This document shows positions 1 to 64,000 of a DNA stretch of 64,000 bases, in pieces. Both the position numbers and the translations under genes were made by a program. Under the pieces are notes generated by a model, which saw only the letters and a program-made list of their open reading frames with translations, made no database searches and was not told the DNA's origin. Origin of the DNA: a virus; IMG/VR virus record IMGVR_UViG_3300007513_000005; one strand, 5' to 3'. Numbering within the stretch: position 1 is the first letter of the stretch; every line of letters begins with the position of its first letter.

Positions 1-232
1 TTAGTTTTTGTCCCATAAACTTTACATATGCAACAATTTTTTCATGTGCCCAGTCCTTCATAGAACCGATTGTATTAACAACAGTGTCTTTAATACCTTT
101 GCCTTTACTAACCGCCCAATCGATGAAACCTTCATCTAATTGACAAAAGTGATGTTCAAAGAACAACTCAAATTCACGCTCATAATTGGCAGCTGCTTGA
201 TAATTTCTCCAATTTTCCATTATCAACTTCAT
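1..232 (-). CDS. Partial hypothetical protein with shared N-terminal leader (runs off window)
   Basis: Manual translation MKLIMENWRNYQAAANYEREFELFFEHHFCQLDEGFIDW... is open to base 1; ATG abuts the stop of 233..661. Not in ORF track. Confidence 0.8.
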   Translation of the reverse strand, partial: MKLIMENWRNYQAAANYEREFELFFEHHFCQLDEGFIDWAVSKGKGIKDTVVNTIGSMKDWAHEKIVAYVKFMGQKL

Positions 233-661
233 TTATAAACTCCTTAACAGGTCATTAAGTGCCGCAACTGCTTTTTCGTACTTCTCTCCAGACATATCGC
301 CGCCCATTTGAGCGTCCATTTGCTTTAAGGCATTATACATCTTCTCTACTCTTTGTTTTGAAGGAGCAGAAGAGAACTTTTGCTGATCATCAAACGCTTC
401 TGGGTACATTTGTTTGATTTTTTCAATATTATCGACAAACTTGTCTAACGGTACAACCTGGCCAGGTCGCTTTTCATCATAAATTTTAGAAAACCTTTCA
501 TAATCTTCCAAGGATAGTCCAAGTGATTCTAATTTTTCGATGTATCCTGGAAACTTTGAATCATACATCCTTTTATTCATACCACTAGCAATGTCAAGTG
601 CTTTTGGGTCGATGTCTGCTTCTTTTACAAAATTTTGCCACTTTTCTAAAATTAACTTCAT
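233..661 (-). CDS. Hypothetical protein with shared N-terminal leader (putative virion-internal)
   Basis: Starts MKLILEKWQNFVKE; translationally coupled to neighbours. Confidence 0.7.
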   Translation of the reverse strand: MKLILEKWQNFVKEADIDPKALDIASGMNKRMYDSKFPGYIEKLESLGLSLEDYERFSKIYDEKRPGQVVPLDKFVDNIEKIKQMYPEAFDDQQKFSSAPSKQRVEKMYNALKQMDAQMGGDMSGEKYEKAVAALNDLLRSL

Positions 662-990
662 TAATACTTCCTCGCTAACCCTTCTTCTATAAGTAGATTG
701 TTAATATTAACTTCGTCAATGAATATTTCACCTAAAACACGTCCAAATTTACCAACACCGTGAGATTTTAAAGTAAAAACGCCTTTTGAGGCGTCAAATA
801 GCGTCTCCAAGCGACTTTTTGCCTTAATCCCTGCCCGTTTCTCCTTTAGGTCTCTTGTTCGCGTCTCAGGGGCGTTAATTCCCAAAAATCTTATTCTTTT
901 TCGGACACTTACCTTGAACCCAAGATCAATTTCGGCGTCAATTGTGTCACCATCAATAATTTTTATTAATTTTGCTCTATATTCGTACAT
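661..990 (-). CDS. Thermonuclease (SNase-like)
   Basis: IIDGDT, IRFLGINAPE, KFGRVLG, LIEEGLA motifs of the staphylococcal nuclease fold. Confidence 0.9.
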   Translation of the reverse strand: MYEYRAKLIKIIDGDTIDAEIDLGFKVSVRKRIRFLGINAPETRTRDLKEKRAGIKAKSRLETLFDASKGVFTLKSHGVGKFGRVLGEIFIDEVNINNLLIEEGLARKY

Positions 991-991
991 T

Positions 992-1765
992 TTAACCGAT
1001 ATTTATCTTAACATCACCGCTGGACATCAACTTATCGTATGATAAGGTCTTCAGAGTGGATAGGATCTCTAAAAGTCCGTTATTTCTCAAGATTTTGAAC
1101 GCCAAATTCTCTGCAGAGTAGATTCCTTCCTTGGAAAGACCACTTTGGCGCATAATTTTGATCTTTCCTTTCAGTTTTTCAGATAGACCATACACTAGTC
1201 GGTACTTCTTCTTACCAAACAGACCTTGAAGGGTTTCAATTTCATTATTTATTGAGTCGGCCTTCTTTTCAGCTGCCAGAATGTCTAGTTTTGCCTTTCG
1301 TTTAACTGGTTTCTGGATCCAAGACCCCATCATAACTGAATAAATGCCCAAAGCCTCGTGTGGTTCATTAGTTTGTTGAAAATAGATCTCAACTTCGTGA
1401 TCGTTAATCATAATGTCGTGATTCTTGTTCCACAGTGTCTTTTGGGAGTCTAAATATTTCTTAACTAGTCCAACATTCTTATCTACCTTGCTAAAGTCAA
1501 GTAAGATATGGAGGTCTATGTCAGACAAAGTGTGCCAATTATAGGTAGCAATTGATCCAGTTATGATTATATCGTCGATGAAATCGTAAATTTCAAGATT
1601 CTTAGCAACATCTTCAGCAATTGCTAGCAACCTGCGCCTAACTTTAAGGTCAAGATCCCTTCGAAACCAAAACTTAGGGTGTAGTCCCTTTTGAATTTTC
1701 AATCCCGAGGTGTTTAATTCACTTTCTTCTAGGAATTTTCTCCAATTCTTGGTAAAACTATTCAT
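992..1765 (-). CDS. Pol-beta superfamily nucleotidyltransferase with shared N-terminal leader
   Basis: GS...SDIDLH catalytic motif (ITGSIATYNWHTLSDIDLHILLD) and downstream EVEIY; starts MNSFTKNWRKFLEE. Confidence 0.8.
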   Translation of the reverse strand: MNSFTKNWRKFLEESELNTSGLKIQKGLHPKFWFRRDLDLKVRRRLLAIAEDVAKNLEIYDFIDDIIITGSIATYNWHTLSDIDLHILLDFSKVDKNVGLVKKYLDSQKTLWNKNHDIMINDHEVEIYFQQTNEPHEALGIYSVMMGSWIQKPVKRKAKLDILAAEKKADSINNEIETLQGLFGKKKYRLVYGLSEKLKGKIKIMRQSGLSKEGIYSAENLAFKILRNNGLLEILSTLKTLSYDKLMSSGDVKINIG

Positions 1766-2192
1766 TTTCTATCACCATTCGTGCTATTTTTTCAAATTTG
1801 GAAAGGTTTTCCATCTCTAGTGGGTCTCGCCATTCATATTCTGAATGTTCTCTGCTTAAAATTATGTTTCCTTGTTCGTATTTGCCTTTAAAGAAGTGTA
1901 GTCGTCCAACTTTTGTAAAAAGAGTTGCTCTAAACACCTTCAATCCAGTCTCTTCTTCAACTTCTCGTTGCATTCCATCAAACAATTTCTCCCCGACGTG
2001 AACATGTCCACCTGGCAAGTCCCATTCTCCCGCAAACTTGTTCATATAATCGGTCCTCTTGAGAAACAGTACCTTGTTTTCGCTGTTAACTAAAACAATC
2101 TTTACTACTGTAGAAGAGTCTTGTGGATCTTGTGGTTGTTGTGCGTCTCTTTCAGACAAATAATTTCTCCATGTTTCTAATAATAACTTCAT
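1758..2192 (-). CDS. Nudix hydrolase with shared N-terminal leader
   Basis: Nudix box GGHVHVGEKLFDGMQREVEEETGL; starts MKLLLETWRNYLSE. Confidence 0.9.
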   Translation of the reverse strand: MKLLLETWRNYLSERDAQQPQDPQDSSTVVKIVLVNSENKVLFLKRTDYMNKFAGEWDLPGGHVHVGEKLFDGMQREVEEETGLKVFRATLFTKVGRLHFFKGKYEQGNIILSREHSEYEWRDPLEMENLSKFEKIARMVIENE

Positions 2193-2515
2193 ATAGCGTA
2201 ATTAGTCAGTTCGTTCTCTATATTGTCTGTAATATGATACCCTTCTACCCATAAAGAACAAATTGGTCCACTATTTGGGTTGATTTGTTTAATAATCTCC
2301 ATCCCATCCCCTGGACATTCAACCAAAACGACCATAATTGCATCAAAGTTTGCATCTGCTCGGTCAAAGTACAAACCAATATCCAAAAGAAAATCAATGT
2401 ACTTGTTTGGGTTGTGAATAACAACAACAGAATCTGTACGATAGTTGAGACCAACATAATGTTCTATTAATCTTTCAAGAGTCACATCCTCACAAGCATG
2501 GTTTATATGTTTCAT
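2189..2515 (-). CDS. Hypothetical protein
   Basis: 108-aa ORF overlapping both neighbours by 4 nt. Confidence 0.65.
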   Translation of the reverse strand: MKHINHACEDVTLERLIEHYVGLNYRTDSVVVIHNPNKYIDFLLDIGLYFDRADANFDAIMVVLVECPGDGMEIIKQINPNSGPICSLWVEGYHITDNIENELTNYAI

Positions 2516-2991
2516 TTTGAGTGTTTATCCGCTATAGTTTGTCCTGCCCAGGCATTTGGTTTAAGTTTGCAATCCAATCCAAACCCTATCACATAACCTT
2601 TTAGCATTTCTGAAAACCTTGACGTACCATTGTTTGCTTGAAATGGAGAAACATCCAAATGTAGTTCAATGTTTTCAGGATCAATTAGACATTCTGACAT
2701 CAAAATTTCTGCTATTTCGACAGATCTTCTAGTTTCTTCTGTAATTCTGGTGACAAGCTGGAGGAAATGTCTTGATTTTAGATTTTCTCTAAAGAAAAAA
2801 TACCTACCTCCCATGCTAGATCCATGTAAGCATATGGTAGAAGCAAAACATACTTTGTCTTGAGTGATGAAAGAATCAGATCCGATATAGATTCTTGCGC
2901 CTCTCTCAACATAATCTAATACAATTTCTTTTATTTTTTCAAAGTTGATTGAGTGACTTGATCCAGTGTGCCAATTCTTATCTTCTAGCAT
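2512..2991 (-). CDS. RNase H-like protein (YkuK/DUF458 type)
   Basis: IYIGSDS, GGRYFF, RITEETRRSVEIA, ELHLDV pattern. Confidence 0.75.
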   Translation of the reverse strand: MLEDKNWHTGSSHSINFEKIKEIVLDYVERGARIYIGSDSFITQDKVCFASTICLHGSSMGGRYFFFRENLKSRHFLQLVTRITEETRRSVEIAEILMSECLIDPENIELHLDVSPFQANNGTSRFSEMLKGYVIGFGLDCKLKPNAWAGQTIADKHSK

Positions 2992-3178
2992 TGAACCTGT
3001 CCCTCCTCTTCTTTAAATAGAGGGTACCTTTCGCTTGATTACCTTTAGAATTTATTTCTATATCATAATGGAAAGGATTATCTTTCTTCTTTTCTTCAGA
3101 AAGGACATGATTCATGGTAAGAAGTACAGAAATTATGCTAATGACTGATCCAATAATCATTCCTAATGCTATATCCAT
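2978..3178 (-). CDS. Small membrane-anchored protein
   Basis: N-terminal hydrophobic helix; sigma70 promoter ends 6 nt before the ATG. Confidence 0.65.
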   Translation of the reverse strand: MDIALGMIIGSVISIISVLLTMNHVLSEEKKKDNPFHYDIEINSKGNQAKGTLYLKKRRDRFNARR

Positions 3179-3184
3179 GATAAT

Positions 3185-3213
3185 AGTGTAGCATAATTTC
3201 TAAGTTAAGTCAA
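3185..3213 (-). promoter_or_regulatory. sigma70-type promoter, leaderless transcript
   Basis: TTGACT-17 nt-TACACT, 6 nt before ATG 3178, no SD. Confidence 0.65.
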
Positions 3214-3230
3214 ATATATTTTGACGATTC

Positions 3231-3458
3231 TCACGTAAACATGTAGAGATCCATCTGAATTTTCTTAAGATCAGCATCAGGAGCGAGTTTTTGAATCAGT
3301 CCCAGTGCACTTTTGACATCACCATTCATGAGGTGGGTTAAGAGTCCATTGTATCCCTCTTGTCCTGGACTAAGTTCAGGAGATTCAACACCCGCTTTTT
3401 GTAGAGTTTGAAGCAACTGGCGAATTTCTGGTTTGCTTAGTTTTCTTGTTTTCTTCTC
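3231..3458 (-). CDS. Open frame lacking a good start; possible frameshifted C-terminal extension of 3437..4120
   Basis: -1 frame open from 3458 (EKKTRKLSKPEIRQLLQTLQKAG...); TTG at 3416 has no SD. Confidence 0.5.
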   Translation of the reverse strand, partial: EKKTRKLSKPEIRQLLQTLQKAGVESPELSPGQEGYNGLLTHLMNGDVKSALGLIQKLAPDADLKKIQMDLYMFT

Positions 3459-4120
3459 TCATCCAAAGATGCTTCAGCAACTGCTGGTTCTTCTGCATCT
3501 GCAGCACTTTTCCGTGCAGTTGTTTTCAATCTTGACAAAAGTCCCTGCAATTGCTCTGCGTCGATACCAAGCTTTTGCATCATAGACAGTAGAAAATCAA
3601 CTTTTTGCTGGTCAGGTGCCTTGGCAAGCTTTTTGGTAGCCAATCCAATTGCTCTATCTACTGCGGGGTTTTCCATTTTCTTCTGTGCTGCTCCCGCTGC
3701 ACCGCGAAGTCTCTGTTGTGCGAGATTGGTTTCACCCGCACCAAGGTTTTCCATAATCTTTTGCTTAATTTTTTCTTTTAATACTTCTTGTAAGTTCATT
3801 TCTTCTCCTCCTGAATCTATATTTTTTAGCATTTGTATTAATTGTTCTTCTGCTTCATCAAAACTGTTGGCGAAAACCTCACCATCGAGTAAATATTGTC
3901 CATCTCCATCACCAAAATCATTGTACGCAAGCACTTTGTCGCCTGGTAATGTTACTGGGTTGCCGTTTGTTGCATCGTCGACCATCGCGACGACTCTATC
4001 ATGCAGTTCGTCAAAACCCTCTGGATCGTCAGCGCCTGGGTCTGCAAAACCAGGATCATCTGTTGGTCCTCTGAATCTCTCATCCATATTCTTTTTAAAA
4101 TTTTCTATTAATAGTTTCAT
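3437..4120 (-). CDS. Acidic hypothetical protein with shared N-terminal leader
   Basis: Starts MKLLIENFKKNMDE; internal in-frame GGAGGAGAAGAA-ATG (MNLQEVLKE). Confidence 0.7.
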   Translation of the reverse strand: MKLLIENFKKNMDERFRGPTDDPGFADPGADDPEGFDELHDRVVAMVDDATNGNPVTLPGDKVLAYNDFGDGDGQYLLDGEVFANSFDEAEEQLIQMLKNIDSGGEEMNLQEVLKEKIKQKIMENLGAGETNLAQQRLRGAAGAAQKKMENPAVDRAIGLATKKLAKAPDQQKVDFLLSMMQKLGIDAEQLQGLLSRLKTTARKSAADAEEPAVAEASLDERRKQEN

Positions 4121-4122
4121 AT

Positions 4123-4881
4123 TTAATTCCCCTTATTTAAGATATCAGATATAGAAATAACCTTTTTAGACATAGGTTGATCTCCCTGTAAGATATCTCT
4201 TATTTGATTAAACTCTTCTTGTGATACTGTACCAGCATCTTTTGCGACTTTTAGATCCCTAATAAATTGAGATTGAGATTCGGCAGGATCCTTTTCTTGC
4301 ATAAGATCTGAACCAATACCACCTAAACTATTGATTGCTGCCATCCTAGTGTCGCCAGTTGTAAACTTCTGAGTGCCTGCTATCTTTTTAGGTTTTTGCC
4401 TCTTTTTTATCTTAGATATAGTCTTCGCAACAGCATCTTCCGCAGTATCAAAAGTTATATCTTTTGGTATTTCACTGTTTAAACTATTTTCAATACTATT
4501 AGTAACAATATCTATCATCTCATTTTCATCTTTATCAGGAACCGTTTTGGATAAAATGGAAATTTGCTTGGCAACATCCTGCACATCATTATCAAAATCA
4601 TAGAAATGAACGTCAAGACCTAAATCATCTTTAATGTCTTTTTGGTTTAGGACTTTTACAATTCTTTGTGCGGCAACGTCCTGAGATATAGGTTTTGCTT
4701 CTGCTTTGCCCGCCATACCACCAAGAGCAGCTCCGCCTGCTAAGACATAAGGGAGTAATCGATCCATAATACCTTCATCGAGATCTTCAGACTCTAGAAA
4801 CATAATTAATTCATTTTCTATCTGTTTCTTTACGTCCTCAGTTAAGAGATGATTTCTCCAATTTTGCATTGCAGATTTCAT
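4123..4881 (-). CDS. Hypothetical protein with shared leader and Gly/Ala hydrophobic segment
   Basis: Starts MKSAMQNWRNHLLTE; LDEGIMDRLLPYVLAGGAALGG segment. Confidence 0.7.
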   Translation of the reverse strand: MKSAMQNWRNHLLTEDVKKQIENELIMFLESEDLDEGIMDRLLPYVLAGGAALGGMAGKAEAKPISQDVAAQRIVKVLNQKDIKDDLGLDVHFYDFDNDVQDVAKQISILSKTVPDKDENEMIDIVTNSIENSLNSEIPKDITFDTAEDAVAKTISKIKKRQKPKKIAGTQKFTTGDTRMAAINSLGGIGSDLMQEKDPAESQSQFIRDLKVAKDAGTVSQEEFNQIRDILQGDQPMSKKVISISDILNKGN

Positions 4882-4883
4882 AA

Positions 4884-5141
4884 TTAAACTCCTATGTCCT
4901 CTAAACTTGTACCCTTAGACTGTAGGTATTGTTCCAATTTCTGTAGCATTCGAGGATCATCGATATGTATTAGATCGCTAAACTCCTCTTCAGGACTACC
5001 CTCGTACTCTTCATCAGGAATATCGGCAGTGTTCCGAAGACCGAGGGCATTTCTCACTTGATCCAAGACTTGCCTGTTCATGTGTTCTTGTCGACCTGTC
5101 TCACTAACAAACCCTCGCCAATTTTCCATTATCAACTTCAT
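4884..5141 (-). CDS. Hypothetical protein with shared N-terminal leader
   Basis: Start revised to 5141 (MKLIMENWRGFVSE); first 24 nt identical to the gene starting at 232. Confidence 0.75.
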   Translation of the reverse strand: MKLIMENWRGFVSETGRQEHMNRQVLDQVRNALGLRNTADIPDEEYEGSPEEEFSDLIHIDDPRMLQKLEQYLQSKGTSLEDIGV

Positions 5142-5146
5142 CTTGC

Positions 5147-5221
5147 TTATTCCTTGTGGCAATCACACGGGCAGCAGCACGGCGCACAACAGCAGCATTT
5201 ACAATCTTTATTCTTACTCAT
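5147..5221 (-). CDS. Metallothionein-like Cys-rich mini-peptide (24 aa, 10 Cys)
   Basis: MSKNKDCKCCCCAPCCCPCDCHKE*; GGAGG 8 nt upstream of ATG; ACTATTTA motif 27 nt upstream; not in ORF track. Confidence 0.75.
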   Translation of the reverse strand: MSKNKDCKCCCCAPCCCPCDCHKE

Positions 5222-5258
5222 TATTACATCCTCCATAACATTACTCAATAAATAGTAT

Positions 5259-6119
5259 TTACTTCTCGTATATTGACATATATCTTTCACCTCGATCACA
5301 GAGCATTGTGATCACAGCACCAATTGGTTGATTTTCAGTTATCCACCGCTCTGCTGCGATGACATTTGCCCCAGAACTTATACCTACCAACAATCCTTTC
5401 TCCTTCGCGAGTCTCTTTGCTCGCTCGATAGCATCTTGAGTTTTTACTTCAATAATCTCATGCATGTCCTTTTCTTTTGCCAGGAACTCTTTACCATCAG
5501 CAATTCCCTGAATTCCGTGTGGAGATTCTGATGGTTTTACCATACACACTCTTGTTGTTAGTTTGTGATATTTGAGATATCTCCTGACTCCCTCAATCGT
5601 ACCTCCAGTACCAGATCCATGTATAAAGGCTTCCCACGGTCTTTTTAAGTTAACAACCTGTTTGTGTATTTCGGGTGCAGTAGTAGAAAAATGACATTCT
5701 ATGTTCCTTCTGTTGCTAAACTGCAAGGGCGACCAAGCATTTGGGTTAGCAGATAAGAAAGCGTCTCTCATAGAGATAGCACCAGCAAAATCATCATCAG
5801 GCGCATCGATAATCTTTGCGCCATAGATTTGCATCATTTGCTTTCTTTCTTTAGACATGTTTCTAGGCATGAATATAACACAAGAAAGATTTAAGTGAGC
5901 AGCTGCCATACTTAAAGCAATACCAGTATTACCACTAGTGGCATCACAAAGAATAGTGCCTTCTTTGATTTCACCATACAATTGTGCTTTTTGTACAACA
6001 TAAGAAATCATCCTATCCTTTACAGACCCTGCAGGATTGAATGTTTCTAATTTTGCGTATAAGTGGTTTGATATCTTGACAAGTGGAGTATTACCGATCA
6101 GATGATTAAGTTTTCTCAT
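5259..6119 (-). CDS. cysK: Cysteine synthase (PLP-dependent O-acetylserine sulfhydrylase)
   Basis: IGNTPLV, KLETFNPAGSVKDR (PLP Lys), ATSGNTGIAL, GSGTGGT, GIQGI, GISSGA; start revised to MRKLNH at 6119. Confidence 0.92.
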   Translation of the reverse strand: MRKLNHLIGNTPLVKISNHLYAKLETFNPAGSVKDRMISYVVQKAQLYGEIKEGTILCDATSGNTGIALSMAAAHLNLSCVIFMPRNMSKERKQMMQIYGAKIIDAPDDDFAGAISMRDAFLSANPNAWSPLQFSNRRNIECHFSTTAPEIHKQVVNLKRPWEAFIHGSGTGGTIEGVRRYLKYHKLTTRVCMVKPSESPHGIQGIADGKEFLAKEKDMHEIIEVKTQDAIERAKRLAKEKGLLVGISSGANVIAAERWITENQPIGAVITMLCDRGERYMSIYEK

Positions 6120-6188
6120 TTCAGTGTAATTATAACATACTTTAGAAAGAAATAAGGTATAATTACTACAAACGAAAGGAGTATTAAA

Positions 6189-6698
6189 ATGCCAAAATTT
6201 TACGGACAAAACAAAAAAAGAATTAACCCCCGTTATTTTCTTAACGAAACAATGGACATCACAAGAATGGATACACTACAAGACTCAGGAGAACTAGAGA
6301 GCGCCTTAGTATCAATTAGTTTGAATGATCTACTCGATATTGTAGAACCCTACTTGGAGGACGACGAAAGACAAAGAATATCTCAGACTCGACAAGAAGA
6401 TCTACAAGCAGTTGTAATAGATATAGTTAAAATGATGCCAAATGCAGAAGGTGAAGAGATTTACGACCTTGTTGTTGCCTCTGGAAGTAAGATTGACGAA
6501 GGAATGCTTTCACAGATGATGGGCGGCGCCTTTGTTGAAGAAGGAGACGAACTAATGATAGATGGTTACGAAGTAGAAGTAACTGATGTTATCGAACCAG
6601 GTCAAACAATTGAAGTTGCCTTCCTAGACACTAAAGATGGCCTAGATCAGGCAACTGCCCTATGGAACGGGTCTGAGTGGGAACTCAATAGAATCTAA
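6189..6698 (+). CDS. Acidic hypothetical protein (only credible plus-strand gene)
   Basis: GAAAGGAG SD; GGTATAATTAC upstream; N-terminal KKRINPRYFLNE. Confidence 0.75.
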   Translation: MPKFYGQNKKRINPRYFLNETMDITRMDTLQDSGELESALVSISLNDLLDIVEPYLEDDERQRISQTRQEDLQAVVIDIVKMMPNAEGEEIYDLVVASGSKIDEGMLSQMMGGAFVEEGDELMIDGYEVEVTDVIEPGQTIEVAFLDTKDGLDQATALWNGSEWELNRI

Positions 6699-7114
6699 AG
6701 TTTATTAACAAGATGTATCATAATTTCAGCAGGACCTTCGAAATATAAGGTCCCCTTGTCTTCTTTGAGTTGAACAACCATTGTTGGTAAGGCTTTAATA
6801 TCCATTATCCCTGCAAGTTCCTGAACCCACTTATCTTCAAGATTAAGAAAATGAACTTTATCAATCCACCCTCTTTCCTTTAACTTTTCCTTAAGGTGGA
6901 CACATCCGCCACACATATCATCTGAAAAAACAATATAGTGGGTCTTGTCATCCTGTTTTACAAGTTGTCTTAGAGTTGCTTCATCGATATAAGCACCACC
7001 TTTTCGAACCTCAACGACACCATAGTACTCTGCGGTTAATTCAGCATTCCTCACATGGTTAGTACCAGTACAAGACATTAACAAACAAACTAAAATGAAA
7101 ATAAAACCTTTCAT
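6695..7114 (-). CDS. Lipoprotein with thioredoxin-like CxxC domain
   Basis: Lipobox LLMS-C; CGGC and downstream ALPT cis-Pro-like motif. Confidence 0.7.
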   Translation of the reverse strand: MKGFIFILVCLLMSCTGTNHVRNAELTAEYYGVVEVRKGGAYIDEATLRQLVKQDDKTHYIVFSDDMCGGCVHLKEKLKERGWIDKVHFLNLEDKWVQELAGIMDIKALPTMVVQLKEDKGTLYFEGPAEIMIHLVNKL

Positions 7115-7272
7115 CTAACAACCCTCCGTTTCTTTTTGAGTTTCTTTTCTAAAACTTTAACTTTAACTTCTAAGTCATCGATGCGATTTGTAAGTGAATA
7201 ATAGGTTGATCCCAGTCCGATACTAAGAGTAACGATCGTTATTAAGGTACCGAGACTAATCTTAAGGTTCAT
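7111..7272 (-). CDS. Small TM plus coiled-coil protein (53 aa)
   Basis: MNLKISLGTLITIVTLSIGLGSTYYSLTNRIDDLEVKVKVLEKKLKKKRRVVR*; TGA overlaps the next ATG; not in track. Confidence 0.7.
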   Translation of the reverse strand: MNLKISLGTLITIVTLSIGLGSTYYSLTNRIDDLEVKVKVLEKKLKKKRRVVR

Positions 7273-7320
7273 ATAGTATGTATATTGCCGCGCAGCGAAT
7301 CCGCGATTTTTGCGGAATTT

Positions 7321-7515
7321 TTATTTACAATTGCATGGGGATATCCTACATTTACCACAAATTGTGATATATTCCTTATCCATAAGATCATCAATCTTTT
7401 CCATTACCTCATGAAAATGCTCCTTATCAATAACATTGCTATATTCAAGAAGGTTCTTTGCAGCTTCCCAAGGAAGCAAAGTTTTTTTATCAAGTTCTAC
7501 GCAAATTATACACAT
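7321..7515 (-). CDS. Small Cys-rich putative Zn-binding protein
   Basis: CIIC at N-terminus, CGKC...CNC at C-terminus. Confidence 0.6.
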   Translation of the reverse strand: MCIICVELDKKTLLPWEAAKNLLEYSNVIDKEHFHEVMEKIDDLMDKEYITICGKCRISPCNCK

Positions 7516-7548
7516 GTTAAATCTCCAATTTTTTTTGACGGAATTTTT

Positions 7549-7893
7549 TCACAACTCCGTTCCGCCCTTAGCACCAGGTAAAACCTTTTCTATCCGAAGA
7601 CTATACAATGCCGTATTCGGCACAATTAGTTTACGATCGGTCTCTATAAGGTGAAACACTGTTTTAGTCGGGGTTTGTCGGACAATCCTCGCCTTTTTAT
7701 CGCCGTTAATATATACTATATCATCTACGTCGAAATCATTTCCAAACATAAACAATAAACCGTCTAATACATTAGAAACGACGTTCTTAAATAGTAGTAT
7801 AGCGAATGCTGCGAGAAACATCCAGCCATAATGTCCTAGTATATCAGTAATGATTGTTTCGGTAGTTTCGATTATTTGTTGTGGATTATCCAT
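7549..7893 (-). CDS. Mini MscS-like membrane protein (TM plus beta domain)
   Basis: TM helix followed by VSNVLDGLLFMFGNDFDVDDIVYING...ARIVR, resembling MscS TM3/middle-beta region. Confidence 0.6.
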   Translation of the reverse strand: MDNPQQIIETTETIITDILGHYGWMFLAAFAILLFKNVVSNVLDGLLFMFGNDFDVDDIVYINGDKKARIVRQTPTKTVFHLIETDRKLIVPNTALYSLRIEKVLPGAKGGTEL

Positions 7894-7903
7894 GTGCGCG
7901 CCC

Positions 7904-7936
7904 CCTCGTGGCGATTGGTGCCACGAGGTAACTAGT
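7904..7936 (-). promoter_or_regulatory. Candidate late promoter ACTAGTTA plus 9-bp hairpin hiding the SD
   Basis: ACTAGTTA-CCTCGTGGC-ACCAATC-GCCACGAGG; GAGG SD lies in the 3' arm. Confidence 0.65.
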
Positions 7937-7979
7937 GCTTAAGTCTGAGGAATTTTATTTTTGTGGTTTTTTTGTTGAG

Positions 7980-8780
7980 TTACTCTGCGTAGCGACTCTT
8001 TGATGACATCTGTCCACCTGTGAATGACATTTCATCATCTTTGCGATTGGCGTTTCTTGCTTTGCGTCGCCTCTCCCTATCTGCTTTCTCGCCAGCGGCT
8101 TGATCTGCTGCAAAAGCAATGTTTGCTGCTCTTTCTCTTGCGACCTCTGCCGCTCGTAACTCTTTTGCCAATGCTTCAGCGCCTGCGGTCTCTCCTGTTT
8201 TCTCTGCTTTAATCGCTTCTTTTCTAAACGTGCGGAGAACGCTCAACATTACGTCTAGTTCGTTGTTCAACGCGTTGGCAAATTTTAACATTTTTTTTGA
8301 TGTTTTGTCCTTCATATCGTAACCCTTCGTCGCGGCGTTTATGAACTTTTTCATCTCCCCAATTCTTTTAACTACAGTTTTATCTGTGCCCATGAGGGTC
8401 CCTCTCTTTTTTTTCGGGAAACTTTTAAAAGTTTCGTGCTCGTATCCGAACCCCCTTGTACGGGATCTGCCCTGGTCTGCCATTCTATCGATTGCCATAC
8501 TCAACTCCCTGGCGGTTGGCATTTCCTCATTCATATACTCCATGAACACTGAGTATTTGGATCTAACCTTCTCTTTGATTTCCCTATTCTGCATTGACAT
8601 CCCTAATCCCGTCTTCTTTTTTACGGTGTCAATGCCTTTGCGGATAAAATTTCCAAATCCTTCTTCGATTAGTTTTGCTTCAATCTGGTCTTTGTTTAAA
8701 CCTTCTTTAAGGTACTTCTGGACTCTTCTCTCTGCTAGTACTCTTTTTGTTGAGTTTAGCGTACTTTCTGATAACTTCAT
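7980..8780 (-). CDS. Basic helical hypothetical protein
   Basis: 266 aa, TAGGAG SD; repeated LxE motifs near the N-terminus. Confidence 0.7.
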   Translation of the reverse strand: MKLSESTLNSTKRVLAERRVQKYLKEGLNKDQIEAKLIEEGFGNFIRKGIDTVKKKTGLGMSMQNREIKEKVRSKYSVFMEYMNEEMPTARELSMAIDRMADQGRSRTRGFGYEHETFKSFPKKKRGTLMGTDKTVVKRIGEMKKFINAATKGYDMKDKTSKKMLKFANALNNELDVMLSVLRTFRKEAIKAEKTGETAGAEALAKELRAAEVARERAANIAFAADQAAGEKADRERRRKARNANRKDDEMSFTGGQMSSKSRYAE

Positions 8781-8880
8781 TATAAACTCTCCTATAGGTG
8801 TGTGATATATCGTAAGTAATTATACCATAGGTTGCTTAAAAACCTCAGAAAATTTCTTGGCCATAGTGAGCGCGTATTAA

Positions 8881-8946
8881 GGCGGCGGGTGGGGTCTAGT
8901 GACCCCATGCACCTAGTATGCCGGCCCCAGGGGGGAGGGGGGGTAC
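8881..8946. other. GC-rich non-coding element with hairpin and G-runs
   Basis: GGGGTC-TAGT-GACCCC hairpin and G6-A-G7 run in an AT-rich genome at a module boundary. Confidence 0.6.
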
Positions 8947-8955
8947 GTTAACAAA

Positions 8956-9195
8956 CTAACACCCTATTCGTATTGCCCACATGCGCATGCGGACGTCCGC
9001 TTCATAGGGGTCGACACCATTCTGCAGGGCGTTGTCGATGCGCTGGCACTCGGCCACACGCTCAAGACGGTTGAACCGTTGACGTTGCGCTGCCTTGTTG
9101 GAGCTATAGTTGGTACGCCATTCGTTGAACAGATCATCACAATAGGTTATGATAGCATCGTTCTCGCGGTCTAACATCTTATCCATGGTTAACAT
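8956..9195 (-). CDS. Early hypothetical protein
   Basis: Start revised to 9195 (AGAAAGG SD), downstream of the promoter at 9244-9272. Confidence 0.6.
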   Translation of the reverse strand: MLTMDKMLDRENDAIITYCDDLFNEWRTNYSSNKAAQRQRFNRLERVAECQRIDNALQNGVDPYEADVRMRMWAIRIGC

Positions 9196-9243
9196 ATGGA
9201 ACCTTTCTGTTTGTACCAGGGTTAATTCCCTGACTACTCTTAT

Positions 9244-9276
9244 ACTATACTGGCCCCCTTGCTGGATTGCAAGGGG
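9244..9276 (-). promoter_or_regulatory. sigma70 promoter overlapping a stem-loop
   Basis: TTGCAA-17-TATAGT; -35 lies within the CCCCTTGC/GCAAGGGG 8-bp inverted repeat. Confidence 0.65.
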
Positions 9277-9296
9277 TTTTTGCAATTTAATTGTTT

Positions 9297-9734
9297 TTAA
9301 TCGTCGCCAAATAGATCACTTGCGGGGATACGGTCAGCGCGCGCTGAGATTGCTTCGATTGCTGCTAGGTCTGCAGCCGTTGGACCTTCTGATGTTTTAA
9401 CTTTCTTTGCCTTGGCAACCTTCTTAGACTTGGCAACAATTGGCGCAGCCTCTTGCTTTGGTTCCTTACGGGTTAAGATTGCTTCATTGTCACTGATGAA
9501 CGCGCCAAGGTCACCAGACTTGCACATATCAATGATACGCTCCCATTGGCCAGCATACAGGGTAACTGGCATACGCTGCAAACCATAGATACTGATACCG
9601 CCTTTAGTGCTAACCTTCATACGTACTTGGTTCTTGACAGTTTGCTTAAGTGCTTTCAATTCAGCTTGCATTGCTTCAAGCTCTGCGATGCGTGCCATTG
9701 TTGCGTTGTTTGCTACGTTTGCTGAGTTACTCAT
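9297..9734 (-). CDS. Early hypothetical protein (coiled-coil, conserved core, Lys/Ala-rich tail)
   Basis: Start revised to MSNSAN at 9734 (GAAAGGG SD); core KVSTKGGISIYGLQRMPVTLYAGQWERI. Confidence 0.7.
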   Translation of the reverse strand: MSNSANVANNATMARIAELEAMQAELKALKQTVKNQVRMKVSTKGGISIYGLQRMPVTLYAGQWERIIDMCKSGDLGAFISDNEAILTRKEPKQEAAPIVAKSKKVAKAKKVKTSEGPTAADLAAIEAISARADRIPASDLFGDD

Positions 9735-9788
9735 GATCTTTACCCTTTCGAGGTAGTTATTGGTTGCGGTCCCCTTGACCACTTCTAA

Positions 9789-9817
9789 ACTATAGGACAA
9801 TTGAGATTGATTGTCAA
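9789..9817 (-). promoter_or_regulatory. Strong sigma70 promoter with A-tract UP element
   Basis: TTGACA-17-TATAGT preceded by an A8 tract. Confidence 0.75.
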
Positions 9818-9852
9818 AACTTTTTTTAATAAATCGTATAACCTTAATGATC

Positions 9853-10062
9853 TCAGTCAGTTACGACTGGATATTCTTTTGCATCGCGGTGATTCAGGGT
9901 TTCAATCTGAGCCGCTATCAATTCTTGGCACATGTTGATAGTACCAAAGTATATTTGATAGGCGGTGCTGCGATAGTGCTCAGGTAAACCAGCAATGATG
10001 CCAGCAACCTGGTTAGCGTTAAGAGTAGTGAATAGACCGTTCTTTGGGATAGGGTTAATCAT
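9853..10062 (-). CDS. Early hypothetical protein
   Basis: Start revised to MINPIP at 10062; promoter TTGTAT-17-TTTAAT upstream. Confidence 0.6.
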   Translation of the reverse strand: MINPIPKNGLFTTLNANQVAGIIAGLPEHYRSTAYQIYFGTINMCQELIAAQIETLNHRDAKEYPVVTD

Positions 10063-10169
10063 GGCGTTGCCTTTCGTTTTTGTTTTCGCCTCAACTTCTG
10101 AAACCATTAAACCATAACGTGGCAAACAATACAAATCTTTTTTTAATTAATCGTATTTCTTCAATTAAT

Positions 10170-10295
10170 TCACATACTTGCAAGAGCGCCAAAGACTGCA
10201 AACATATATAGAGCAGTGCCTACGGTAGCCATAAGTAGATCCCGTAGGGTATAGCGATAATTGACCAGGGCCTGATGCCCTTCTAAATCTTCCAC
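10170..10295 (-). CDS. Small membrane peptide (41 aa)
   Basis: GTG start with GGAG SD; C-terminal TM LLMATVGTALYMFAVFGALASM; not in track. Confidence 0.55.
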   Translation of the reverse strand: MEDLEGHQALVNYRYTLRDLLMATVGTALYMFAVFGALASM

Positions 10296-10522
10296 TTTAA
10301 TTTCTCCGTATCTGTATTGTTCAACAGTAACATCATATAGCGTATGGCCTTCGCCTTAGCGCACGATAGGGTGCGTGCCTTGCTTATGTACTCTGCATCC
10401 TTTACGGTACCCACGATTAGGGTATATTCATCGGGCTTCGTTTCTCTTATAAGCGCGAGGCGGTCGATATCGTGCCATTCGATACCCCATGTGCTTTCGT
10501 CGTACCGTTCCCATTCTAACAT
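10283..10522 (-). CDS. Hypothetical protein
   Basis: 79-aa minus-strand ORF. Confidence 0.5.
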   Translation of the reverse strand: MLEWERYDESTWGIEWHDIDRLALIRETKPDEYTLIVGTVKDAEYISKARTLSCAKAKAIRYMMLLLNNTDTEKLKWKI

Positions 10523-10888
10523 AACGTCGTTTTTGCGTGCATTTTCTAACGGTATCGGGTAGTTAGAGTGTTAACGCCAACGCGCTTAATACACCCTATA
10601 CCACCACGTACCACTGATTTACACTATATAACCTTTCACCATATAACATCATTATAACATATTGTAATCACTGCGTTTTTTCTATTTGCGCTTCTTACGT
10701 GTATGTGACCATGCACTACTAACCGTTGTGCGCTTTGTCTTTTTTCTACTCAATGTGTATGCTCCTATGTGTGTGTTTTTTATATATCAGCGGGGGACCG
10801 ATTCCCGATACGGTCTACAGTAAGGTCGTTTCATTCCCTATCCTCCGAGCGTTATGTGTAACGCATGCGGTGTGCTTGGTTGTGTTTT

Positions 10889-11176
10889 TTATACAATCAA
10901 TGCTCTGTTCTTTTTTAACTCTACCTCGTTAACCTGAATCCAGTCTGCGTATTGCCTAGACTTGCCAACGTGACAGGATGTAGTCTGCGAGTAATACCTG
11001 ATACCACCTGATGTATAATCAAATAATACTTTCTCACCTTGGGCATTAGTCGTACCGATCTTTAACTGATATGAGTAAAGGTCTTTACCATCTGTACTAT
11101 AAGCGCCAGTGCCATTACTTGCCGCACTGTTCTTTCTCCAATAGTAAGCGATGTTCTCATTAGTAGTCTTAATCAT
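10889..11176 (-). CDS. Early hypothetical protein
   Basis: GAGGGAG SD; LYSYQLKIG...YSQTTSCHV; own promoter at 11209-11237. Confidence 0.7.
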   Translation of the reverse strand: MIKTTNENIAYYWRKNSAASNGTGAYSTDGKDLYSYQLKIGTTNAQGEKVLFDYTSGGIRYYSQTTSCHVGKSRQYADWIQVNEVELKKNRALIV

Positions 11177-11208
11177 TTTATTTCTTTCTCCCTCGACGTT
11201 CTTTTAGT

Positions 11209-11237
11209 ATTATCGCAAATCATTCAAACAAAGTCAA
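11209..11237 (-). promoter_or_regulatory. sigma70 promoter module
   Basis: TTGACT-17-GATAAT; downstream AACGTCGAG shared with the module at 11556. Confidence 0.7.
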
Positions 11238-11255
11238 ATACTTTTTAATCTTTCT

Positions 11256-11510
11256 TTATTCTGTAGTGATCTCCATATCTTGCGGGCCTGACACTGTGCC
11301 TACCACTGTATTATAATTGAAGATGCGGAAGTCTTTACTCACAATATCCCATACCAGTTCAACACCTTCGGCAAGCTTGCGGGGTTTCGCATTGCTGCTA
11401 ACCTTACCGTTTAAGAAGTCAGCAGGTAAGTCTCCAATGCGAACAAACGACATTGTTCTATCTTCCCCTGATGCTTTAGTGAATGTTCCACTATAGATAT
11501 TTACTTTCAT
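11256..11510 (-). CDS. SH3/WYL_2-like beta-barrel protein
   Basis: GTFTKASGEDRTM...VWDIVSKDFRIFNY pattern. Confidence 0.55.
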   Translation of the reverse strand: MKVNIYSGTFTKASGEDRTMSFVRIGDLPADFLNGKVSSNAKPRKLAEGVELVWDIVSKDFRIFNYNTVVGTVSGPQDMEITTE

Positions 11511-11555
11511 TCATTTACCCTTTCTAGGTAGTTTGTCTCTCGACGTTGTTTTAAC

Positions 11556-11584
11556 ATTATTGCAAACCATTTTGCAATTGTCAA
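11556..11584 (-). promoter_or_regulatory. sigma70 promoter module
   Basis: TTGACA-17-AATAAT; near-copy of 12034-12062. Confidence 0.75.
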
Positions 11585-11601
11585 ATCTTTATTAAACTTT
11601 C

Positions 11602-12006
11602 TTATTTCTTCAATGATTCCAACACTTTACGTGGATCGAGGTCTTCGTAAACACCACTAGAGGAGATACGGTCACCGTTCGGACCCTGCGACCAATAAGT
11701 AATACCCGAGGCCTCACAAAAGTATTTATCGTAACCTAGCGAGCGGAGCTTATGCTTCGCCTGGTCCCAGTCGATCTTTGCTCGCGCTTCGGCCTCATAA
11801 TCTCGGGTTGCACCCTCCGAGACGACAAGTGCCATACTAACTTTCGTATCTGTGATGCTCGGGTTCTCATAAGCATGAAACCTCATCTGAGCCGCAATGT
11901 TATCACTAGCAGCACACATTACTTCGCACCACAGTTCCTTTACCGTTCCAAAGTCTTTATTGACATATGCTGTTAACAGTGCATCGCCACGTTCTTTAAT
12001 ATTCAT
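11602..12006 (-). CDS. Early hypothetical protein, paralog of 12090..12323
   Basis: Start revised to MNIKER at 12006; C-terminal GY..Y.C..GI.YWSQ..NGDRI...DPRKVLESL shared. Confidence 0.7.
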   Translation of the reverse strand: MNIKERGDALLTAYVNKDFGTVKELWCEVMCAASDNIAAQMRFHAYENPSITDTKVSMALVVSEGATRDYEAEARAKIDWDQAKHKLRSLGYDKYFCEASGITYWSQGPNGDRISSSGVYEDLDPRKVLESLKK

Positions 12007-12033
12007 GCTGTAACCTTTCTTCATTGTGTAAAC

Positions 12034-12062
12034 ATTATTGCATATCATTTTGTAATTGTCAA
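12034..12062 (-). promoter_or_regulatory. sigma70 promoter module
   Basis: TTGACA-17-AATAAT followed by GTTTACACAATGAAG, which is also at 12563-12580. Confidence 0.75.
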
Positions 12063-12089
12063 ATCTTTATTGAACTTTCTAGTTAAAAC

Positions 12090-12323
12090 TTAAAAGTCCG
12101 TAAACCAGAGCAATGATTCCAACACTTTACGTGGGTCGCCTTCGGTGCAAATGTCACCGTTCTCGTCAGTGATACGGTCACCGTTCTCGGTCTGCGACCA
12201 ATAACTTATACCCGTGACCTGACAAATGTATTCCCTGTAACCTCGCGAATGTAGTCTTAACAGTGCATCGCTGCGCTCGTTTCGCTCTCGCGCTTCGGCA
12301 TCAAAACGTTCTTTAATATTCAT
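12090..12323 (-). CDS. Early hypothetical protein, paralog of 11602..12006
   Basis: Shared MNIKER start and C-terminal domain. Confidence 0.7.
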   Translation of the reverse strand: MNIKERFDAEARERNERSDALLRLHSRGYREYICQVTGISYWSQTENGDRITDENGDICTEGDPRKVLESLLWFTDF

Positions 12324-12336
12324 ACTATAACCTTTC

Positions 12337-12546
12337 TTATTTCAACCATGTATTCATTGACTCACGCTTGATACGCTTAATCATATCTTCACCTAAAATC
12401 ATCTCTATCTGCTGATACGGGATTGTACCGTTGATATCATCCCATAGGTCCGACACTGGTTGCGGGTTGCCTGAACATCCCGACTCTGTTAGTCTAGCGT
12501 TGAACTCTCTTGCCAACACACCACTTAACTCTTTATACTGACTCAT
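12337..12546 (-). CDS. Early hypothetical protein
   Basis: Start revised to MSQYKE at 12546. Confidence 0.6.
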   Translation of the reverse strand: MSQYKELSGVLAREFNARLTESGCSGNPQPVSDLWDDINGTIPYQQIEMILGEDMIKRIKRESMNTWLK

Positions 12547-12576
12547 TACTTTTTTCCTTCGCTTCATTGTGTAAAC

Positions 12577-12605
12577 ATTAAACCACATCAAGATTCAAAA
12601 GTCAA
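12577..12605 (-). promoter_or_regulatory. sigma70 promoter module
   Basis: TTGACT-17-TTTAAT. Confidence 0.7.
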
Positions 12606-12622
12606 AAGTTTTTTGAACTTTC

Positions 12623-12817
12623 TTATTTGTTCATTCGTTTCAAGTAGTTACAATAATCATCCAATCCACTGTGCATCACTTCCTTTAATGCTTCCTTGTC
12701 ATCAACAAGGTCAATCACTGCCAATAGTGCCTGATGTTTATCAACGCCCTGATGCTTTAGTGAATCGGCCACTGCAAATTTAATGTCATTAACTAATGCT
12801 TTTGTACTTGGTAGCAT
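12623..12817 (-). CDS. Hypothetical protein
   Basis: ATG 12817 with AGGAG SD. Confidence 0.6.
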   Translation of the reverse strand: MLPSTKALVNDIKFAVADSLKHQGVDKHQALLAVIDLVDDKEALKEVMHSGLDDYCNYLKRMNK

Positions 12818-13088
12818 AGATCTCACTCCTGATTCTTTCTTTATTCATTCTCATCTGGTCGCTATCTGCGAACTTTATCTCATTACGATAACACTGGTGC
12901 TCGGGATAATAACCGTTCATCCACCTGACGCGATAGACAGAAGCGCCGATTGGATACCCTAAGTGGTTCTTCACAACAAAGTGACCTAGCACTAACCCAA
13001 TGTCATTACGTGGTATCGCTCGTAACTGTGCTGATGCCTTACCTGCGGTAGATAGTCTCACGAGTGTTCCCTTGGTTAACCTACTCAT
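12789..13088 (-). CDS. KOW/SH3-like small protein
   Basis: MSRLTKGTLVRL...IGLVLG...YRVRW; start revised to 13088. Confidence 0.6.
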   Translation of the reverse strand: MSRLTKGTLVRLSTAGKASAQLRAIPRNDIGLVLGHFVVKNHLGYPIGASVYRVRWMNGYYPEHQCYRNEIKFADSDQMRMNKERIRSEIYATKYKSIS

Positions 13089-13089
13089 A

Positions 13090-13359
13090 CTATTCTCTCC
13101 AACACTTGTTGAAGTGTCCACAGTCGGGCGCTAGTTCTGCCATATCATGAAACGGAATACACATATCTCTCTCGTGTGTTCTTGACGGGTCGCAGATAAT
13201 ATCCGCTGCCACCACTACGGGTTCTTTACCCTCTATGCTCAATCCACAACGAACAACAGTGTGCGAGTAGTTAGAGTCGTAGATGCTGCAATCTTCTTCT
13301 GTAACATCACCACAAGCGATTAGTGATAGGGCGATTAATGCTAGAGTCAAAATCTTCAT
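13090..13359 (-). CDS. Cys-rich lipoprotein
   Basis: Lipobox LIA-CGD; 7 Cys; start revised to 13359. Confidence 0.7.
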   Translation of the reverse strand: MKILTLALIALSLIACGDVTEEDCSIYDSNYSHTVVRCGLSIEGKEPVVVAADIICDPSRTHERDMCIPFHDMAELAPDCGHFNKCWRE

Positions 13360-13452
13360 TTGTTTTTTCCCTTCAATCAATTACAAATACATCCTACCAC
13401 AAGAAAAATTTTCGCGCAAGAAAAATCGACAATCGTCAATTATTTCAATGGT

Positions 13453-13734
13453 TTAGACCCCAAGACGTAGTACATAATATCCGCTGCCACCACGAGGATC
13501 TTTATTATATCTCTCCACAACCTTGAATATATCTGAAGGGCACAATTCGCTGCCCTTTTCCCCGTAGAGTTCGTGCCAGTTTGTCACATTGCCCATACCA
13601 TCACATTCAAATAGCATGATCTCGGGTGTATTAAATGCTGTACTATAGGACGCTAACACTTTGTTGTTGGTGTTAACATCCTTGAATACAAACTTGGTGC
13701 CACTGGTGCCTAAAGGGTAATGTACTTTAAGCAT
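13453..13734 (-). CDS. Hypothetical protein
   Basis: 93-aa coupled ORF. Confidence 0.65.
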   Translation of the reverse strand: MLKVHYPLGTSGTKFVFKDVNTNNKVLASYSTAFNTPEIMLFECDGMGNVTNWHELYGEKGSELCPSDIFKVVERYNKDPRGGSGYYVLRLGV

Positions 13735-13975
13735 TTAACTCACTCTTTAAATCCTCTAGCAGACATTCACGTTTTTCTTTGTTGTTGTCGAATGCTTCTG
13801 GCATGAATCCCCTTTGGAACAACCAATCATCCAAGTCTGGCTTGCGCATACGGTTAATCGTAGCCACTGACATAAACCGCTTGGTGCCAAAGATTGTCTC
13901 AACCTTGCCTGCGTTCCGTTGTCGGTTACTGGTACGCTGTAGGTTTGCGTGTAAGTTTTGACTAACTCTCATCAT
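13727..13975 (-). CDS. Hypothetical protein
   Basis: 82-aa basic ORF overlapping neighbours. Confidence 0.55.
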   Translation of the reverse strand: MMRVSQNLHANLQRTSNRQRNAGKVETIFGTKRFMSVATINRMRKPDLDDWLFQRGFMPEAFDNNKEKRECLLEDLKSELNA

Positions 13976-14153
13976 TCTTTACCTCTTCAATAAAATCGTA
14001 TTCAATGTAACCAATATCTGATGTTTCTTCCCAATCACTCCAAGATTCGGGTGCTGCTATCTTTGCTTCATCGTAAGCGTCATCCTCACAGTCCGCCTCT
14101 ATAACAATCGTTGATACAAACTCTCCAAACTTCTTTATACGATACCTACGCAT
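13962..14153 (-). CDS. Small acidic hypothetical protein
   Basis: 63 aa; YRIKKF...IEADCEDDAYDEA pattern. Confidence 0.6.
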   Translation of the reverse strand: MRRYRIKKFGEFVSTIVIEADCEDDAYDEAKIAAPESWSDWEETSDIGYIEYDFIEEVKNDES

Positions 14154-14442
14154 TTAACCTCCTGATGTTATCCTTGTGAACGTGGATGATGTTTGGAGTA
14201 TCACCCTCGAATAATATAATCTTGAACACATCACCCTCAATAATACTGGTTAGGTGTCTTGTGATGCCCTTTTCATCTAAGAAAGTATCGGTTCGCTTAC
14301 TCGCTCCTACGATATACCCAAACTTCCCGTGGTCACTGATCTTTGCAGGGTCTTCAGTTCGCTCTGCGTAGTGATCCCACACTTGAATCAGGTCACCTGC
14401 TTTTGCTGGTCTTACGTTTTGCATTTGATTTCCTTCCATCAA
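14146..14442 (-). CDS. KOW/SH3-like small protein
   Basis: KAGDLIQV...FGYIVG. Confidence 0.6.
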   Translation of the reverse strand: MMEGNQMQNVRPAKAGDLIQVWDHYAERTEDPAKISDHGKFGYIVGASKRTDTFLDEKGITRHLTSIIEGDVFKIILFEGDTPNIIHVHKDNIRRLNA

Positions 14443-14515
14443 CTTGAATACATCTTAGCAAAGAAAAAAAATTCCCGCAAGAAAAAAACCGCGAAATCGT
14501 GAATCGTCAATAAAA

Positions 14516-14674
14516 TCAACTACTTGCATACTTACCGATAATGGTAGATATGTATTTATTAAACTGTCTTATCTCTCCACTAGGAGTGATACATCGGTAG
14601 AACCCATCATAGGCGCCTTCCCCTATCACTAACCAAGTCTGCCCTTCGTGCTTAAAGTATGTTCCCCTCTTCAT
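14516..14674 (-). CDS. KOW/SH3-like miniprotein
   Basis: Start revised to MKRGTYFKH at 14674 (ATGA overlap). Confidence 0.55.
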   Translation of the reverse strand: MKRGTYFKHEGQTWLVIGEGAYDGFYRCITPSGEIRQFNKYISTIIGKYASS

Positions 14675-14910
14675 CGCTTGCCTTTCTTTGCTGGATAGTA
14701 ATTGACAATACCCTTTTCGATACCACCGACAATAGACTGTCTTGTTGCCCACTGGATACTTGTGACTATCTGTCCTGTTTCATCGTGCGGGCTTGTTAGT
14801 GAGTAATACCACTTGTTGCCCTTACGGTATAGCAAGACGCCAGTGACGTATCCGTTGTGTGGTCCTGATGGTTCAGGTGTTCTCATTATGCTACCTTTGG
14901 TTAATCTCAT
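14671..14910 (-). CDS. KOW/SH3-like small protein
   Basis: Start revised to MRLTKGSIMR at 14910 (ATGA overlap). Confidence 0.6.
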   Translation of the reverse strand: MRLTKGSIMRTPEPSGPHNGYVTGVLLYRKGNKWYYSLTSPHDETGQIVTSIQWATRQSIVGGIEKGIVNYYPAKKGKR

Positions 14911-15062
14911 CCTAATACCCTCAACTGACTTGTTACTGCCCATGCGCTACTACCACACGTTGTCCATATCTTAGTTAATCCTGTATCTTCGCATACATAT
15001 CTCACCATGCCAACAATAGGTTTTAACTTGTGGTCATACCTTACGAGTGTTCCCTGTTTCAT
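14907..15062 (-). CDS. KOW/SH3-like miniprotein (51 aa)
   Basis: MKQGTLVRYDHKLKPIVGMVRYVCEDTGLTKIWTTCGSSAWAVTSQLRVLG*; GAGG SD; not in track. Confidence 0.65.
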   Translation of the reverse strand: MKQGTLVRYDHKLKPIVGMVRYVCEDTGLTKIWTTCGSSAWAVTSQLRVLG

Positions 15063-15071
15063 ACATACCTC

Positions 15072-16355
15072 TCAATCAACAATCACTACACGTTCTTTAG
15101 TCTCGAAGTATCTCCTGTTAGCATACTGCTCTGTAGTCATCCACAAACGCTGACACTTGCTAGAGATAGGTTTGGGAGCACACATATCTGTTAAGACAAT
15201 GTGACCATCAAAGGCACGCTCATTGACATACTTGGTAGGAGCATCAAAGCATGTACCACCATGTAGGACTCGCTCTACCTTGCGTGATTGACCCTTGCGC
15301 CACACATAAACTTTATCTTCTTCTACTCTCGTGTCAAAAGGAATAACCGTAAAGGATGCAACCTCTGATAGCTTGTTCAACTCTGCAAAGAACATAGCGA
15401 GCATCTGATCATCTACTGATCCCGATTGGTCAATACTCACCGCAATGTTAGCAACACGGTTAGACTTGCGTCCAGCGTGAATGTAGGGATACCTACGGTT
15501 AATTCGTCTAATAGTGTTAGACCTGTTTGCTTTCTGTGAAGACTTCACAAAGAATCGCAGCACCTTGCGCCAGTCAATCTTAGTCTTGAGACTTTCGATA
15601 ATATCCTTCCTGACCGATGCTGATACCGATCCCCAATTACCGTTGGCTGATGCCTCCTCGGACGCCTGTTTAACAATTTCTTTGAGTCTCTCATTGGCAA
15701 TATCATTTAACTCCTTCGCTTGTTCATCACTAGCACCCCAACCGCTATGGTCATCCAGCGTAGAAACGCCGCCAGACCCGTTAGAATCGCCGCCTGTGCC
15801 CTTTTCTCCACCTTGTGGTTGTCCTTGCCCATCCCCTGACTCACCTTCGCCTGAACCGCCGTTCTGCTGCTCTTCCAAAATCTTCTTGACGTGCGGAACA
15901 TACCATTCTGCTGCCTGTCCTGAAGGTAAATCCTTGAAGACACCCTCGCCAGGAATACATCCTTCCTTGGGTAGATTCTTGATATGTGAATTGATAGCAA
16001 GGTCTGCGCTGATGTTCCAAACCTTAGCAGTAATATCACTACCCTCAGTATTCCAAGGAGCACGATCGGTAACGTGCTTGAAGATAATGTGATAGAACTC
16101 ATGTATCAGTACAGCAGTGCGCTCCAATTCACTCAGTCCCCTGAAGAACTCAGGGTTATAAAGCATTTCAAACTGTGCGGTCTCCTTGTTAACCATAACA
16201 CCAACAGTAGGAATACCATAGGATGCTCGTTTGTTGATACGTCTTGAGATAGCGGCAAAGAACGGTTCATTCATAAGTAACCGCGCAGTGTGCATATTCA
16301 AATCAAAATCATTGTTATCTCTGGATTGGATATTCATTGCGATCCCCGTAGCCAT
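15072..16355 (-). CDS. DUF2201-type HExxH metallopeptidase-like plus VWA-like protein
   Basis: VLIHEFYH; Gly/Glu linker; IDQSGSV MIDAS; GGTCFD; VLTDM. Confidence 0.85.
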   Translation of the reverse strand: MATGIAMNIQSRDNNDFDLNMHTARLLMNEPFFAAISRRINKRASYGIPTVGVMVNKETAQFEMLYNPEFFRGLSELERTAVLIHEFYHIIFKHVTDRAPWNTEGSDITAKVWNISADLAINSHIKNLPKEGCIPGEGVFKDLPSGQAAEWYVPHVKKILEEQQNGGSGEGESGDGQGQPQGGEKGTGGDSNGSGGVSTLDDHSGWGASDEQAKELNDIANERLKEIVKQASEEASANGNWGSVSASVRKDIIESLKTKIDWRKVLRFFVKSSQKANRSNTIRRINRRYPYIHAGRKSNRVANIAVSIDQSGSVDDQMLAMFFAELNKLSEVASFTVIPFDTRVEEDKVYVWRKGQSRKVERVLHGGTCFDAPTKYVNERAFDGHIVLTDMCAPKPISSKCQRLWMTTEQYANRRYFETKERVVIVD

Positions 16356-16381
16356 AATTCAAACTCCTAACTTACAAAACA

Positions 16382-16410
16382 ATGATACTTAAAAAACTAA
16401 CAAATGTCAA
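16382..16410 (-). promoter_or_regulatory. sigma70 promoter
   Basis: TTGACA-17-TATCAT. Confidence 0.65.
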
Positions 16411-16417
16411 ATTTATT

Positions 16418-17482
16418 TTATTCTTTATCTCCTAACATTTCCACTAGGAAGTCAGAGAAGGTCCTACCATCTACTTCTGCCTTATGAATCTTTAGGAGAT
16501 TCTCTTGTTCATCACCGCCAGTCTGTCCAAGCAATGCCCATACCTTCATCACCACCTCTGAAGGCATACCAGTCATCATATATCGTGCTACGTTGCTGAT
16601 CTGATCATCAGTCAATTCACCTGCAAATACCTTTTCTGCCTCAAACTTACTAACCAATGCAGAATGCTCGTTAATGTCAAAGTCACGCACCTTGGCAAAG
16701 TCACCCTTGTTCAATATGTCATCTACAGTTACCTGTCGGTCCATCGTAGCAACAAAGTCACGGAATGCGACAGCTGCCTCAAAACCAACGAACGCAGTAG
16801 CTAGGTGATACAATGCGTTGTGATCATCAAACAACTTGCTCTGAGACAAACACTCATCCAATCGCTCCCATGATCGTCGTGAGGGATAGACCTTGTTAGG
16901 TTCAAAGTCATCCTTATGCTCAAGGTGATCATGGTTGTGGTTAATGAATCCCCACACCTCATCTGAAATATCTGCTTTCTTTGCCCAGTCCAACCAGTCC
17001 TCAACTGTTGGTTCAATGTCAAAGACAGTCCATCGGTCCAACTCAGCAGGATCCATTTCACCTACCTGATACTGTGACCCATGCTCACCGCCATTGACAG
17101 CAGCAAAGATAATAGTATCATCATGCAGTACATGACCGTTTAACTTACGACTGTCAGTCAACTCGAAGATACCCTGGCGTACCTCAAGCGTGGCACGATC
17201 TACCTCGTCCAGGAACAAGACCACTGGATTGTCACAAGCAGTCTTGAACCAATCGGGGGGGTTGAACGAGGTAGAGTTGCCGTTAATACTAGGGAGACCA
17301 ACCAAGTCACCCTCAGTCATTTGAGATGCTCGACGCTCAACAACAGGCATGCCAATGTGATCGGCGCACTGATAAACAACAGTAGATTTGCCGATACCGT
17401 GGCGACCACGGAGTAATACAGGTTTGTGAACTGCGGTAACATACTTGACCATCTTGCCAAAGGTTTTAAAATCTACTGCCAT
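16418..17482 (-). CDS. MoxR-type AAA+ ATPase
   Basis: Walker A GRHGIGKS; Walker B LFLDEVDR; AAVN; MDPAELDRW; PSRRSW. Confidence 0.88.
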   Translation of the reverse strand: MAVDFKTFGKMVKYVTAVHKPVLLRGRHGIGKSTVVYQCADHIGMPVVERRASQMTEGDLVGLPSINGNSTSFNPPDWFKTACDNPVVLFLDEVDRATLEVRQGIFELTDSRKLNGHVLHDDTIIFAAVNGGEHGSQYQVGEMDPAELDRWTVFDIEPTVEDWLDWAKKADISDEVWGFINHNHDHLEHKDDFEPNKVYPSRRSWERLDECLSQSKLFDDHNALYHLATAFVGFEAAVAFRDFVATMDRQVTVDDILNKGDFAKVRDFDINEHSALVSKFEAEKVFAGELTDDQISNVARYMMTGMPSEVVMKVWALLGQTGGDEQENLLKIHKAEVDGRTFSDFLVEMLGDKE

Positions 17483-17590
17483 GATTTATCTCCTGTTGTA
17501 ATTAGCAGTTAAAGTTGCGTTCCCAACGAACAAATACATTAGACCATAATAAAAAACAAAATGCAAATAAAAATGAAAAACTAAATGATT

Positions 17591-18325
17591 TCAAATAGAT
17601 GAGTGGTTCATCAAGTCCCAAGGATCGAGGTCGCCGTGTGACACTAGCAGTTCTTCAATCGGGTCCAACCTCTTGATATAATCTTGGCGCAAGTGCGGGG
17701 CATATGCTTTGTACAGGTTAATTAACTTTTTTTGTTCCTTCTGTGCTGCACTAACTTTCACTTCTAAATTGAACCACTTCCCAAAGTGAGGATTCAAATG
17801 CCTAACATTATTTTCACGAACGAATGACGCATAGAACGAGTATCTATCCCAAATCTCTTCTGCAAAAAACTTGTCACAACTCTTTCCCTGCTTCTCAAGT
17901 TCTCTGTTTCTATCAACGATAGAGTATAGTCTATCTGCCTCCCTTTTTAGTTTGTTGCGTAACACAATGAGGTCTGCCCTATAGTCCTGAGAGGTAAGCT
18001 GTCCGTTGTCAAACCGTGATTGATGCTCCTTCAATTCCTTAATGTACTTGCTGTCACTAAATTGAGTAGGCGTCTTATAACAGTCATACCCCACGTTACT
18101 TGGCAAGGGCACACTTCTCCTGGTGGAAATTCTCAAATCCCACTCAGTTGGTACGCCAACTCTCGGGTCTTTAAAGTCAGAGTATTCATTATCATAAAAC
18201 ATAACCATTCTGTACTCAATAGCATCGTCTACGAGTTTGTTCAACTCTTTAATTGACTGCTCAATCTCTTCTCTTCTTTGTTTGTTGTTCACAACAAAAT
18301 ACCTTTCTAATCTAAGATTTGCCAC
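17591..18325 (-). CDS. Hypothetical helical protein
   Basis: 244-aa ORF. Confidence 0.65.
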   Translation of the reverse strand: MANLRLERYFVVNNKQRREEIEQSIKELNKLVDDAIEYRMVMFYDNEYSDFKDPRVGVPTEWDLRISTRRSVPLPSNVGYDCYKTPTQFSDSKYIKELKEHQSRFDNGQLTSQDYRADLIVLRNKLKREADRLYSIVDRNRELEKQGKSCDKFFAEEIWDRYSFYASFVRENNVRHLNPHFGKWFNLEVKVSAAQKEQKKLINLYKAYAPHLRQDYIKRLDPIEELLVSHGDLDPWDLMNHSSI

Positions 18326-18525
18326 GGTTCATACTGGAAACTGTTCTCATGAAAGATAAGCACCTCTACACTCTTATCACTGTACAATACCTTGAACACG
18401 TCAGTGTAGAGCGAGTCTTTGTTATTAACCTTATACCCGTCGATAACAACGCCAAGCTTGTCTCCAAACTTATACTTGACTGTTCTACCGATAAAACTAC
18501 TCTTAACTTCTAGTCCCATACTCAC
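18307..18525 (-). CDS. KOW/SH3-like small protein
   Basis: IGRTVKY...LGVVID...FKVLY. Confidence 0.6.
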   Translation of the reverse strand: MSMGLEVKSSFIGRTVKYKFGDKLGVVIDGYKVNNKDSLYTDVFKVLYSDKSVEVLIFHENSFQYEPWQILD

Positions 18526-18843
18526 CTACCATTCAACACTTGTGTTAGTGTACATATCGTAGTCGGATGGGTGTCCTTTGCTTTCGATGTCCCCGTCTTC
18601 TTCACCCAACCTGATAAACCCATAGTCATCATCCTGTAGCATATCCAATAGACTCTCTACTGCTTGAACCTCTGGGTAAGAGTCATACCATTTTGTATGC
18701 TCCCAATAAAAGTCTGTCTTGTTCCCTTCCTCTTCGGCCTCGGATAACATCTTGTCAAGAGTATCATCTAGCTTGCGGGCAGCGTCCACTACCTCAACCA
18801 AAGGCTCTTTGATTCTAAGATAAACTTCTGATCTATATCCCAT
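18526..18843 (-). CDS. Conserved-looking acidic phage protein
   Basis: MGYRSEV...KWYDSYPEV...FIRLGEE. Confidence 0.7.
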   Translation of the reverse strand: MGYRSEVYLRIKEPLVEVVDAARKLDDTLDKMLSEAEEEGNKTDFYWEHTKWYDSYPEVQAVESLLDMLQDDDYGFIRLGEEDGDIESKGHPSDYDMYTNTSVEW

Positions 18844-19025
18844 TATATTTTCTCCAATGCCAATCTAGTTGTTACTTCACGAGCGCCGCACGCATACAAT
18901 ACCCAATAACGAGCGCCCAGACAATGACCTGTAGGGAACGTCTCTTCTGGATCGATCCTCACAATAATCCCGATGCCTCTATGCATTAAGTCATGCTTCG
19001 GTCTAACTGCGTCACCGACTCTCAT
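18843..19025 (-). CDS. KOW/SH3-like miniprotein
   Basis: MRVGDAVR...GIGIIV...YWVLY. Confidence 0.7.
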   Translation of the reverse strand: MRVGDAVRPKHDLMHRGIGIIVRIDPEETFPTGHCLGARYWVLYACGAREVTTRLALEKI

Positions 19026-19200
19026 TGTAAACCTTTAAATCATAGTCCCATATATTACTTCCAATGGTTCCGTCGTGCCATAGGACTTTGAACAACTTGT
19101 TCGTTGGGCGGCATGCAGGCATTTCCCCAACAATCAAACCAGTTCTTTCTCGGTTCATCCAACTCGGGTGGTTGGTCTTTATCAAATCACCGACTTTCAT
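19012..19200 (-). CDS. KOW/SH3-like miniprotein
   Basis: Start revised to MKVGDLIK at 19200; TGLIV...FKVLW. Confidence 0.72.
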   Translation of the reverse strand: MKVGDLIKTNHPSWMNRERTGLIVGEMPACRPTNKLFKVLWHDGTIGSNIWDYDLKVYNESR

Positions 19201-19399
19201 TGATAACCTCCAACTGATTACACCAGGCAGGACCAATCAAAGTAGGCAATGTTGGACTTAGTTCATTCCATAAAACCTTGAATAGTCTTGTACGGCCGCG
19301 AGAAAGACGTGCGCCCCATCGTTCAGCGTTTATGTCTGCCACAATAACACCAGTTCGTTCCTGAAGACCTTTCTCTCTTACCAAATCACCGATTTTCAT
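19187..19399 (-). CDS. KOW/SH3-like miniprotein
   Basis: MKIGDLVRE...TGVIV...FKVLW...LEVINESR. Confidence 0.72.
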   Translation of the reverse strand: MKIGDLVREKGLQERTGVIVADINAERWGARLSRGRTRLFKVLWNELSPTLPTLIGPAWCNQLEVINESR

Positions 19400-19459
19400 C
19401 TTGCCTCGCTTTGTTATGTTTCTATTAGATCAAAATTGAAAACAAAATGCAAATAAAAA

Positions 19460-19567
19460 TTAAATGTTGAACAATTTCAAGACCTTATTGGATATGTCAA
19501 CCAAACCGTGAACACCGATGGCTGAGCCTAAGATGAAACCTACTGCTACCCATAGAAACTCTTTCAT
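19460..19567 (-). CDS. Small membrane peptide (35 aa)
   Basis: MKEFLWVAVGFILGSAIGVHGLVDISNKVLKLFNI*; ATGA overlap; not in track. Confidence 0.65.
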   Translation of the reverse strand: MKEFLWVAVGFILGSAIGVHGLVDISNKVLKLFNI

Positions 19568-19785
19568 GGTTCTATGCCCGCATACACTGGGCACAAATGC
19601 TGTACTTCACTTGTGACTTGCTCCTCCAACAAGAGCACGTCGATGCCAGTATCCCAATGCAACTTCTTGACTGCTCTATCAAAACTGATCTCACCGTTCA
19701 GAACATCCACTGAATACTTGGTGATCAACTCCTTGATTAGTGTTGCTTCCATCTGCAACAACTTAGTGAAAGACGTATTCATCAT
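19564..19785 (-). CDS. Hypothetical protein
   Basis: 73-aa coupled ORF. Confidence 0.55.
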   Translation of the reverse strand: MMNTSFTKLLQMEATLIKELITKYSVDVLNGEISFDRAVKKLHWDTGIDVLLLEEQVTSEVQHLCPVYAGIEP

Positions 19786-20003
19786 TTTCTTACCTCCGTT
19801 ATCATAAACTCATCAGCAGTGGCGCAACGTCCACTAGGATAAATTACCTCAACTACATTGGGATGCCCTTGAAGATCCTTTACTGAAACTTCAGTTACCA
19901 TTGCCCAACCTCCGCTACCCAAATCCGAGTGCGGGTGAACATACACCATTGTGCCTGGCCATGCTTTCTTGACTAAGTGTCGTTTGCCTTTGTTGTCAAA
20001 CAT
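19782..20003 (-). CDS. KOW/SH3-like small protein
   Basis: WPGTMVYV...WAMVTEV...VEVIY. Confidence 0.55.
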   Translation of the reverse strand: MFDNKGKRHLVKKAWPGTMVYVHPHSDLGSGGWAMVTEVSVKDLQGHPNVVEVIYPSGRCATADEFMITEVRK

Positions 20004-20157
20004 TAATCACCTCCAAATACATTTCAGTCAACCATTCTTTACCGCAGTCGTTCCATATAACCTTGAACATCCCCTCGGATTCGTCTACCTCAACGATGAC
20101 ACCATAGGGATTGGGGCGAACCCATTCCTTGTCTCTTACTAAATCACCGACTTTCAT
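19996..20157 (-). CDS. KOW/SH3-like miniprotein (53 aa)
   Basis: MKVGDLVRDKEWVRPNPYGVIVEVDESEGMFKVIWNDCGKEWLTEMYLEVINV*; GGAGG SD; not in track. Confidence 0.75.
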   Translation of the reverse strand: MKVGDLVRDKEWVRPNPYGVIVEVDESEGMFKVIWNDCGKEWLTEMYLEVINV

Positions 20158-20315
20158 AACGCCTCCAGCCAACGCTTACTAACTCTAGTTTTATTACCAT
20201 GATGCCTGGGAGTGTATACCAACCAATCCCCACCGTAACGTGTGATGTCTTTACTCAACAATATGCAGAGTCCATAGATCCTGTGTCTTACCGTGTCACC
20301 GACTTTCATCTGCAT
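20154..20315 (-). CDS. KOW/SH3-like miniprotein (53 aa)
   Basis: MQMKVGDTVRHRIYGLCILLSKDITRYGGDWLVYTPRHHGNKTRVSKRWLEAL*; not in track. Confidence 0.7.
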   Translation of the reverse strand: MQMKVGDTVRHRIYGLCILLSKDITRYGGDWLVYTPRHHGNKTRVSKRWLEAL

Positions 20316-20335
20316 GGTTTATAATACTGTACATA

Positions 20336-21052
20336 TTACTTTCTTACCTTCTTTAAGTCTTTCTCACAAGCAAACAATGGCACGCTCTCACCAATAGGCA
20401 GAATGCTGTATACTTTTCCGCCTTGTGTGGTGCGATACATTGGTCGAGCGTTAGATTTAAGTATCAGTGCGAGGACTTGTCCACCGCTTGCTGCTTGTCT
20501 GTATAGTTTGTAGTTTCTCTTTCTCTCATCCATACTATCATAAGGCGATAGATCCAACCTGTTTGATGCCCTTACTGAGACGATTTGTCCTTTTTCAAAC
20601 TTCGGATCTGTACGATGTTCCTGAATCACCTTATCCGCAAACTTATTCATACACATCTTTGTGAACTCTCTCTTAGAAAGAACATGCCCCTGTGGATTTT
20701 CTAGAACTTTACGTCGAATAAATTTAAAATATCGATTATCTGTTGTTTGATTCTCGTAATATTCTGCACACAAGACGGCGATCTCCCTCAGATCGTCACT
20801 GTATTGTCTGATCCATTCATCGGCCTCTTTGAGTGCTTCCTCATCGCAGACCGCCTCAATATCTCTAAGATACTTGCTCTGTCCAGGCGAAAGCAGTCTT
20901 CCGTTCTTCACCTGACTGTTTATGCTTTTAAGAAATTCATTATATCTATCCCTGGTGGTCTTCGTTACAACCCCAGCTGCGAGTGACATTTCAAGATTTG
21001 AAATACATTTTTGAATGCGCTCGATCATTCTGAACTCCTCTTCAAATTTCAT
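20336..21052 (-). CDS. Hypothetical protein with C-terminal SH3-like segment
   Basis: 238 aa; PKFEKGQIVSVR...EKDLKK. Confidence 0.65.
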   Translation of the reverse strand: MKFEEEFRMIERIQKCISNLEMSLAAGVVTKTTRDRYNEFLKSINSQVKNGRLLSPGQSKYLRDIEAVCDEEALKEADEWIRQYSDDLREIAVLCAEYYENQTTDNRYFKFIRRKVLENPQGHVLSKREFTKMCMNKFADKVIQEHRTDPKFEKGQIVSVRASNRLDLSPYDSMDERKRNYKLYRQAASGGQVLALILKSNARPMYRTTQGGKVYSILPIGESVPLFACEKDLKKVRK

Positions 21053-21233
21053 TACAACTAATAATATAATATATTTTTGGAATATGCAACTTCTTTTTCA
21101 AAATAAAGATTGCTTGTTTTTTTGTTATGGGGATGGCGACCTTAAGGACTTCAGGAACCTTGCTTTGTGGGTTAGTATAGTAACACCATTTTGTAGATCG
21201 CATGGGAGCACCCTCCATTATCCATAGTTGCAA
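21042..21233 (-). CDS. Hypothetical protein
   Basis: 63-aa ORF overlapping neighbours. Confidence 0.45.
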   Translation of the reverse strand: MQLWIMEGAPMRSTKWCYYTNPQSKVPEVLKVAIPITKKQAIFILKKKLHIPKIYYIISCNEI

Positions 21234-21445
21234 AGTCCCTTCTTTGTTGCAATAACTCTACCATCACTAAAGATAACTAGATCTTGTTCCTTGTTTAGTT
21301 CCCGAAAAGCAGAGAATATGTCTTTCAATTCCATACCTTTACCTACAGATTTAAGATCATGGAAAACATTACTTACAGCAACATCTAGATCTCTAGAGGT
21401 CTGATCTCTCGGTAAGTTCTGCATAATTATTCGTAATACTGTCAT
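21218..21445 (-). CDS. Small winged-helix-like protein
   Basis: GGAG SD; helices followed by beta hairpin (VIFSDGRVIAT). Confidence 0.55.
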   Translation of the reverse strand: MTVLRIIMQNLPRDQTSRDLDVAVSNVFHDLKSVGKGMELKDIFSAFRELNKEQDLVIFSDGRVIATKKGLCNYG

Positions 21446-21464
21446 GTTTTCTCCGTTATAAAAT

Positions 21465-21540
21465 TGGTGGACCCGCTCGGATTTGAACCGAGGACCGATC
21501 GGTTATGAGCCGATTGCTCTAACCACTGAGCTACAGGTCC
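21465..21540 (-). tRNA. tRNA-Ile2 (CAT, lysidine type), CCA encoded
   Basis: GGACCTGTAGCTCAGTGGTTAGAGCAATCGGCTCATAACCGATCGGTCCTCGGTTCAAATCCGAGCGGGTCCACCA; cloverleaf, A73, C4-G69/C5-G68 TilS determinants favour Ile2 over Met. Confidence 0.9.
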
Positions 21541-21680
21541 TTATCCCTGCCATACAGGGAGTTTAATCTCTCTTTTCTCTCTTCTTCTGGTGAGGTTCGT
21601 ACTCTCGAAAGAATCATCCTTACTATTGCAGAGAGAGTATATGCATAGCACGCAATCAGCAAGATATGCTCAAACTTCAT
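21531..21680 (-). CDS. Small membrane peptide (49 aa) whose stop lies inside the tRNA
   Basis: MKFEHILLIACYAYTLSAIVRMILSRVRTSPEEERKERLNSLYGRDKDL*; ATG overlaps the ligase TGA; TAG = tRNA nt 8-10. Confidence 0.55.
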   Translation of the reverse strand: MKFEHILLIACYAYTLSAIVRMILSRVRTSPEEERKERLNSLYGRDKDL

Positions 21681-22825
21681 GCTGTTGTAAACCTGTAAAA
21701 GTTCCTACAGACAGTTCTGAAATAATTAACGCCACCCTCATTATCGTTGTGTAACTCATACAATACTTTGTGATCTCCAACATCTTGTGATTGCTGCATT
21801 GTGTCATTAACGACGTCAACCATCTTATATGCTGCTTCGCGAACTTCCTCTGGAAGCATGAACATCATTTTGTCCAAGCGTCCCTTGATCATACAATTCA
21901 TAATGTATTTGTAACTCAATTTACTCTTGACCATTTCCCCGATATAGTTAATATATTTAAACTTAATCAGTTGGCCATCAAAGTTCATGACCCAACCCTC
22001 GTGATTTGACACTGCACGACTACCAACCTCATCGACTAGATCGTTCAGTGTCATCTCACGAGACTCAGGACACACAAAGAGGTGCGGCATTGCTTCGCAG
22101 ATATGCTCTAACTCTGCGAGATTCAAGGACTCGCCATCGGCATCATAGGCGTTCAACAGGTACAGCGTTTCCGCATTGTCATAATCAACGAAGACCTTTG
22201 TATAGGGATGGATCAACTCAACCACTAGGGTCATGACCTTTTTACCTAACGTCTCCTCTACCTGTTGAAAGTCCGTAAGAGAAAGCATGTTGCCAGCAAT
22301 CTCCGCACTAACTGTTCCAAATTTACCTCGGGTGGAGGAACACAGTTCACCGTTATGGACAAAGTATTCAATCATATGTCCATCCGCTTTCTCACGAGCG
22401 AGGTATTTTTGTGTCCCGAACTTACTGGTGAGTGCCTCATAAGTGTTCTCTGGCAACTCACTGTAGTTGAAGAACTTCTCGAACCCGCGACTAACGAGAA
22501 CTGGTTCCTCCACACTGAAGTCGTAGATCATGCCACGCATGTCGCGCAGGGGTTGTGACCAACCTCGATCTACCTCATGTAATACATTATGTGCTTGTCC
22601 TGTGTAGTTCAACAGGATAATCTGACGCTCTTCGTCGATGTCAAACCCAAGTAACTCTCCTGGGTTTTTCATGTCTGTGTGCTCAAGGTGCAATAGTTCC
22701 TTGAACACATGAGCGTTTTCTCTCTTAAACGATGCCCACTTTGTTTTCTTGTCTTCGATAGTACGAATCTCCGAAGTAATAAGTTTAGCAATCTTCTGAA
22801 CATTTGGATGCAATGACATAATCAT
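21677..22825 (-). CDS. RNA ligase (T4 Rnl1-like)
   Basis: RGFEKFFN, motif I EKADG, ELIHP, EGWV, IKFK. Confidence 0.82.
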   Translation of the reverse strand: MIMSLHPNVQKIAKLITSEIRTIEDKKTKWASFKRENAHVFKELLHLEHTDMKNPGELLGFDIDEERQIILLNYTGQAHNVLHEVDRGWSQPLRDMRGMIYDFSVEEPVLVSRGFEKFFNYSELPENTYEALTSKFGTQKYLAREKADGHMIEYFVHNGELCSSTRGKFGTVSAEIAGNMLSLTDFQQVEETLGKKVMTLVVELIHPYTKVFVDYDNAETLYLLNAYDADGESLNLAELEHICEAMPHLFVCPESREMTLNDLVDEVGSRAVSNHEGWVMNFDGQLIKFKYINYIGEMVKSKLSYKYIMNCMIKGRLDKMMFMLPEEVREAAYKMVDVVNDTMQQSQDVGDHKVLYELHNDNEGGVNYFRTVCRNFYRFTTA

Positions 22826-22850
22826 GTCCTTTCATTTAAGTTGTGAATGT

Positions 22851-22879
22851 ATTATATGAATTATTTATTTAAATGTCAA
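22851..22879 (-). promoter_or_regulatory. Consensus sigma70 promoter
   Basis: TTGACA-17-TATAAT; 27/29 identical to 24534-24562. Confidence 0.85.
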
Positions 22880-22885
22880 GCACTT

Positions 22886-23887
22886 TCAAGAAAAAAGTTT
22901 ATCAAGTTTTAGAGTGGTAATTCCATTAAAGTTTGGATTACCTTGCAAATCTAAAACAATGCCCTTTGCAATAGAGTATTGTGACTTGTTGTGGACCGAA
23001 CCTCCTGAAGTTTTCCACTTAGACACCTCGTGATCGAGCGCCGATTGAACGAACTTGCTGTGGAACCACAGCCTAAAATCCCCCTGCGGTCCAGCAGTTG
23101 ACAGGATGCTAGGGTATGCACGCATCAGTTGAGTCAAACCACCCACCAGTTCACTCTTCAACTGGTCCTTGGTCTGCTTAAAAGATGGCAAACTACGGTA
23201 GACATCAACAGCGGGTTTGAAAAACATACCACTGTTCGGTGCTTCTGCTAGTGTGGGATCTCCACTCTTCCTCCCTGACGCATATAAGGCGCACTTCCTT
23301 GCAGCATTCACCTTAATCTTGCATCCTTGAGGGTCACCCACTCGACCCCCACTCTCACCTGATCCATAAACATAGACACCAGCGGCACGCATACAAGCAG
23401 CAAGGTCAACCTGCTCTCGGTAATTCGCGTAGTATCGGTGAACATAGGCTACTTCTGCTGAAATGCCAGTCCGACCCTCAAGGTTGAAGTCTACGAATAA
23501 CTGATGGTACTCCTCTATAGTATCAACCTCTCGATAGTCCACAACGATTTCTGTTGCATTTGGCCACATCTGCAACCAAAGGTGCAAAGAGTGATCACCA
23601 TCATAAACAAGAAGTTGCTTTGTAGACCTGACATATACAACTCGCGGTGCTTGCCAGCTATCCCCGTTAATCCCTCTCTTGGTGATCTTCTTTAAATTCC
23701 TCACCTCAGTGTCTCTCTGGATGTGGCGCTTCAGATCAGAGATTTTCATGGTACGAAACCTCTTTTTATACTCCTGAAGTCCTTTGTTTCCTGGTGATGG
23801 GAGTGGTTTGATCACTGGTGGTTGATCGAAATAATCCCACAAAGATGTTTGAATAGGGTTTCCGCCTGAAGTAATTTTACTACTCAT
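22886..23887 (-). CDS. ParB/Srx-like (DGQHR-type) domain protein
   Basis: WQAPRVVY...LLVYDGDHS; start revised to MSSKIT at 23887 (AAGGAG SD). Confidence 0.55.
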   Translation of the reverse strand: MSSKITSGGNPIQTSLWDYFDQPPVIKPLPSPGNKGLQEYKKRFRTMKISDLKRHIQRDTEVRNLKKITKRGINGDSWQAPRVVYVRSTKQLLVYDGDHSLHLWLQMWPNATEIVVDYREVDTIEEYHQLFVDFNLEGRTGISAEVAYVHRYYANYREQVDLAACMRAAGVYVYGSGESGGRVGDPQGCKIKVNAARKCALYASGRKSGDPTLAEAPNSGMFFKPAVDVYRSLPSFKQTKDQLKSELVGGLTQLMRAYPSILSTAGPQGDFRLWFHSKFVQSALDHEVSKWKTSGGSVHNKSQYSIAKGIVLDLQGNPNFNGITTLKLDKLFS

Positions 23888-24006
23888 TGTTTTCTCCTTA
23901 TTGCTCCTACGAGCTGTTAGTTTTATTTTCATCGTGCCCTAACGTCCAATTGACTAACACGATAAATCTATTATATCATACTTTTTTTGTTTGTCAAGAT
24001 TTATTT

Positions 24007-24501
24007 TTAAATAATTCTAACACCGTGCTTCTTGATCTGAGTGTTCGTAATGTCTGCTGAAAGACGCGGGTCTTTCTTGGACAGTACAGTGGGGAACTTC
24101 TTTTTCAACTTGGGCAGAAGTAAGTTAAATACCTGCTCTCCTGACAGTTTCCACACCTCTACCAGTTTTCCGCCTTCAAACCTGATGTAAAAGTGTTCGG
24201 GATACTTTGCTAGTTTCTCGTTCTTTAGGTATGAAACCTGATCCTCCCATGTATTCTGCACTGATATGCCAGTGTACGATCCCTTGACTTTTTTGTCAAT
24301 AGTGGACTTATATTCGACGGGTTGCCCTGCCTCATTGTACGCATCGGCACCAGATAGAGTCTCTGATATTGTGTGCCCCAGTTCAATCATTGCGTAAATC
24401 TCTTTAGATCTCGCATAACTAAACGGGTCTCCCCATCCTTGATTGCTAGATAACTCTGCCATACGATTGTATAGTTTCTTATATTCTTCTTCTGGGGTCA
24501 T
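24007..24501 (-). CDS. Putative PD-(D/E)xK nuclease
   Basis: SGADAY...VEYKST spacing; start revised to 24501. Confidence 0.55.
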   Translation of the reverse strand: MTPEEEYKKLYNRMAELSSNQGWGDPFSYARSKEIYAMIELGHTISETLSGADAYNEAGQPVEYKSTIDKKVKGSYTGISVQNTWEDQVSYLKNEKLAKYPEHFYIRFEGGKLVEVWKLSGEQVFNLLLPKLKKKFPTVLSKKDPRLSADITNTQIKKHGVRII

Positions 24502-24533
24502 CTTGTTTCTTCCTTTCTTCAAACTATAGAAAC

Positions 24534-24562
24534 ATTATATGAACTATTTGTTTAAATGTCAA
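24534..24562 (-). promoter_or_regulatory. Consensus sigma70 promoter
   Basis: TTGACA-17-TATAAT. Confidence 0.85.
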
Positions 24563-24565
24563 GAA

Positions 24566-25609
24566 TTATTCTACAACTGAAAAATTCTTTGTAGCAGTCA
24601 CAGAATGATGGTTGTTGTATAGTTCTACAACGGCGAACCTATCTCCTGGGAGTTGTCTGAAAATAACAACCGAAACTTCTGGAGTGTTTTTGTATACCTT
24701 CAAAGTCTTCTTAACCGATTCCACGATGTCTTTTCTGGTTTTTTTGACGTCACTATCAGTCATACCGTTAAGGTTTGACAAACTAATTGCTATGGTCTGC
24801 TTCACCCCTGGGTTGTCTCGGAACTGTTGCGTCAATACCCCACTGACATTCGGGTCGAAACGTGACTTTGAGTTAATTACAATCAGGTGCTCGTTATAAC
24901 TTATCGCCTTTGAGTCTGCGCCATCCCAACTAGAGTGTTGAGAATCCCTGTAGTATCGCACATTATCAACCACGCTGTAGGTAATTCTACCCAATTTTTG
25001 ATTGATCGGTTTCGACAGTGCTTTCTCTATTCTATTATAGAACCACCGCTCTGTCCTAGCAGATCTCGGATAGATGTCCTCCTTCATATATTTCGCGGCA
25101 GCATTAGCGTACGGTTCCAAGTCCTCTGAGTTTTTCTCAGGGTCAAGGGGAACAGTACGTCCTTTGTTCACGATATTAAATATACGCCCGTTATTGATTC
25201 TCCTTAAAGTTGCACCCTCCATGTCTGCGTCTGTAGCAGGAGTATCCCCTAGATGATCATTAGCAGAGTCCTGGAAGTCCTCCCACTCATCGTCACTAAA
25301 TTGTAAAACCTTTTGCTGAAATCTTGAGACTAGGACCTTCTGGTTTTTATCTACCTTTTTCACTGCTTGCTTTGCCTTTAGTCTTGTGGTTCCATCCATA
25401 CAGGTATTAGCACGCAAACTTATTGGCACCTCTTGTTCAGTACCATTTAGAAATTGTGAAGTGTACCTTGCAATGTTGTTCTGCTGGTTTCCGTTAATTC
25501 GAGCCTTCTGGTTAAAGTCTTGAATCTCGTCAGGATCAACCCATTCAAGACTGTTGAGATAGGCGTCTCCATAAGTGGAAATAAAATTTTCGTGTTGCTT
25601 TTTATTCAA
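24566..25609 (-). CDS. ParB/Srx-like domain protein
   Basis: EVPISLRANTCMDGTTRLKA motif. Confidence 0.5.
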   Translation of the reverse strand: MNKKQHENFISTYGDAYLNSLEWVDPDEIQDFNQKARINGNQQNNIARYTSQFLNGTEQEVPISLRANTCMDGTTRLKAKQAVKKVDKNQKVLVSRFQQKVLQFSDDEWEDFQDSANDHLGDTPATDADMEGATLRRINNGRIFNIVNKGRTVPLDPEKNSEDLEPYANAAAKYMKEDIYPRSARTERWFYNRIEKALSKPINQKLGRITYSVVDNVRYYRDSQHSSWDGADSKAISYNEHLIVINSKSRFDPNVSGVLTQQFRDNPGVKQTIAISLSNLNGMTDSDVKKTRKDIVESVKKTLKVYKNTPEVSVVIFRQLPGDRFAVVELYNNHHSVTATKNFSVVE

Positions 25610-25643
25610 CTAAATTCTCCTTTCATTTTCTTTGTACATACTA

Positions 25644-26528
25644 TCATGAGTTTTCTAATCTTGCAAGACTTTTTTCGAAAAAAGTTTCATCTACCTCGCA
25701 CCCTAGAAAGTTCCTCTCTGTTATCTTAGATGCAACAGCAGTAGTACCTGATCCACTGAAAGGGTCAATGACTAAATCTCCAGGGTTGGAGTGTTTTGCG
25801 ATCAAGTCCTGAAACAGTAGAAGACTTTTCTGCGTAGGATGAAATCTGTCCTTACCACCTTGTAGTGGATAACTGTAGATTGCGTTATCATACTTGCTAT
25901 TAAACGTAGGGCTGCCTACCTTAACACCCAACAGTGCTATCTCTCTACAGTTCGTTAGATAGTTTCTAGAACTATTCAATGGCTGAGGGTTTGTCTTGAT
26001 CCACTCTACAAATCTCAACTGCTTGAACTTGTTTTGCTCCAGTATGTTCTTCAAGTCAGTGATCTTCCACAGATCAAAGAACACAATAGCAGTGCCGCCC
26101 TTACGCAATACTCTGTAGAACTGATGGACAAACTCGTTCAGAGACTCTAACGTAAATTTAGAGTCCCACTCCCCATAGTCTGTCTTTACTGCATATTTTT
26201 TGCCGTATATACTACCGTACTTTAGATAGTTTCTCTTGTGCTTCTCTAATTCGTCTCGCCATAACTCTTTGTTGTCCTTGAATTTACTGTTCTCGAAAAA
26301 CTGTTGCCACTGTTCTGCGGTCTTGTAACTGTTCCATTGCTCAGTAGTCTTTACGTCTTGAGATCCCGCCTTATCCTGTTCGTTAACATGATCAACCCAT
26401 TTATCCATACCAGTCTCTCTTGACGTGATATAGGGAGGATCTGTCAGCACAAGATCAACAGAATTGTTATCTAGTCCTTTGAGAAATTCTACCCCTTCCT
26501 TTAGTTCAATTGACTGTTCGATTTTCAT
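25644..26528 (-). CDS. DNA methyltransferase, beta class (N6A/N4C)
   Basis: LVLTDPPY first, then HPTQK and DPFSGSGTT. Confidence 0.92.
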   Translation of the reverse strand: MKIEQSIELKEGVEFLKGLDNNSVDLVLTDPPYITSRETGMDKWVDHVNEQDKAGSQDVKTTEQWNSYKTAEQWQQFFENSKFKDNKELWRDELEKHKRNYLKYGSIYGKKYAVKTDYGEWDSKFTLESLNEFVHQFYRVLRKGGTAIVFFDLWKITDLKNILEQNKFKQLRFVEWIKTNPQPLNSSRNYLTNCREIALLGVKVGSPTFNSKYDNAIYSYPLQGGKDRFHPTQKSLLLFQDLIAKHSNPGDLVIDPFSGSGTTAVASKITERNFLGCEVDETFFEKSLARLENS

Positions 26529-27098
26529 TTAAAATGATCCTATAATTCTTTTTTGTAATTCGCGCTTCATGCTTTTATAATCAATATCCCCAATCAGTGT
26601 TGGCGTTACTGACCTATGCACAAACTCCAGTTCAACAAGGGGAATCTTGGCGATTATCGCATCAGAAGATCTAACAAGATACTTAGACAGTGACTCTCTG
26701 GTGATGATTGCTAGACTATTTTCTTGCCCAATCATATAGTAATCAGATTTGAGTGAGTCTATTAGCGGTTCGTTATCTTGGTTGTTCCCGATTTTATTTA
26801 CAACTCTGACATTGACATTCTTTCTAAGGTTTCCCTTCTTTGTTATCAACCCGTGAGAAATAAATTTGAATTCCACATGATGATTGTGCTTGGTATCAAG
26901 ATGATCGCGTCCAGTTTCATCAATCCACTTGAGGCGTCCTTCACTAAAGGCTTCAACACCCCCCTCTGCGAAGTCTGCTTTGTCGAACCTAAGTTTTCTC
27001 TCATTCAGAGATGGACCAATGGATGTCATCAGATTAGTATAACGTCGTCCATCGATCACTGTCGACAACTCTTTTGCGTATTGTTTCAAGGTGAGCAT
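26529..27098 (-). CDS. Putative PD-(D/E)xK restriction endonuclease
   Basis: E...GRDHLD...VEFKF spacing; lies between two MTases with 0-1 nt gaps. Confidence 0.5.
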   Translation of the reverse strand: MLTLKQYAKELSTVIDGRRYTNLMTSIGPSLNERKLRFDKADFAEGGVEAFSEGRLKWIDETGRDHLDTKHNHHVEFKFISHGLITKKGNLRKNVNVRVVNKIGNNQDNEPLIDSLKSDYYMIGQENSLAIITRESLSKYLVRSSDAIIAKIPLVELEFVHRSVTPTLIGDIDYKSMKRELQKRIIGSF

Positions 27099-27099
27099 A

Positions 27100-27984
27100 T
27101 CAGTTCCTTTTGTAACTGGTTATTAGCAACTCTTTGCGATCTTTTTGTGCTTCTGTGTATACCTTACTAGATTGCATTGTATATGTCAAGTCCCAATCAT
27201 TAAAATAATAATCTGAAAATCGTTTTCTTAAAACTTCGTTAGAATTATATGTAATCATCCATTCATGCTTACACTTTACAACGTCGTCATAAAATCTCAT
27301 GTGGTCAAAACCTGAGTGCATGTTGCCGTTCTTACCATAGAGGTCATCTTTAATGTCATATGGTGGATCGAGGAATACAAAGCAATCTTGCCCCTTTGCG
27401 TTCAACACGCGATCATAGTCAAAATTAGTGATTTTCCAATCCTGTATTATCTTAGAATATGCTGGCAGCTTGTTGATGCCAGTCATACTAAAGTTCGATT
27501 CTGATGCTTGCTCTGAAAAAGAACTGCTCTCACCAAGTCCAGAGAAACTACACTTATTTAGTATGAAAAAATATACCGCCTTAGTAAAATCATCGACACT
27601 TGCGATGTCTGCCCTTGCTTTATTGAACAGTGCTCTGTGCTTTTCGATGTTATCCAAAATAGACCTGTCCCATTGCGACTTGTCTACTTTATCCTTTCTC
27701 AGGGGTTTGGTGACATACTCAATGGGTTTCTTGATGCGTGCCAACTCTTGATGCAGTGCTGGTCCTTTATCCCTTAGTTGCACCCAGAAGTTATACAAAC
27801 TGTAGTACGCATCGTTAACCCAGACCTTTGTACCTGGTCGTGTTTGTGTGACGTGTAGTGCCATTGAACCACCTCCGAGGAATGGTTCTCTAAATTCCTT
27901 AAACTGCTTAGGCAGATCAGGATCCAGTTTCTTGATGGCCCTGGACTTGCCGCCAGGGTAACGTAATGGTGTTTTCAATGCCAT
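27100..27984 (-). CDS. dam: Dam-like (D12, alpha class) adenine methyltransferase
   Basis: PLRYPGGKS, EPFLGGGS, WVND, FLDPPY. Confidence 0.92.
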   Translation of the reverse strand: MALKTPLRYPGGKSRAIKKLDPDLPKQFKEFREPFLGGGSMALHVTQTRPGTKVWVNDAYYSLYNFWVQLRDKGPALHQELARIKKPIEYVTKPLRKDKVDKSQWDRSILDNIEKHRALFNKARADIASVDDFTKAVYFFILNKCSFSGLGESSSFSEQASESNFSMTGINKLPAYSKIIQDWKITNFDYDRVLNAKGQDCFVFLDPPYDIKDDLYGKNGNMHSGFDHMRFYDDVVKCKHEWMITYNSNEVLRKRFSDYYFNDWDLTYTMQSSKVYTEAQKDRKELLITSYKRN

Positions 27985-28008
27985 TTGTTTGTGCTCCTAT
28001 TTTTATAA

Positions 28009-28557
28009 TTACCAGTTAACGCCAGTTGTAATTGCAGTTGCCCAATAGTTGTTGACATCAGGTATGAAACTGAAGTGTACTGGTACGCTGAACATGCCAG
28101 CATCCAGAGTGTATCCAACTGCGCCGATCAGGTGAACAAACTTATCCTCTCCTGATGGATCGTGGAACGATAGGTTTGGACCTACGGCGATCTGAAATGA
28201 CTTATCAATCTCAAATCCAATCAGTGCTCGAACTGATGGAGAGATAACACTCTGATCTAATCCTGAAAGACTTACGTTCTGAATGAACAACACGTCCAAC
28301 CAATCTCCACCTGGCATGCATTGCTGTAACTCGTACCCCATAGTGGTCATGTGTGGGCTCTTGAGTTTTGACTCCTCACCATTAGAGTCTGGTTTGTGTG
28401 AGTCGTTAGCATACGCATAACCGAATCGGACACCTGACCGCTTGGTCCACTTGCCTTGTCCCTTGGCGTCTGTTGGGTGTGCCGATGCCTGGGGACATCC
28501 TGCTAGTGGTGCAACGATTAACATCGCGAGTGCACAGATTAAAATTTTCTTCAACAT
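28009..28557 (-). CDS. Secreted outer-membrane beta-barrel-like protein
   Basis: Signal peptide, amphipathic beta strands, C-terminal aromatic beta-signal (TTGVNW). Confidence 0.6.
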   Translation of the reverse strand: MLKKILICALAMLIVAPLAGCPQASAHPTDAKGQGKWTKRSGVRFGYAYANDSHKPDSNGEESKLKSPHMTTMGYELQQCMPGGDWLDVLFIQNVSLSGLDQSVISPSVRALIGFEIDKSFQIAVGPNLSFHDPSGEDKFVHLIGAVGYTLDAGMFSVPVHFSFIPDVNNYWATAITTGVNW

Positions 28558-28589
28558 AGTTTCTCCTTTTTTTGTTGATTAAATAAAAG

Positions 28590-28663
28590 CGCCCTGGGTA
28601 GGATTCGAACCTACGACCTGCGGATTAGAAGTCCGATGCTCTATCCAGCTGAGCTACCAGGGC
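28590..28663 (-). tRNA. tRNA-Arg (TCT), CCA not encoded
   Basis: GCCCTGGTAGCTCAGCTGGATAGAGCATCGGACTTCTAATCCGCAGGTCGTAGGTTCGAATCCTACCCAGGGCG; cloverleaf with T27-C43 mismatch. Confidence 0.9.
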
Positions 28664-28670
28664 ATATATA

Positions 28671-28763
28671 TTAGTGACTTCTTCTACGCCACCAATCAAA
28701 TACTACACTGCCGAGGAAAATCCCAGCAGAGAGAGCGACAATATCAATTATAAATCCGAACAT
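28671..28763 (-). CDS. Small membrane peptide (30 aa)
   Basis: MFGFIIDIVALSAGIFLGSVVFDWWRRRSH*; AAGGG SD; promoter at 28791-28819; not in track. Confidence 0.65.
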   Translation of the reverse strand: MFGFIIDIVALSAGIFLGSVVFDWWRRRSH

Positions 28764-28790
28764 GTTTTATCCCTTCATTGTTGTGTAACT

Positions 28791-28819
28791 ATTGTATCAA
28801 CACTTAAATTGAAAGTCAA
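28791..28819 (-). promoter_or_regulatory. sigma70 promoter for the peptide and tRNA-Arg
   Basis: TTGACT-17-TACAAT. Confidence 0.7.
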
Positions 28820-29052
28820 GCGTTTTTTGCTCTTGAAATGATTTTTAAAAATTTAGCACGAATCCACTCACACTCACCTGTAGACATTCTTATTTGGCAT
28901 CTATACTCATCCCTGTGCCAAAAGTAATCGTCCGTAACGCTCGGCAAGTCGTGTATTCGCTTCTTCTGAGTTACTAAACCAATCTCTCCGCAATCCTTTG
29001 TAGGTTCCGTAACTCTAACGATGTCTCCAATGTCAAACTCTTGTCTGTGCAT
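28816..29052 (-). CDS. KOW/SH3-like small protein
   Basis: FDIGDIVRV...IGLVT...WIRAKFL. Confidence 0.7.
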   Translation of the reverse strand: MHRQEFDIGDIVRVTEPTKDCGEIGLVTQKKRIHDLPSVTDDYFWHRDEYRCQIRMSTGECEWIRAKFLKIISRAKNA

Positions 29053-29064
29053 AAACCTAACTAC

Positions 29065-29586
29065 TTAAAACCAATCGTCGTCGTCCCAGTTGAACGGGTT
29101 GTCATATTCATCCGTATCACTAGGATCCTTCTTGTTGCCACTAGATACCTTAGTTGATGGTACGTAAGGTGGTACAATTGGCGGTTTCTTGGTTGTTTTT
29201 GCTGAAGATCTTTTAGTGTATTGCTTTTGCTTCAGCACCTTCTTTTTCTTTTCAAACTTTCTTCTCAATATCTCAACCTTATCGTGCCTTTCGATAATAC
29301 CCTGGGACATTGCTGGCAAATAAGACGGGTCTCCCCCGTCAAACACTCTTACTTTTTCTCCCGACTTGAGAGTGAGTACAGGGTCTCCACCGATGATAGA
29401 AGGATGTGCAATAAGTTCCGATGCTGTCAGGTTCTTATAGAGAGTCTTCACTCGCCCCTCAATTACACTCGTTACGGGTACCCTAAAAGTACCCTTACTA
29501 TCAGCCTCCACGACTGTTCTCTCCCCATCATAGAGGAAAGAGACATGTTTTATAATCCTGGTTGACTTCAAGTCACTCACCTCCAA
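29065..29586 (-). CDS. Hypothetical protein with basic/low-complexity tail
   Basis: 173-aa ORF. Confidence 0.65.
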   Translation of the reverse strand: MEVSDLKSTRIIKHVSFLYDGERTVVEADSKGTFRVPVTSVIEGRVKTLYKNLTASELIAHPSIIGGDPVLTLKSGEKVRVFDGGDPSYLPAMSQGIIERHDKVEILRRKFEKKKKVLKQKQYTKRSSAKTTKKPPIVPPYVPSTKVSSGNKKDPSDTDEYDNPFNWDDDDWF

Positions 29587-29804
29587 CGCCTCTTCTCGTA
29601 GCAGATATGGTACTCATCGCAGATCTGAACTTCTCTGGTTTCTTCCCAGCAATAATTCCTGTTACAGACCTCAACCCTCTCCTGTCCATAATAACAGTCG
29701 TATTCCGTGTGAGAATATTCTGGGTGATATGGGTCGCAATCATCGTCTAGCAAAATTAGACATCCTTGCAACATACAAAACAAAACCAATAATACTACTC
29801 TCAT
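29577..29804 (-). CDS. Cys-rich lipoprotein
   Basis: Lipobox MLQG-C; further Cys in the mature part. Confidence 0.65.
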   Translation of the reverse strand: MRVVLLVLFCMLQGCLILLDDDCDPYHPEYSHTEYDCYYGQERVEVCNRNYCWEETREVQICDEYHICYEKRRWR

Positions 29805-29944
29805 GTTCTACCCCAAATCAAAGTTCTCAACGACTTCACTCCAACTTCGGCCGCAATCAACGTACCATAGACAGCTGCACCAAGAATTAAAGGTGCTGCG
29901 AGAATGGCAACATCAAGACAGAGTGTTATGTCATCCCGTTTCAA
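29801..29944 (-). CDS. Small membrane peptide (47 aa)
   Basis: TTG start with GAGG SD; MKRDDITLCLDVAILAAPLILGAAVYGTLIAAEVGVKSLRTLIWGRT*; TGA overlaps the next ATG; not in track. Confidence 0.6.
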   Translation of the reverse strand: MKRDDITLCLDVAILAAPLILGAAVYGTLIAAEVGVKSLRTLIWGRT

Positions 29945-30191
29945 AAGTAATCCTCAATTCTTTAATACGAGCACAAAGTTTGGCGTACTTCTCTGGGACG
30001 TGGCCCTCTTTCTTCCTCTCCAAGATCGACACCAGTGGTTCTGCCCACTCATCGACGGATGGCACATAGACCAAGTACTTGTCGCCAAACACTTCCTTGT
30101 AAAACATCCCCTCAAGTCCATTACAATTAGTGCCAAAGAGATCATAATCTCCAATAAAAATTAACGCTTCGCCCTGTTTAACTTCACTCAT
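29931..30191 (-). CDS. SH3-like small protein
   Basis: VKQGEALIF...YLVYV. Confidence 0.6.
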   Translation of the reverse strand: MSEVKQGEALIFIGDYDLFGTNCNGLEGMFYKEVFGDKYLVYVPSVDEWAEPLVSILERKKEGHVPEKYAKLCARIKELRITFETG

Positions 30192-30195
30192 CTAC

Positions 30196-30288
30196 CTAGT
30201 CCCTGTAATCATAATTAATGATAGCAAAACAAAAAAATAATAGCAACACAAAAAAGAACTTAAAAATAAAACCATCCGTAAGCAGCAT
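30196..30288 (-). CDS. Small membrane peptide (30 aa)
   Basis: MLLTDGFIFKFFFVLLLFFCFAIINYDYRD*; no clear SD; not in track. Confidence 0.45.
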   Translation of the reverse strand: MLLTDGFIFKFFFVLLLFFCFAIINYDYRD

Positions 30289-30302
30289 GTTGCCAAGAGC
30301 GC

Positions 30303-30506
30303 TTAACGCTTTGTGAGTTGCCAAATCCATACTTCCTCCACAATGCCCGTGGTCCAAGCTACGCGATACCTCTTCGCACTAACTGGTTTGATAACAATAC
30401 CCACGCAAGCAGAAATATCCTCCCCCAAGAACTTTGAATATTCTCTGGCATCCAACCCAATTAGCATGCCTGGGTATATCTCGTTTGGTTTTAATCTCTT
30501 AGACAT
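30303..30506 (-). CDS. KOW/SH3-like small protein
   Basis: YPGMLIG...VGIVI...YRVAW...VWIWQL. Confidence 0.65.
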   Translation of the reverse strand: MSKRLKPNEIYPGMLIGLDAREYSKFLGEDISACVGIVIKPVSAKRYRVAWTTGIVEEVWIWQLTKR

Positions 30507-30751
30507 TTTTTATTTTGTGATATGTATCGACTGATGTGATGACAGATGTCAAGACTGTCACCTTCGAATCCTCGATCAAGTTCTTTATAAGACTCTAGTG
30601 CCTCTCTGGTTAATATAAACAATCTCGCAAATAAATCTGCTCTTGGCCCAAGATCTGATAATTGTTTCGTGTCCAAGTCATCCACTGAATACCCACTGTC
30701 TTCGTCAGACTTCCAATGGTAACCACTCCCCACTCTCCATTCTTTTGACAT
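30491..30751 (-). CDS. Hypothetical protein
   Basis: 86-aa ORF; start uncertain. Confidence 0.6.
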   Translation of the reverse strand: MSKEWRVGSGYHWKSDEDSGYSVDDLDTKQLSDLGPRADLFARLFILTREALESYKELDRGFEGDSLDICHHISRYISQNKKCLRD

Positions 30752-30938
30752 CTTTCTTTCTAATTAAACTCCACGACTTAAATTTGGTAATCCTACCCTC
30801 GTTTAACCCGTTTAACAATAAAACATTGTAATAATCATTGGGAAGAAACCCAACTACTTTTCCAAAAACATTAATTGGTTTACCTAGAGGAAAGTCCCTT
30901 AAGTAAACCTCATCGCCTCTGTTAAACTCCCTGTCCAT
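30705..30938 (-). CDS. KOW/SH3-like small protein
   Basis: FNRGDEVYL...GKVVG...YNVLL. Confidence 0.68.
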   Translation of the reverse strand: MDREFNRGDEVYLRDFPLGKPINVFGKVVGFLPNDYYNVLLLNGLNEGRITKFKSWSLIRKKDVKRMESGEWLPLEV

Positions 30939-30962
30939 ACTAAGTAATTAGTACAGACAGGG
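30929..30962 (-). promoter_or_regulatory. 15-bp RNA hairpin containing ACTAATTA and sequestering the AUG of 30705..30938
   Basis: CCCUGUCUGUACUAA-UUAC-UUAGUAUGGACAGGG; fully paired on the minus strand with two G-U pairs. Confidence 0.7.
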
Positions 30963-30976
30963 GTTCAAAAGGTGAT

Positions 30977-31414
30977 CTAATTTACCTCTACTAATTCGAT
31001 ATCAAAGTTGAGATTCTTGCCTGCCATAGGATGATTAAAATCAATCACAACAAACTCCTCCTCAACCTGATTAATCACTCCACGAACTGGCTGATTCTGT
31101 ACGTTTCCTTCAATAACCACTCCCGCTTCAAACTCAAAGTTCTCTGGAAATGATTGTTTTGGCACAGATTGGATGCCTTCAGGATTATGTTCACCATAAG
31201 CCTGTTCAGGTTCAAGTGTAACAGTCTTCGTTTCGCCAACCTTCATCCCATTAACAGCTGCGTCAAATCCAGGGATCATCTGCCCTGCACCCACAGTAAA
31301 CTCAATGGCCTCGCCACGGTCATACGAACTATCAAAAACAGTTCCGTCCTCGAAGGTTCCCTTGTAGTGAACATGCACTGCACGACCTTCCTTTGCTATT
31401 GTCTTCTTACCCAT
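30977..31414 (-). CDS. FKBP-type peptidyl-prolyl isomerase (SlyD/FkpB-like)
   Basis: VHYKGTFEDGTVFDSS, G..QMIPGFD, PEQAYG, DFNHPMAGKNLNF. Confidence 0.93.
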   Translation of the reverse strand: MGKKTIAKEGRAVHVHYKGTFEDGTVFDSSYDRGEAIEFTVGAGQMIPGFDAAVNGMKVGETKTVTLEPEQAYGEHNPEGIQSVPKQSFPENFEFEAGVVIEGNVQNQPVRGVINQVEEEFVVIDFNHPMAGKNLNFDIELVEVN

Positions 31415-31428
31415 TTTATGTACTCCTT

Positions 31429-31683
31429 TTAATTGTTTTGGTTAAGATCTTTTTTTCTCTTCATTTTTTTCTTGAGGTATTTTCCAACCTCTGATTCTAG
31501 TTCAACCTCCTCCAATCCCTCCTCTTCTGGAGGTTCCCATATGTCCCACTCTACATTATCCATATTATCCTTTCCGTAGATGTAAGTCAAGTGATTTTCG
31601 AAATCTTTTGCCTTACAGTCAAAAGTCGAAGTCCTATCTTCGATATGATTATTCTTGAGAATATATACTGTCGCTTCAATCAT
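31429..31683 (-). CDS. Hypothetical protein
   Basis: 84-aa ORF, ATGA overlap. Confidence 0.6.
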   Translation of the reverse strand: MIEATVYILKNNHIEDRTSTFDCKAKDFENHLTYIYGKDNMDNVEWDIWEPPEEEGLEEVELESEVGKYLKKKMKRKKDLNQNN

Positions 31684-32117
31684 CCAACAATCCTTATAAC
31701 TGGTCTTAATTCGGAAGAGAACCCCTTCTCTTCATAGTATTCTAAATCCATCTCATTCAACTTCTTAAAGACCGCGCTCAACTTATCAGAAGAATTGGGT
31801 CCAAAAACTACACTCGACGGGAATGAAACAAAGTTTAAAAACTCATCCAGTTCCCTCTCAATGTTGGTTGTGGATATACCTCGCATGTCCAGGGTTCTGT
31901 ATCTTTTCTGTGTTCTTCTATATTTCTTGTTCTCAGCATATTTGATTCTCATATTACCACAGTCAATCATTTGCCAAAACTGCGCCTTCTTGATTCTATT
32001 TACTCTGTCCCTAAACAAGTAAAACCAATACGCCCTAGTCTCTTTGATCAACAGCCCTGTACCAATATCTGTCATGATCATGTCGCCTGGTTTTACATTG
32101 TACCTCTCTTCTATCAA
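31680..32117 (-). CDS. KOW plus Smr-like domain protein
   Basis: Start revised to TTG 32117; VKPGDMI...GLLI (KOW) then TLDMRG...ELDEFL...VVFG (Smr-like LDLRG). Confidence 0.55.
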   Translation of the reverse strand: MIEERYNVKPGDMIMTDIGTGLLIKETRAYWFYLFRDRVNRIKKAQFWQMIDCGNMRIKYAENKKYRRTQKRYRTLDMRGISTTNIERELDEFLNFVSFPSSVVFGPNSSDKLSAVFKKLNEMDLEYYEEKGFSSELRPVIRIVG

Positions 32118-32239
32118 TCTCTCGTTCTCCAGAACAGATAAACCTGAAGGACAAACAAGGCCACTATCGCGAGAATATACCATTGCCTGTTCTCCATCGT
32201 TATGACACCATACCAATCGTTTACTTCCATAACATTCAT
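32114..32239 (-). CDS. Small membrane peptide (41 aa)
   Basis: MNVMEVNDWYGVITMENRQWYILAIVALFVLQVYLFWRTRD*; overlaps both neighbours by 4 nt; not in track. Confidence 0.6.
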   Translation of the reverse strand: MNVMEVNDWYGVITMENRQWYILAIVALFVLQVYLFWRTRD

Positions 32240-32412
32240 TCTCTCACCAAACTTAAATCCCCAGACCACACCCAAAGTCTCTGCTCACCGAAGAGCACTA
32301 GAAGTTTGCCCACCTCATTTGGCTCCTTGAGTATTATACCATGCTTCACCTTGGGGGATAACAAGGGATCATGGTGCCAGTGAGTATATTTTACCAAATC
32401 TCCGACTCTCAA
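32236..32412 (-). CDS. KOW/SH3-like miniprotein (58 aa)
   Basis: TTG start; MRVGDLVKYTHWHHDPLLSPRVKHGIILKEPNEVGKLLVLFGEQRLWVWSGDLSLVRE*; not in track. Confidence 0.7.
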   Translation of the reverse strand: MRVGDLVKYTHWHHDPLLSPKVKHGIILKEPNEVGKLLVLFGEQRLWVWSGDLSLVRE

Positions 32413-32616
32413 TTATTTGTCAACACCAAACCTTGTCTTGTACCACAACCTCTCATGAGTATAGTATAGGACCGTCTTGGTCAAAATCTCTATGCCACTA
32501 AACATTGCTGCATAGTCAATGCTACCAGTCATTATCCACGATAATATGAACGTGTCCAGTGTTCCTACAATTCTCCACGTTAGCGCCTTAGCGACGTGTC
32601 TCTTCTTTTGTACCAC
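32413..32616 (-). CDS. DUF2061-type small membrane protein
   Basis: RHVAKALTWRIVGTLDT...KTVLYYTHERLW; promoter TTGACT-17-TATAGT at 32650-32678. Confidence 0.8.
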   Translation of the reverse strand: MVQKKRHVAKALTWRIVGTLDTFILSWIMTGSIDYAAMFSGIEILTKTVLYYTHERLWYKTRFGVDK

Positions 32617-32691
32617 TATTACCTCTCCTTTGTTTGTTATTGTTTATATACTATACCAGATATGTTTTATGAAGTCAATCTTTTTTTTATG

Positions 32692-33063
32692 TTATGGTAG
32701 GGGGCGTCCAATATAATTATTCCAGGCATATCTCTTTCTCTTTTCGAGATAATCTTCCTCGTCTTCGCAGTCATATGATTCTCTTTCGAATGGAATGTCA
32801 TAATACGCCTTCCTGCCGTTGCCGTGTCTCAAGTATCCCTTCATCCAGTACCATCCGTAAAGAATTAGAAATCCGACAAAAAAGCACTCGATTTGCTGCT
32901 GAAAATGGATACACTCGTGGCGCCTGGTTGTTTCGCCTACTTCTCCGCGACACCAGACAAAAATACCAAGATTAATCGCTCCGATCTCAATTGGAGCAAT
33001 CTTGCTCAACCAAACTGGGACTCTACTATTCTCTATGAAAATAGGCGTTAATGATTTCAGCAT
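32692..33063 (-). CDS. HExxH-motif membrane-associated protein
   Basis: RRHECIHFQQ...AYYDIPFERESY. Confidence 0.7.
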   Translation of the reverse strand: MLKSLTPIFIENSRVPVWLSKIAPIEIGAINLGIFVWCRGEVGETTRRHECIHFQQQIECFFVGFLILYGWYWMKGYLRHGNGRKAYYDIPFERESYDCEDEEDYLEKRKRYAWNNYIGRPLP

Positions 33064-33313
33064 CAGTCTTACCTCCGTCGTAAACCCACAACCATTTTTT
33101 GTAGAGCCAACCTTGACCGTTTTCAGACCTCCTTAGATTAGTAAAATATGATTCATACTTAACTCCTGGGACCATCCGTACAAGGGCCTTATCGCTATAA
33201 CCGTCTCCTCTTTGCTCTATCCTAAGAAGTAAACCGATCCACTCGTGTCTTGGAAAAATATAGTGATGAACAAGGTCCCCCACTTTCGGTTCTTTTCTAC
33301 TGGTTCGTACCAC
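33026..33313 (-). CDS. KOW/SH3-like small protein
   Basis: PKVGDLV...IGLLL; ACTAGTTA 5 nt before the GTG. Confidence 0.68.
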   Translation of the reverse strand: MVRTSRKEPKVGDLVHHYIFPRHEWIGLLLRIEQRGDGYSDKALVRMVPGVKYESYFTNLRRSENGQGWLYKKWLWVYDGGKTDAEIINAYFHRE

Positions 33314-33442
33314 ATAAGTAACTAGTATTTACAAGAACATTCTGTCTGCTGATATTCAATTTGCCTATCGTAATCCCTATACCAAAACACTACCGCAGTC
33401 AATATTAGAGACCAAAGTATTAAGGAAGTTTGTTCAAGAACT

Positions 33443-34000
33443 TTAGGCGATAGTTTGATAGTTAGTCACCTCCACGACTTTCGAAAGGTCATACTTATAC
33501 TTAGCAGCAACGTTTGGTCTGCTCCTACTTTCCGCTTCTTGGATTAGGAACTTGAGCCTCTTAAACAACAACTCACAGTTTATATAAAACTGAAAGGCTT
33601 TGACCAACACACTAACACCCGTGAAACTCATGGAGGTAGTATTTTCACTGAAACAAGTTCTGTCCTTCATATCGTTTCTGAACTCAATCTTCATCATTGT
33701 CTTAGACTTTAATGAGAGTTCCCTTCCAGCTGAATGATCTACTTGAAAATATAAATCACTCAACCCTATTGTGTCCAAAGACTTATAAGTTTCACCAAAG
33801 TGATTGACCAATGCATTAAATCCAGCGTCGACGAGACCAACTCCGTTACCAGAAAATTCTCTCTCTTCCGAATTGTACTGCATCTTCAATGTAATGTCTG
33901 TTTGGTTCCTTTCTTCATATAAATTAAGTGATAGTAGTTTTAACTCTACCCTCTCTTTAAGATATTCCACGAAATACTTCAAGATAAGATCTCTGTTCAT
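33443..34000 (-). CDS. Stand-alone LeuA allosteric (dimerisation) domain-like protein
   Basis: FSGNGVGLVDAGFNAL...LSDLYFQV resembles the GNGPVDA..NAL motif. Confidence 0.5.
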   Translation of the reverse strand: MNRDLILKYFVEYLKERVELKLLSLNLYEERNQTDITLKMQYNSEEREFSGNGVGLVDAGFNALVNHFGETYKSLDTIGLSDLYFQVDHSAGRELSLKSKTMMKIEFRNDMKDRTCFSENTTSMSFTGVSVLVKAFQFYINCELLFKRLKFLIQEAESRSRPNVAAKYKYDLSKVVEVTNYQTIA

Positions 34001-34380
34001 ACTGTTGTCTTTTCAAATCCCTGTGAAACTTTAAAAATTTTGCGAACGCCTTTTGTTTGTTTGATCATTCTGAGGATCTTTAATTTTGCATCCTCTGGTG
34101 ATCTGATCATTCCTGGTAGACTAGGTATGAACTTTACCTTCAACCCTGCTATGTAATCTGTTTCTGATATTTTCTGATTCTTTACCATGATGGTTACAAC
34201 GGTGATACTAGGGATTGCTCGAATATCGGCAACGATGTCCTCCAACCCTCTATATCCTCTCTCACCGCCAGATTCGGACTTGTATCCTAACATCATATAG
34301 AACTGGTAAACGCCCGTCTGTCGGGAGCGATCCTGCCTTTCTTGGATGAGCGAGTCAAAATAATCTTGAACTTCTTTCAT
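33997..34380 (-). CDS. Hypothetical protein (putative late)
   Basis: LEDIVADIRAIPSITVV...LKVKF; ACTATTTA 16 nt upstream. Confidence 0.7.
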   Translation of the reverse strand: MKEVQDYFDSLIQERQDRSRQTGVYQFYMMLGYKSESGGERGYRGLEDIVADIRAIPSITVVTIMVKNQKISETDYIAGLKVKFIPSLPGMIRSPEDAKLKILRMIKQTKGVRKIFKVSQGFEKTTV

Positions 34381-34420
34381 AAATAATACCTTACATTAAA
34401 TAGTCAAAGGTGGAAGTAAA

Positions 34421-34440
34421 AGAGGGGCAAAAGCCCCTCT
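34421..34440 (-). terminator. Intrinsic terminator after hsp20
   Basis: AGAGGGGC-TTTT-GCCCCTCT followed by TTTT. Confidence 0.8.
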
Positions 34441-34447
34441 TATGTAT

Positions 34448-34882
34448 TTAGTCAATCTTGATTGACAGTGGTTGTACCTCTGGGCGCTGCGGAACTCTAA
34501 CTGAAAGCAAACCGTTCTCAAACTGCGCTTGTGCTGCAGCAAGATCAAGGTTGTCGTCATAGTTAACGTACGTTTTCGTGAAGTTCCTACGGGCAATGCG
34601 TTGGCGCTTCTCGTTGTTCTCGTCTACCTGACCAGTTATAGTGATTGACCGCTTATCAGTCTGAATGTCAATAGTGAGTTCTTTCTTCTTGAACCCTGCT
34701 AGGGCAAACTCCAGAATTGTAGAACCATCGTCGTCTCGATAAATGTCGGCAACGGGATAGCCCTTTGTTGTGTGCTTAATCGCACCATCCATAAAGTGTT
34801 GATCACTAAACAGATTATCTAAAACTTCACTTAAGTACTTGTGACCCAGAAGTCCTGGTCTATGTATTGCTATGTTGTTCAT
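34448..34882 (-). CDS. hsp20: Small heat shock protein (Hsp20/IbpA family)
   Basis: YPVADIY, FALAGFKK, IARRNF, FENGLLSV. Confidence 0.92.
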   Translation of the reverse strand: MNNIAIHRPGLLGHKYLSEVLDNLFSDQHFMDGAIKHTTKGYPVADIYRDDDGSTILEFALAGFKKKELTIDIQTDKRSITITGQVDENNEKRQRIARRNFTKTYVNYDDNLDLAAAQAQFENGLLSVRVPQRPEVQPLSIKID

Positions 34883-34944
34883 GTTATTTCCTCCTTATTA
34901 AGCAAGTTACATTTTATGATCAAGTCCCGAAGCAACTCAATCAT
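34883..34944 (-). promoter_or_regulatory. ROSE-type RNA thermometer in the hsp20 5' UTR
   Basis: CUUGCUU-AAU-AAGGAG hairpin (UUGCU with bulged G opposite the AGGA SD) preceded by a cUUCGg hairpin. Confidence 0.65.
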
Positions 34945-34950
34945 ACCTAT

Positions 34951-34979
34951 ATTATAAGCACTGCCCAATAGAATGTCAA
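34951..34979 (-). promoter_or_regulatory. Consensus sigma70 promoter of hsp20
   Basis: TTGACA-17-TATAAT. Confidence 0.85.
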
Positions 34980-35314
34980 TAGTAAAGTTGAATAAAAATT
35001 ATTAAAACCGCTAGTCCGAAACAGACCATAGTCTTGGGCGTGAGCATCGACTCTCCCAATAGAAACCAAGTCAGTATAGGAAATATGATCAGTCCTGCCG
35101 AAGACCCTATAAATCTTGCTGTCCATGCTGAACCAGTCTCATCGACAATAAACTTCCAAGAATACCAAAAAGCAAGTGAACACGGCACACCCAACACAAA
35201 TGCTGCAGTGATTGGTTTGTCTTTCCACCAGTCAGAGATATATTGAGAATTTAATTGAAACCACCCTACGATCTGGCCAACGAAAACCAGTACGATACCT
35301 AACGACATCTTCAT
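34976..35314 (-). CDS. 4-TM SMR/DMT-like membrane protein
   Basis: 112 aa, four hydrophobic helices, FLLGE motif. Confidence 0.65.
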   Translation of the reverse strand: MKMSLGIVLVFVGQIVGWFQLNSQYISDWWKDKPITAAFVLGVPCSLAFWYSWKFIVDETGSAWTARFIGSSAGLIIFPILTWFLLGESMLTPKTMVCFGLAVLIIFIQLYY

Positions 35315-35664
35315 CAGTGTACTTCCAGACTCAGCGATGCATCTTTTAAAAGTTTCTTAGACTCAGATAATGCCAACAAACATTTCCAAATGTTTGCTAT
35401 CTCTTCTTCTAGAAGTTCAAGTTCTCCATTTTCGTTCAACTCAACAACCTCTATCAGTTCATCCAGGAAATTTCTAAATATAAAAGCGTTGACGCAGATC
35501 TTGTTTAACTCCTGATAAACAGTCTCTGAGACGTTCATGTCCTCACAATGTGCTGCTCTCAAAAGTTCCTTACTGAAGCTCAAACACTCAACAGTCCATT
35601 TGCGCCATTCTTCCAGAGAATCAGGTTTGAACTTCAGTTTGATATCACTATCTCCCGCTGACAA
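35314..35664 (-). CDS. Hypothetical helical protein
   Basis: 116-aa coupled ORF. Confidence 0.6.
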   Translation of the reverse strand: MSAGDSDIKLKFKPDSLEEWRKWTVECLSFSKELLRAAHCEDMNVSETVYQELNKICVNAFIFRNFLDELIEVVELNENGELELLEEEIANIWKCLLALSESKKLLKDASLSLEVH

Positions 35665-36049
35665 AACCCTTACCCCAAAAATGTTTGCTGTTTCTTTCTT
35701 CTGTTATAAGCAATACACTGATAAACATATCTTCTTGCTTTCTAATCACCTTAGCACTGTGAAGTTCTAGACTTCCATACTTTGGTTTCCTAATTCTTCT
35801 CTGAAACTTTCTTCTTGGGGGAGGGGCATTTAGAAATTCTATACACCCGTCTATTAAATCTTCATCGGTAACCGAAGGCGGGATGGAGTCCTCGACCCTA
35901 ATCCTCGCAGCAATTACCCACTTCTTCGATGCGAACCCTGGTACATTCCAAAACATACTTCCATGGTATCTACCGAATTTAGTCTTGCCTTTTGCAAACT
36001 TCCTAATACCTTCATGTTCATAAATCGGTTCTAAATCACAACTAATCAC
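35648..36049 (-). CDS. Hypothetical protein
   Basis: 133-aa coupled ORF. Confidence 0.65.
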   Translation of the reverse strand: MISCDLEPIYEHEGIRKFAKGKTKFGRYHGSMFWNVPGFASKKWVIAARIRVEDSIPPSVTDEDLIDGCIEFLNAPPPRRKFQRRIRKPKYGSLELHSAKVIRKQEDMFISVLLITEERNSKHFWGKGFVSGR

Positions 36050-36296
36050 TTAATTCGCCTTTCAGGTCATCACAACCACCAACTAATTTAACTATACCAG
36101 TTTCTCCGTCGATGCGCAAGACAATTGGTACCGTGCGGTGGTCATAAAACTTCTTCGCTTCTTCTAGGAACTCTCGATCGTCCTCTAGGTCAAAAAAATC
36201 ATATTCTATACCAGCAAAATCCAGGAGATGCACAGCCTCTATACAGTACGGACAAGAGGATCGCCCATAAACTAAATAACTTGTCCCCCTAGCCAT
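36042..36296 (-). CDS. Glutaredoxin
   Basis: CPYC, TVPIV, VGGCDDL. Confidence 0.92.
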   Translation of the reverse strand: MARGTSYLVYGRSSCPYCIEAVHLLDFAGIEYDFFDLEDDREFLEEAKKFYDHRTVPIVLRIDGETGIVKLVGGCDDLKGELSD

Positions 36297-36573
36297 TGAG
36301 AAGTCTCCTGGTGTCCTTCATAGACTTCAATACCTGTGCGTATTCTCCCAGGACTGTAATTCTTGCTACAGATGATCCCATAGAATATACAACTTCTGTA
36401 AACTTAAGGTCGTCTGCGGTGTTACCATTAACTTCCTGGATGTTCTGATGAGAAGGACTCACCGAGATAATAGAGTTTGTATTAATCGACATTGGTGTTG
36501 TGCTGAACACGTCCCTAACCAATCCATTATTAAATGCAGAATCTCTCGACAGTACATCAAGCGTTATCATCAT
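36289..36573 (-). CDS. Hypothetical protein
   Basis: Start revised to MMITLD at 36573. Confidence 0.6.
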   Translation of the reverse strand: MMITLDVLSRDSAFNNGLVRDVFSTTPMSINTNSIISVSPSHQNIQEVNGNTADDLKFTEVVYSMGSSVARITVLGEYAQVLKSMKDTRRLLNG

Positions 36574-36844
36574 CGCTAGGTGCCTCCCTTTTTGGTTCCA
36601 CAAACATGGCTTTCATGAACCCACTCAAGATAGACTCACAATCAGCGTACGATTCGGAAAGGTCCGCAGATAACTGCCTCATTCTACCCAGGTCGTTCAG
36701 GGACTTAACTCCCAGATCACCTGCGTGGATTTCCTGCGTTATCTCTTTGATTTGTGATATCAAATCTTCGTTCTTTTTCACAATTTCTTTAATCTTATTT
36801 GGTATTTCTTCCAAATCGATCGTATAAGATACTTTTACCTTCAT
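36557..36844 (-). CDS. Hypothetical coiled-coil protein
   Basis: GGAG SD; MKVKVSYTIDLEEIP. Confidence 0.7.
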   Translation of the reverse strand: MKVKVSYTIDLEEIPNKIKEIVKKNEDLISQIKEITQEIHAGDLGVKSLNDLGRMRQLSADLSESYADCESILSGFMKAMFVEPKREAPSDDDNA

Positions 36845-36859
36845 TATTTCTCCGTGTTA

Positions 36860-37129
36860 TTACAAAACTTTAATAAGCAATGCACTTGCAAGACCCACGA
36901 CGGCCGTAAACAAAGTCCAGATAACCTTGGAAGATGTATCTCTCCAGGACTCAAGCGCCCTGATGCGTGCGTAGAGTCCCTCATCTGGGTTGTATACGGC
37001 TTCTTTGATCTTGCCGACATTCTCCATCATCTCATCCTGTCGATCCTTAACTGTCTCAATTGCTAAACATAACTTATCTAGTTTTCTAGTCAACTCTAAC
37101 ACCAAGTTCCTATCAAGATCTTCTGACAT
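36860..37129 (-). CDS. Coiled-coil plus C-terminal TM protein (XhlA/holin-like)
   Basis: RIRALESWR then TM IWTLFTAVVGLASALLIKVL; ACTAGTTA upstream. Confidence 0.55.
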   Translation of the reverse strand: MSEDLDRNLVLELTRKLDKLCLAIETVKDRQDEMMENVGKIKEAVYNPDEGLYARIRALESWRDTSSKVIWTLFTAVVGLASALLIKVL

Positions 37130-37182
37130 TTATTAACCCTCCTGGACTTCATCCACACAATAACTAGTTGCGACAAGGGCAA

Positions 37183-38766
<1,584 letters not shown>

Positions 38767-38783
38767 TCACTTTGTATGGTTAT

Positions 38784-38812
38784 ATTATAATCAAGTATAC
38801 ACTAGATGTCAA
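38784..38812 (-). promoter_or_regulatory. Consensus sigma70 promoter of groEL
   Basis: TTGACA-17-TATAAT. Confidence 0.85.
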
Positions 38813-38820
38813 GTGGTTTG

Positions 38821-39765
38821 TTAGATTTTTTCGGCAGCGGCCTTTGTTTTGACAGTCTTCTTTATTGTCTTGGATTTTTGAGCGGACGTCTCTTTCTTTC
38901 CTTGGATCGATGCGTCAGTCTTAAACCTCTCCGCAGCAGTAACGAGTTCCTGCAGCGTTGAAAAGAGATTCTTAAATTTTGAATCAAGTGCTTGAAAGAG
39001 TTTTTCTGTATAATCAACAGCATTCGATAAGTCCAATGTTCCTATGTCCTTAAATTCATATATTGAATCCTTTAGTTCGTCGGGTTTTAACACAAACGTG
39101 CCGCCCTTGACCAACCGATTCTTCTTGTTTCGGGACAATGAAGATTCCATCTTGTTATATGCATCTATATTTATGACAAATCTATAGAACCTAATCTTCT
39201 GGTCTTCTGGGAACTTTTCGCCAACAATGTAGGTCAAATATCCATCCGACTGGAGATGTGTACGCAAGTTCTTGTAAGATCCTTGTACATTCGATCCTGG
39301 TTTGATAAATTTAAGTGACACGGGCATTCCTGGGAAGTCCACATCGGCCAAGTTAGTCGCAGTGCTCTGGATTACCTTACCACCGAAGATCTCAGCCAGA
39401 AGGTGCTCAAACTGATACCCTTTGGCTGATTGATTTGGTGCGGACAACAGATTGTGCAAAGTGCGTAAGACATCAACCTTAGCGATAGATGCTACATGAT
39501 CGTTGATATCTATCTCTTCAGTTAAGAACTGGTTCATTCGCTGAATAAAACTACTCAACTCTGCAATGCTTCCAGGAACAACGTTTGCGACAGCTGTCTG
39601 AAGTCTTTTTAAACTTTCTGGTTTGGTTGCGTCTGATGCATCATTCATCCAGTTGAAGTCCATAACAATTGGTTGATACTCTATTGTTGCTGGTTCTTCC
39701 TTGTTCTCCGAAATAGGTTTTCCAACTTTGGCGAACAACTCAACTAAAAGATCTAAATCACTCAT
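38821..39765 (-). CDS. Protein with PD-(D/E)xK nuclease-like core
   Basis: GYQFEHLLA...LADV...VSLKF. Confidence 0.5.
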   Translation of the reverse strand: MSDLDLLVELFAKVGKPISENKEEPATIEYQPIVMDFNWMNDASDATKPESLKRLQTAVANVVPGSIAELSSFIQRMNQFLTEEIDINDHVASIAKVDVLRTLHNLLSAPNQSAKGYQFEHLLAEIFGGKVIQSTATNLADVDFPGMPVSLKFIKPGSNVQGSYKNLRTHLQSDGYLTYIVGEKFPEDQKIRFYRFVINIDAYNKMESSLSRNKKNRLVKGGTFVLKPDELKDSIYEFKDIGTLDLSNAVDYTEKLFQALDSKFKNLFSTLQELVTAAERFKTDASIQGKKETSAQKSKTIKKTVKTKAAAEKI

Positions 39766-40568
39766 AGATAATCATCTGCGATCCCGTATTTGATCGCTTC
39801 CTCTGCAGATAAATAGGCATCAACGTTGTTTAAAAGTAACTTTTTAATCTTGTTCCTGGTTAGTTTCGTACATGAACAGAGGTAATCAAAATACATGTTT
39901 TGTAACTCTTTGGTTTCCTTCATCTCATTCTCAATATTGGGAAACGAACCGTGATGTCCACTAATGACACTATGAAGCATCACTCTGCAGTTCTTGCCGA
40001 TCTTTCTTCGCCCCTTTGTACCGCTGGCAAGGATCAATACCCCTGCTGACATTACTTTACCGATACCAATCGTTTCGATGTCACAATCTTGCTTGATTGT
40101 ACTCATAATATCAATGATAGAAAACATATCAGATACAATACCTCCATGAGTGGAGATGTACAACTTGAAAGGCTTCTTCACCTCAACCATACTACCATCT
40201 TCAATCTCCACAACCGATGTCTTGGTGTGATCAAAGTAAAGCATTGCCTGGACAACCTCGGCCGCCATTCGTTCTGAGATGTCCCCATAACAATTGATTG
40301 CTCGTATATCGTCCTTATCGTCCTTACCTGCAATGTTATTGACGATGTATATCGGTTGCTTTCCAGAATCAATGATTTCATCGGCAAAATCATTTGCCAA
40401 TTCTTCAAGGGTCTCTTCTTTCTTCTTTTTCTTCTTTTTGGAAGATTTTCTCGGCACTACGAATTCTCCAAAACTATTGTTTATCAATCCCTCTGGTGCT
40501 TCGACCTTCTTAGATAACTTTCTTGGCATTGTAAACTCTCTCCTTGTTTGTTGGCGTTTTTTCGACAA
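39762..40568 (-). CDS. clpP: ClpP-family protease with basic N-terminal extension
   Basis: YISTHGG, VMSAG (Ser), MLH (His), DAYLSAEEAIKYGIAD (Asp); start may be MPRKL at 40529. Confidence 0.88.
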   Translation of the reverse strand: MSKKRQQTRREFTMPRKLSKKVEAPEGLINNSFGEFVVPRKSSKKKKKKKEETLEELANDFADEIIDSGKQPIYIVNNIAGKDDKDDIRAINCYGDISERMAAEVVQAMLYFDHTKTSVVEIEDGSMVEVKKPFKLYISTHGGIVSDMFSIIDIMSTIKQDCDIETIGIGKVMSAGVLILASGTKGRRKIGKNCRVMLHSVISGHHGSFPNIENEMKETKELQNMYFDYLCSCTKLTRNKIKKLLLNNVDAYLSAEEAIKYGIADDYL

Positions 40569-40809
40569 TTCTGAACGGGAAAGTTCTTAAGAACGACTTC
40601 CACTTATTATCATTCTGAAACTCTCTTTGCAAAATAAGGATCGATTCCTTTCGCTTTGGACTAAATCCCGTAGAACATTCATTCCACTCACCCAACTCCC
40701 TTAACAAAGTCTTGACCTTTCGACCATCCTTATATCTTAATTGTATTCTACATACGACGGTCTTGTCGTCGTTCCTAACTTCTCTCCAAGCAACGATATC
40801 CATGCTCAC
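40510..40809 (-). CDS. Hypothetical protein
   Basis: 99 aa, AGGAG SD. Confidence 0.65.
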   Translation of the reverse strand: MSMDIVAWREVRNDDKTVVCRIQLRYKDGRKVKTLLRELGEWNECSTGFSPKRKESILILQREFQNDNKWKSFLRTFPFRIVEKTPTNKERVYNAKKVI

Positions 40810-40811
40810 TC

Positions 40812-41162
40812 CTACTGTTTAAAATCTTTAAAATCTGTTTCCTGAAAGTACTTTATATAACTCTTTGGTGCACCTCTCAATATAATCGCTGTGCATACAA
40901 GATCCCACTTCCGTACGACCTCTTCTTCATTCGCACAAAGTTTTGAGATCTCTTCTTTTGAAAGTCCCGATTCTTCAAGATGTCCTTTCTTCATCTCGAA
41001 TGCAATCCTAAGTTGTTCTTTGAAATCTTGTGAAATCAACAGGAACTGTGCCATGATCTTCACAATCATGTCTCGCTGTTCCTTTGCGTGCATAAACCTG
41101 GAGAGTGCTCTTGTGAGCACTGCTCCAGTTACGAACCAAAATAATGAATAGGTTATTTCCAT
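40812..41162 (-). CDS. Membrane-anchored hypothetical protein
   Basis: N-terminal TM; promoter TTGACC-17-TACTAT (41169-41197) ends 6 nt before the ATG. Confidence 0.65.
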   Translation of the reverse strand: MEITYSLFWFVTGAVLTRALSRFMHAKEQRDMIVKIMAQFLLISQDFKEQLRIAFEMKKGHLEESGLSKEEISKLCANEEEVVRKWDLVCTAIILRGAPKSYIKYFQETDFKDFKQ

Positions 41163-41210
41163 GGTCTTATAGTACCAAGTCCTTATGGTGGGGTCAAGTC
41201 AAAAATCAGA

Positions 41211-41810
41211 TTACTTGCTTTTTTTAACAAGTGATTCAGAGATTCGCTTTGCAACTCTGCTTGCGATGCGCTCTGCGATCTCTTCGAGTTCTTCCTGATC
41301 TACTTCCTGAAGTGGTGCCTCTTCGTCGTCGAGTGGTTCCTCTTCAGCTGCTGGTTCATCAAGAGCAGGCTCTTCTTCATCGCCCAATCCCTCTTCAGCG
41401 CCACCTACTGCAGACAAAATCTGGTCGAGAATATCGCGAGCAGTCTGTAAAGAAGCAACATCACCTTCTGGGATATCAACCTCAACATCCTGTCCTTCTT
41501 CTGGACCTTCTTCAGCACCTAAATCGTCTTCGAGTCCTGGATCTTCTGGTGCTGGTTCTTCAGCAGCCATATCATCCTCAGCTGCATAGTCTAGTCCACC
41601 CTCTTCAACGGTCTCTTCCTCTAGTTCTTCCGTTGCCTCTTCGATCTCTTCTTCAACGGTCTCTTCCTCTAGTTCTTCCGTTGCCTCTTCGATCTCTTCT
41701 TCCTCACCAAAGACAAATGCCTTTTCGTGAATTGGTTTAAGTCCTGCTAGTTTCCAGAACCTCTTGGTTGTTGCCTCGTTTAAGAGTGCTTTCTTGTTTT
41801 CATTTGACAT
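41211..41810 (-). CDS. Highly acidic protein, putative prohead core/scaffold
   Basis: LLNEATTKRFWKLAG N-terminus, Glu-rich with many (L/I)xE motifs, C-terminal IAERIASRVAKRI helix. Confidence 0.55.
   Translation of the reverse strand: MSNENKKALLNEATTKRFWKLAGLKPIHEKAFVFGEEEEIEEATEELEEETVEEEIEEATEELEEETVEEGGLDYAAEDDMAAEEPAPEDPGLEDDLGAEEGPEEGQDVEVDIPEGDVASLQTARDILDQILSAVGGAEEGLGDEEEPALDEPAAEEEPLDDEEAPLQEVDQEELEEIAERIASRVAKRISESLVKKSK
41602..41697. repeat. Perfect 48-nt in-frame tandem duplication
   Basis: Two copies encoding EIEEATEELEEETVEE. Confidence 0.9.
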
Positions 41811-41881
41811 GTCATTCTCCTTATGAAAATAGTGTTTTTTGTTAACATTAATAAATAGAGTCGAAACTTACAAAAAGGAGA

Positions 41882-42172
41882 TTAAAATTCATCCTTCAAA
41901 TCCTCCAGTAAATCCTGCGTCTCTTTCTTGTTAGATAGTTTCCTTAGTGCATTAATTTCTATCTGCCTCACCTTTAAATAGTTTATCTGCAGTCGTTCTG
42001 CACACTCATGCAGAGTCAAACCCTTGTCGGATCCGTCCTTGCCCTTTTCTTCTATCGAAATCAAACAACAGTTGTTCTCCTGTTCGTAGTCTATCCATTG
42101 TCTGCAGTCGGTGTTGGGGCATCCAATCTCCGATAGCTTGCATTTCTTGGCGCATTCTGGTAAACAACTCAT
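41882..42172 (-). CDS. Cys-rich domain plus sigma70 region-4-like HTH
   Basis: C...C..C......C....C...CC then LTLHECAERLQINYLKVRQIEINALRKL. Confidence 0.72.
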   Translation of the reverse strand: MSCLPECAKKCKLSEIGCPNTDCRQWIDYEQENNCCLISIEEKGKDGSDKGLTLHECAERLQINYLKVRQIEINALRKLSNKKETQDLLEDLKDEF

Positions 42173-42534
42173 TCGGCGTCATCTTCTCCTCTTTCAATCA
42201 AATCAAAGACAAAGTCAATATCCTGATCGGTGATTCCCAGATCTCGCAGGGTTTGATTGCCTTGTTCAATGTCTTTGTTTTGTCTCTCAATTTTCTTTTT
42301 TCCAATTTTGTTCTTCTCCTGTTTTACTTTTGTAATGTACATCAAAATGTTTGGATCATTGTTGATGTACCCTGTAACCATAGACTTAAAGAAGTCGACC
42401 TGACTTATGCCATCCCTCCTTAACTTAAGTCTCAACTCCGCATGCCTCTTGTCTGTGTCTGCGAAAGTTATCTTTTTTTCTTCCTGTCCGTACCTATAAT
42501 AACCCACGATATAACCCACACGCTCTCCTGACAT
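42169..42534 (-). CDS. Putative DNA-binding protein
   Basis: KKITFADTDKRHAELRLKLRRDGISQ (ribbon-helix-helix-like). Confidence 0.55.
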   Translation of the reverse strand: MSGERVGYIVGYYRYGQEEKKITFADTDKRHAELRLKLRRDGISQVDFFKSMVTGYINNDPNILMYITKVKQEKNKIGKKKIERQNKDIEQGNQTLRDLGITDQDIDFVFDLIERGEDDAE

Positions 42535-42751
42535 GCTCCTGGTCAGGGTTTTGACAGATTGTTTCGCTTATCGCAAAGCACATAGCCGTTCCCGTATAGT
42601 CCCTCAAAGTACAATTCGCGTTGCACTCCGATAGATGCCATACGGAAGACGGGTTGTAACAAACCTGTATACCGAGAGATCTAGTAACTGGTTCCTCTAC
42701 TGTGGAATTGTCACCACAACCAAGTACCACTATCAACAACAAATATCTCAA
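42494..42751 (-). CDS. Cys-rich lipoprotein
   Basis: Lipobox VVLG-CGD; 6 further Cys. Confidence 0.7.
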   Translation of the reverse strand: MRYLLLIVVLGCGDNSTVEEPVTRSLGIQVCYNPSSVWHLSECNANCTLRDYTGTAMCFAISETICQNPDQEHVRRACGLYRGLL

Positions 42752-42891
42752 TCGAAATACCTCTCCCTAATGTATCGAATAAAGTCTTGCAAACAAAAGA
42801 GCGTAGCAACTATTGCCGCGAAGATCAGCGAAGTACCTATTGCGGTAGCTACCAGATCCCAATTATGTTCGATCGTACAAACTTCGTCCAC
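42748..42891 (-). CDS. Small membrane peptide (47 aa)
   Basis: GTG with GGAGG SD 7 nt upstream; TM LVATAIGTSLIFAAIVATLFCL; TGA overlaps the next TTG; not in track. Confidence 0.65.
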   Translation of the reverse strand: MDEVCTIEHNWDLVATAIGTSLIFAAIVATLFCLQDFIRYIRERYFD

Positions 42892-42892
42892 A

Positions 42893-43888
42893 CTAGTTCC
42901 TCCTAAGTATATGTGTACTGCTCTCTATCTGAGAAGCATTCGACTGAATAATAAACTCTGCCTTGGCCTGAAGTTGGGTTATGTTCCTTGCTCCAGAGTA
43001 CGAAAGACCTGATCTTACATTCTGCGTTAAACTTTCAACTATCCCCACAACCGACCCCTTATATGGAATCGTAGTGGAAATACCCTCAAGAGACCTGGCA
43101 GATCCGCGCCAATCCTGCTGTGCTTCCACTGATGCCATTCCCCTATAGACCTTATATTTACTACCATCAGTACTCTGAAAGGTCTCTCCAGGACTTTCGT
43201 CTGTGCCAGCTAACATTGACCCCAGCATCACAAAGTCTGCTCCTGCAGCAAGAGCCTTGACTATATCGCCTGCAGTCTTTATGCCGCCGTCAGCAATAAT
43301 CACTGCGCCGTCCTCATAACTACAAGTCAACACCGATTCAAAAGTTGGGACACCATGACCAGTCTGGACCCTGGTTGAGCAGATTGATCCACCACCAATT
43401 CCAATCCTTACTGCATCTGCGCCCCACTCCGAGAGGGCAACGTATGCCTTCGGTGTGGCGACGTTACCAGCGATGACATTAACTTCCTCACCATACTTAT
43501 CTTTAATTGTTTTCAGGGCCCTCTCAACCAAAACGTGATGTCCGTGGGCGACGTCTAAACAGAAAGTCGAAACACCCACATCATTAAGAGACTTGACCCT
43601 ATCCATGAAATCACCAGAAACACCAATGGCGGCGGCCGCGTTAGAAGGGGTCATCTGAATTTGCTCTTCTTTAGTGCAATATCTGTGTGTTATTGCAAGG
43701 GCGCCCAACTCTCCAAAGGTGCTTGCCATTCGCAACCCAGTTACCGTATCCATCGGACTTGATATGATTGGCAAGTAATACGTCCTATTCCCCAGCTGGC
43801 GGGTGAGGTCAATTTCCGATCTCGACTCCACGTCGCTAAATTGAGGCACTAATAAAACGTCATCAAAACTATGTGTTTGTCTTTTCAT
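42893..43888 (-). CDS. IMP dehydrogenase / GMP reductase family protein (no CBS domains)
   Basis: [46 protein letters not shown]. Confidence 0.9.
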
Positions 43889-44141
43889 TTAATTCTTTTC
43901 CTATCTCATCAAGGAGATTCGTTGCCTTGGACCAGCAATCTGGACAATAAAGGTTTACTCGACCCTCTTTCTCCCTGACCACAACATTCCACGTTCTTAC
44001 TTGTTCTTTATTCATCCTATCATAGGGAGCGAGACAAGTCAAGCAATGATCTGGTAATTTGTCAAATAATCCAACTTTCACTTGCATATCTTTTTCTGCT
44101 TGCTTCTTTCTCGCTCTCTTTAGTTTTCTTGTAGCACTCAT
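43869..44141 (-). CDS. Hypothetical Zn-binding protein
   Basis: CLTC and CPDC. Confidence 0.7.
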   Translation of the reverse strand: MSATRKLKRARKKQAEKDMQVKVGLFDKLPDHCLTCLAPYDRMNKEQVRTWNVVVREKEGRVNLYCPDCWSKATNLLDEIGKELNEKTNT

Positions 44142-44590
44142 ACGCCCGTAGACCCGAAACCGCCACCACCTCTTGATGTCTTACTTCCATAGACACTATC
44201 CTCCTCGATCTCCCATAGTTCTGGTTTTTCAATTCTCACAAAAACTCCCTGGGCGATTTTTTGACCAGGTTCGATATATTGAATGTCCTTACCTATGTTC
44301 TGGAGGTTTACGAAGATCTCTCCATCATACCCTTCGTCCACGACGCAAGCACCCGTGATCAACTGTGTCTTTGTAGCGATGCCCGACTTGTTCATGATCT
44401 GAAGCATACACCCTGGTGGTACCTCCACCTTCACGCCAGTCTCCAACAGACAACTCTTACCTGGTTTCAATCGTTGTATTGCATTGTCCATTGGACAGAA
44501 GAAGAAGTCCATTCCTGCGTCAGTCTTGTGTGCGCGCACTGGAACCTGTGCCGTTGGTCTTGTCTTGTAAACTCTAACAAATTCTTTCAT
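44138..44590 (-). CDS. dut: Trimeric dUTPase
   Basis: DAGMD, KSG, VVDEGYDGEI, KIAQ, RGGGGFGSTG. Confidence 0.95.
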   Translation of the reverse strand: MKEFVRVYKTRPTAQVPVRAHKTDAGMDFFFCPMDNAIQRLKPGKSCLLETGVKVEVPPGCMLQIMNKSGIATKTQLITGACVVDEGYDGEIFVNLQNIGKDIQYIEPGQKIAQGVFVRIEKPELWEIEEDSVYGSKTSRGGGGFGSTGV

Positions 44591-44970
44591 CTCAAAATCT
44601 CCTCAGATGGTCCTACCACCACTCTCTTCAACCCCTCATCCCTTCTGATGCTGAACGCTATGGATCTAGCATAACGAGGTTTACTGGGGTCCATATCATT
44701 TATCAAATATCTTGCGCCGCGTTCAATGCCCATGATCAACTTATCCCACGGGACATCATTCAACAACAACTCCTTTACTGTATGGTTTCTGTATTCTTCA
44801 GGTCTTGCAGTAGTGAAGATAATCATGCACCCTTCCCTCTTCCAAGTCTTTAATTTTTCCAACGCGCCAGGTGTAAGTTCTGGTTTTGTCGTCTTCAGTT
44901 CTTCAAACTTACGATATTTAAAGATGGTGCCATCAATATCACAAAATATAGTTCTCTTCTTTTCTGTCAT
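44587..44970 (-). CDS. HAD-family phosphatase (stand-alone)
   Basis: IFCDIDGTI, IFTTAR, YLIND. Confidence 0.8.
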   Translation of the reverse strand: MTEKKRTIFCDIDGTIFKYRKFEELKTTKPELTPGALEKLKTWKREGCMIIFTTARPEEYRNHTVKELLLNDVPWDKLIMGIERGARYLINDMDPSKPRYARSIAFSIRRDEGLKRVVVGPSEEILR

Positions 44971-45617
44971 GCTTCGCAGGTGCCTCCACTCAAGTCCCTC
45001 TCCTCTAAGAGTGTATAAGTAAATTTGTTTCCATACTTATCAGATGCGTCCTCGCATGTCTCCATAAACTCTGCAAAGTCCACACTACTTTGGAACACTT
45101 GACAACCTGCTGATACACCGCCAGTGTTAACTCGTGCATCCGAACCACGGTGCTTATGAATGTTAATACCGTACCAACCCTCGTCTTCTGGTCCGTGATA
45201 GTCTGGAGTTGTATCTCTGTTGTTGTCTCTCCATACGCTCACCTTACCGCCTCTTTGACATAGTGCGGTATGCCCCTTTTGACTATTACCATGCCAGTCG
45301 ATCTTGTAAGTGCTCCTGTATTGCCCAGGAACCAAAATTGCAGTACCCTTGTGCGCTACTGCCTTTAATGGCCATCTCAAAATAGAAGTACCTGGTTCGG
45401 TAGTTACTGGGTATACATCCGCCACCCACTCTCCGTCCACTTTATAGATAACGTTAATTGAGTCATCAAACTTTGATGCGTCACCAGAGTCGTTACGAAC
45501 TCCAATGATGTTCAAGTTGAGGTCTCCGTTCTCAAAAAATGCATAACCTTTACTGGTTAATGCCTGTTTGTATTGGTCTGCCATCATCTTGGCAGCGAAT
45601 CCTGTTAATTTAGCCAT
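44967..45617 (-). CDS. Putative L,D-transpeptidase (YkuD)-fold peptidoglycan enzyme
   Basis: GINIHK...SAGCQVF (H...SxGC catalytic pattern); TTEPG, GTAILVPGQY. Confidence 0.6.
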   Translation of the reverse strand: MAKLTGFAAKMMADQYKQALTSKGYAFFENGDLNLNIIGVRNDSGDASKFDDSINVIYKVDGEWVADVYPVTTEPGTSILRWPLKAVAHKGTAILVPGQYRSTYKIDWHGNSQKGHTALCQRGGKVSVWRDNNRDTTPDYHGPEDEGWYGINIHKHRGSDARVNTGGVSAGCQVFQSSVDFAEFMETCEDASDKYGNKFTYTLLEERDLSGGTCEA

Positions 45618-45628
45618 TGTGTTTCCTC

Positions 45629-48600
45629 CTATGCTAACATTCTAAAAGTTTTTCTAACTGATCTAGTGCTGAAACCCCACTGTGCATCCCAGTGAAGGCG
45701 TGCCATGTAGGGTCTGTTCACATAAACCTTATCCTTGTTTGGGTCGACACCCCAACACTTGATTGTATTCTCCTCAGAGTTGGAATCGATCACCTTAACT
45801 ACATAAAACAATTTACCATTTTTTGTTTTCTTTTGCAAGACTTCTCTTGGAATAAACCAACAAACCTGGAGTTCCGCATCGAACTCTGAAATGGGTGGTA
45901 TCATCAACTCGTCTATCTTGCTCTGCAGCTGCTCATTCATGACCGTGCTCATGGGAAAGATCCCAACTAGATCCACTAGATACTGTAACTTCTCCTCATC
46001 TGTGAAGTCCCCCTCTGGTTCAAACTTCTCAATGTTGTCTTCTAGGTTTTTCTCTTTGCGTGGGCGCTCAACTGCAACTGCAGACCAGAAGTGTTTCATT
46101 CCCGAAAACCTCTCATCCATCAAACAGTTCAGTGCCTGACTCAAACAGAGTGCAGAGACCGCCTTCTTGTTTAATTTTGAATAGATAATATTATCATTGA
46201 ACAGGAACTCCTCAATCTTATTGAAGGGTCTGTTGTCTATTATCTGCTGAATAGCGGTCATACCCAATCCCTTTATGGAAGAGAGTGGTTGAATCAATGT
46301 CTTGCCATCTTCACTGATCTCCCACCTGACACCAGAAGTATTCACATTAAGTGGTTCAATCTTATACCCATAAGATTTTGCAACGTTGATTGCGCGCTCC
46401 TTGCGCTTATCAGGTTCCTTGTCCAAGAAGGCAGCTAACCAGCACTCTGGATAATAATTAAGAAGATAAGCACATTGAAAAGAAAGCACGCAATAGGAGA
46501 CAGCATGAGATTTATTAAAACCGTAACCAGAAAAATACTTGAACTTGTCCCACAACTCCTTCGCTTCATGTTGTTTCATTCCTTTCTCTAGGCAACCTCG
46601 CCTAAACTTATCGTAGATCTTATCCATCTCTACCTGTGGGGCGCCTGTACCTTTCTTTGTGAGCAACTTGCGCAACTTATTACCCTCATCGAGTGACAAG
46701 TTCTTGCCCAATTTGTGAGCAAGCATAGCAATCTGCTCCTGAAAAATCAGGAACCCATAGGTCTCTTCGGTGACATCTCTTACATATTGATTGAGATACT
46801 CTACCTCTTCAGGATTTTCTTTAGCGCCGATGTACATCTTATCCACACCCGCAGACAGCGGTCCAGGGCGATAAATAGAAGTAATGGCGGCAAGGTCCGT
46901 AATATTATTCGGGCGACCATTCTTGCAGAAGTCCTGTGCCCCATTCTCTGTAAATTGGAATATTCCTGCCCATTTTCCCTCATGAAAGACATTCTTCCAA
47001 ACCTCCTCGTCATCCAAATTAATCTTCTCTGGATGTAACTTAGTTTCATAGAAAGTCTTAATGTCCTCAAACGTAGGATCACTAACACCCTCATACCTAA
47101 CTAGTATATGCCTGATTGCATCTTCAATCATACGCAACGAGGCGAGACCCAAGATATCAAACTTGATAAACCCCATCGTCTCTAGGTGTCGAACGTTTTG
47201 ACCTTCTGACCATGGTGTTTGTCGAACACCTCCAGAGTTAATGAGTGGCATCCATTCATTTAAATTCTCTCCAATCACCACACCTCCAGCATGACGAGAT
47301 GCTGATCGAGTCTGACCATACAATGCATTAACATGTGTCTCAACTTCTGGATATTTATTTAAAAACTTTTGTAGCGACTCTGAGTATTGCATAAGTTCTT
47401 CAAAGGTTGGACTGTAAACACCCGCAGTGATACCATGTGCCTTCTTCGCAAGAGGAGTTGCCTCGTAAACCATCTTGTTGGTTACCGCATTCACTTCAGC
47501 AAATGGAATCTTATAAAACTTCGAGATATCTTTTACAAGTGATCGCAGCTGCAATGTGTTCCAGTTTGTGATAGGAACAACAACATCGTCACCCCATTCA
47601 TCAATTAGGTGTTCTTTGAGTACCATAGGGTCAGAAACATCATAGTCGATATCAGGATATCCAGACCCACCTTTTGTTAAAAAACGCTCGAATTGTAGTC
47701 CGTAACGGATCGGATCTATCTGTGTGATACCCAAGGCATAAGCGACCAGAGAACCCGCAGCAGAACCTCTTCCTGCGCCTGTAAGTTGCATCCTCGTCGC
47801 TTCTTCTGCTATCTTCTTCATCGTCAAGAAGTATTTGCTAAAACCCCTGTCTTCAATTACGTTGACCTCATACTTGAGGCGTTCAATATACTCTGTCTTG
47901 TCAGCAAATCCCTTCTCCTTTGCTCCTGCGATACACAGTACTGCGAGCGCCTGGCCAGCTGACTTTCCATCGGGAACAACAAAGTCTGGGAGTCTTACTG
48001 TGTTATCTGGTAAGAAGGATTCAATCATGTTGTAAGCAATATCGTGTGTCTTGGTGATGGAGTTCAGAACCAAGTTGTCGTTATACTCCACCCCACACTC
48101 TTCGGAATACTTCTTATAACTCTCCCACATTTGGTCGCCATTCTTAGGATACAACTCGTACCCTATCTCCTCAACATCGATTGGTAATTCTTCACTCAAC
48201 CACTCTACCTTACGACCTAGAAATCCCAACCTCTTATATAACTCTCTGTCTTTCCACGCTTCTGGGGAATAGTAATGAGAGTCTGCTGTGGAGATCAGAT
48301 CAATGCCAAACTCATAATGCATCTGGATGATGAATTGATTTAACTTATGTTGTTCTGGGATATTATTCCACTGCAATTCTCCATACCACCTGTCACCAAA
48401 GATAGACTGCATCTTTTGCGTTGTCTTGCGCATAGCATCCAGTACTGCGTCTTCCCCCTCATCTCTGTTTTGCCAGAAGTCCCCAGCATAAATCCCACCA
48501 AGACAGGCAGATGCTGCAATGACACCCTCGCTATGCTTCTTTAGCATGGCATAGTCAATTCTAGGAAATCGATAAAAATAATCCCCCGAATAAGATTTGG

Positions 48601-49051
48601 AAATCATCTTATAAATATTCTGAAGTCCTGTCTGATTTTGTGCCAACAAGATCATATGACTCCTCCTATTAAGGATGGACTTCATCTTCTTCTTGGATGC
48701 TTCATTCTCGACAGTGGCGCCTGACTGCGTGGACTCAAGAGACTTTTTATTCTTTGCCTCTTGTCTTGCTTTTTCGTAATCCTCTTTCCAATTTGCAACA
48801 CTTGGCACGAAATATGCTTCACAACCGAATATTGGTTTGAACTCCTTTCCTTCGGACATCATCTTCTTCGCGTGAATGACCTGGTAAGCAAGACCGTTTG
48901 CATTACCGTGATCCGTAAGAGCAAGGGCATCCATGCCGTTATCGTAGGCATAATCCATGTGCTGCTGGGGGTATCCGAGTGCGTCGAATATTGACCCAGC
49001 TACTGAGTGGGCATGTAGTCCCACAAATGGTATCTCTGGTTGCTTTCTCAT
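45629..49051 (-). CDS. dnaE: DNA polymerase III alpha subunit (family C)
   Basis: PHP HAHS, ALTDHG, GRGSAAGS, PDIDYD, SRHAGGV, KFDILGL, FNKSHA. Confidence 0.97.
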   Translation of the reverse strand: MRKQPEIPFVGLHAHSVAGSIFDALGYPQQHMDYAYDNGMDALALTDHGNANGLAYQVIHAKKMMSEGKEFKPIFGCEAYFVPSVANWKEDYEKARQEAKNKKSLESTQSGATVENEASKKKMKSILNRRSHMILLAQNQTGLQNIYKMISKSYSGDYFYRFPRIDYAMLKKHSEGVIAASACLGGIYAGDFWQNRDEGEDAVLDAMRKTTQKMQSIFGDRWYGELQWNNIPEQHKLNQFIIQMHYEFGIDLISTADSHYYSPEAWKDRELYKRLGFLGRKVEWLSEELPIDVEEIGYELYPKNGDQMWESYKKYSEECGVEYNDNLVLNSITKTHDIAYNMIESFLPDNTVRLPDFVVPDGKSAGQALAVLCIAGAKEKGFADKTEYIERLKYEVNVIEDRGFSKYFLTMKKIAEEATRMQLTGAGRGSAAGSLVAYALGITQIDPIRYGLQFERFLTKGGSGYPDIDYDVSDPMVLKEHLIDEWGDDVVVPITNWNTLQLRSLVKDISKFYKIPFAEVNAVTNKMVYEATPLAKKAHGITAGVYSPTFEELMQYSESLQKFLNKYPEVETHVNALYGQTRSASRHAGGVVIGENLNEWMPLINSGGVRQTPWSEGQNVRHLETMGFIKFDILGLASLRMIEDAIRHILVRYEGVSDPTFEDIKTFYETKLHPEKINLDDEEVWKNVFHEGKWAGIFQFTENGAQDFCKNGRPNNITDLAAITSIYRPGPLSAGVDKMYIGAKENPEEVEYLNQYVRDVTEETYGFLIFQEQIAMLAHKLGKNLSLDEGNKLRKLLTKKGTGAPQVEMDKIYDKFRRGCLEKGMKQHEAKELWDKFKYFSGYGFNKSHAVSYCVLSFQCAYLLNYYPECWLAAFLDKEPDKRKERAINVAKSYGYKIEPLNVNTSGVRWEISEDGKTLIQPLSSIKGLGMTAIQQIIDNRPFNKIEEFLFNDNIIYSKLNKKAVSALCLSQALNCLMDERFSGMKHFWSAVAVERPRKEKNLEDNIEKFEPEGDFTDEEKLQYLVDLVGIFPMSTVMNEQLQSKIDELMIPPISEFDAELQVCWFIPREVLQKKTKNGKLFYVVKVIDSNSEENTIKCWGVDPNKDKVYVNRPYMARLHWDAQWGFSTRSVRKTFRMLA

Positions 49052-49863
49052 CTGTTTCCTTTCATTTTAATTGCCGCGCTGAAACAGTATCTCCAATCTG
49101 TTCCAATTTTGAGGGGATCTCTCATCATATCCTGATAGCCCTCCCACGACGAAATATCTTTATATGTATCTAGTTCAATTGAGCAACTGTTGTCACTCAT
49201 TATATCATCACCAAAAACTAAGTCAAGTGTATAATCACTTTTTACATCGATTCTTTTAAATAAGTAAGAGCAGTGCTTAAATTGTCTTACACTAAAACTA
49301 AACCCCATATGATGTCCAGTTAAGGCGCTTTCCCCATTGTGTGTATAAAAGAAAGATTCATTTTGCTTGATCAACCCCCTAGCCTCTATGTTCCTTGGGT
49401 CATACACTCCGTAGGGCATGGACACGTAGTATCTATATGGCACTATCCATTTAGATATCTTGTCACTGATCGTGAAACTTGCATTAACACCTTCCATAAC
49501 TGAAACACCAATCCCATCTTTGTTCATGTTCTTGTATGATATCGGTACATAAAATATTGGTACCGATGTCCTGTTCTCCTGGGGGAAGTTAGCAAACTTT
49601 GCTCTCTCATGTTGAGCAAGATTGAGAACAAAATCCCCGCAAACACTTTTAAGGAGTGGTGCAATAGACTCATCACAAACTACCCATATGGTCTTGCACC
49701 CAACATACGAACACTCTACAATACTTCTCTGTATAGCATAAAAGTTATTTGCAATCGGCAACATGCCTGGGTGGAGTACTAAATCTATATCAGAATCAAC
49801 CTTCGATACTGGAATGATGCCTGCTATATGCTTCGATAATGTTGCTTCGTTTCTTTCTGTCAT
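49048..49863 (-). CDS. Degenerate sugar-phosphate nucleotidyltransferase-fold protein
   Basis: IAGIIPV...MLPIAN...AIQRSI...GCKTIWVV resembles RmlA/GalU N-terminus but lacks GGxGTRL. Confidence 0.55.
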   Translation of the reverse strand: MTERNEATLSKHIAGIIPVSKVDSDIDLVLHPGMLPIANNFYAIQRSIVECSYVGCKTIWVVCDESIAPLLKSVCGDFVLNLAQHERAKFANFPQENRTSVPIFYVPISYKNMNKDGIGVSVMEGVNASFTISDKISKWIVPYRYYVSMPYGVYDPRNIEARGLIKQNESFFYTHNGESALTGHHMGFSFSVRQFKHCSYLFKRIDVKSDYTLDLVFGDDIMSDNSCSIELDTYKDISSWEGYQDMMRDPLKIGTDWRYCFSAAIKMKGNR

Positions 49864-50569
49864 AAAACTTTATCTTCTTGGTACTCTTATACACTGTCTC
49901 CTCCATTGAGACAACCATTCTTTCCATTACTTCCAATTTGGGCTTCCTTCTTACTGTGCCACCCTTGTGGATTAAAGGTCTGTGTACTCCTCCCTGTTCC
50001 ATTAACAACTTCTGAGTAATGAACCTAACCATTGTATCAGAATAATCAAAGTCTGTCAACTGTTCTTTCGTTAAGAAAGATACAGAGAAAATCTCTTTCT
50101 TTCCCGTGGACTCGATCCTCGAAATAAAACTGCCATTTGGAAAAACGGGAACTAAATTAGATGCATCACAAAATTTCAACCTCATAAAATCGATAATTTT
50201 ATAAGAATCTCGACCCTCTGTTGCCAATACTTCCAGATCTACTTTGATTGCACTGTCTGGAAAGATGTGACACTTTTGAAACTGAATGTCAGTTCCTCTA
50301 ATTTTAAGTATGTTTTCCTCTATTCTCACATATTCCAAATCAAATGGATTAACAATCAATCCCTTCATCCCACACAAGAATTTAAGCATAGACCATGCCT
50401 CTGAATGTCTTGTAGTGGTCAGCTGCCCCACCTTTATCTGTTTGGCAAATTTGAGATCGACGGTGGGTAGTTGATGTCGGGGCAGGATTATCGGCACCTC
50501 TTCAGTATAAGACTTCATGAGAGCGCAGACATCCTGTCCGACTATAACCTCATCGAGTATCAATAGCAC
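49796..50569 (-). CDS. Hypothetical protein
   Basis: 257-aa ORF in the operon. Confidence 0.65.
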   Translation of the reverse strand: MLLILDEVIVGQDVCALMKSYTEEVPIILPRHQLPTVDLKFAKQIKVGQLTTTRHSEAWSMLKFLCGMKGLIVNPFDLEYVRIEENILKIRGTDIQFQKCHIFPDSAIKVDLEVLATEGRDSYKIIDFMRLKFCDASNLVPVFPNGSFISRIESTGKKEIFSVSFLTKEQLTDFDYSDTMVRFITQKLLMEQGGVHRPLIHKGGTVRRKPKLEVMERMVVSMEETVYKSTKKIKFYDRKKRSNIIEAYSRHHSSIEG

Positions 50570-52626
50570 ATACCCATGGCAAAATCATACCTGGAACCAT
50601 ATGATTCATCTATTACAATCCCAGAGACGTTCATGAACCCTGAAGGTGTTACATACGTTGCCTCCTGCTCAGATGATCCCAAACAAATGTCATCCAAGAT
50701 AGACATTAAGTCATCATACATTTGCTGTTGGTTGCGAGATAGTTCAAAAATAGTTCCATTGCCACTTGTCACATAGTCGTTCCAAACACGAGAGCGCCTT
50801 TCTGCGAAAGCATAAAACTTTAAGTTCGGAGTAGATTCAAGTGCTTCCAAGACTTGAGTTGCAGTGACAGTTGGAACCAAGTAGGACTGTGCATATTCAT
50901 CACTAAATAAGACAATAATCCTATCTGCGTTTGGTCTCCAGTTCACCTTGAAGAATTTTAATTCTGGGATTGAACCCATTCTATTGGCCCAAGTTGCTTG
51001 AGCAAAGTTATAGTTAACATTGCCAGAGATGTTTTGCAGAGCGAGTAAAATGGCATCCTTAAATTGCTCGTTGCCTGTCGAGTTGTCGAACTGCCCTACA
51101 TTGGAAAATGCTGTTAGGAACTGATCGAACTCAGTGATATTCGACTCCATAATAAGCATCTCTTGCGTGCCAGTAGGAGTAGGGGCTCCTTTAGGTCCAA
51201 CGATTAGTCCCCACTTCAATTTATCCTCTGCTGCAAAATTCTGAGCAAATCTATTCATTGCCATCCTCACTGCATTGATATAGTTCTCCATGGAACCAGA
51301 CCAGTCTACTAAAAATAAAATATCTGTCTCTGGAATTTCCTCTCCGTAGTCTACGATACCGTCACAGTCATCGTCAGCACCATTGCAGATTTCCTCCTGT
51401 GGTAAAGTTTCACCTCCACAAAAGTCAACGACTTGACCTTGTGTTGGGTGGTCTCCATACCACTGCCCTCTGTTACAAGACTGCTCTCCCATTTCGCAGA
51501 TTCCCACATTCAAGGTACCTTCAGGCCCAGTGTAGCAATCTCTAACAAGCTGTTCATCTATCAAACTATCACAGTCTTCATCGAAGTCGTTGCACATCTC
51601 AGGGTTTATGGCAACTCCTGCAAACTGATCGCACTCCTCACCAGGTTCTAACTCAGGAACCCAATGGCAAAGAGCAAAGCACTCGGTCATCTGAGTGATT
51701 TGGCACTCCTCATTAATACACTCGCAAGTCTTAAACCCCATACCACAAGTTAAGGGAGGTTCCATGCAGGGCACGAGCGCGCCCACTGACTCTGGTGGGC
51801 ATTGGCAGTTCAAACCTTCGTCAACTAGATTATCACAGTCATTATCCTCGCCATCGCAGGCTTCAGGTGCAGGTCTTTGAGCAGTGCAACCTATCCAGTT
51901 GCCGTTTGCACATATCTCTAAACCTGAGTTACAAGTAGTTGAACACTCTCTAATAAGTTGTTCGTCAGCTGAACCGTCGCAATCATTATCAAGTCCGTCG
52001 CAAATGTCTTCTGGAACCTGTCCACAACCACCGCAGGCATTTAACTGGTTTTCATCAACATTGCCATCGCAGTCGTTATCCTGGTTGTCACAAACCTCTT
52101 CCTCTTCAAAACAAGTAATACACTCTCCGTAGTAAAGTCTGCCCTTGTCACATTTAACTTCCTGTCTACCTGTGGTGCCATCTATTTCACAATCATAATA
52201 CATCGTGAAGTCTTCGTTTATCCCAGGAGGACAGTCGAATGCGTGTACACATTCAGATTCCTCTAAAATCTCTGCTGGTGGACAGTTTGGATCTCTGTTT
52301 CTATCACAGGGAATCAAATCTTCTCCACAAATGTCTAGGATTGCATATTTTGCCCGAATCTCTGTTCCCGTAGGTGGACAGTACCAAGTTTGGCGTTGGC
52401 AACAAGTCGGATTGCAGGTGCAATATAAATCATCAGTGTTCGCAAGATTAGCACAGGGGTCCACCCAAGCATCTACAGTGATATCTGGGATTTCAACAAT
52501 CTGAGTGTCAACAGAGGAATCAACAATCACCATTCTTTGTACATCTGGTGCTGGTGCAGTGCCGATGGGCGTCGAGTCTGTACAAGCAACAACAAATAGC
52601 ATACAGAACAAAATTCTACTTTTCAT
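50560..52626 (-). CDS. Lipoprotein with myxobacterial-type Cys-rich repeats and C-terminal VWA domain
   Basis: Lipobox FVVA-C; five E.C[DN]..D[NED]DCD..[VIA]D repeats (MopE-like); MIDAS LVDWSGS and FSDE. Confidence 0.82.
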   Translation of the reverse strand: MKSRILFCMLFVVACTDSTPIGTAPAPDVQRMVIVDSSVDTQIVEIPDITVDAWVDPCANLANTDDLYCTCNPTCCQRQTWYCPPTGTEIRAKYAILDICGEDLIPCDRNRDPNCPPAEILEESECVHAFDCPPGINEDFTMYYDCEIDGTTGRQEVKCDKGRLYYGECITCFEEEEVCDNQDNDCDGNVDENQLNACGGCGQVPEDICDGLDNDCDGSADEQLIRECSTTCNSGLEICANGNWIGCTAQRPAPEACDGEDNDCDNLVDEGLNCQCPPESVGALVPCMEPPLTCGMGFKTCECINEECQITQMTECFALCHWVPELEPGEECDQFAGVAINPEMCNDFDEDCDSLIDEQLVRDCYTGPEGTLNVGICEMGEQSCNRGQWYGDHPTQGQVVDFCGGETLPQEEICNGADDDCDGIVDYGEEIPETDILFLVDWSGSMENYINAVRMAMNRFAQNFAAEDKLKWGLIVGPKGAPTPTGTQEMLIMESNITEFDQFLTAFSNVGQFDNSTGNEQFKDAILLALQNISGNVNYNFAQATWANRMGSIPELKFFKVNWRPNADRIIVLFSDEYAQSYLVPTVTATQVLEALESTPNLKFYAFAERRSRVWNDYVTSGNGTIFELSRNQQQMYDDLMSILDDICLGSSEQEATYVTPSGFMNVSGIVIDESYGSRYDFAMGMCY

Positions 52627-52885
52627 TTTTGTTTCTCAACTTAAGGATTCCCTTTACTTCATTTAGGTCTTTTGAAGTTTCTTCGAGATCTGCTTGCGTC
52701 GATTCCAGAATCCTCAGTACAGTATCTGATTTTTCAATTATACGATCTATACTTTCATTGAGTGCTTGAGATTGAATCTTTGCTTCTCTCGCGCTCTCTT
52801 GACGCTCTGCCCCTTTATACTGATAAACCCCAAACAAACCCAAGGCAAAAACGCCATAGAATATAAAAATACTTCTTGTCTTCAT
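52616..52885 (-). CDS. TM plus coiled-coil protein (i-spanin-like topology)
   Basis: Start revised to 52885 (GAGGAGG SD); N-terminal TM then heptad coiled-coil. Confidence 0.55.
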   Translation of the reverse strand: MKTRSIFIFYGVFALGLFGVYQYKGAERQESAREAKIQSQALNESIDRIIEKSDTVLRILESTQADLEETSKDLNEVKGILKLRNKNEK

Positions 52886-52910
52886 GGTACCTCCTCGTAC
52901 GCTCCCTATC

Positions 52911-53393
52911 TCAACATCCATCTTCATCTAAGATAGATTTATATTTCTTCACAATCTTAATATAATGCATTCTATCATAAGAATTCTTCCAGCGCAAGCA
53001 GATCGTGCCAGTACTATAAAAGCACAACCCCTTGTTTACATTACCCTTGGCATAAACCCTTATATTGTAAGATAAGATTTGGGCGCCTACTTTTATTGAC
53101 ACTTTCGGGTTCTTCAACTGTTCGCAAGTGTATTTCCTATTTTTGGTTTCTGGTCCACCTGTCCATCTAGGTATTACCTGAGTGAGTCCGCATGCTCCCG
53201 CTGGCGAAGTGACCCACGGTACAAACGAACTCTCGGCCATAATTACGGCCGCCAAGAGAGATGGTTCAATGTCATTCTTTTCTGCTTCTGCAATTATTGT
53301 TGGAACATAAGAGCACGCTCTGCGTGATGAAGAATCTGTAAGTCCAAAACTGCTGCCGATAATTGCACAGAGTGCTAGCATTGAGACTGGCAT
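52911..53393 (-). CDS. Lytic transglycosylase (SLT domain)
   Basis: AVIMAESSF, SPAGACGLTQVIP, NPKVSIKVGAQIL; hydrophobic N-terminus. Confidence 0.88.
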   Translation of the reverse strand: MPVSMLALCAIIGSSFGLTDSSSRRACSYVPTIIAEAEKNDIEPSLLAAVIMAESSFVPWVTSPAGACGLTQVIPRWTGGPETKNRKYTCEQLKNPKVSIKVGAQILSYNIRVYAKGNVNKGLCFYSTGTICLRWKNSYDRMHYIKIVKKYKSILDEDGC

Positions 53394-54100
53394 TATCTCT
53401 CCTCCATCTTATTCAATATAAATGATTGTACTGAGTGTGGGAACAGACCCTCTACAATCTCCAGGCATGCCTCGGCAACCTGTTGGATCTCCCACTGGGC
53501 GCCCTCATGTGAGCGCAGCTGCACAAACTTAAGAAGGTTGTGTAAATTAACAGTTCCATAATATTTGGTGTATAAATTCTGAGGGAGGATACCTCTGGCC
53601 TGTTCCCTGCAGACACCCGCATCAAGCAGACTTTCAAACAACTTCAGACTCTCTGAGTGATGAGATTTTACCAAGTCTGCCGCTAGAGCGGAAACTGGAA
53701 ATCCTGACCTGTTGTATTCCAGTATTGGATTTGTTAATTTATCCTTACTCGCCTGTCTATTACTTTCGTGCTGGGTTCTAAATTCTCTAGGTTCATAGAA
53801 CTCCATATCTACAGCAGTATACCTTCTAGATATCTCATTGTATGCCCAAGTGCGGTGTCGATGATGCTGACTACGAATAAACAAAGGTACCGTGAACCTA
53901 AAAGTAACAGTGCAGTGCTCAAAAGGAGAAGAATGATTATGGGACATAAGATAATTGATGAGTTTGATGTCCTTCTCATCTACTTCTTCCTTTTCCGACC
54001 CAAAAGAGACCCGCGCTGCATTAACAACCGACAAATCTGAACCCATATGTGAAATGTATTCAACCGCACCTATATCGTCTCCATATAGTTCAATTCTCAT
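53393..54100 (-). CDS. thyX: FAD-dependent thymidylate synthase
   Basis: HSSPFEH, RHRTWAYNEISRRY, REQARGILP, AQWEI; start revised to 54100. Confidence 0.96.
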   Translation of the reverse strand: MRIELYGDDIGAVEYISHMGSDLSVVNAARVSFGSEKEEVDEKDIKLINYLMSHNHSSPFEHCTVTFRFTVPLFIRSQHHRHRTWAYNEISRRYTAVDMEFYEPREFRTQHESNRQASKDKLTNPILEYNRSGFPVSALAADLVKSHHSESLKLFESLLDAGVCREQARGILPQNLYTKYYGTVNLHNLLKFVQLRSHEGAQWEIQQVAEACLEIVEGLFPHSVQSFILNKMEER

Positions 54101-54410
54101 TCGGCCTCCTGTAGATCCCAACTACATAGTTTTCTAAAATCATGTAGTGTGTTCTACCACCTGCTTCAACTTCCTCAATCATAGACTTGTCAACAACAAT
54201 CTCTTTCGGTCCGATTCTGTTAAACTTCAACTCATGAAAGTCCTTCTTACAATCAGAAGCAACATCCACTACGGTTGCCTTGATGAACCTGGACTCTTCT
54301 TGCTTGAAATCATCTGGTAAAATTACACCAGTGTCCGTCTTCTCTTCCTTGTAGTGTGGCACAATTGCAATGTGTCTGTTGACAGGTTTCAGCATCATCA
54401 AATCAGTCAT
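54090..54410 (-). CDS. groES: Co-chaperonin GroES-like
   Basis: LKPVNRHI...EKTDTGVILP...ATVVDV. Confidence 0.78.
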   Translation of the reverse strand: MTDLMMLKPVNRHIAIVPHYKEEKTDTGVILPDDFKQEESRFIKATVVDVASDCKKDFHELKFNRIGPKEIVVDKSMIEEVEAGGRTHYMILENYVVGIYRRPNEN

Positions 54411-54675
54411 CGGCGCCTCCGAAGTTTTGCTTTAGGTGGTTAAAGTAATCGGTAATCATCTCAAGGTCATCACCTTGCTTTAACATTCGATATACCTTGA
54501 CCGCCATACGCATGTCTTCTTTGGTCAACCAATCGTTCTCAGCATAACTGGATCTTAGGTCTTTCAGATGCTCCTTGAGAGGTTGCATCTCCTCTTCAAT
54601 GGCAACAAATGCCTTAATAAATTTGACGATGTGCTCGTCCTTTGTCATATGATCTTCTTCTTTATCACCAAACAT
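54403..54675 (-). CDS. dsDNA-binding protein (T4 DsbA/GapR-like)
   Basis: Helical pattern EEEMQPLKEHLKDLR...AVKVYRMLK; promoter TTGCAT-17-TATTAT upstream. Confidence 0.55.
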   Translation of the reverse strand: MFGDKEEDHMTKDEHIVKFIKAFVAIEEEMQPLKEHLKDLRSSYAENDWLTKEDMRMAVKVYRMLKQGDDLEMITDYFNHLKQNFGGADD

Positions 54676-54837
54676 AGTAACTCCTTTCCATTGGTAGAAT
54701 AATAATACTAAATTATATCAATTAATGCAAGTGTTTTTTCAAACAAAATGAAATAAAATTATTTAAGATTGAAGGGGCGGAAACATGTACCATACGTAGA
54801 TGATGGCCGCTTGCAACAACAGTAACCTTGCCATCGT

Positions 54838-55773
54838 TCACGACACCTCCTGAACCAGTAACACAATAATGATCGAAACGGACAGTCCCAACATCATCTT
54901 CATGAAGTCCTTGGCGACAAGAGGAAAGACCTTTTTCACCTTTCTATCCATTCTCGTTGCAATGGCGAGTTCACGACCACAAAGCAACCCTACAAACACC
55001 CACGTTGTGCTCATGGGAATGTTGTTCATCTGCTTTAGGTACAGTAAGATAAAAGCATAAACCGCATCGATGATTGTGGCCGAGCGCACATAAGACGTAG
55101 AGGATTTCTCAATTACTATCTGCTGTATCTTGCCACCCTTGGTATAAAAGACATACCCCAACACAGACACCAATAACACAAGCACGCCTGACAAGAACTC
55201 TACGCTCATCTGTCTTGGTGCGAACACTGCTATGTTCGCGAGGTCATGACTTAGCCAAGTGAACCATAAGAATCCCGTTGTACCCCACTGGGCGATGCGC
55301 CAGGCACGTTCATGGTCTGGTTTAACCTTCTTCTTTTCGTCTAAGTATTTGGACAGAATCATCCAAAACCCGTAAGCTACAGTTGCTGCTATGGCATATC
55401 CAAGGACACTCTTAACCAACATCTTCTCAAAAACAACAGTACTAGCAAAGGCGGATAACACCAAGAATGTCGTAGAGACTGGAATGCCATATCTTGTCAG
55501 CAACAGTAAAACACCTGGTGCTAATGCATGGTACCACTCAACTGTTACGAAAGGTATCTTCTCTAGGCGTCCGAAGGATATGTCTCCTCCATATGCAAAC
55601 CAACTGTACAAAACAGTCGCAACAAGCACTGATGAGGCAGCTGCCCACAGTTTCCACCATGGCGTCTTCTTATTCGACACCATAAACGTTCCCAAGGTTT
55701 GAACGGCATCGTTACTCATAACCGCTGTGCCAGCAAGGGTGATCCCAACAAGGGGCAAAATCATCTCTAACAT
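54838..55773 (-). CDS. PiT/Pho4-like inorganic phosphate transporter
   Basis: Multi-TM; SNDAVQTLGTF and SHDLANI signatures; PVSTT/PMSTT repeats. Confidence 0.72.
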   Translation of the reverse strand: MLEMILPLVGITLAGTAVMSNDAVQTLGTFMVSNKKTPWWKLWAAASSVLVATVLYSWFAYGGDISFGRLEKIPFVTVEWYHALAPGVLLLLTRYGIPVSTTFLVLSAFASTVVFEKMLVKSVLGYAIAATVAYGFWMILSKYLDEKKKVKPDHERAWRIAQWGTTGFLWFTWLSHDLANIAVFAPRQMSVEFLSGVLVLLVSVLGYVFYTKGGKIQQIVIEKSSTSYVRSATIIDAVYAFILLYLKQMNNIPMSTTWVFVGLLCGRELAIATRMDRKVKKVFPLVAKDFMKMMLGLSVSIIIVLLVQEVS

Positions 55774-55800
55774 TTCTATAAACTCCTTTTAACTTGGATA

Positions 55801-55854
55801 AGTATACTCTATGTTAGAGATGTTGTTGTGCCATTTGTGTGAAGTGTTTGAGAC
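55801..55854 (-). promoter_or_regulatory. Pho-box-like 11-nt direct repeats plus -10 element
   Basis: GTCTCA/TTCACA/GGCACA/ATCTCT at exact 11-nt period, then TATACT 9 nt downstream; no canonical -35. Confidence 0.55.
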
Positions 55855-55863
55855 AAGCAGGAG

Positions 55864-57726
55864 TCAAACAAACTTAATTTCACAAGCTCCGCCAGCGCAG
55901 GCAATTTCGCCCTGCAGATCTGTATTGTCTTCCTCTTCAACAACCTTTGAGAGGTCAACCTTAGTGAGGGATGCCATCATCGCTTCATAGGTCTCCTCTG
56001 CGCAGTCTTCGAAGGGTGCCTGGGTGTACGTTCCACCATCGTATGGCAGCACTGACAGTCCATTATAACTGTTCCTATTTTCCCACATCCATTCACCGAC
56101 GTCGACCCACTCAGCGTCCTTGATCGACACAGTTGCAGAAATATTGTGAGTATTCTGACCCTTTCGGAAACCTGGCTTTACCCATTCGTCCGTCACCTGC
56201 TTTACTCTCTTAAGCAACTGAAGAGCAGACTCTGTTCTCATTATAGCACCTTCTGGGGCTCGCTGAGGGATGGAGATAACTGCCGTACTGTGTGGGCTAA
56301 AGTACTCGTCTTCAACCAACTCAGGATGATTCTTCGCCAAGTAAGAATAAATCGGTTCATTCTTGCCAACACGAATACGACGAACATAAAAATCATTGTG
56401 CCAAGCATGAATACCAGAGGAAGTACCAAGCGCAAGACTTGTGGTACCAGCTGGTTTAACACATGTTGTTCTAGCTGCTGGTTTTACACCAATCAACTCT
56501 GCGACTCTAGCATTCTCCTTCTTGACAGTAGCGGCAGCTGCCTTCATATCCAAAAGAAGAACCTTGCCAGATGCAATACCCGTCATCGATACGCCAATGA
56601 GTGCATCTTTCTCTGTTGTTCTTCTCCATACGTCTCTAAGATAATGAAAATCAGTGTAACTCGCCTGAAGTGTTCCGATAAAACTAGCAGCGCGGACTCT
56701 GCTCTCCAAGTCCTCCTGCCCTTCCAAATCAGATACATTTACCTCAGTCAAATTACAAAACTGATACGGTCGGAGACCTATTTCACAGCAAGGGTTAGTG
56801 CCCCAGTCCTTATCATTGGAGAAGTAAAACCCAGGTTCTCCTGCCCCTGATGCTTTGACTCGGTCCCACAAATTCATAAAATATTCTTTATCAATCTTGT
56901 GTCTCAATAATACAACTGAGTTGTTTGCACGTCCTCTCTGTGGGTTTGTCTCCCACCAGTTGCCAGTCTTAGCAGAGATCATCTCCTCGTCGTCTGCTGA
57001 GAATAGCGATATAAGCGCTGCCCTGCGGATACCTCCCGCAAGTACAGCGTCTGCGATATGGCAAACCATATCGTGAACTTCAATAGAAGAAAGTTTGTCA
57101 CCGCTCTCCTTTTCAGATAACATACCTTCCAACTTCACAAGACACTCTCTTAGTGGTTGTGGTCCAGGTGCTTTGCCTCCCGATGTTACGAGTGCCGCGC
57201 CTTTTGGACGGATGTCTGTATAATCAAATCTAAGTCTAGAACCTCCATTGAAATAGGAACGAACCAATGCCTTTACAGCATCTGCCCAACCTTCAATAGA
57301 GTCGTTGACCAAAAACCTTCGTGTTCTTTTCATGTTTGGTCTAGTAATTTCTGGTAGTTTTTCGACGTGATGCTTTTGAACACTATATCCAACACCCGTA
57401 CCACCAAGCAGCAAGAACATCGCCTCGCCGAATGATCGCCAATCATCGATTGGCATGAAAGCGCAGTTAAAAATCCTGTTAGGAGCAACCTCAATTGGTT
57501 TGCCGCCAAACTGCAGGGACCTCATAGAAGGCAAAACCTTCTTGTCAAACACCAACTTATAATTTTTTCTAATCTGCAACTCTAGTTCTGGAAACTTCTT
57601 TAAGTGCATCTCCATATTTCTTGTAACCAGTTCATGCCACGTCTCTCTCCTGTTCTTTTCTGGCACATACTTGGCATATTTCATGTGCACAGTTATTTCT
57701 GACAAAATGTCATTTGATAAACTCAC
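55864..57726 (-). CDS. nrdJ: Class II (AdoCbl) monomeric ribonucleotide reductase
   Basis: LPSMRSL, FNCAF, GGIRRAA, TNPCCEI...FCNL, TCVKPAGT, C-terminal CAGGAC. Confidence 0.93.
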   Translation of the reverse strand: MSLSNDILSEITVHMKYAKYVPEKNRRETWHELVTRNMEMHLKKFPELELQIRKNYKLVFDKKVLPSMRSLQFGGKPIEVAPNRIFNCAFMPIDDWRSFGEAMFLLLGGTGVGYSVQKHHVEKLPEITRPNMKRTRRFLVNDSIEGWADAVKALVRSYFNGGSRLRFDYTDIRPKGAALVTSGGKAPGPQPLRECLVKLEGMLSEKESGDKLSSIEVHDMVCHIADAVLAGGIRRAALISLFSADDEEMISAKTGNWWETNPQRGRANNSVVLLRHKIDKEYFMNLWDRVKASGAGEPGFYFSNDKDWGTNPCCEIGLRPYQFCNLTEVNVSDLEGQEDLESRVRAASFIGTLQASYTDFHYLRDVWRRTTEKDALIGVSMTGIASGKVLLLDMKAAAATVKKENARVAELIGVKPAARTTCVKPAGTTSLALGTSSGIHAWHNDFYVRRIRVGKNEPIYSYLAKNHPELVEDEYFSPHSTAVISIPQRAPEGAIMRTESALQLLKRVKQVTDEWVKPGFRKGQNTHNISATVSIKDAEWVDVGEWMWENRNSYNGLSVLPYDGGTYTQAPFEDCAEETYEAMMASLTKVDLSKVVEEEDNTDLQGEIACAGGACEIKFV

Positions 57727-59105
57727 TTCTTCGACCCTCCTTTAAACTCTTTATACTTTTCATTCAATAATTTCTTTTGTTTCTTTGCTGCATCTTTAAC
57801 AATATCTTCCATCTCCTCTTGCGTCATCGCCTTCGGCAAGACCTTGATTTTGACATTAGCAGTATCCATAAATATGGGGTATATCATACCATCGGGACCA
57901 TTTCTGTTCTTTGCGATGTAAATTCTTCCACTATTGGTATTTTTGTCCTCAACAGTTCTTGAGACAGAGAAAATAAAATCCGCGACGAAGCACTTATTGA
58001 ATGCTTCAGATATTGACTCCATAGTAATAACCTCTGCATTGAGACCAGACCGATTAGTCTGGGAGGCGGTCCAAATTGGGCAACCGACCTCCTGTGAAAT
58101 GCCACGCAATTCTTCATAAATAGCCTCAAGTTGGTGTCTTTTCTCTTCTTTTGAGGATCCCTCTGGTTTTATCAAGTCAGCATAATCTACAATAATTAGA
58201 TCTGGAACAAACTCCTGGTTTTTCATCTTCTCGATGTGGTTCTTTATCGTCTGGATAGTAGCTGACCTAGTAGGATACTCTTTTACGATGAGTTTACCTT
58301 TTAAATCCTTCAAGTCATCGTAAATCTGTTCCTTGAATGCTGTTATGTCATTGAGATGATACCCAGTAATGCAACTATCATATCTATTGGCGACAACAGT
58401 GTCAGCCAACTCTAGAGTGTAGTGCACCACATTCTTTCCTTCCTGCAGCGCTTTAGATCCAAGATGAACTAGCACCATGGACTTGCCAGCACCTGTTGGT
58501 GCAATCACAACACCAAGTTCACCCTTTCCAAGCCCACCTTTAGAGATATCGTCAAGTGGATCCCACCCAGTAGTAACTGGATTTCTTGCCTTCTTTTCAA
58601 ATCGCTGTTCAAAATCCTCCATATAATCATACCCGAGGTCATTTGAGGTTCCTAGTTTGATTGCATCGTTGATTACTTTTGCAACCTGGTCAAACGATGA
58701 CTTCTTTAACAGCGGAACACACCTGATCATCGCTTCTTGTAACTTCTGCTTCTTACAGAAGTCAAGGGCAGTATCCTTTATATATCCAGACTCTGAATGG
58801 TTGATTTCTTGAGACAATACCCTAGCATAATAATCCCTCAACATCTTCTGCACAGAGTCTTGCTCCTCAGTGATGCCAGTTCGCAATATGCTGGTCATTA
58901 TCTTTCTAGTGGGGTGTACGCCATACTTTTTCTTATACCCCTTGATCTTGTTAACAAAGACTCTGAGATAAGTTAATTCAAGGAAATTTATGTCCAAGAC
59001 CTCAAAGATCTGATCCGCAAAGGGACGATCATCCAAGATTAAGTGGCACAGGTTTTCTTGAAAGTTCTTTCCGAACTTAGAGAAGTCTTGATTCATTTTA
59101 TCCAT
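57723..59105 (-). CDS. Replicative DNA helicase (DnaB/gp41-like)
   Basis: APTGAGKS, YTLEL, IIVDYAD, ASQTNR, AKNRNG. Confidence 0.92.
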   Translation of the reverse strand: MDKMNQDFSKFGKNFQENLCHLILDDRPFADQIFEVLDINFLELTYLRVFVNKIKGYKKKYGVHPTRKIMTSILRTGITEEQDSVQKMLRDYYARVLSQEINHSESGYIKDTALDFCKKQKLQEAMIRCVPLLKKSSFDQVAKVINDAIKLGTSNDLGYDYMEDFEQRFEKKARNPVTTGWDPLDDISKGGLGKGELGVVIAPTGAGKSMVLVHLGSKALQEGKNVVHYTLELADTVVANRYDSCITGYHLNDITAFKEQIYDDLKDLKGKLIVKEYPTRSATIQTIKNHIEKMKNQEFVPDLIIVDYADLIKPEGSSKEEKRHQLEAIYEELRGISQEVGCPIWTASQTNRSGLNAEVITMESISEAFNKCFVADFIFSVSRTVEDKNTNSGRIYIAKNRNGPDGMIYPIFMDTANVKIKVLPKAMTQEEMEDIVKDAAKKQKKLLNEKYKEFKGGSKK

Positions 59106-60073
59106 TAGTTATAACTTACTCCTGATTCGATCATCGCATTGAATGTAGTCTTCAAGCAATCGATATTCAGGGAAGTCGCACCATCAACAGACATCATCTT
59201 GTTTATCTCGGTCTTGTTGAACATGGGTTTATATTCCTCAAAGGTTGAATTAATAAAGTTGGCACATTGAATGGAGATGAGCGGTGTACTCAGCTGCATT
59301 ATAGAGTAATTATCGCACACCTTCTTGTAATCGTCAATTACTTTATGATAAATTGCAAGTTTAGATTCTTCCCGCTCAGAATGCTCCTTGAGATCACTCA
59401 AATAGTAATCCCTCTCTTCGGAAAGAAACGGAAATGCCTTAGCAACAGTCTTAAGTCCAACACCCTGGAGTCCATCGATGTTGTCACTCTTGTCTCCAAC
59501 CATCGCCCTGGCAAGGGCAAAGTTACAGGGATGGATAGAATGTTCTTCCAGCACTCTGCTAGTATTTAGAATCTGATCCTGTGTTGGTCTCAACAGGAGC
59601 GTCCTATCGTCCAACAGCTGTATAAAATCCTTATCACTAGACACAACAACCTTTCGCCATTCCTGAAAGAGTGGCATTGATTTGACGTAAGCAATTACAT
59701 CGTCCGCTTCGACATTTGGTTGCCTAAACTGGATGATGGGAGTTTGGTTAACGTACTCAATACACCTAACCTGCTGCCAAATCTTATTTGTGTGAATCTC
59801 TGCAGGATTCATAGACTGGGACCATCGATTTAATTTCGGCGGCTTTCTACCTACCTTATAGTTCTTGTTCTGTTGTCGTCTTTTATTAGATCCATTGTCA
59901 CCATCCCACACAACAACCAAAAGGTCGGGTTTGATCTGTCGGCACAACTTATTCATCGTTTGCAGAAAACCAACCACACCTCCGATGGGGTCGCCATTGG
60001 GTGACATAGTGGGATTAACAATGTAGGATCTCATAAACTGGTTTTGCGCATCTACCAGCATTAACCTCTTCAT
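59105..60073 (-). CDS. 5'-3' exonuclease / RNase H (FEN family)
   Basis: LVDAQN, WDG, EADDVI, SSDKDF, GDKSDNIDG. Confidence 0.92.
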   Translation of the reverse strand: MKRLMLVDAQNQFMRSYIVNPTMSPNGDPIGGVVGFLQTMNKLCRQIKPDLLVVVWDGDNGSNKRRQQNKNYKVGRKPPKLNRWSQSMNPAEIHTNKIWQQVRCIEYVNQTPIIQFRQPNVEADDVIAYVKSMPLFQEWRKVVVSSDKDFIQLLDDRTLLLRPTQDQILNTSRVLEEHSIHPCNFALARAMVGDKSDNIDGLQGVGLKTVAKAFPFLSEERDYYLSDLKEHSEREESKLAIYHKVIDDYKKVCDNYSIMQLSTPLISIQCANFINSTFEEYKPMFNKTEINKMMSVDGATSLNIDCLKTTFNAMIESGVSYN

Positions 60074-60086
60074 ATAACTCCTTAGT

Positions 60087-60115
60087 AAAAAAAACCCCCT
60101 GCTTTCACAGGGGGT
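60087..60115 (-). terminator. Intrinsic terminator after recA
   Basis: ACCCCCTG-TGAAAG-CAGGGGGT followed by a T run. Confidence 0.85.
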
Positions 60116-60130
60116 CGACCGAACACTATG

Positions 60131-61270
60131 TCAGTCTTTGGTGGGGGGATCCTCCTGATCATAAAAATCAGAAGCGTTTCCTGTTTTGTTGCTGAATTTC
60201 ATTATAACATCATCATCCATGATTTGCAAAACTCTTTTCTTAAATCTCTCATCTTGCAATTTCGAAACCCAATGTGCTCTCTGAAATTTCTCTTCCGTTC
60301 CGTCACTATGAACAAGAGCGTACCAAGCACCTGACTGCTTCAGGTTTTCAGAAATTTGAATTGCATCGAACCAACTTTCCTTATCTTGTACACCGACAGT
60401 ATCGGAATCACCCCAAAGGATCTTAAAGTTGCAAGTTCTACCAGTTGACCCAAATCGAGACTTTTCAATCTTACACTTCACTTCGGAACCAATCCTAAAA
60501 CCATTGTCATCCGTGACAAATGATGCCTTTGCCTTCCTTCCAGTTAACCACACTCTTAGAGAGTAGGAATATGGCAAAGTCTTACCACCTGGTGTCATGT
60601 AAGGCGTTGTCAATGCCTCAGATGGGGACCTAGTGATATTTGTTTTAAGTTGGTTTAATACCAACAGTGTAGCGCCAGCATTCGCAATAGGTTGTACCAA
60701 CTTGGGCATACCCTTAGATAACACTCGCGCCTTCATTGCCATCGACGATTGGGGATTGTAGTCCGATTCCAAATCATGCTCTGATGGAGTGAGTGCCAGG
60801 GAGTCCCAGATAAACAACCACTTTTGAGGCATCTTCAAGAGATCCTCAATTGTGGCCATCACCATCTCCACAGAGTGTGCCTGTACATAAATTAACCCAT
60901 TGTCTTCATCTTCAAGATCACATCCCGCTCTCGAAAGAAACTCTGGATCAATCGCCGACTCTGAATCAAAATATGCTACACGGTATCCCATCTGCTGTGC
61001 ATTAGCTGCTACCTGAGCTGCCATAAAAGACTTGCCCGTCGCTTCGAGACCTGCTATCTCGGAGATCTTCCCTACGGGAATTCCAGCGAGTCGACCCTTA
61101 CAAATAATAGAGTCTAACCATCTGGATCCCGTAGGAATCCACTCCTTGACCTTGGTTGGGTTCTCCTCCTTGAGATTATAAGCAACAACACCACCAGCAG
61201 ACTTGTTGAGTGACTTTATAATGTCCTTCGTGGACAAACCTCCTGGTTTCATTTTTGTTACTTTTGCCAT
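60131..61270 (-). CDS. recA: RecA/UvsX recombinase
   Basis: IPTGS, GLEATGKS, FDSE, WDSLA, LNQLK, TPGGK. Confidence 0.93.
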   Translation of the reverse strand: MAKVTKMKPGGLSTKDIIKSLNKSAGGVVAYNLKEENPTKVKEWIPTGSRWLDSIICKGRLAGIPVGKISEIAGLEATGKSFMAAQVAANAQQMGYRVAYFDSESAIDPEFLSRAGCDLEDEDNGLIYVQAHSVEMVMATIEDLLKMPQKWLFIWDSLALTPSEHDLESDYNPQSSMAMKARVLSKGMPKLVQPIANAGATLLVLNQLKTNITRSPSEALTTPYMTPGGKTLPYSYSLRVWLTGRKAKASFVTDDNGFRIGSEVKCKIEKSRFGSTGRTCNFKILWGDSDTVGVQDKESWFDAIQISENLKQSGAWYALVHSDGTEEKFQRAHWVSKLQDERFKKRVLQIMDDDVIMKFSNKTGNASDFYDQEDPPTKD

Positions 61271-61281
61271 CCTACGTCACC

Positions 61282-62037
61282 TCAACCAAGAAGCTCATTA
61301 AATGCTGATGAGACAGCATCTGTTTCAGACTTGACCTCCGTGTTGCCACCTCCACGAGTGATCTCGGACTTGTCCGTATCGCCACTAAGATGTGCATCTA
61401 GGATTCCTCTCACTTCTTCGGTCGTCTTTCTTTCAAAGACACTGTCAATGTTCGGAACCTTTTCCAACAACTCTGCACATCGCTCGTCGCCGCCCACAGC
61501 GTCGTCACAAAGAACCGACTTGCGAGGGCGTGGTCGAATGTCTGTTGTAGGATAAGAAGCACCAGGCTGCTTACCGTACATCAACTTGAGGTCATTACCG
61601 TCCTCTGGATCAGTAATATCCCCATAATCAGGATCAAGGACGATGCCGAGAAGTTTCTGGTATGCTAACTTACCATAACCCCAGACCTTGACGCCTTCTG
61701 CCTCTTCCCCTCTCACCAAGACGGGTGAAAAGAATCTCTGCTTCGCAAACATACCCTTGGCGAGTTGCTTGCTCTCTTCGGTGCCTTCGTTCCATAGTTG
61801 ATTTGCGAAATCACAGACTGGACACTTATCTCCGAAGTTTCGTTTTGGACACAAGAAGGATTGATCACCCACTCCATAGTGGAAAAACTTCTCCTTGAAT
61901 GGGTCGCCATCCGCTGTCGGAACAATACGAATATTGTTCTCACCATCTTGTGGACGCCAGAAGTTGTTCTTCTTACCGTCACCCTTTCCTGATAATGAAG
62001 CCATCTTTTGCTTCATAAGATCTAAATTCAGTGCCAT
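61282..62037 (-). CDS. Single-stranded DNA-binding protein (gp32-like)
   Basis: FWRP...NIRIVP...CPKRNFGDKCPVC...RFF...VWGYGK...DITDP; acidic tail. Confidence 0.85.
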   Translation of the reverse strand: MALNLDLMKQKMASLSGKGDGKKNNFWRPQDGENNIRIVPTADGDPFKEKFFHYGVGDQSFLCPKRNFGDKCPVCDFANQLWNEGTEESKQLAKGMFAKQRFFSPVLVRGEEAEGVKVWGYGKLAYQKLLGIVLDPDYGDITDPEDGNDLKLMYGKQPGASYPTTDIRPRPRKSVLCDDAVGGDERCAELLEKVPNIDSVFERKTTEEVRGILDAHLSGDTDKSEITRGGGNTEVKSETDAVSSAFNELLG

Positions 62038-62116
62038 TTTTATTACCTCCTATGGTATGTTATTTTTTTGCACACTTTCGGCTATAGCGGGTCAGCAAAT
62101 CTTCTGACCAACTTTC

Positions 62117-62150
62117 TATACTATACTAAACGTTTTTTTGTTTGTCAACT
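62117..62150 (-). promoter_or_regulatory. sigma70 promoter; copy 1 of a 34-nt direct repeat
   Basis: TTGACA-17-TATAGT; 31/34 identical to 63417-63450. Confidence 0.8.
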
Positions 62151-63388
62151 TAATTGTCTAATTCTTTAAAGTTTTTTCTTACGTGATCGATGTCGTAAAG
62201 TTGCCCAACAGTCTCTACTGGATAAGATTGCGATTGCCCCATATACTTGACATTCAAGGTGACGCTTGGATAGGCGTCGCCGATAAGACGATCTAGGTAA
62301 TCGTGAAACTTAATTCGATGATTGTGCAAGTTTTTATCACCGCCCGAACCGGTAAGAGAAACTAGGACTCTAACTTCTTCTGGCAGTGCGCCGTTGTTCT
62401 GCTCCCGATGGTTCACAATCATGTTCCACAAGTCTCCACAGATCTGTCTTTTTGTGCCGTTTGCTTTTCCACTGTGTCTCTTGACGATAACCTTGTTAGA
62501 GTTTACGGACTCCTTCTCTTCTGATTCCATCTTAATCATTTCTGCATCAGAATATGAATACGCTGCTTTTTGTTCTTGATAGCACCAACTATTAAACACA
62601 TTCGTAATACACTTTGTTGCATATTCCTCGGACCAACGATATCCACTATCTTTGATAACATCTGGAAGCAAAAAATCAACGATTTTAGTTCTCAACCTAC
62701 CTCGCTGACTCTTCAGTGATCTTCTAGTAGAATTGTCAATCCTTTGATCTTCAAGTTGGCGGTTAATCTGATTGACAGCGGCAATCTCGTCTTGCAAGAC
62801 GCCAGAACCTGTTGTTAGCGCAGAAGCAATGCCATTCTTAATTGCTGCCTCACTGTTTGGTTCTCCGTTGTCTGGATGAGAATTTAGTTGTCTCAAATAT
62901 CTGTTCTTCTCATATCTTGTTTTAAGTGACATGAAATCCCTATCCAATATTGCTGGAAAATAAGTAAGATTTGTCAGAGGAAGCATTGCGTCCCTGTTGA
63001 ATCCTCCTATGCCCTCTAGAATATGGGTTACGTTGTTCAAATTATTGTATGGTATGAGATTTAGGGGGGTTCTAATTCCAAACTCTAATTTTCCACGCTC
63101 ATTAAGTACACCCTGATTCGCTTGAGCGGCAAACTGTTTGACCTTCGCATGATTGATTGTATCAGGGCGCACCTGATACTTTGACCTTTGCTTATTGTAG
63201 ACCTGCTCACCTACCTTCACAGCGATTAATCCTTCAATGTGTTCTTTGTGGTTTGAATCAAACATTTCTGGTTTAAATGCATTGTTTTCGTTACAACACT
63301 GCTTGATTCTCTCAGGCGTGTTGCAGTACTCAATAATCTGCTGAAACACGTCCTTGGTTTGTGGAAAATCCACTACGTTGTGAGGCAT
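62150..63388 (-). CDS. ParB/Srx-like domain orphan protein
   Basis: YQVRPDTIN...TPLNL...GIGGFNR pattern; bounded by duplicated promoters. Confidence 0.5.
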   Translation of the reverse strand: MPHNVVDFPQTKDVFQQIIEYCNTPERIKQCCNENNAFKPEMFDSNHKEHIEGLIAVKVGEQVYNKQRSKYQVRPDTINHAKVKQFAAQANQGVLNERGKLEFGIRTPLNLIPYNNLNNVTHILEGIGGFNRDAMLPLTNLTYFPAILDRDFMSLKTRYEKNRYLRQLNSHPDNGEPNSEAAIKNGIASALTTGSGVLQDEIAAVNQINRQLEDQRIDNSTRRSLKSQRGRLRTKIVDFLLPDVIKDSGYRWSEEYATKCITNVFNSWCYQEQKAAYSYSDAEMIKMESEEKESVNSNKVIVKRHSGKANGTKRQICGDLWNMIVNHREQNNGALPEEVRVLVSLTGSGGDKNLHNHRIKFHDYLDRLIGDAYPSVTLNVKYMGQSQSYPVETVGQLYDIDHVRKNFKELDN

Positions 63389-63416
63389 TTGGGCCCTCCT
63401 TTTCTTTTATTGTTTT

Positions 63417-63450
63417 TATACTATACTAAATGTTTATTTGCTTGTCAACT
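63417..63450 (-). promoter_or_regulatory. sigma70 promoter; copy 2 of a 34-nt direct repeat
   Basis: TTGACA-17-TATAGT overlapping the tk stop codon. Confidence 0.8.
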
Positions 63451-63988
63451 GTTTTTTGTAATGTTTGAAACATCTTGGTTCATACATTTCTGAACCGCCA
63501 ATTAATAACTCTCTGTCGTCCTCAAACTTTCTAAAAGTGAAGTAAGCATCTCTACCACACTTAGAGCAGACTGATGGACACTTCACCACGTTCGTTGCCC
63601 AGGGCATCATCTTTGACACTTCCTTAAAAGGTTCTGCCTTTGAGGATAGGTCCAGACTCGATACTAACACAGAGACACCTGACTTGTAAAGACTTATTGC
63701 AACATTACTTACACCTTTTATCATAAACGCTTCGTCGATGGCAACCACTTCGGCAGGATTCTCCTTTAAATGTCGGAGAATGTCCGCTCCAGACGTGACG
63801 CAATGAGCATCGATGCGTCCACCGTTGTGAGTTACTATCTCTCCAGCAGAATACCTGTCGTCGATCATTGGTTTGAATGCCAAGATCTTCTTTCCTTGAT
63901 ATTTGTATCTTTCCAGTGCTGCAATAAGTCTTGTTGTCTTTGATCCAAACATCGGACCAACAAACATGACTAGGTCAGGGTTTTTCAA
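63434..63988 (-). CDS. tdk: Thymidine kinase (type II)
   Basis: GPMFGSKT, IDDRY, IDEAF, CSKC, GGSEMYEPRC. Confidence 0.95.
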   Translation of the reverse strand: MKNPDLVMFVGPMFGSKTTRLIAALERYKYQGKKILAFKPMIDDRYSAGEIVTHNGGRIDAHCVTSGADILRHLKENPAEVVAIDEAFMIKGVSNVAISLYKSGVSVLVSSLDLSSKAEPFKEVSKMMPWATNVVKCPSVCSKCGRDAYFTFRKFEDDRELLIGGSEMYEPRCFKHYKKQLTSK

Positions 63989-64000
63989 CTTAATCTCTCT

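Follow-up and report, generated by a model that had tools for sequence, protein, structure and literature searches.

A conserved late-promoter-like box and a recurrent start-codon hairpin at one gene of an uncultured marine T4-like phage

Five genes on the minus strand of an uncultured marine T4-like phage had been proposed, in a sequence-only reading, to carry late promoters buried in hairpins that hide the ribosome-binding site or the start codon. We find that a strong and recurring start-hiding hairpin exists at only one of them, the gene starting at 30938, and that the sequence ACTAnTTA is a real, conserved, late-promoter-like box of eight bases. The best explanation, which we hold to be probable, is that ACTAnTTA is a -10-type late box serving two classes of genes, either leaderless or with a leader of at least 16 nt and a Shine-Dalgarno sequence (SD), that a hairpin gate operates at 30938 alone with 7893 as a possible second case, and that the pairings at the remaining three genes arose by chance.

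The DNA analysed, called here the window, is a stretch of 64,000 nucleotides. The strings quoted for all five sites are present where they had been placed, reading the minus strand. Searches of a phage collection by megablast and blastn with queries of 8-12 kb detected no DNA relatives of the window among phage records, an exact 40-mer from it had no match in IMG/VR, and a literature search with the motif string gave no match. The 77-aa, 127-aa, 89-aa and 199-aa proteins have no Pfam or PHROG match, and the 114-aa product of the gene at 7893 has only a marginal match to the MS_channel beta-domain. Coordinates of the relevant features are listed in Table 1.

Table 1. Boxes, hairpins and genes discussed in the text
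Feature	Position	Strand	Remarks
ACTAATTA box	2199..2206	(-)	6 nt before ATG of NUDIX gene; inside upstream CDS; no SD
9-bp GC-rich hairpin	7904..7928	(-)	CCTCGTGGC/GCCACGAGG, perfect stem directly after ACTAGTTA; GAGG in 3' arm
ACTAGTTA box	7929..7936	(-)	35 nt upstream of ATG of 114-aa gene
77-aa orphan gene	30705..30938	(-)	AUG and codons 2-5 form 3' arm of hairpin
Hairpin with box and start codon	30912..30976	(-)	core 15 bp at 30929-30962; extended helix ~25 bp
ACTAATTA box	30945..30952	(-)	6 nt upstream of ATG of 77-aa gene; no SD; in 5' arm and loop of hairpin
FKBP-type peptidyl-prolyl isomerase gene	30977..31414	(-)	Pfam FKBP_C, E 8.5e-28; upstream of 30938
ACTAGTTA box	33319..33326	(-)	5 nt before GTG start of 95-aa gene; no SD, no hairpin
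ACTATTTA box	34397..34404	(-)	16 nt upstream of ATG at 34380
Intrinsic terminator	34420..34441	(-)	directly upstream of 34397..34404 box; retained in relatives, stem sequences differ
ACTAGTTA box	37161..37168	(-)	31 nt upstream of 89-aa gene following GroEL
TCTATTTA conserved box variant	41852..41859	(-)	in 41810 leader; followed by conserved TTAnTGTTAACA; 11/11 orthologous leaders

The number of ACTAnTTA copies in the window (13) is not above the chance expectation of 9.4 +/- 3.2; what is non-random is their strand, placement and conservation. The strand ratio is 12:1 within the window, 24:4, 15:1 and 23:4 in three long contigs, and 202:30 across the relatives (791 kb). Six of 12 window copies lie at most 60 nt upstream of called starts, and the box is maintained at orthologous sites despite diverged flanks. 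Each of its positions carries 1.6-2.5 bits of information, the free fifth position excepted; upstream positions carry 0.7 bits at most, with no -35-like element among them. In a relative of 121 kb (G001), the box precedes genes for the baseplate wedge, tail sheath, head-tail adaptor and other virion genes. No intergenic copies occur in the replication module of the window (42 to 64 kb), where leaders carry sigma70-like promoters instead. In its strand bias, placement, conservation and, in G001, the virion genes downstream of it, the box behaves like the late promoter it had been taken for.

The distance between box and start codon is bimodal, being either 3-7 nt without SD or at least 16 nt with SD. 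Forty-four sites, mostly SD-less, fall at 3-7 nt and only 6 at 8-15 nt, while 57 are found at 16-35 nt, 50 of these with an SD. From this bimodality we infer a start site about 5 nt downstream of the box, as for a T4-style -10 box; start codons lying 3-7 nt behind the box and lacking an SD then imply leaderless mRNAs. The box at 33319 is a second site of the leaderless type, 10 of 11 orthologous leaders having the box at 4-5 nt, with a mean folding z of -0.02. Together with its two spacing classes, the box provides a usable rule for recognizing late genes and true start codons in marine phage genomes of roughly 190 kb, which consist mostly of orphan genes.

The box is probably read by host RNA polymerase with a divergent gp55-like sigma factor, and transcription would begin about 5 nt beyond it. 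Three near-complete relatives each have one ORF of 231-240 aa that matches the profile phrog_234 (T4 gp55 family), with E 5e-7, 3e-5 and 1e-3. This assignment is weak (hhalign against gp55 gives E 0.065), and the candidate ORF has no Pfam sigma domain. Sigma factor searches with Sigma70_r2, single-sequence T4 gp55 and phrog_12791 returned no matches.

At 30938, the proposed hairpin was confirmed in its 15-bp stem, in the AUG within the 3' arm and in the G-U pairs that favour the sense strand. The core stem, which includes two G-U pairs, has an energy of -22.6 kcal/mol, and the extended helix, beginning directly after the FKBP stop codon, reaches an MFE of -34.4 kcal/mol (z -7.39, 0 of 200 shuffles as low). 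It ranks first among 112 gene starts in the window, by a margin of 20 kcal/mol. On the sense strand the window hairpin folds at -36.7 kcal/mol versus -27.9 on the antisense strand, and the sense strand is the stabler one across 22 orthologous leaders as well (Wilcoxon p 0.018). The hairpin was also considered as an intrinsic terminator and as a dispersed repeat, and both were rejected: it has no T-run and was not flagged by a pattern scan, and its arm sequence is unique in the window.

For the 77-aa product, a small beta-barrel of SH3/KOW/PWWP-like type is predicted; the AlphaFold2 model has a pLDDT of 78, and Foldseek gave only generic small-barrel matches with E of at least 3e-3. A search with the single sequence found no relatives of this protein, which were reached only by searching with a protein alignment (A1). 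Sigma70-like promoters are predicted upstream of 30938, e.g. at 32650-32678. Neither at the hairpin nor between the FKBP gene and 30938 did the pattern scan flag a terminator; the sole terminator-like match farther up the unit on the same strand has 6 bp, is weak and falls inside a CDS (31626-31643). Read-through from the FKBP gene would include the 5' arm of the hairpin.

That the box acts as a promoter, where its transcripts start, that they are late and how translation responds are all inferred, and the mechanism would run as follows. Sequence upstream of the box and part of the box itself make up the 5' arm, and the AUG with the codons after it makes up the 3' arm, so that RNA reading through from the FKBP operon would trap the start codon in a helix of about -34 kcal/mol. 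Transcription from the box would yield RNA without the 5' arm, which is predicted to be essentially unstructured (-1.1 kcal/mol only), leaving the start free. An internal AUG without SD should be poorly translated in any case, which leaves the hairpin with no obvious need. A tentative extension, built on the spacing pattern, is that the late box also serves to switch translation. The SD-less genes lying 3-7 nt behind it, about one third of box-driven genes, would be translated only as leaderless late mRNAs; on early read-through RNA, where their AUGs are internal, they would not be expressed. The 30938 hairpin would be a second lock, and late-only translation would be achieved mainly by leaderless design and not by hairpins.

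Relatives of the 30938 gene bear on whether its hairpin is a singular accident. In 17 of 22 orthologous leaders, [ACT]CTAnTTA lies 4-7 nt before the ATG. Significant pairing of upstream with coding sequence (shuffle p < 0.05) was found in 11 of the 22, with p <= 0.003 in five, and about half of the orthologs lack it. The AUG is paired to upstream sequence in 16 of the 22 leaders versus 27 of the 112 window genes, and cognate arms pair at -10.3 kcal/mol versus -6.2 for swapped arms (arm-swap permutation p ~1e-4). The arm sequences of these AUG-occluding stems differ completely between relatives; because they turn over in this way, the arrangement itself appears to be kept by selection. RNAalifold on a MAFFT alignment of 17 orthologous leaders gave no common structure because the stems lie in different registers, and per-sequence shuffles and the arm-swap permutation were used instead of a consensus. 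What supports 30938 is that AUG-occluding pairing recurs while the sequences forming it turn over; it is not covariation column by column. On the covariation that had been named as a check, the arm-swap permutation speaks for conserved pairing at 30938 and RNAalifold gives no consensus in a fixed register, and the other four families show no conserved structure in relatives. Two orthologs (L055 and L056) have a sigma70-like promoter and an SD, yet their AUG is still held in a stem, and the 5' arm of that stem is part of the transcript from this promoter; the gate logic fails to explain these stems.

The hairpin at 7893 is formally similar. Its helix alone has -18.3 kcal/mol, z is -2.89 for the long leader (2 of 200 shuffles as low) and +0.2 for the short one, and a start about 5-6 nt past the box would remove CCTC(G), the pairing partner of GAGG. 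In all four relatives (L042-L045) the stem is absent, while three of the four carry ACTACTTA at the box position. Of the gate proposed for this gene, a real and stable 9-bp stem holding GAGG in a fitting geometry stands, but it is specific to this phage, and it may be a recent, lineage-specific second case. The placement of a promoter within or beside the 5' arm fits at both 7893 and 30938, provided that the box does act as a promoter and that transcription begins about 5 nt past it.

At 34380, 37129 and 41810, the SD-sequestering pairings that had been claimed are weak, at chance level and not conserved. ACCTT/AAGGT at 34380 forms 5 bp (-2.8 kcal/mol); the box is present in 11 of 13 orthologous leaders, whose mean z is +0.39, none being significant. 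CCCTT/GAGGG at 37129 also forms 5 bp, across a 33-nt loop (-4.4 kcal/mol), and is absent from the MFE structure; here the box recurs in 23 of 25 orthologous leaders, which have a mean z of -0.12. TCTCCTT/AAGGAGA at 41810 forms 7 bp across a 52-nt loop (-6.1 kcal/mol). The MFE structure of the long leader does contain this last pairing, and shuffled versions of the leader fold more stably than the leader itself (z +1.06); the anti-SD (41875-41881) occurs only in the window and in an identical contig, L001. The ACTATTTT copy near -24 that had been read as the motif at 41810 does not match it and is not conserved. For the three genes, pairing of the segment before the start site with SD or AUG is at chance level (p 0.16-0.94), with z values from -1.7 to +1.1. 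These pairings are best read as chance complementarities: matches of 5-7 nt between leader and SD are expected by chance and should not mark genes as late or toxic.

The wider claim, that scattered late promoters are broadly embedded in hairpins hiding SD or start and thereby mark late or toxic orphans, is very improbable on these data. Stable hairpins of the geometry it needs are present at two of the five sites, where the AUG (30938) or GAGG (7893) lies in a stable helix on the long transcript, and the MFE structure at 41810 also speaks for it; against it stand the low energies of the three other helices and the confinement of the 41810 anti-SD and the 7893 stem to the window's own sequence. 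Moreover, 29 motif-bearing leaders from the window and the 121-kb relative average a z of -0.14, which becomes +0.21 once the 30938 pair is left out. No excess pairing was found in 58 orthologous leaders of five families besides 30938, and the four of these families other than 7893 (55 leaders) have mean z between -0.1 and +0.4. Comparison of long and truncated leaders against shuffles, as had been suggested, was thus positive for 30938 and 7893 and negative for the other three genes and the 29-leader mean, and the words "systematically" and "broadly" do not hold. Because the pairings at three of five genes are weak and there is no mean effect, the architecture is no guide to which orphan genes are late or toxic. 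Only 30938 qualifies, so the genome-wide gate shrinks to one good example of a mechanism known from T4.

Could the 30938 hairpin serve another purpose as RNA, i.e. as an RNase III-type processing site, as a protector of the 3' end of the FKBP message, or as a damper of translation, constitutive or regulated, that is independent of the promoter? We consider this unlikely, though it is the most serious of the alternatives for this site. The helix directly follows the FKBP stop codon and, with ~25 bp, has a length typical of RNase III substrates; L055 and L056 retain the AUG stem despite a sigma70-like promoter upstream of its 5' arm; and read-through translation of this SD-less gene would be low anyway. 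However, the stems of relatives range from 6 to 25 bp, and many fall below the length that RNase III needs. Common to the stems is that they take in the AUG or the first codons; their distance from the upstream stop is not fixed, and they also occur in orthologs with a different upstream gene (L061, L065, L066, L069).

It is improbable that the inverted repeat acts as DNA, either as a cruciform or single-strand hairpin for promoter use or as the site of a dimeric regulator. The box does lie within the arm and loop of the repeat, and N4-type hairpin promoters are a known precedent for DNA hairpins in promoter use. Nevertheless, the completely different arm sequences in relatives argue against a sequence-specific protein site, the use of G-U pairs and the sense-strand bias given above speak against a role as DNA, and every other copy of the box lacks such a repeat. 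That all hairpins, 30938 included, are due to chance is extremely improbable. The window contains only two perfect stems of at least 9 bp where shuffles give 2.35 +/- 1.7, and the total motif count is not elevated, both in line with chance; but none of 200-300 shuffles reaches the energy of the 30938 hairpin, which is the most extreme in the window, and similar pairing is found in many orthologs.

The mechanism proposed for 30938 is itself already known from phage T4, and the sequence-only reading had named this precedent correctly. In T4 e, soc, 49 and I-TevI, a hairpin closes the initiation region on early or middle read-through RNA, and transcripts that start at a late promoter within the hairpin leave it open (PMC3014915, section 29). 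As in these genes, the box at 30938 (and formally at 7893) is located where the DNA codes for the 5' strand of the helix enclosing the AUG or SD. The 30938 gene follows a putative earlier transcription unit, the scan having flagged no terminator at the hairpin or directly before it, and its short transcript is expected from folding to lack structure. Unlike them, the box here is ACTAnTTA and not TATAAATA, and 30938 is SD-less and apparently leaderless, so that its helix, much longer at ~25 bp, hides only the AUG and first codons. The product is a small beta-barrel orphan instead of a lysis enzyme, capsid protein or nuclease, and the gate here is a prediction from sequence. If true, the T4 trick of placing a late promoter in an inhibitory hairpin is also used in a distant uncultured marine lineage, with a different box and an apparently leaderless start.

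T4-type late promoters consist of an 8-bp TATA box at -10 that is read by gp55 together with gp33 and the sliding clamp (PMC2988020). The box described here resembles them as a simple A/T-rich 8-bp element without a -35 element, upstream of virion genes, and in the candidate, weakly assigned gp55-family ORF of the complete relatives; it differs in its consensus ACTAnTTA with a free fifth position and in that about one third of its copies lie 3-7 nt from an SD-less start codon. Leaderless mRNAs are known for lambda cI transcribed from PRM and for many actinobacterial genes (PMC4633059). The genes of the short-spacing class likewise have their start codon at or within a few nt of the putative 5' end and no SD. 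Unlike in lambda cI and the actinobacterial genes, leaderlessness is deduced here from spacing and would be tied to one phage promoter class, so that translation would depend on the promoter from which the message originates.

The minus strand carries nearly all genes of the window, and each site discussed here is named by the first base of its minus-strand start codon. The late-promoter-like box ACTAnTTA has 12 copies on the coding strand and one on the opposite strand, a total of 13 that is not above chance expectation (9.4 +/- 3.2). The non-random features of the box are the strand it lies on, its placement and its conservation. Of the 12 coding-strand copies, six lie at most 60 nt upstream of called starts; strand ratios are 24:4, 15:1 and 23:4 in three long related contigs, and 202:30 when the window and related loci are pooled. 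Of 25 non-identical orthologous leaders in the GroEL-downstream spacer, 23 retain the box, which persists to about 45% protein identity between unalignable flanks. It is also kept in 11 of 13 leaders of the 34380 family, in 10 of 11 of the 33313 family and, as [TC]CTATTTA, in 11 of 11 of the 41810 family. Strand bias, placement and conservation at orthologous sites show that the motif is real.

No -35-like signal was found upstream of the boxes; T4 late promoters, too, have nothing but an 8-bp box, located at -10 (PMC2988020). In a 121-kb relative (L037-L041) the box stands upstream of baseplate wedge, tail sheath, head-tail adaptor and other virion genes, and in the window it is missing from the spaces between genes of the replication module. 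The same relative has giant ORFs (4491 and 2431 aa) amid its virion genes, and terminator-like hairpins directly before several late boxes. Judged by sequence, a candidate reader of the box is an ORF of 231-240 aa found once in each of three near-complete relatives, which matches phrog_234 (gp55 family) weakly; other tests of this assignment were negative or marginal. Its YDPNRG-KAFSYF stretch resembles sigma region 2.

A DNA-level search of deposited phages returned no relative of the window. Marine IMG/VR contigs include many, with GroEL identity of 50-100%, among them near-complete genomes of 175-193 kb. The window codes for a DnaE-type polymerase, DnaB, UvsX, SSB, RNR and thymidylate synthase, as well as GroEL, Hsp20, FKBP isomerase, RNA ligase and two tRNAs. 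Many leaders contain sigma70-like TTGACA-17-TATAAT promoters, those of GroEL and Hsp20 matching at 12/12 positions. The 89-aa gene partnering GroEL is conserved, has no Pfam match and is a possible co-chaperonin. The module repeated among the short genes at 9800-14500 is a promoter with a TTGAC(A/T) -35 and a TAATG/TAAT -10, and the region has the appearance of an array of early genes whose promoter cassettes were duplicated.

Positions of features in the window and, for the gp55-like ORF, in related loci
Feature	Position	Strand	Remark
GroEL promoter	38784-38812		perfect sigma70 consensus
Hsp20 promoter	34951-34979		perfect sigma70
Chaperone cluster	30705-38812		GroEL, 89-aa gene, Hsp20, FKBP isomerase, then hairpin-locked 77-aa gene
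tRNA-Met (CAT)	21465-21540	minus	within early and middle region
tRNA-Arg (TCT)	28589-28663	minus	within early and middle region
Run of short genes	9800-14500	minus	near-repeated intergenic module before each
Short-spacing sites	33313-33326, 30938-30952, 2192-2206	minus	
41810 leader block [TC]CTATTTATTAnTGTTAACA	41836-41859	minus	(near-)identical in all 11 orthologous leaders
ACTAGTTA	47094-47105	minus	3 nt before ATG of 97-aa out-of-frame ORF (46801-47094)
ACTATTTA box and mini-ORF	5142-5256	minus	box upstream of 24-codon cysteine-rich mini-ORF with GGAGG SD
gp55-like candidate ORF	L072:1252-1947, L073:1300-2004, L074:1186-1908	minus	conserved, 231-240 aa; weak T4 gp55 late-sigma match

The distance from box to start is bimodal: 44 sites, most of them lacking an SD, lie at 3-7 nt, 6 at 8-15 nt and 57 at 16-35 nt, 50 of the latter with an SD. 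Such a distribution is the expected product of a -10-type element with transcript start about 5 nt downstream, which would leave box-driven genes with a leader either absent or long enough for an SD, and it implies that some late mRNAs form a leaderless class. Within the 33313 family, 10 of 11 orthologous leaders have the box exactly 4-5 nt from ATG or GTG. A broader idea is compatible with the data, though less likely than not: in about a third of the genes behind a box, the leaderless arrangement could act as the gate in its own right. The 97-aa ORF within the DnaE polymerase gene may be an overprinted gene or a product of chance; the cysteine-rich mini-ORF lies downstream of a cysK-like gene.

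Five late promoters had been proposed to lie systematically inside hairpins hiding the RBS or start. Long leaders, which began 45 nt before the inferred start and ended at ATG+30, and short ones, beginning at the inferred start, were each folded against 200 dinucleotide shuffles.

Folding of the five leaders (energies in kcal/mol)
Site	Long, energy	Long, z	Short, energy	Short, z	Proposed helix alone
30938	-34.4	-7.39	-1.1		-22.6
7893	-23.8	-2.89	-9.4	+0.2	-18.3
34380		-1.71 (partly upstream terminator)	-2.1	+0.86	-2.8
37129		+0.84	-8.0	+0.13	-4.4
41810		+1.06	-5.5	-0.31	-6.1

The long leaders of 30938 and 7893 are more stable than their shuffles; at 34380, 37129 and 41810 the proposed helices are weak and do not beat theirs. 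When the pre-start segment alone was shuffled and pairing with the SD/AUG region scored, p was below 0.005 for 30938, 0.03-0.10 for 7893 (energy term) and 0.16-0.94 for the remaining three. By upstream-to-coding pairing, 30938 comes first among 112 window gene starts, 20 kcal/mol ahead of the next; the four remaining sites rank 59th to 101st.

At 7893 the box is kept in three of four relatives and the stem in none of the four; in the window, it is as if the stem had been inserted between box and SD. Relatives keep the terminator and following box of 34380 and not its anti-SD pentamer; at 37129 they retain the box, not CCCTT. At 41810 conservation does not extend to the motif copy originally picked out (ACTATTTT). 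It falls on TCTATTTA and the TTAnTGTTAACA that comes after it, some 40 nt before the ATG, and ATATACT replaces TCTCCTT in all relatives but one identical contig. The leader block of this family joins the box variant to a palindrome, TGTTAACA, a possible operator or regulator site. In the 34380, 37129, 41810 and 33313 families, 55 orthologous leaders gave mean z values of -0.1 to +0.4, with as many nominal hits as chance predicts, and 29 motif-bearing leaders of the window and the 121-kb relative gave a mean z of -0.14 (+0.21 minus the 30938 pair). Since mean leader z values are at chance level and the pairings are not conserved, there is no systematic hairpin effect, and the proposed broad embedding is rejected.

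The 30938 family, sampled as 22 non-identical orthologous leaders, behaves differently. In 17 of them the box precedes ATG by 4-7 nt, without SD. Upstream-to-coding pairing beats the leader's own shuffles in 11 of 22 (p < 0.05; five at p <= 0.003), the orthologs not being mutually independent and about half not significant. The AUG pairs with upstream sequence in 16 of 22, versus 27 of 112 window genes. The hairpin arms are wholly different among lineages (ATTCTGTG/CACAGAAT; a 15-16-bp CAGTCTTCTTTGGTAA arm; TCCATACTA/TAGTATGGA), and swapping arms among orthologs loses the effect (cognate -10.3 versus non-cognate -6.2 kcal/mol, permutation p ~1e-4). RNAalifold found no consensus in these leaders, because their stems lie in different registers. 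The family is a case of recurrence with turnover, not of classical covariation.

The best-supported reading of 30938 is a T4-type gate confined to this gene. On RNA reading through from the FKBP operon, the SD-less AUG would be locked in the long helix, and box-initiated RNA would be unstructured, with its 5' end at or beside the AUG. For the 77-aa product, a small SH3/KOW-like barrel is predicted. The chief rival reading gives the helix a different function at the RNA level, for example in processing, in protecting a 3' end or as a constitutive translation brake. Folding is stronger for the sense than for the antisense strand (Wilcoxon p 0.018; -36.7 versus -27.9 kcal/mol in the window), an indication that the element works as RNA. 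In two related loci (L055, L056) the gene has a sigma70-like promoter and an SD, and its AUG is still part of a stem that has its 5' arm within that transcript, an arrangement that a simple gate does not explain.

The observation of five hairpin-embedded promoters is partly confirmed, and its interpretation partly supported: 30938 stands and recurs in relatives, 7893 is retained as a lineage-specific candidate, and the pairings at 34380, 37129 and 41810 are weak and unconserved. T4 uses the same gate at e, soc, 49 and I-TevI (PMC3014915, section 29). The present case would be this known mechanism in a new phage group and with a new late box, in one well-supported instance and one lineage-specific candidate.
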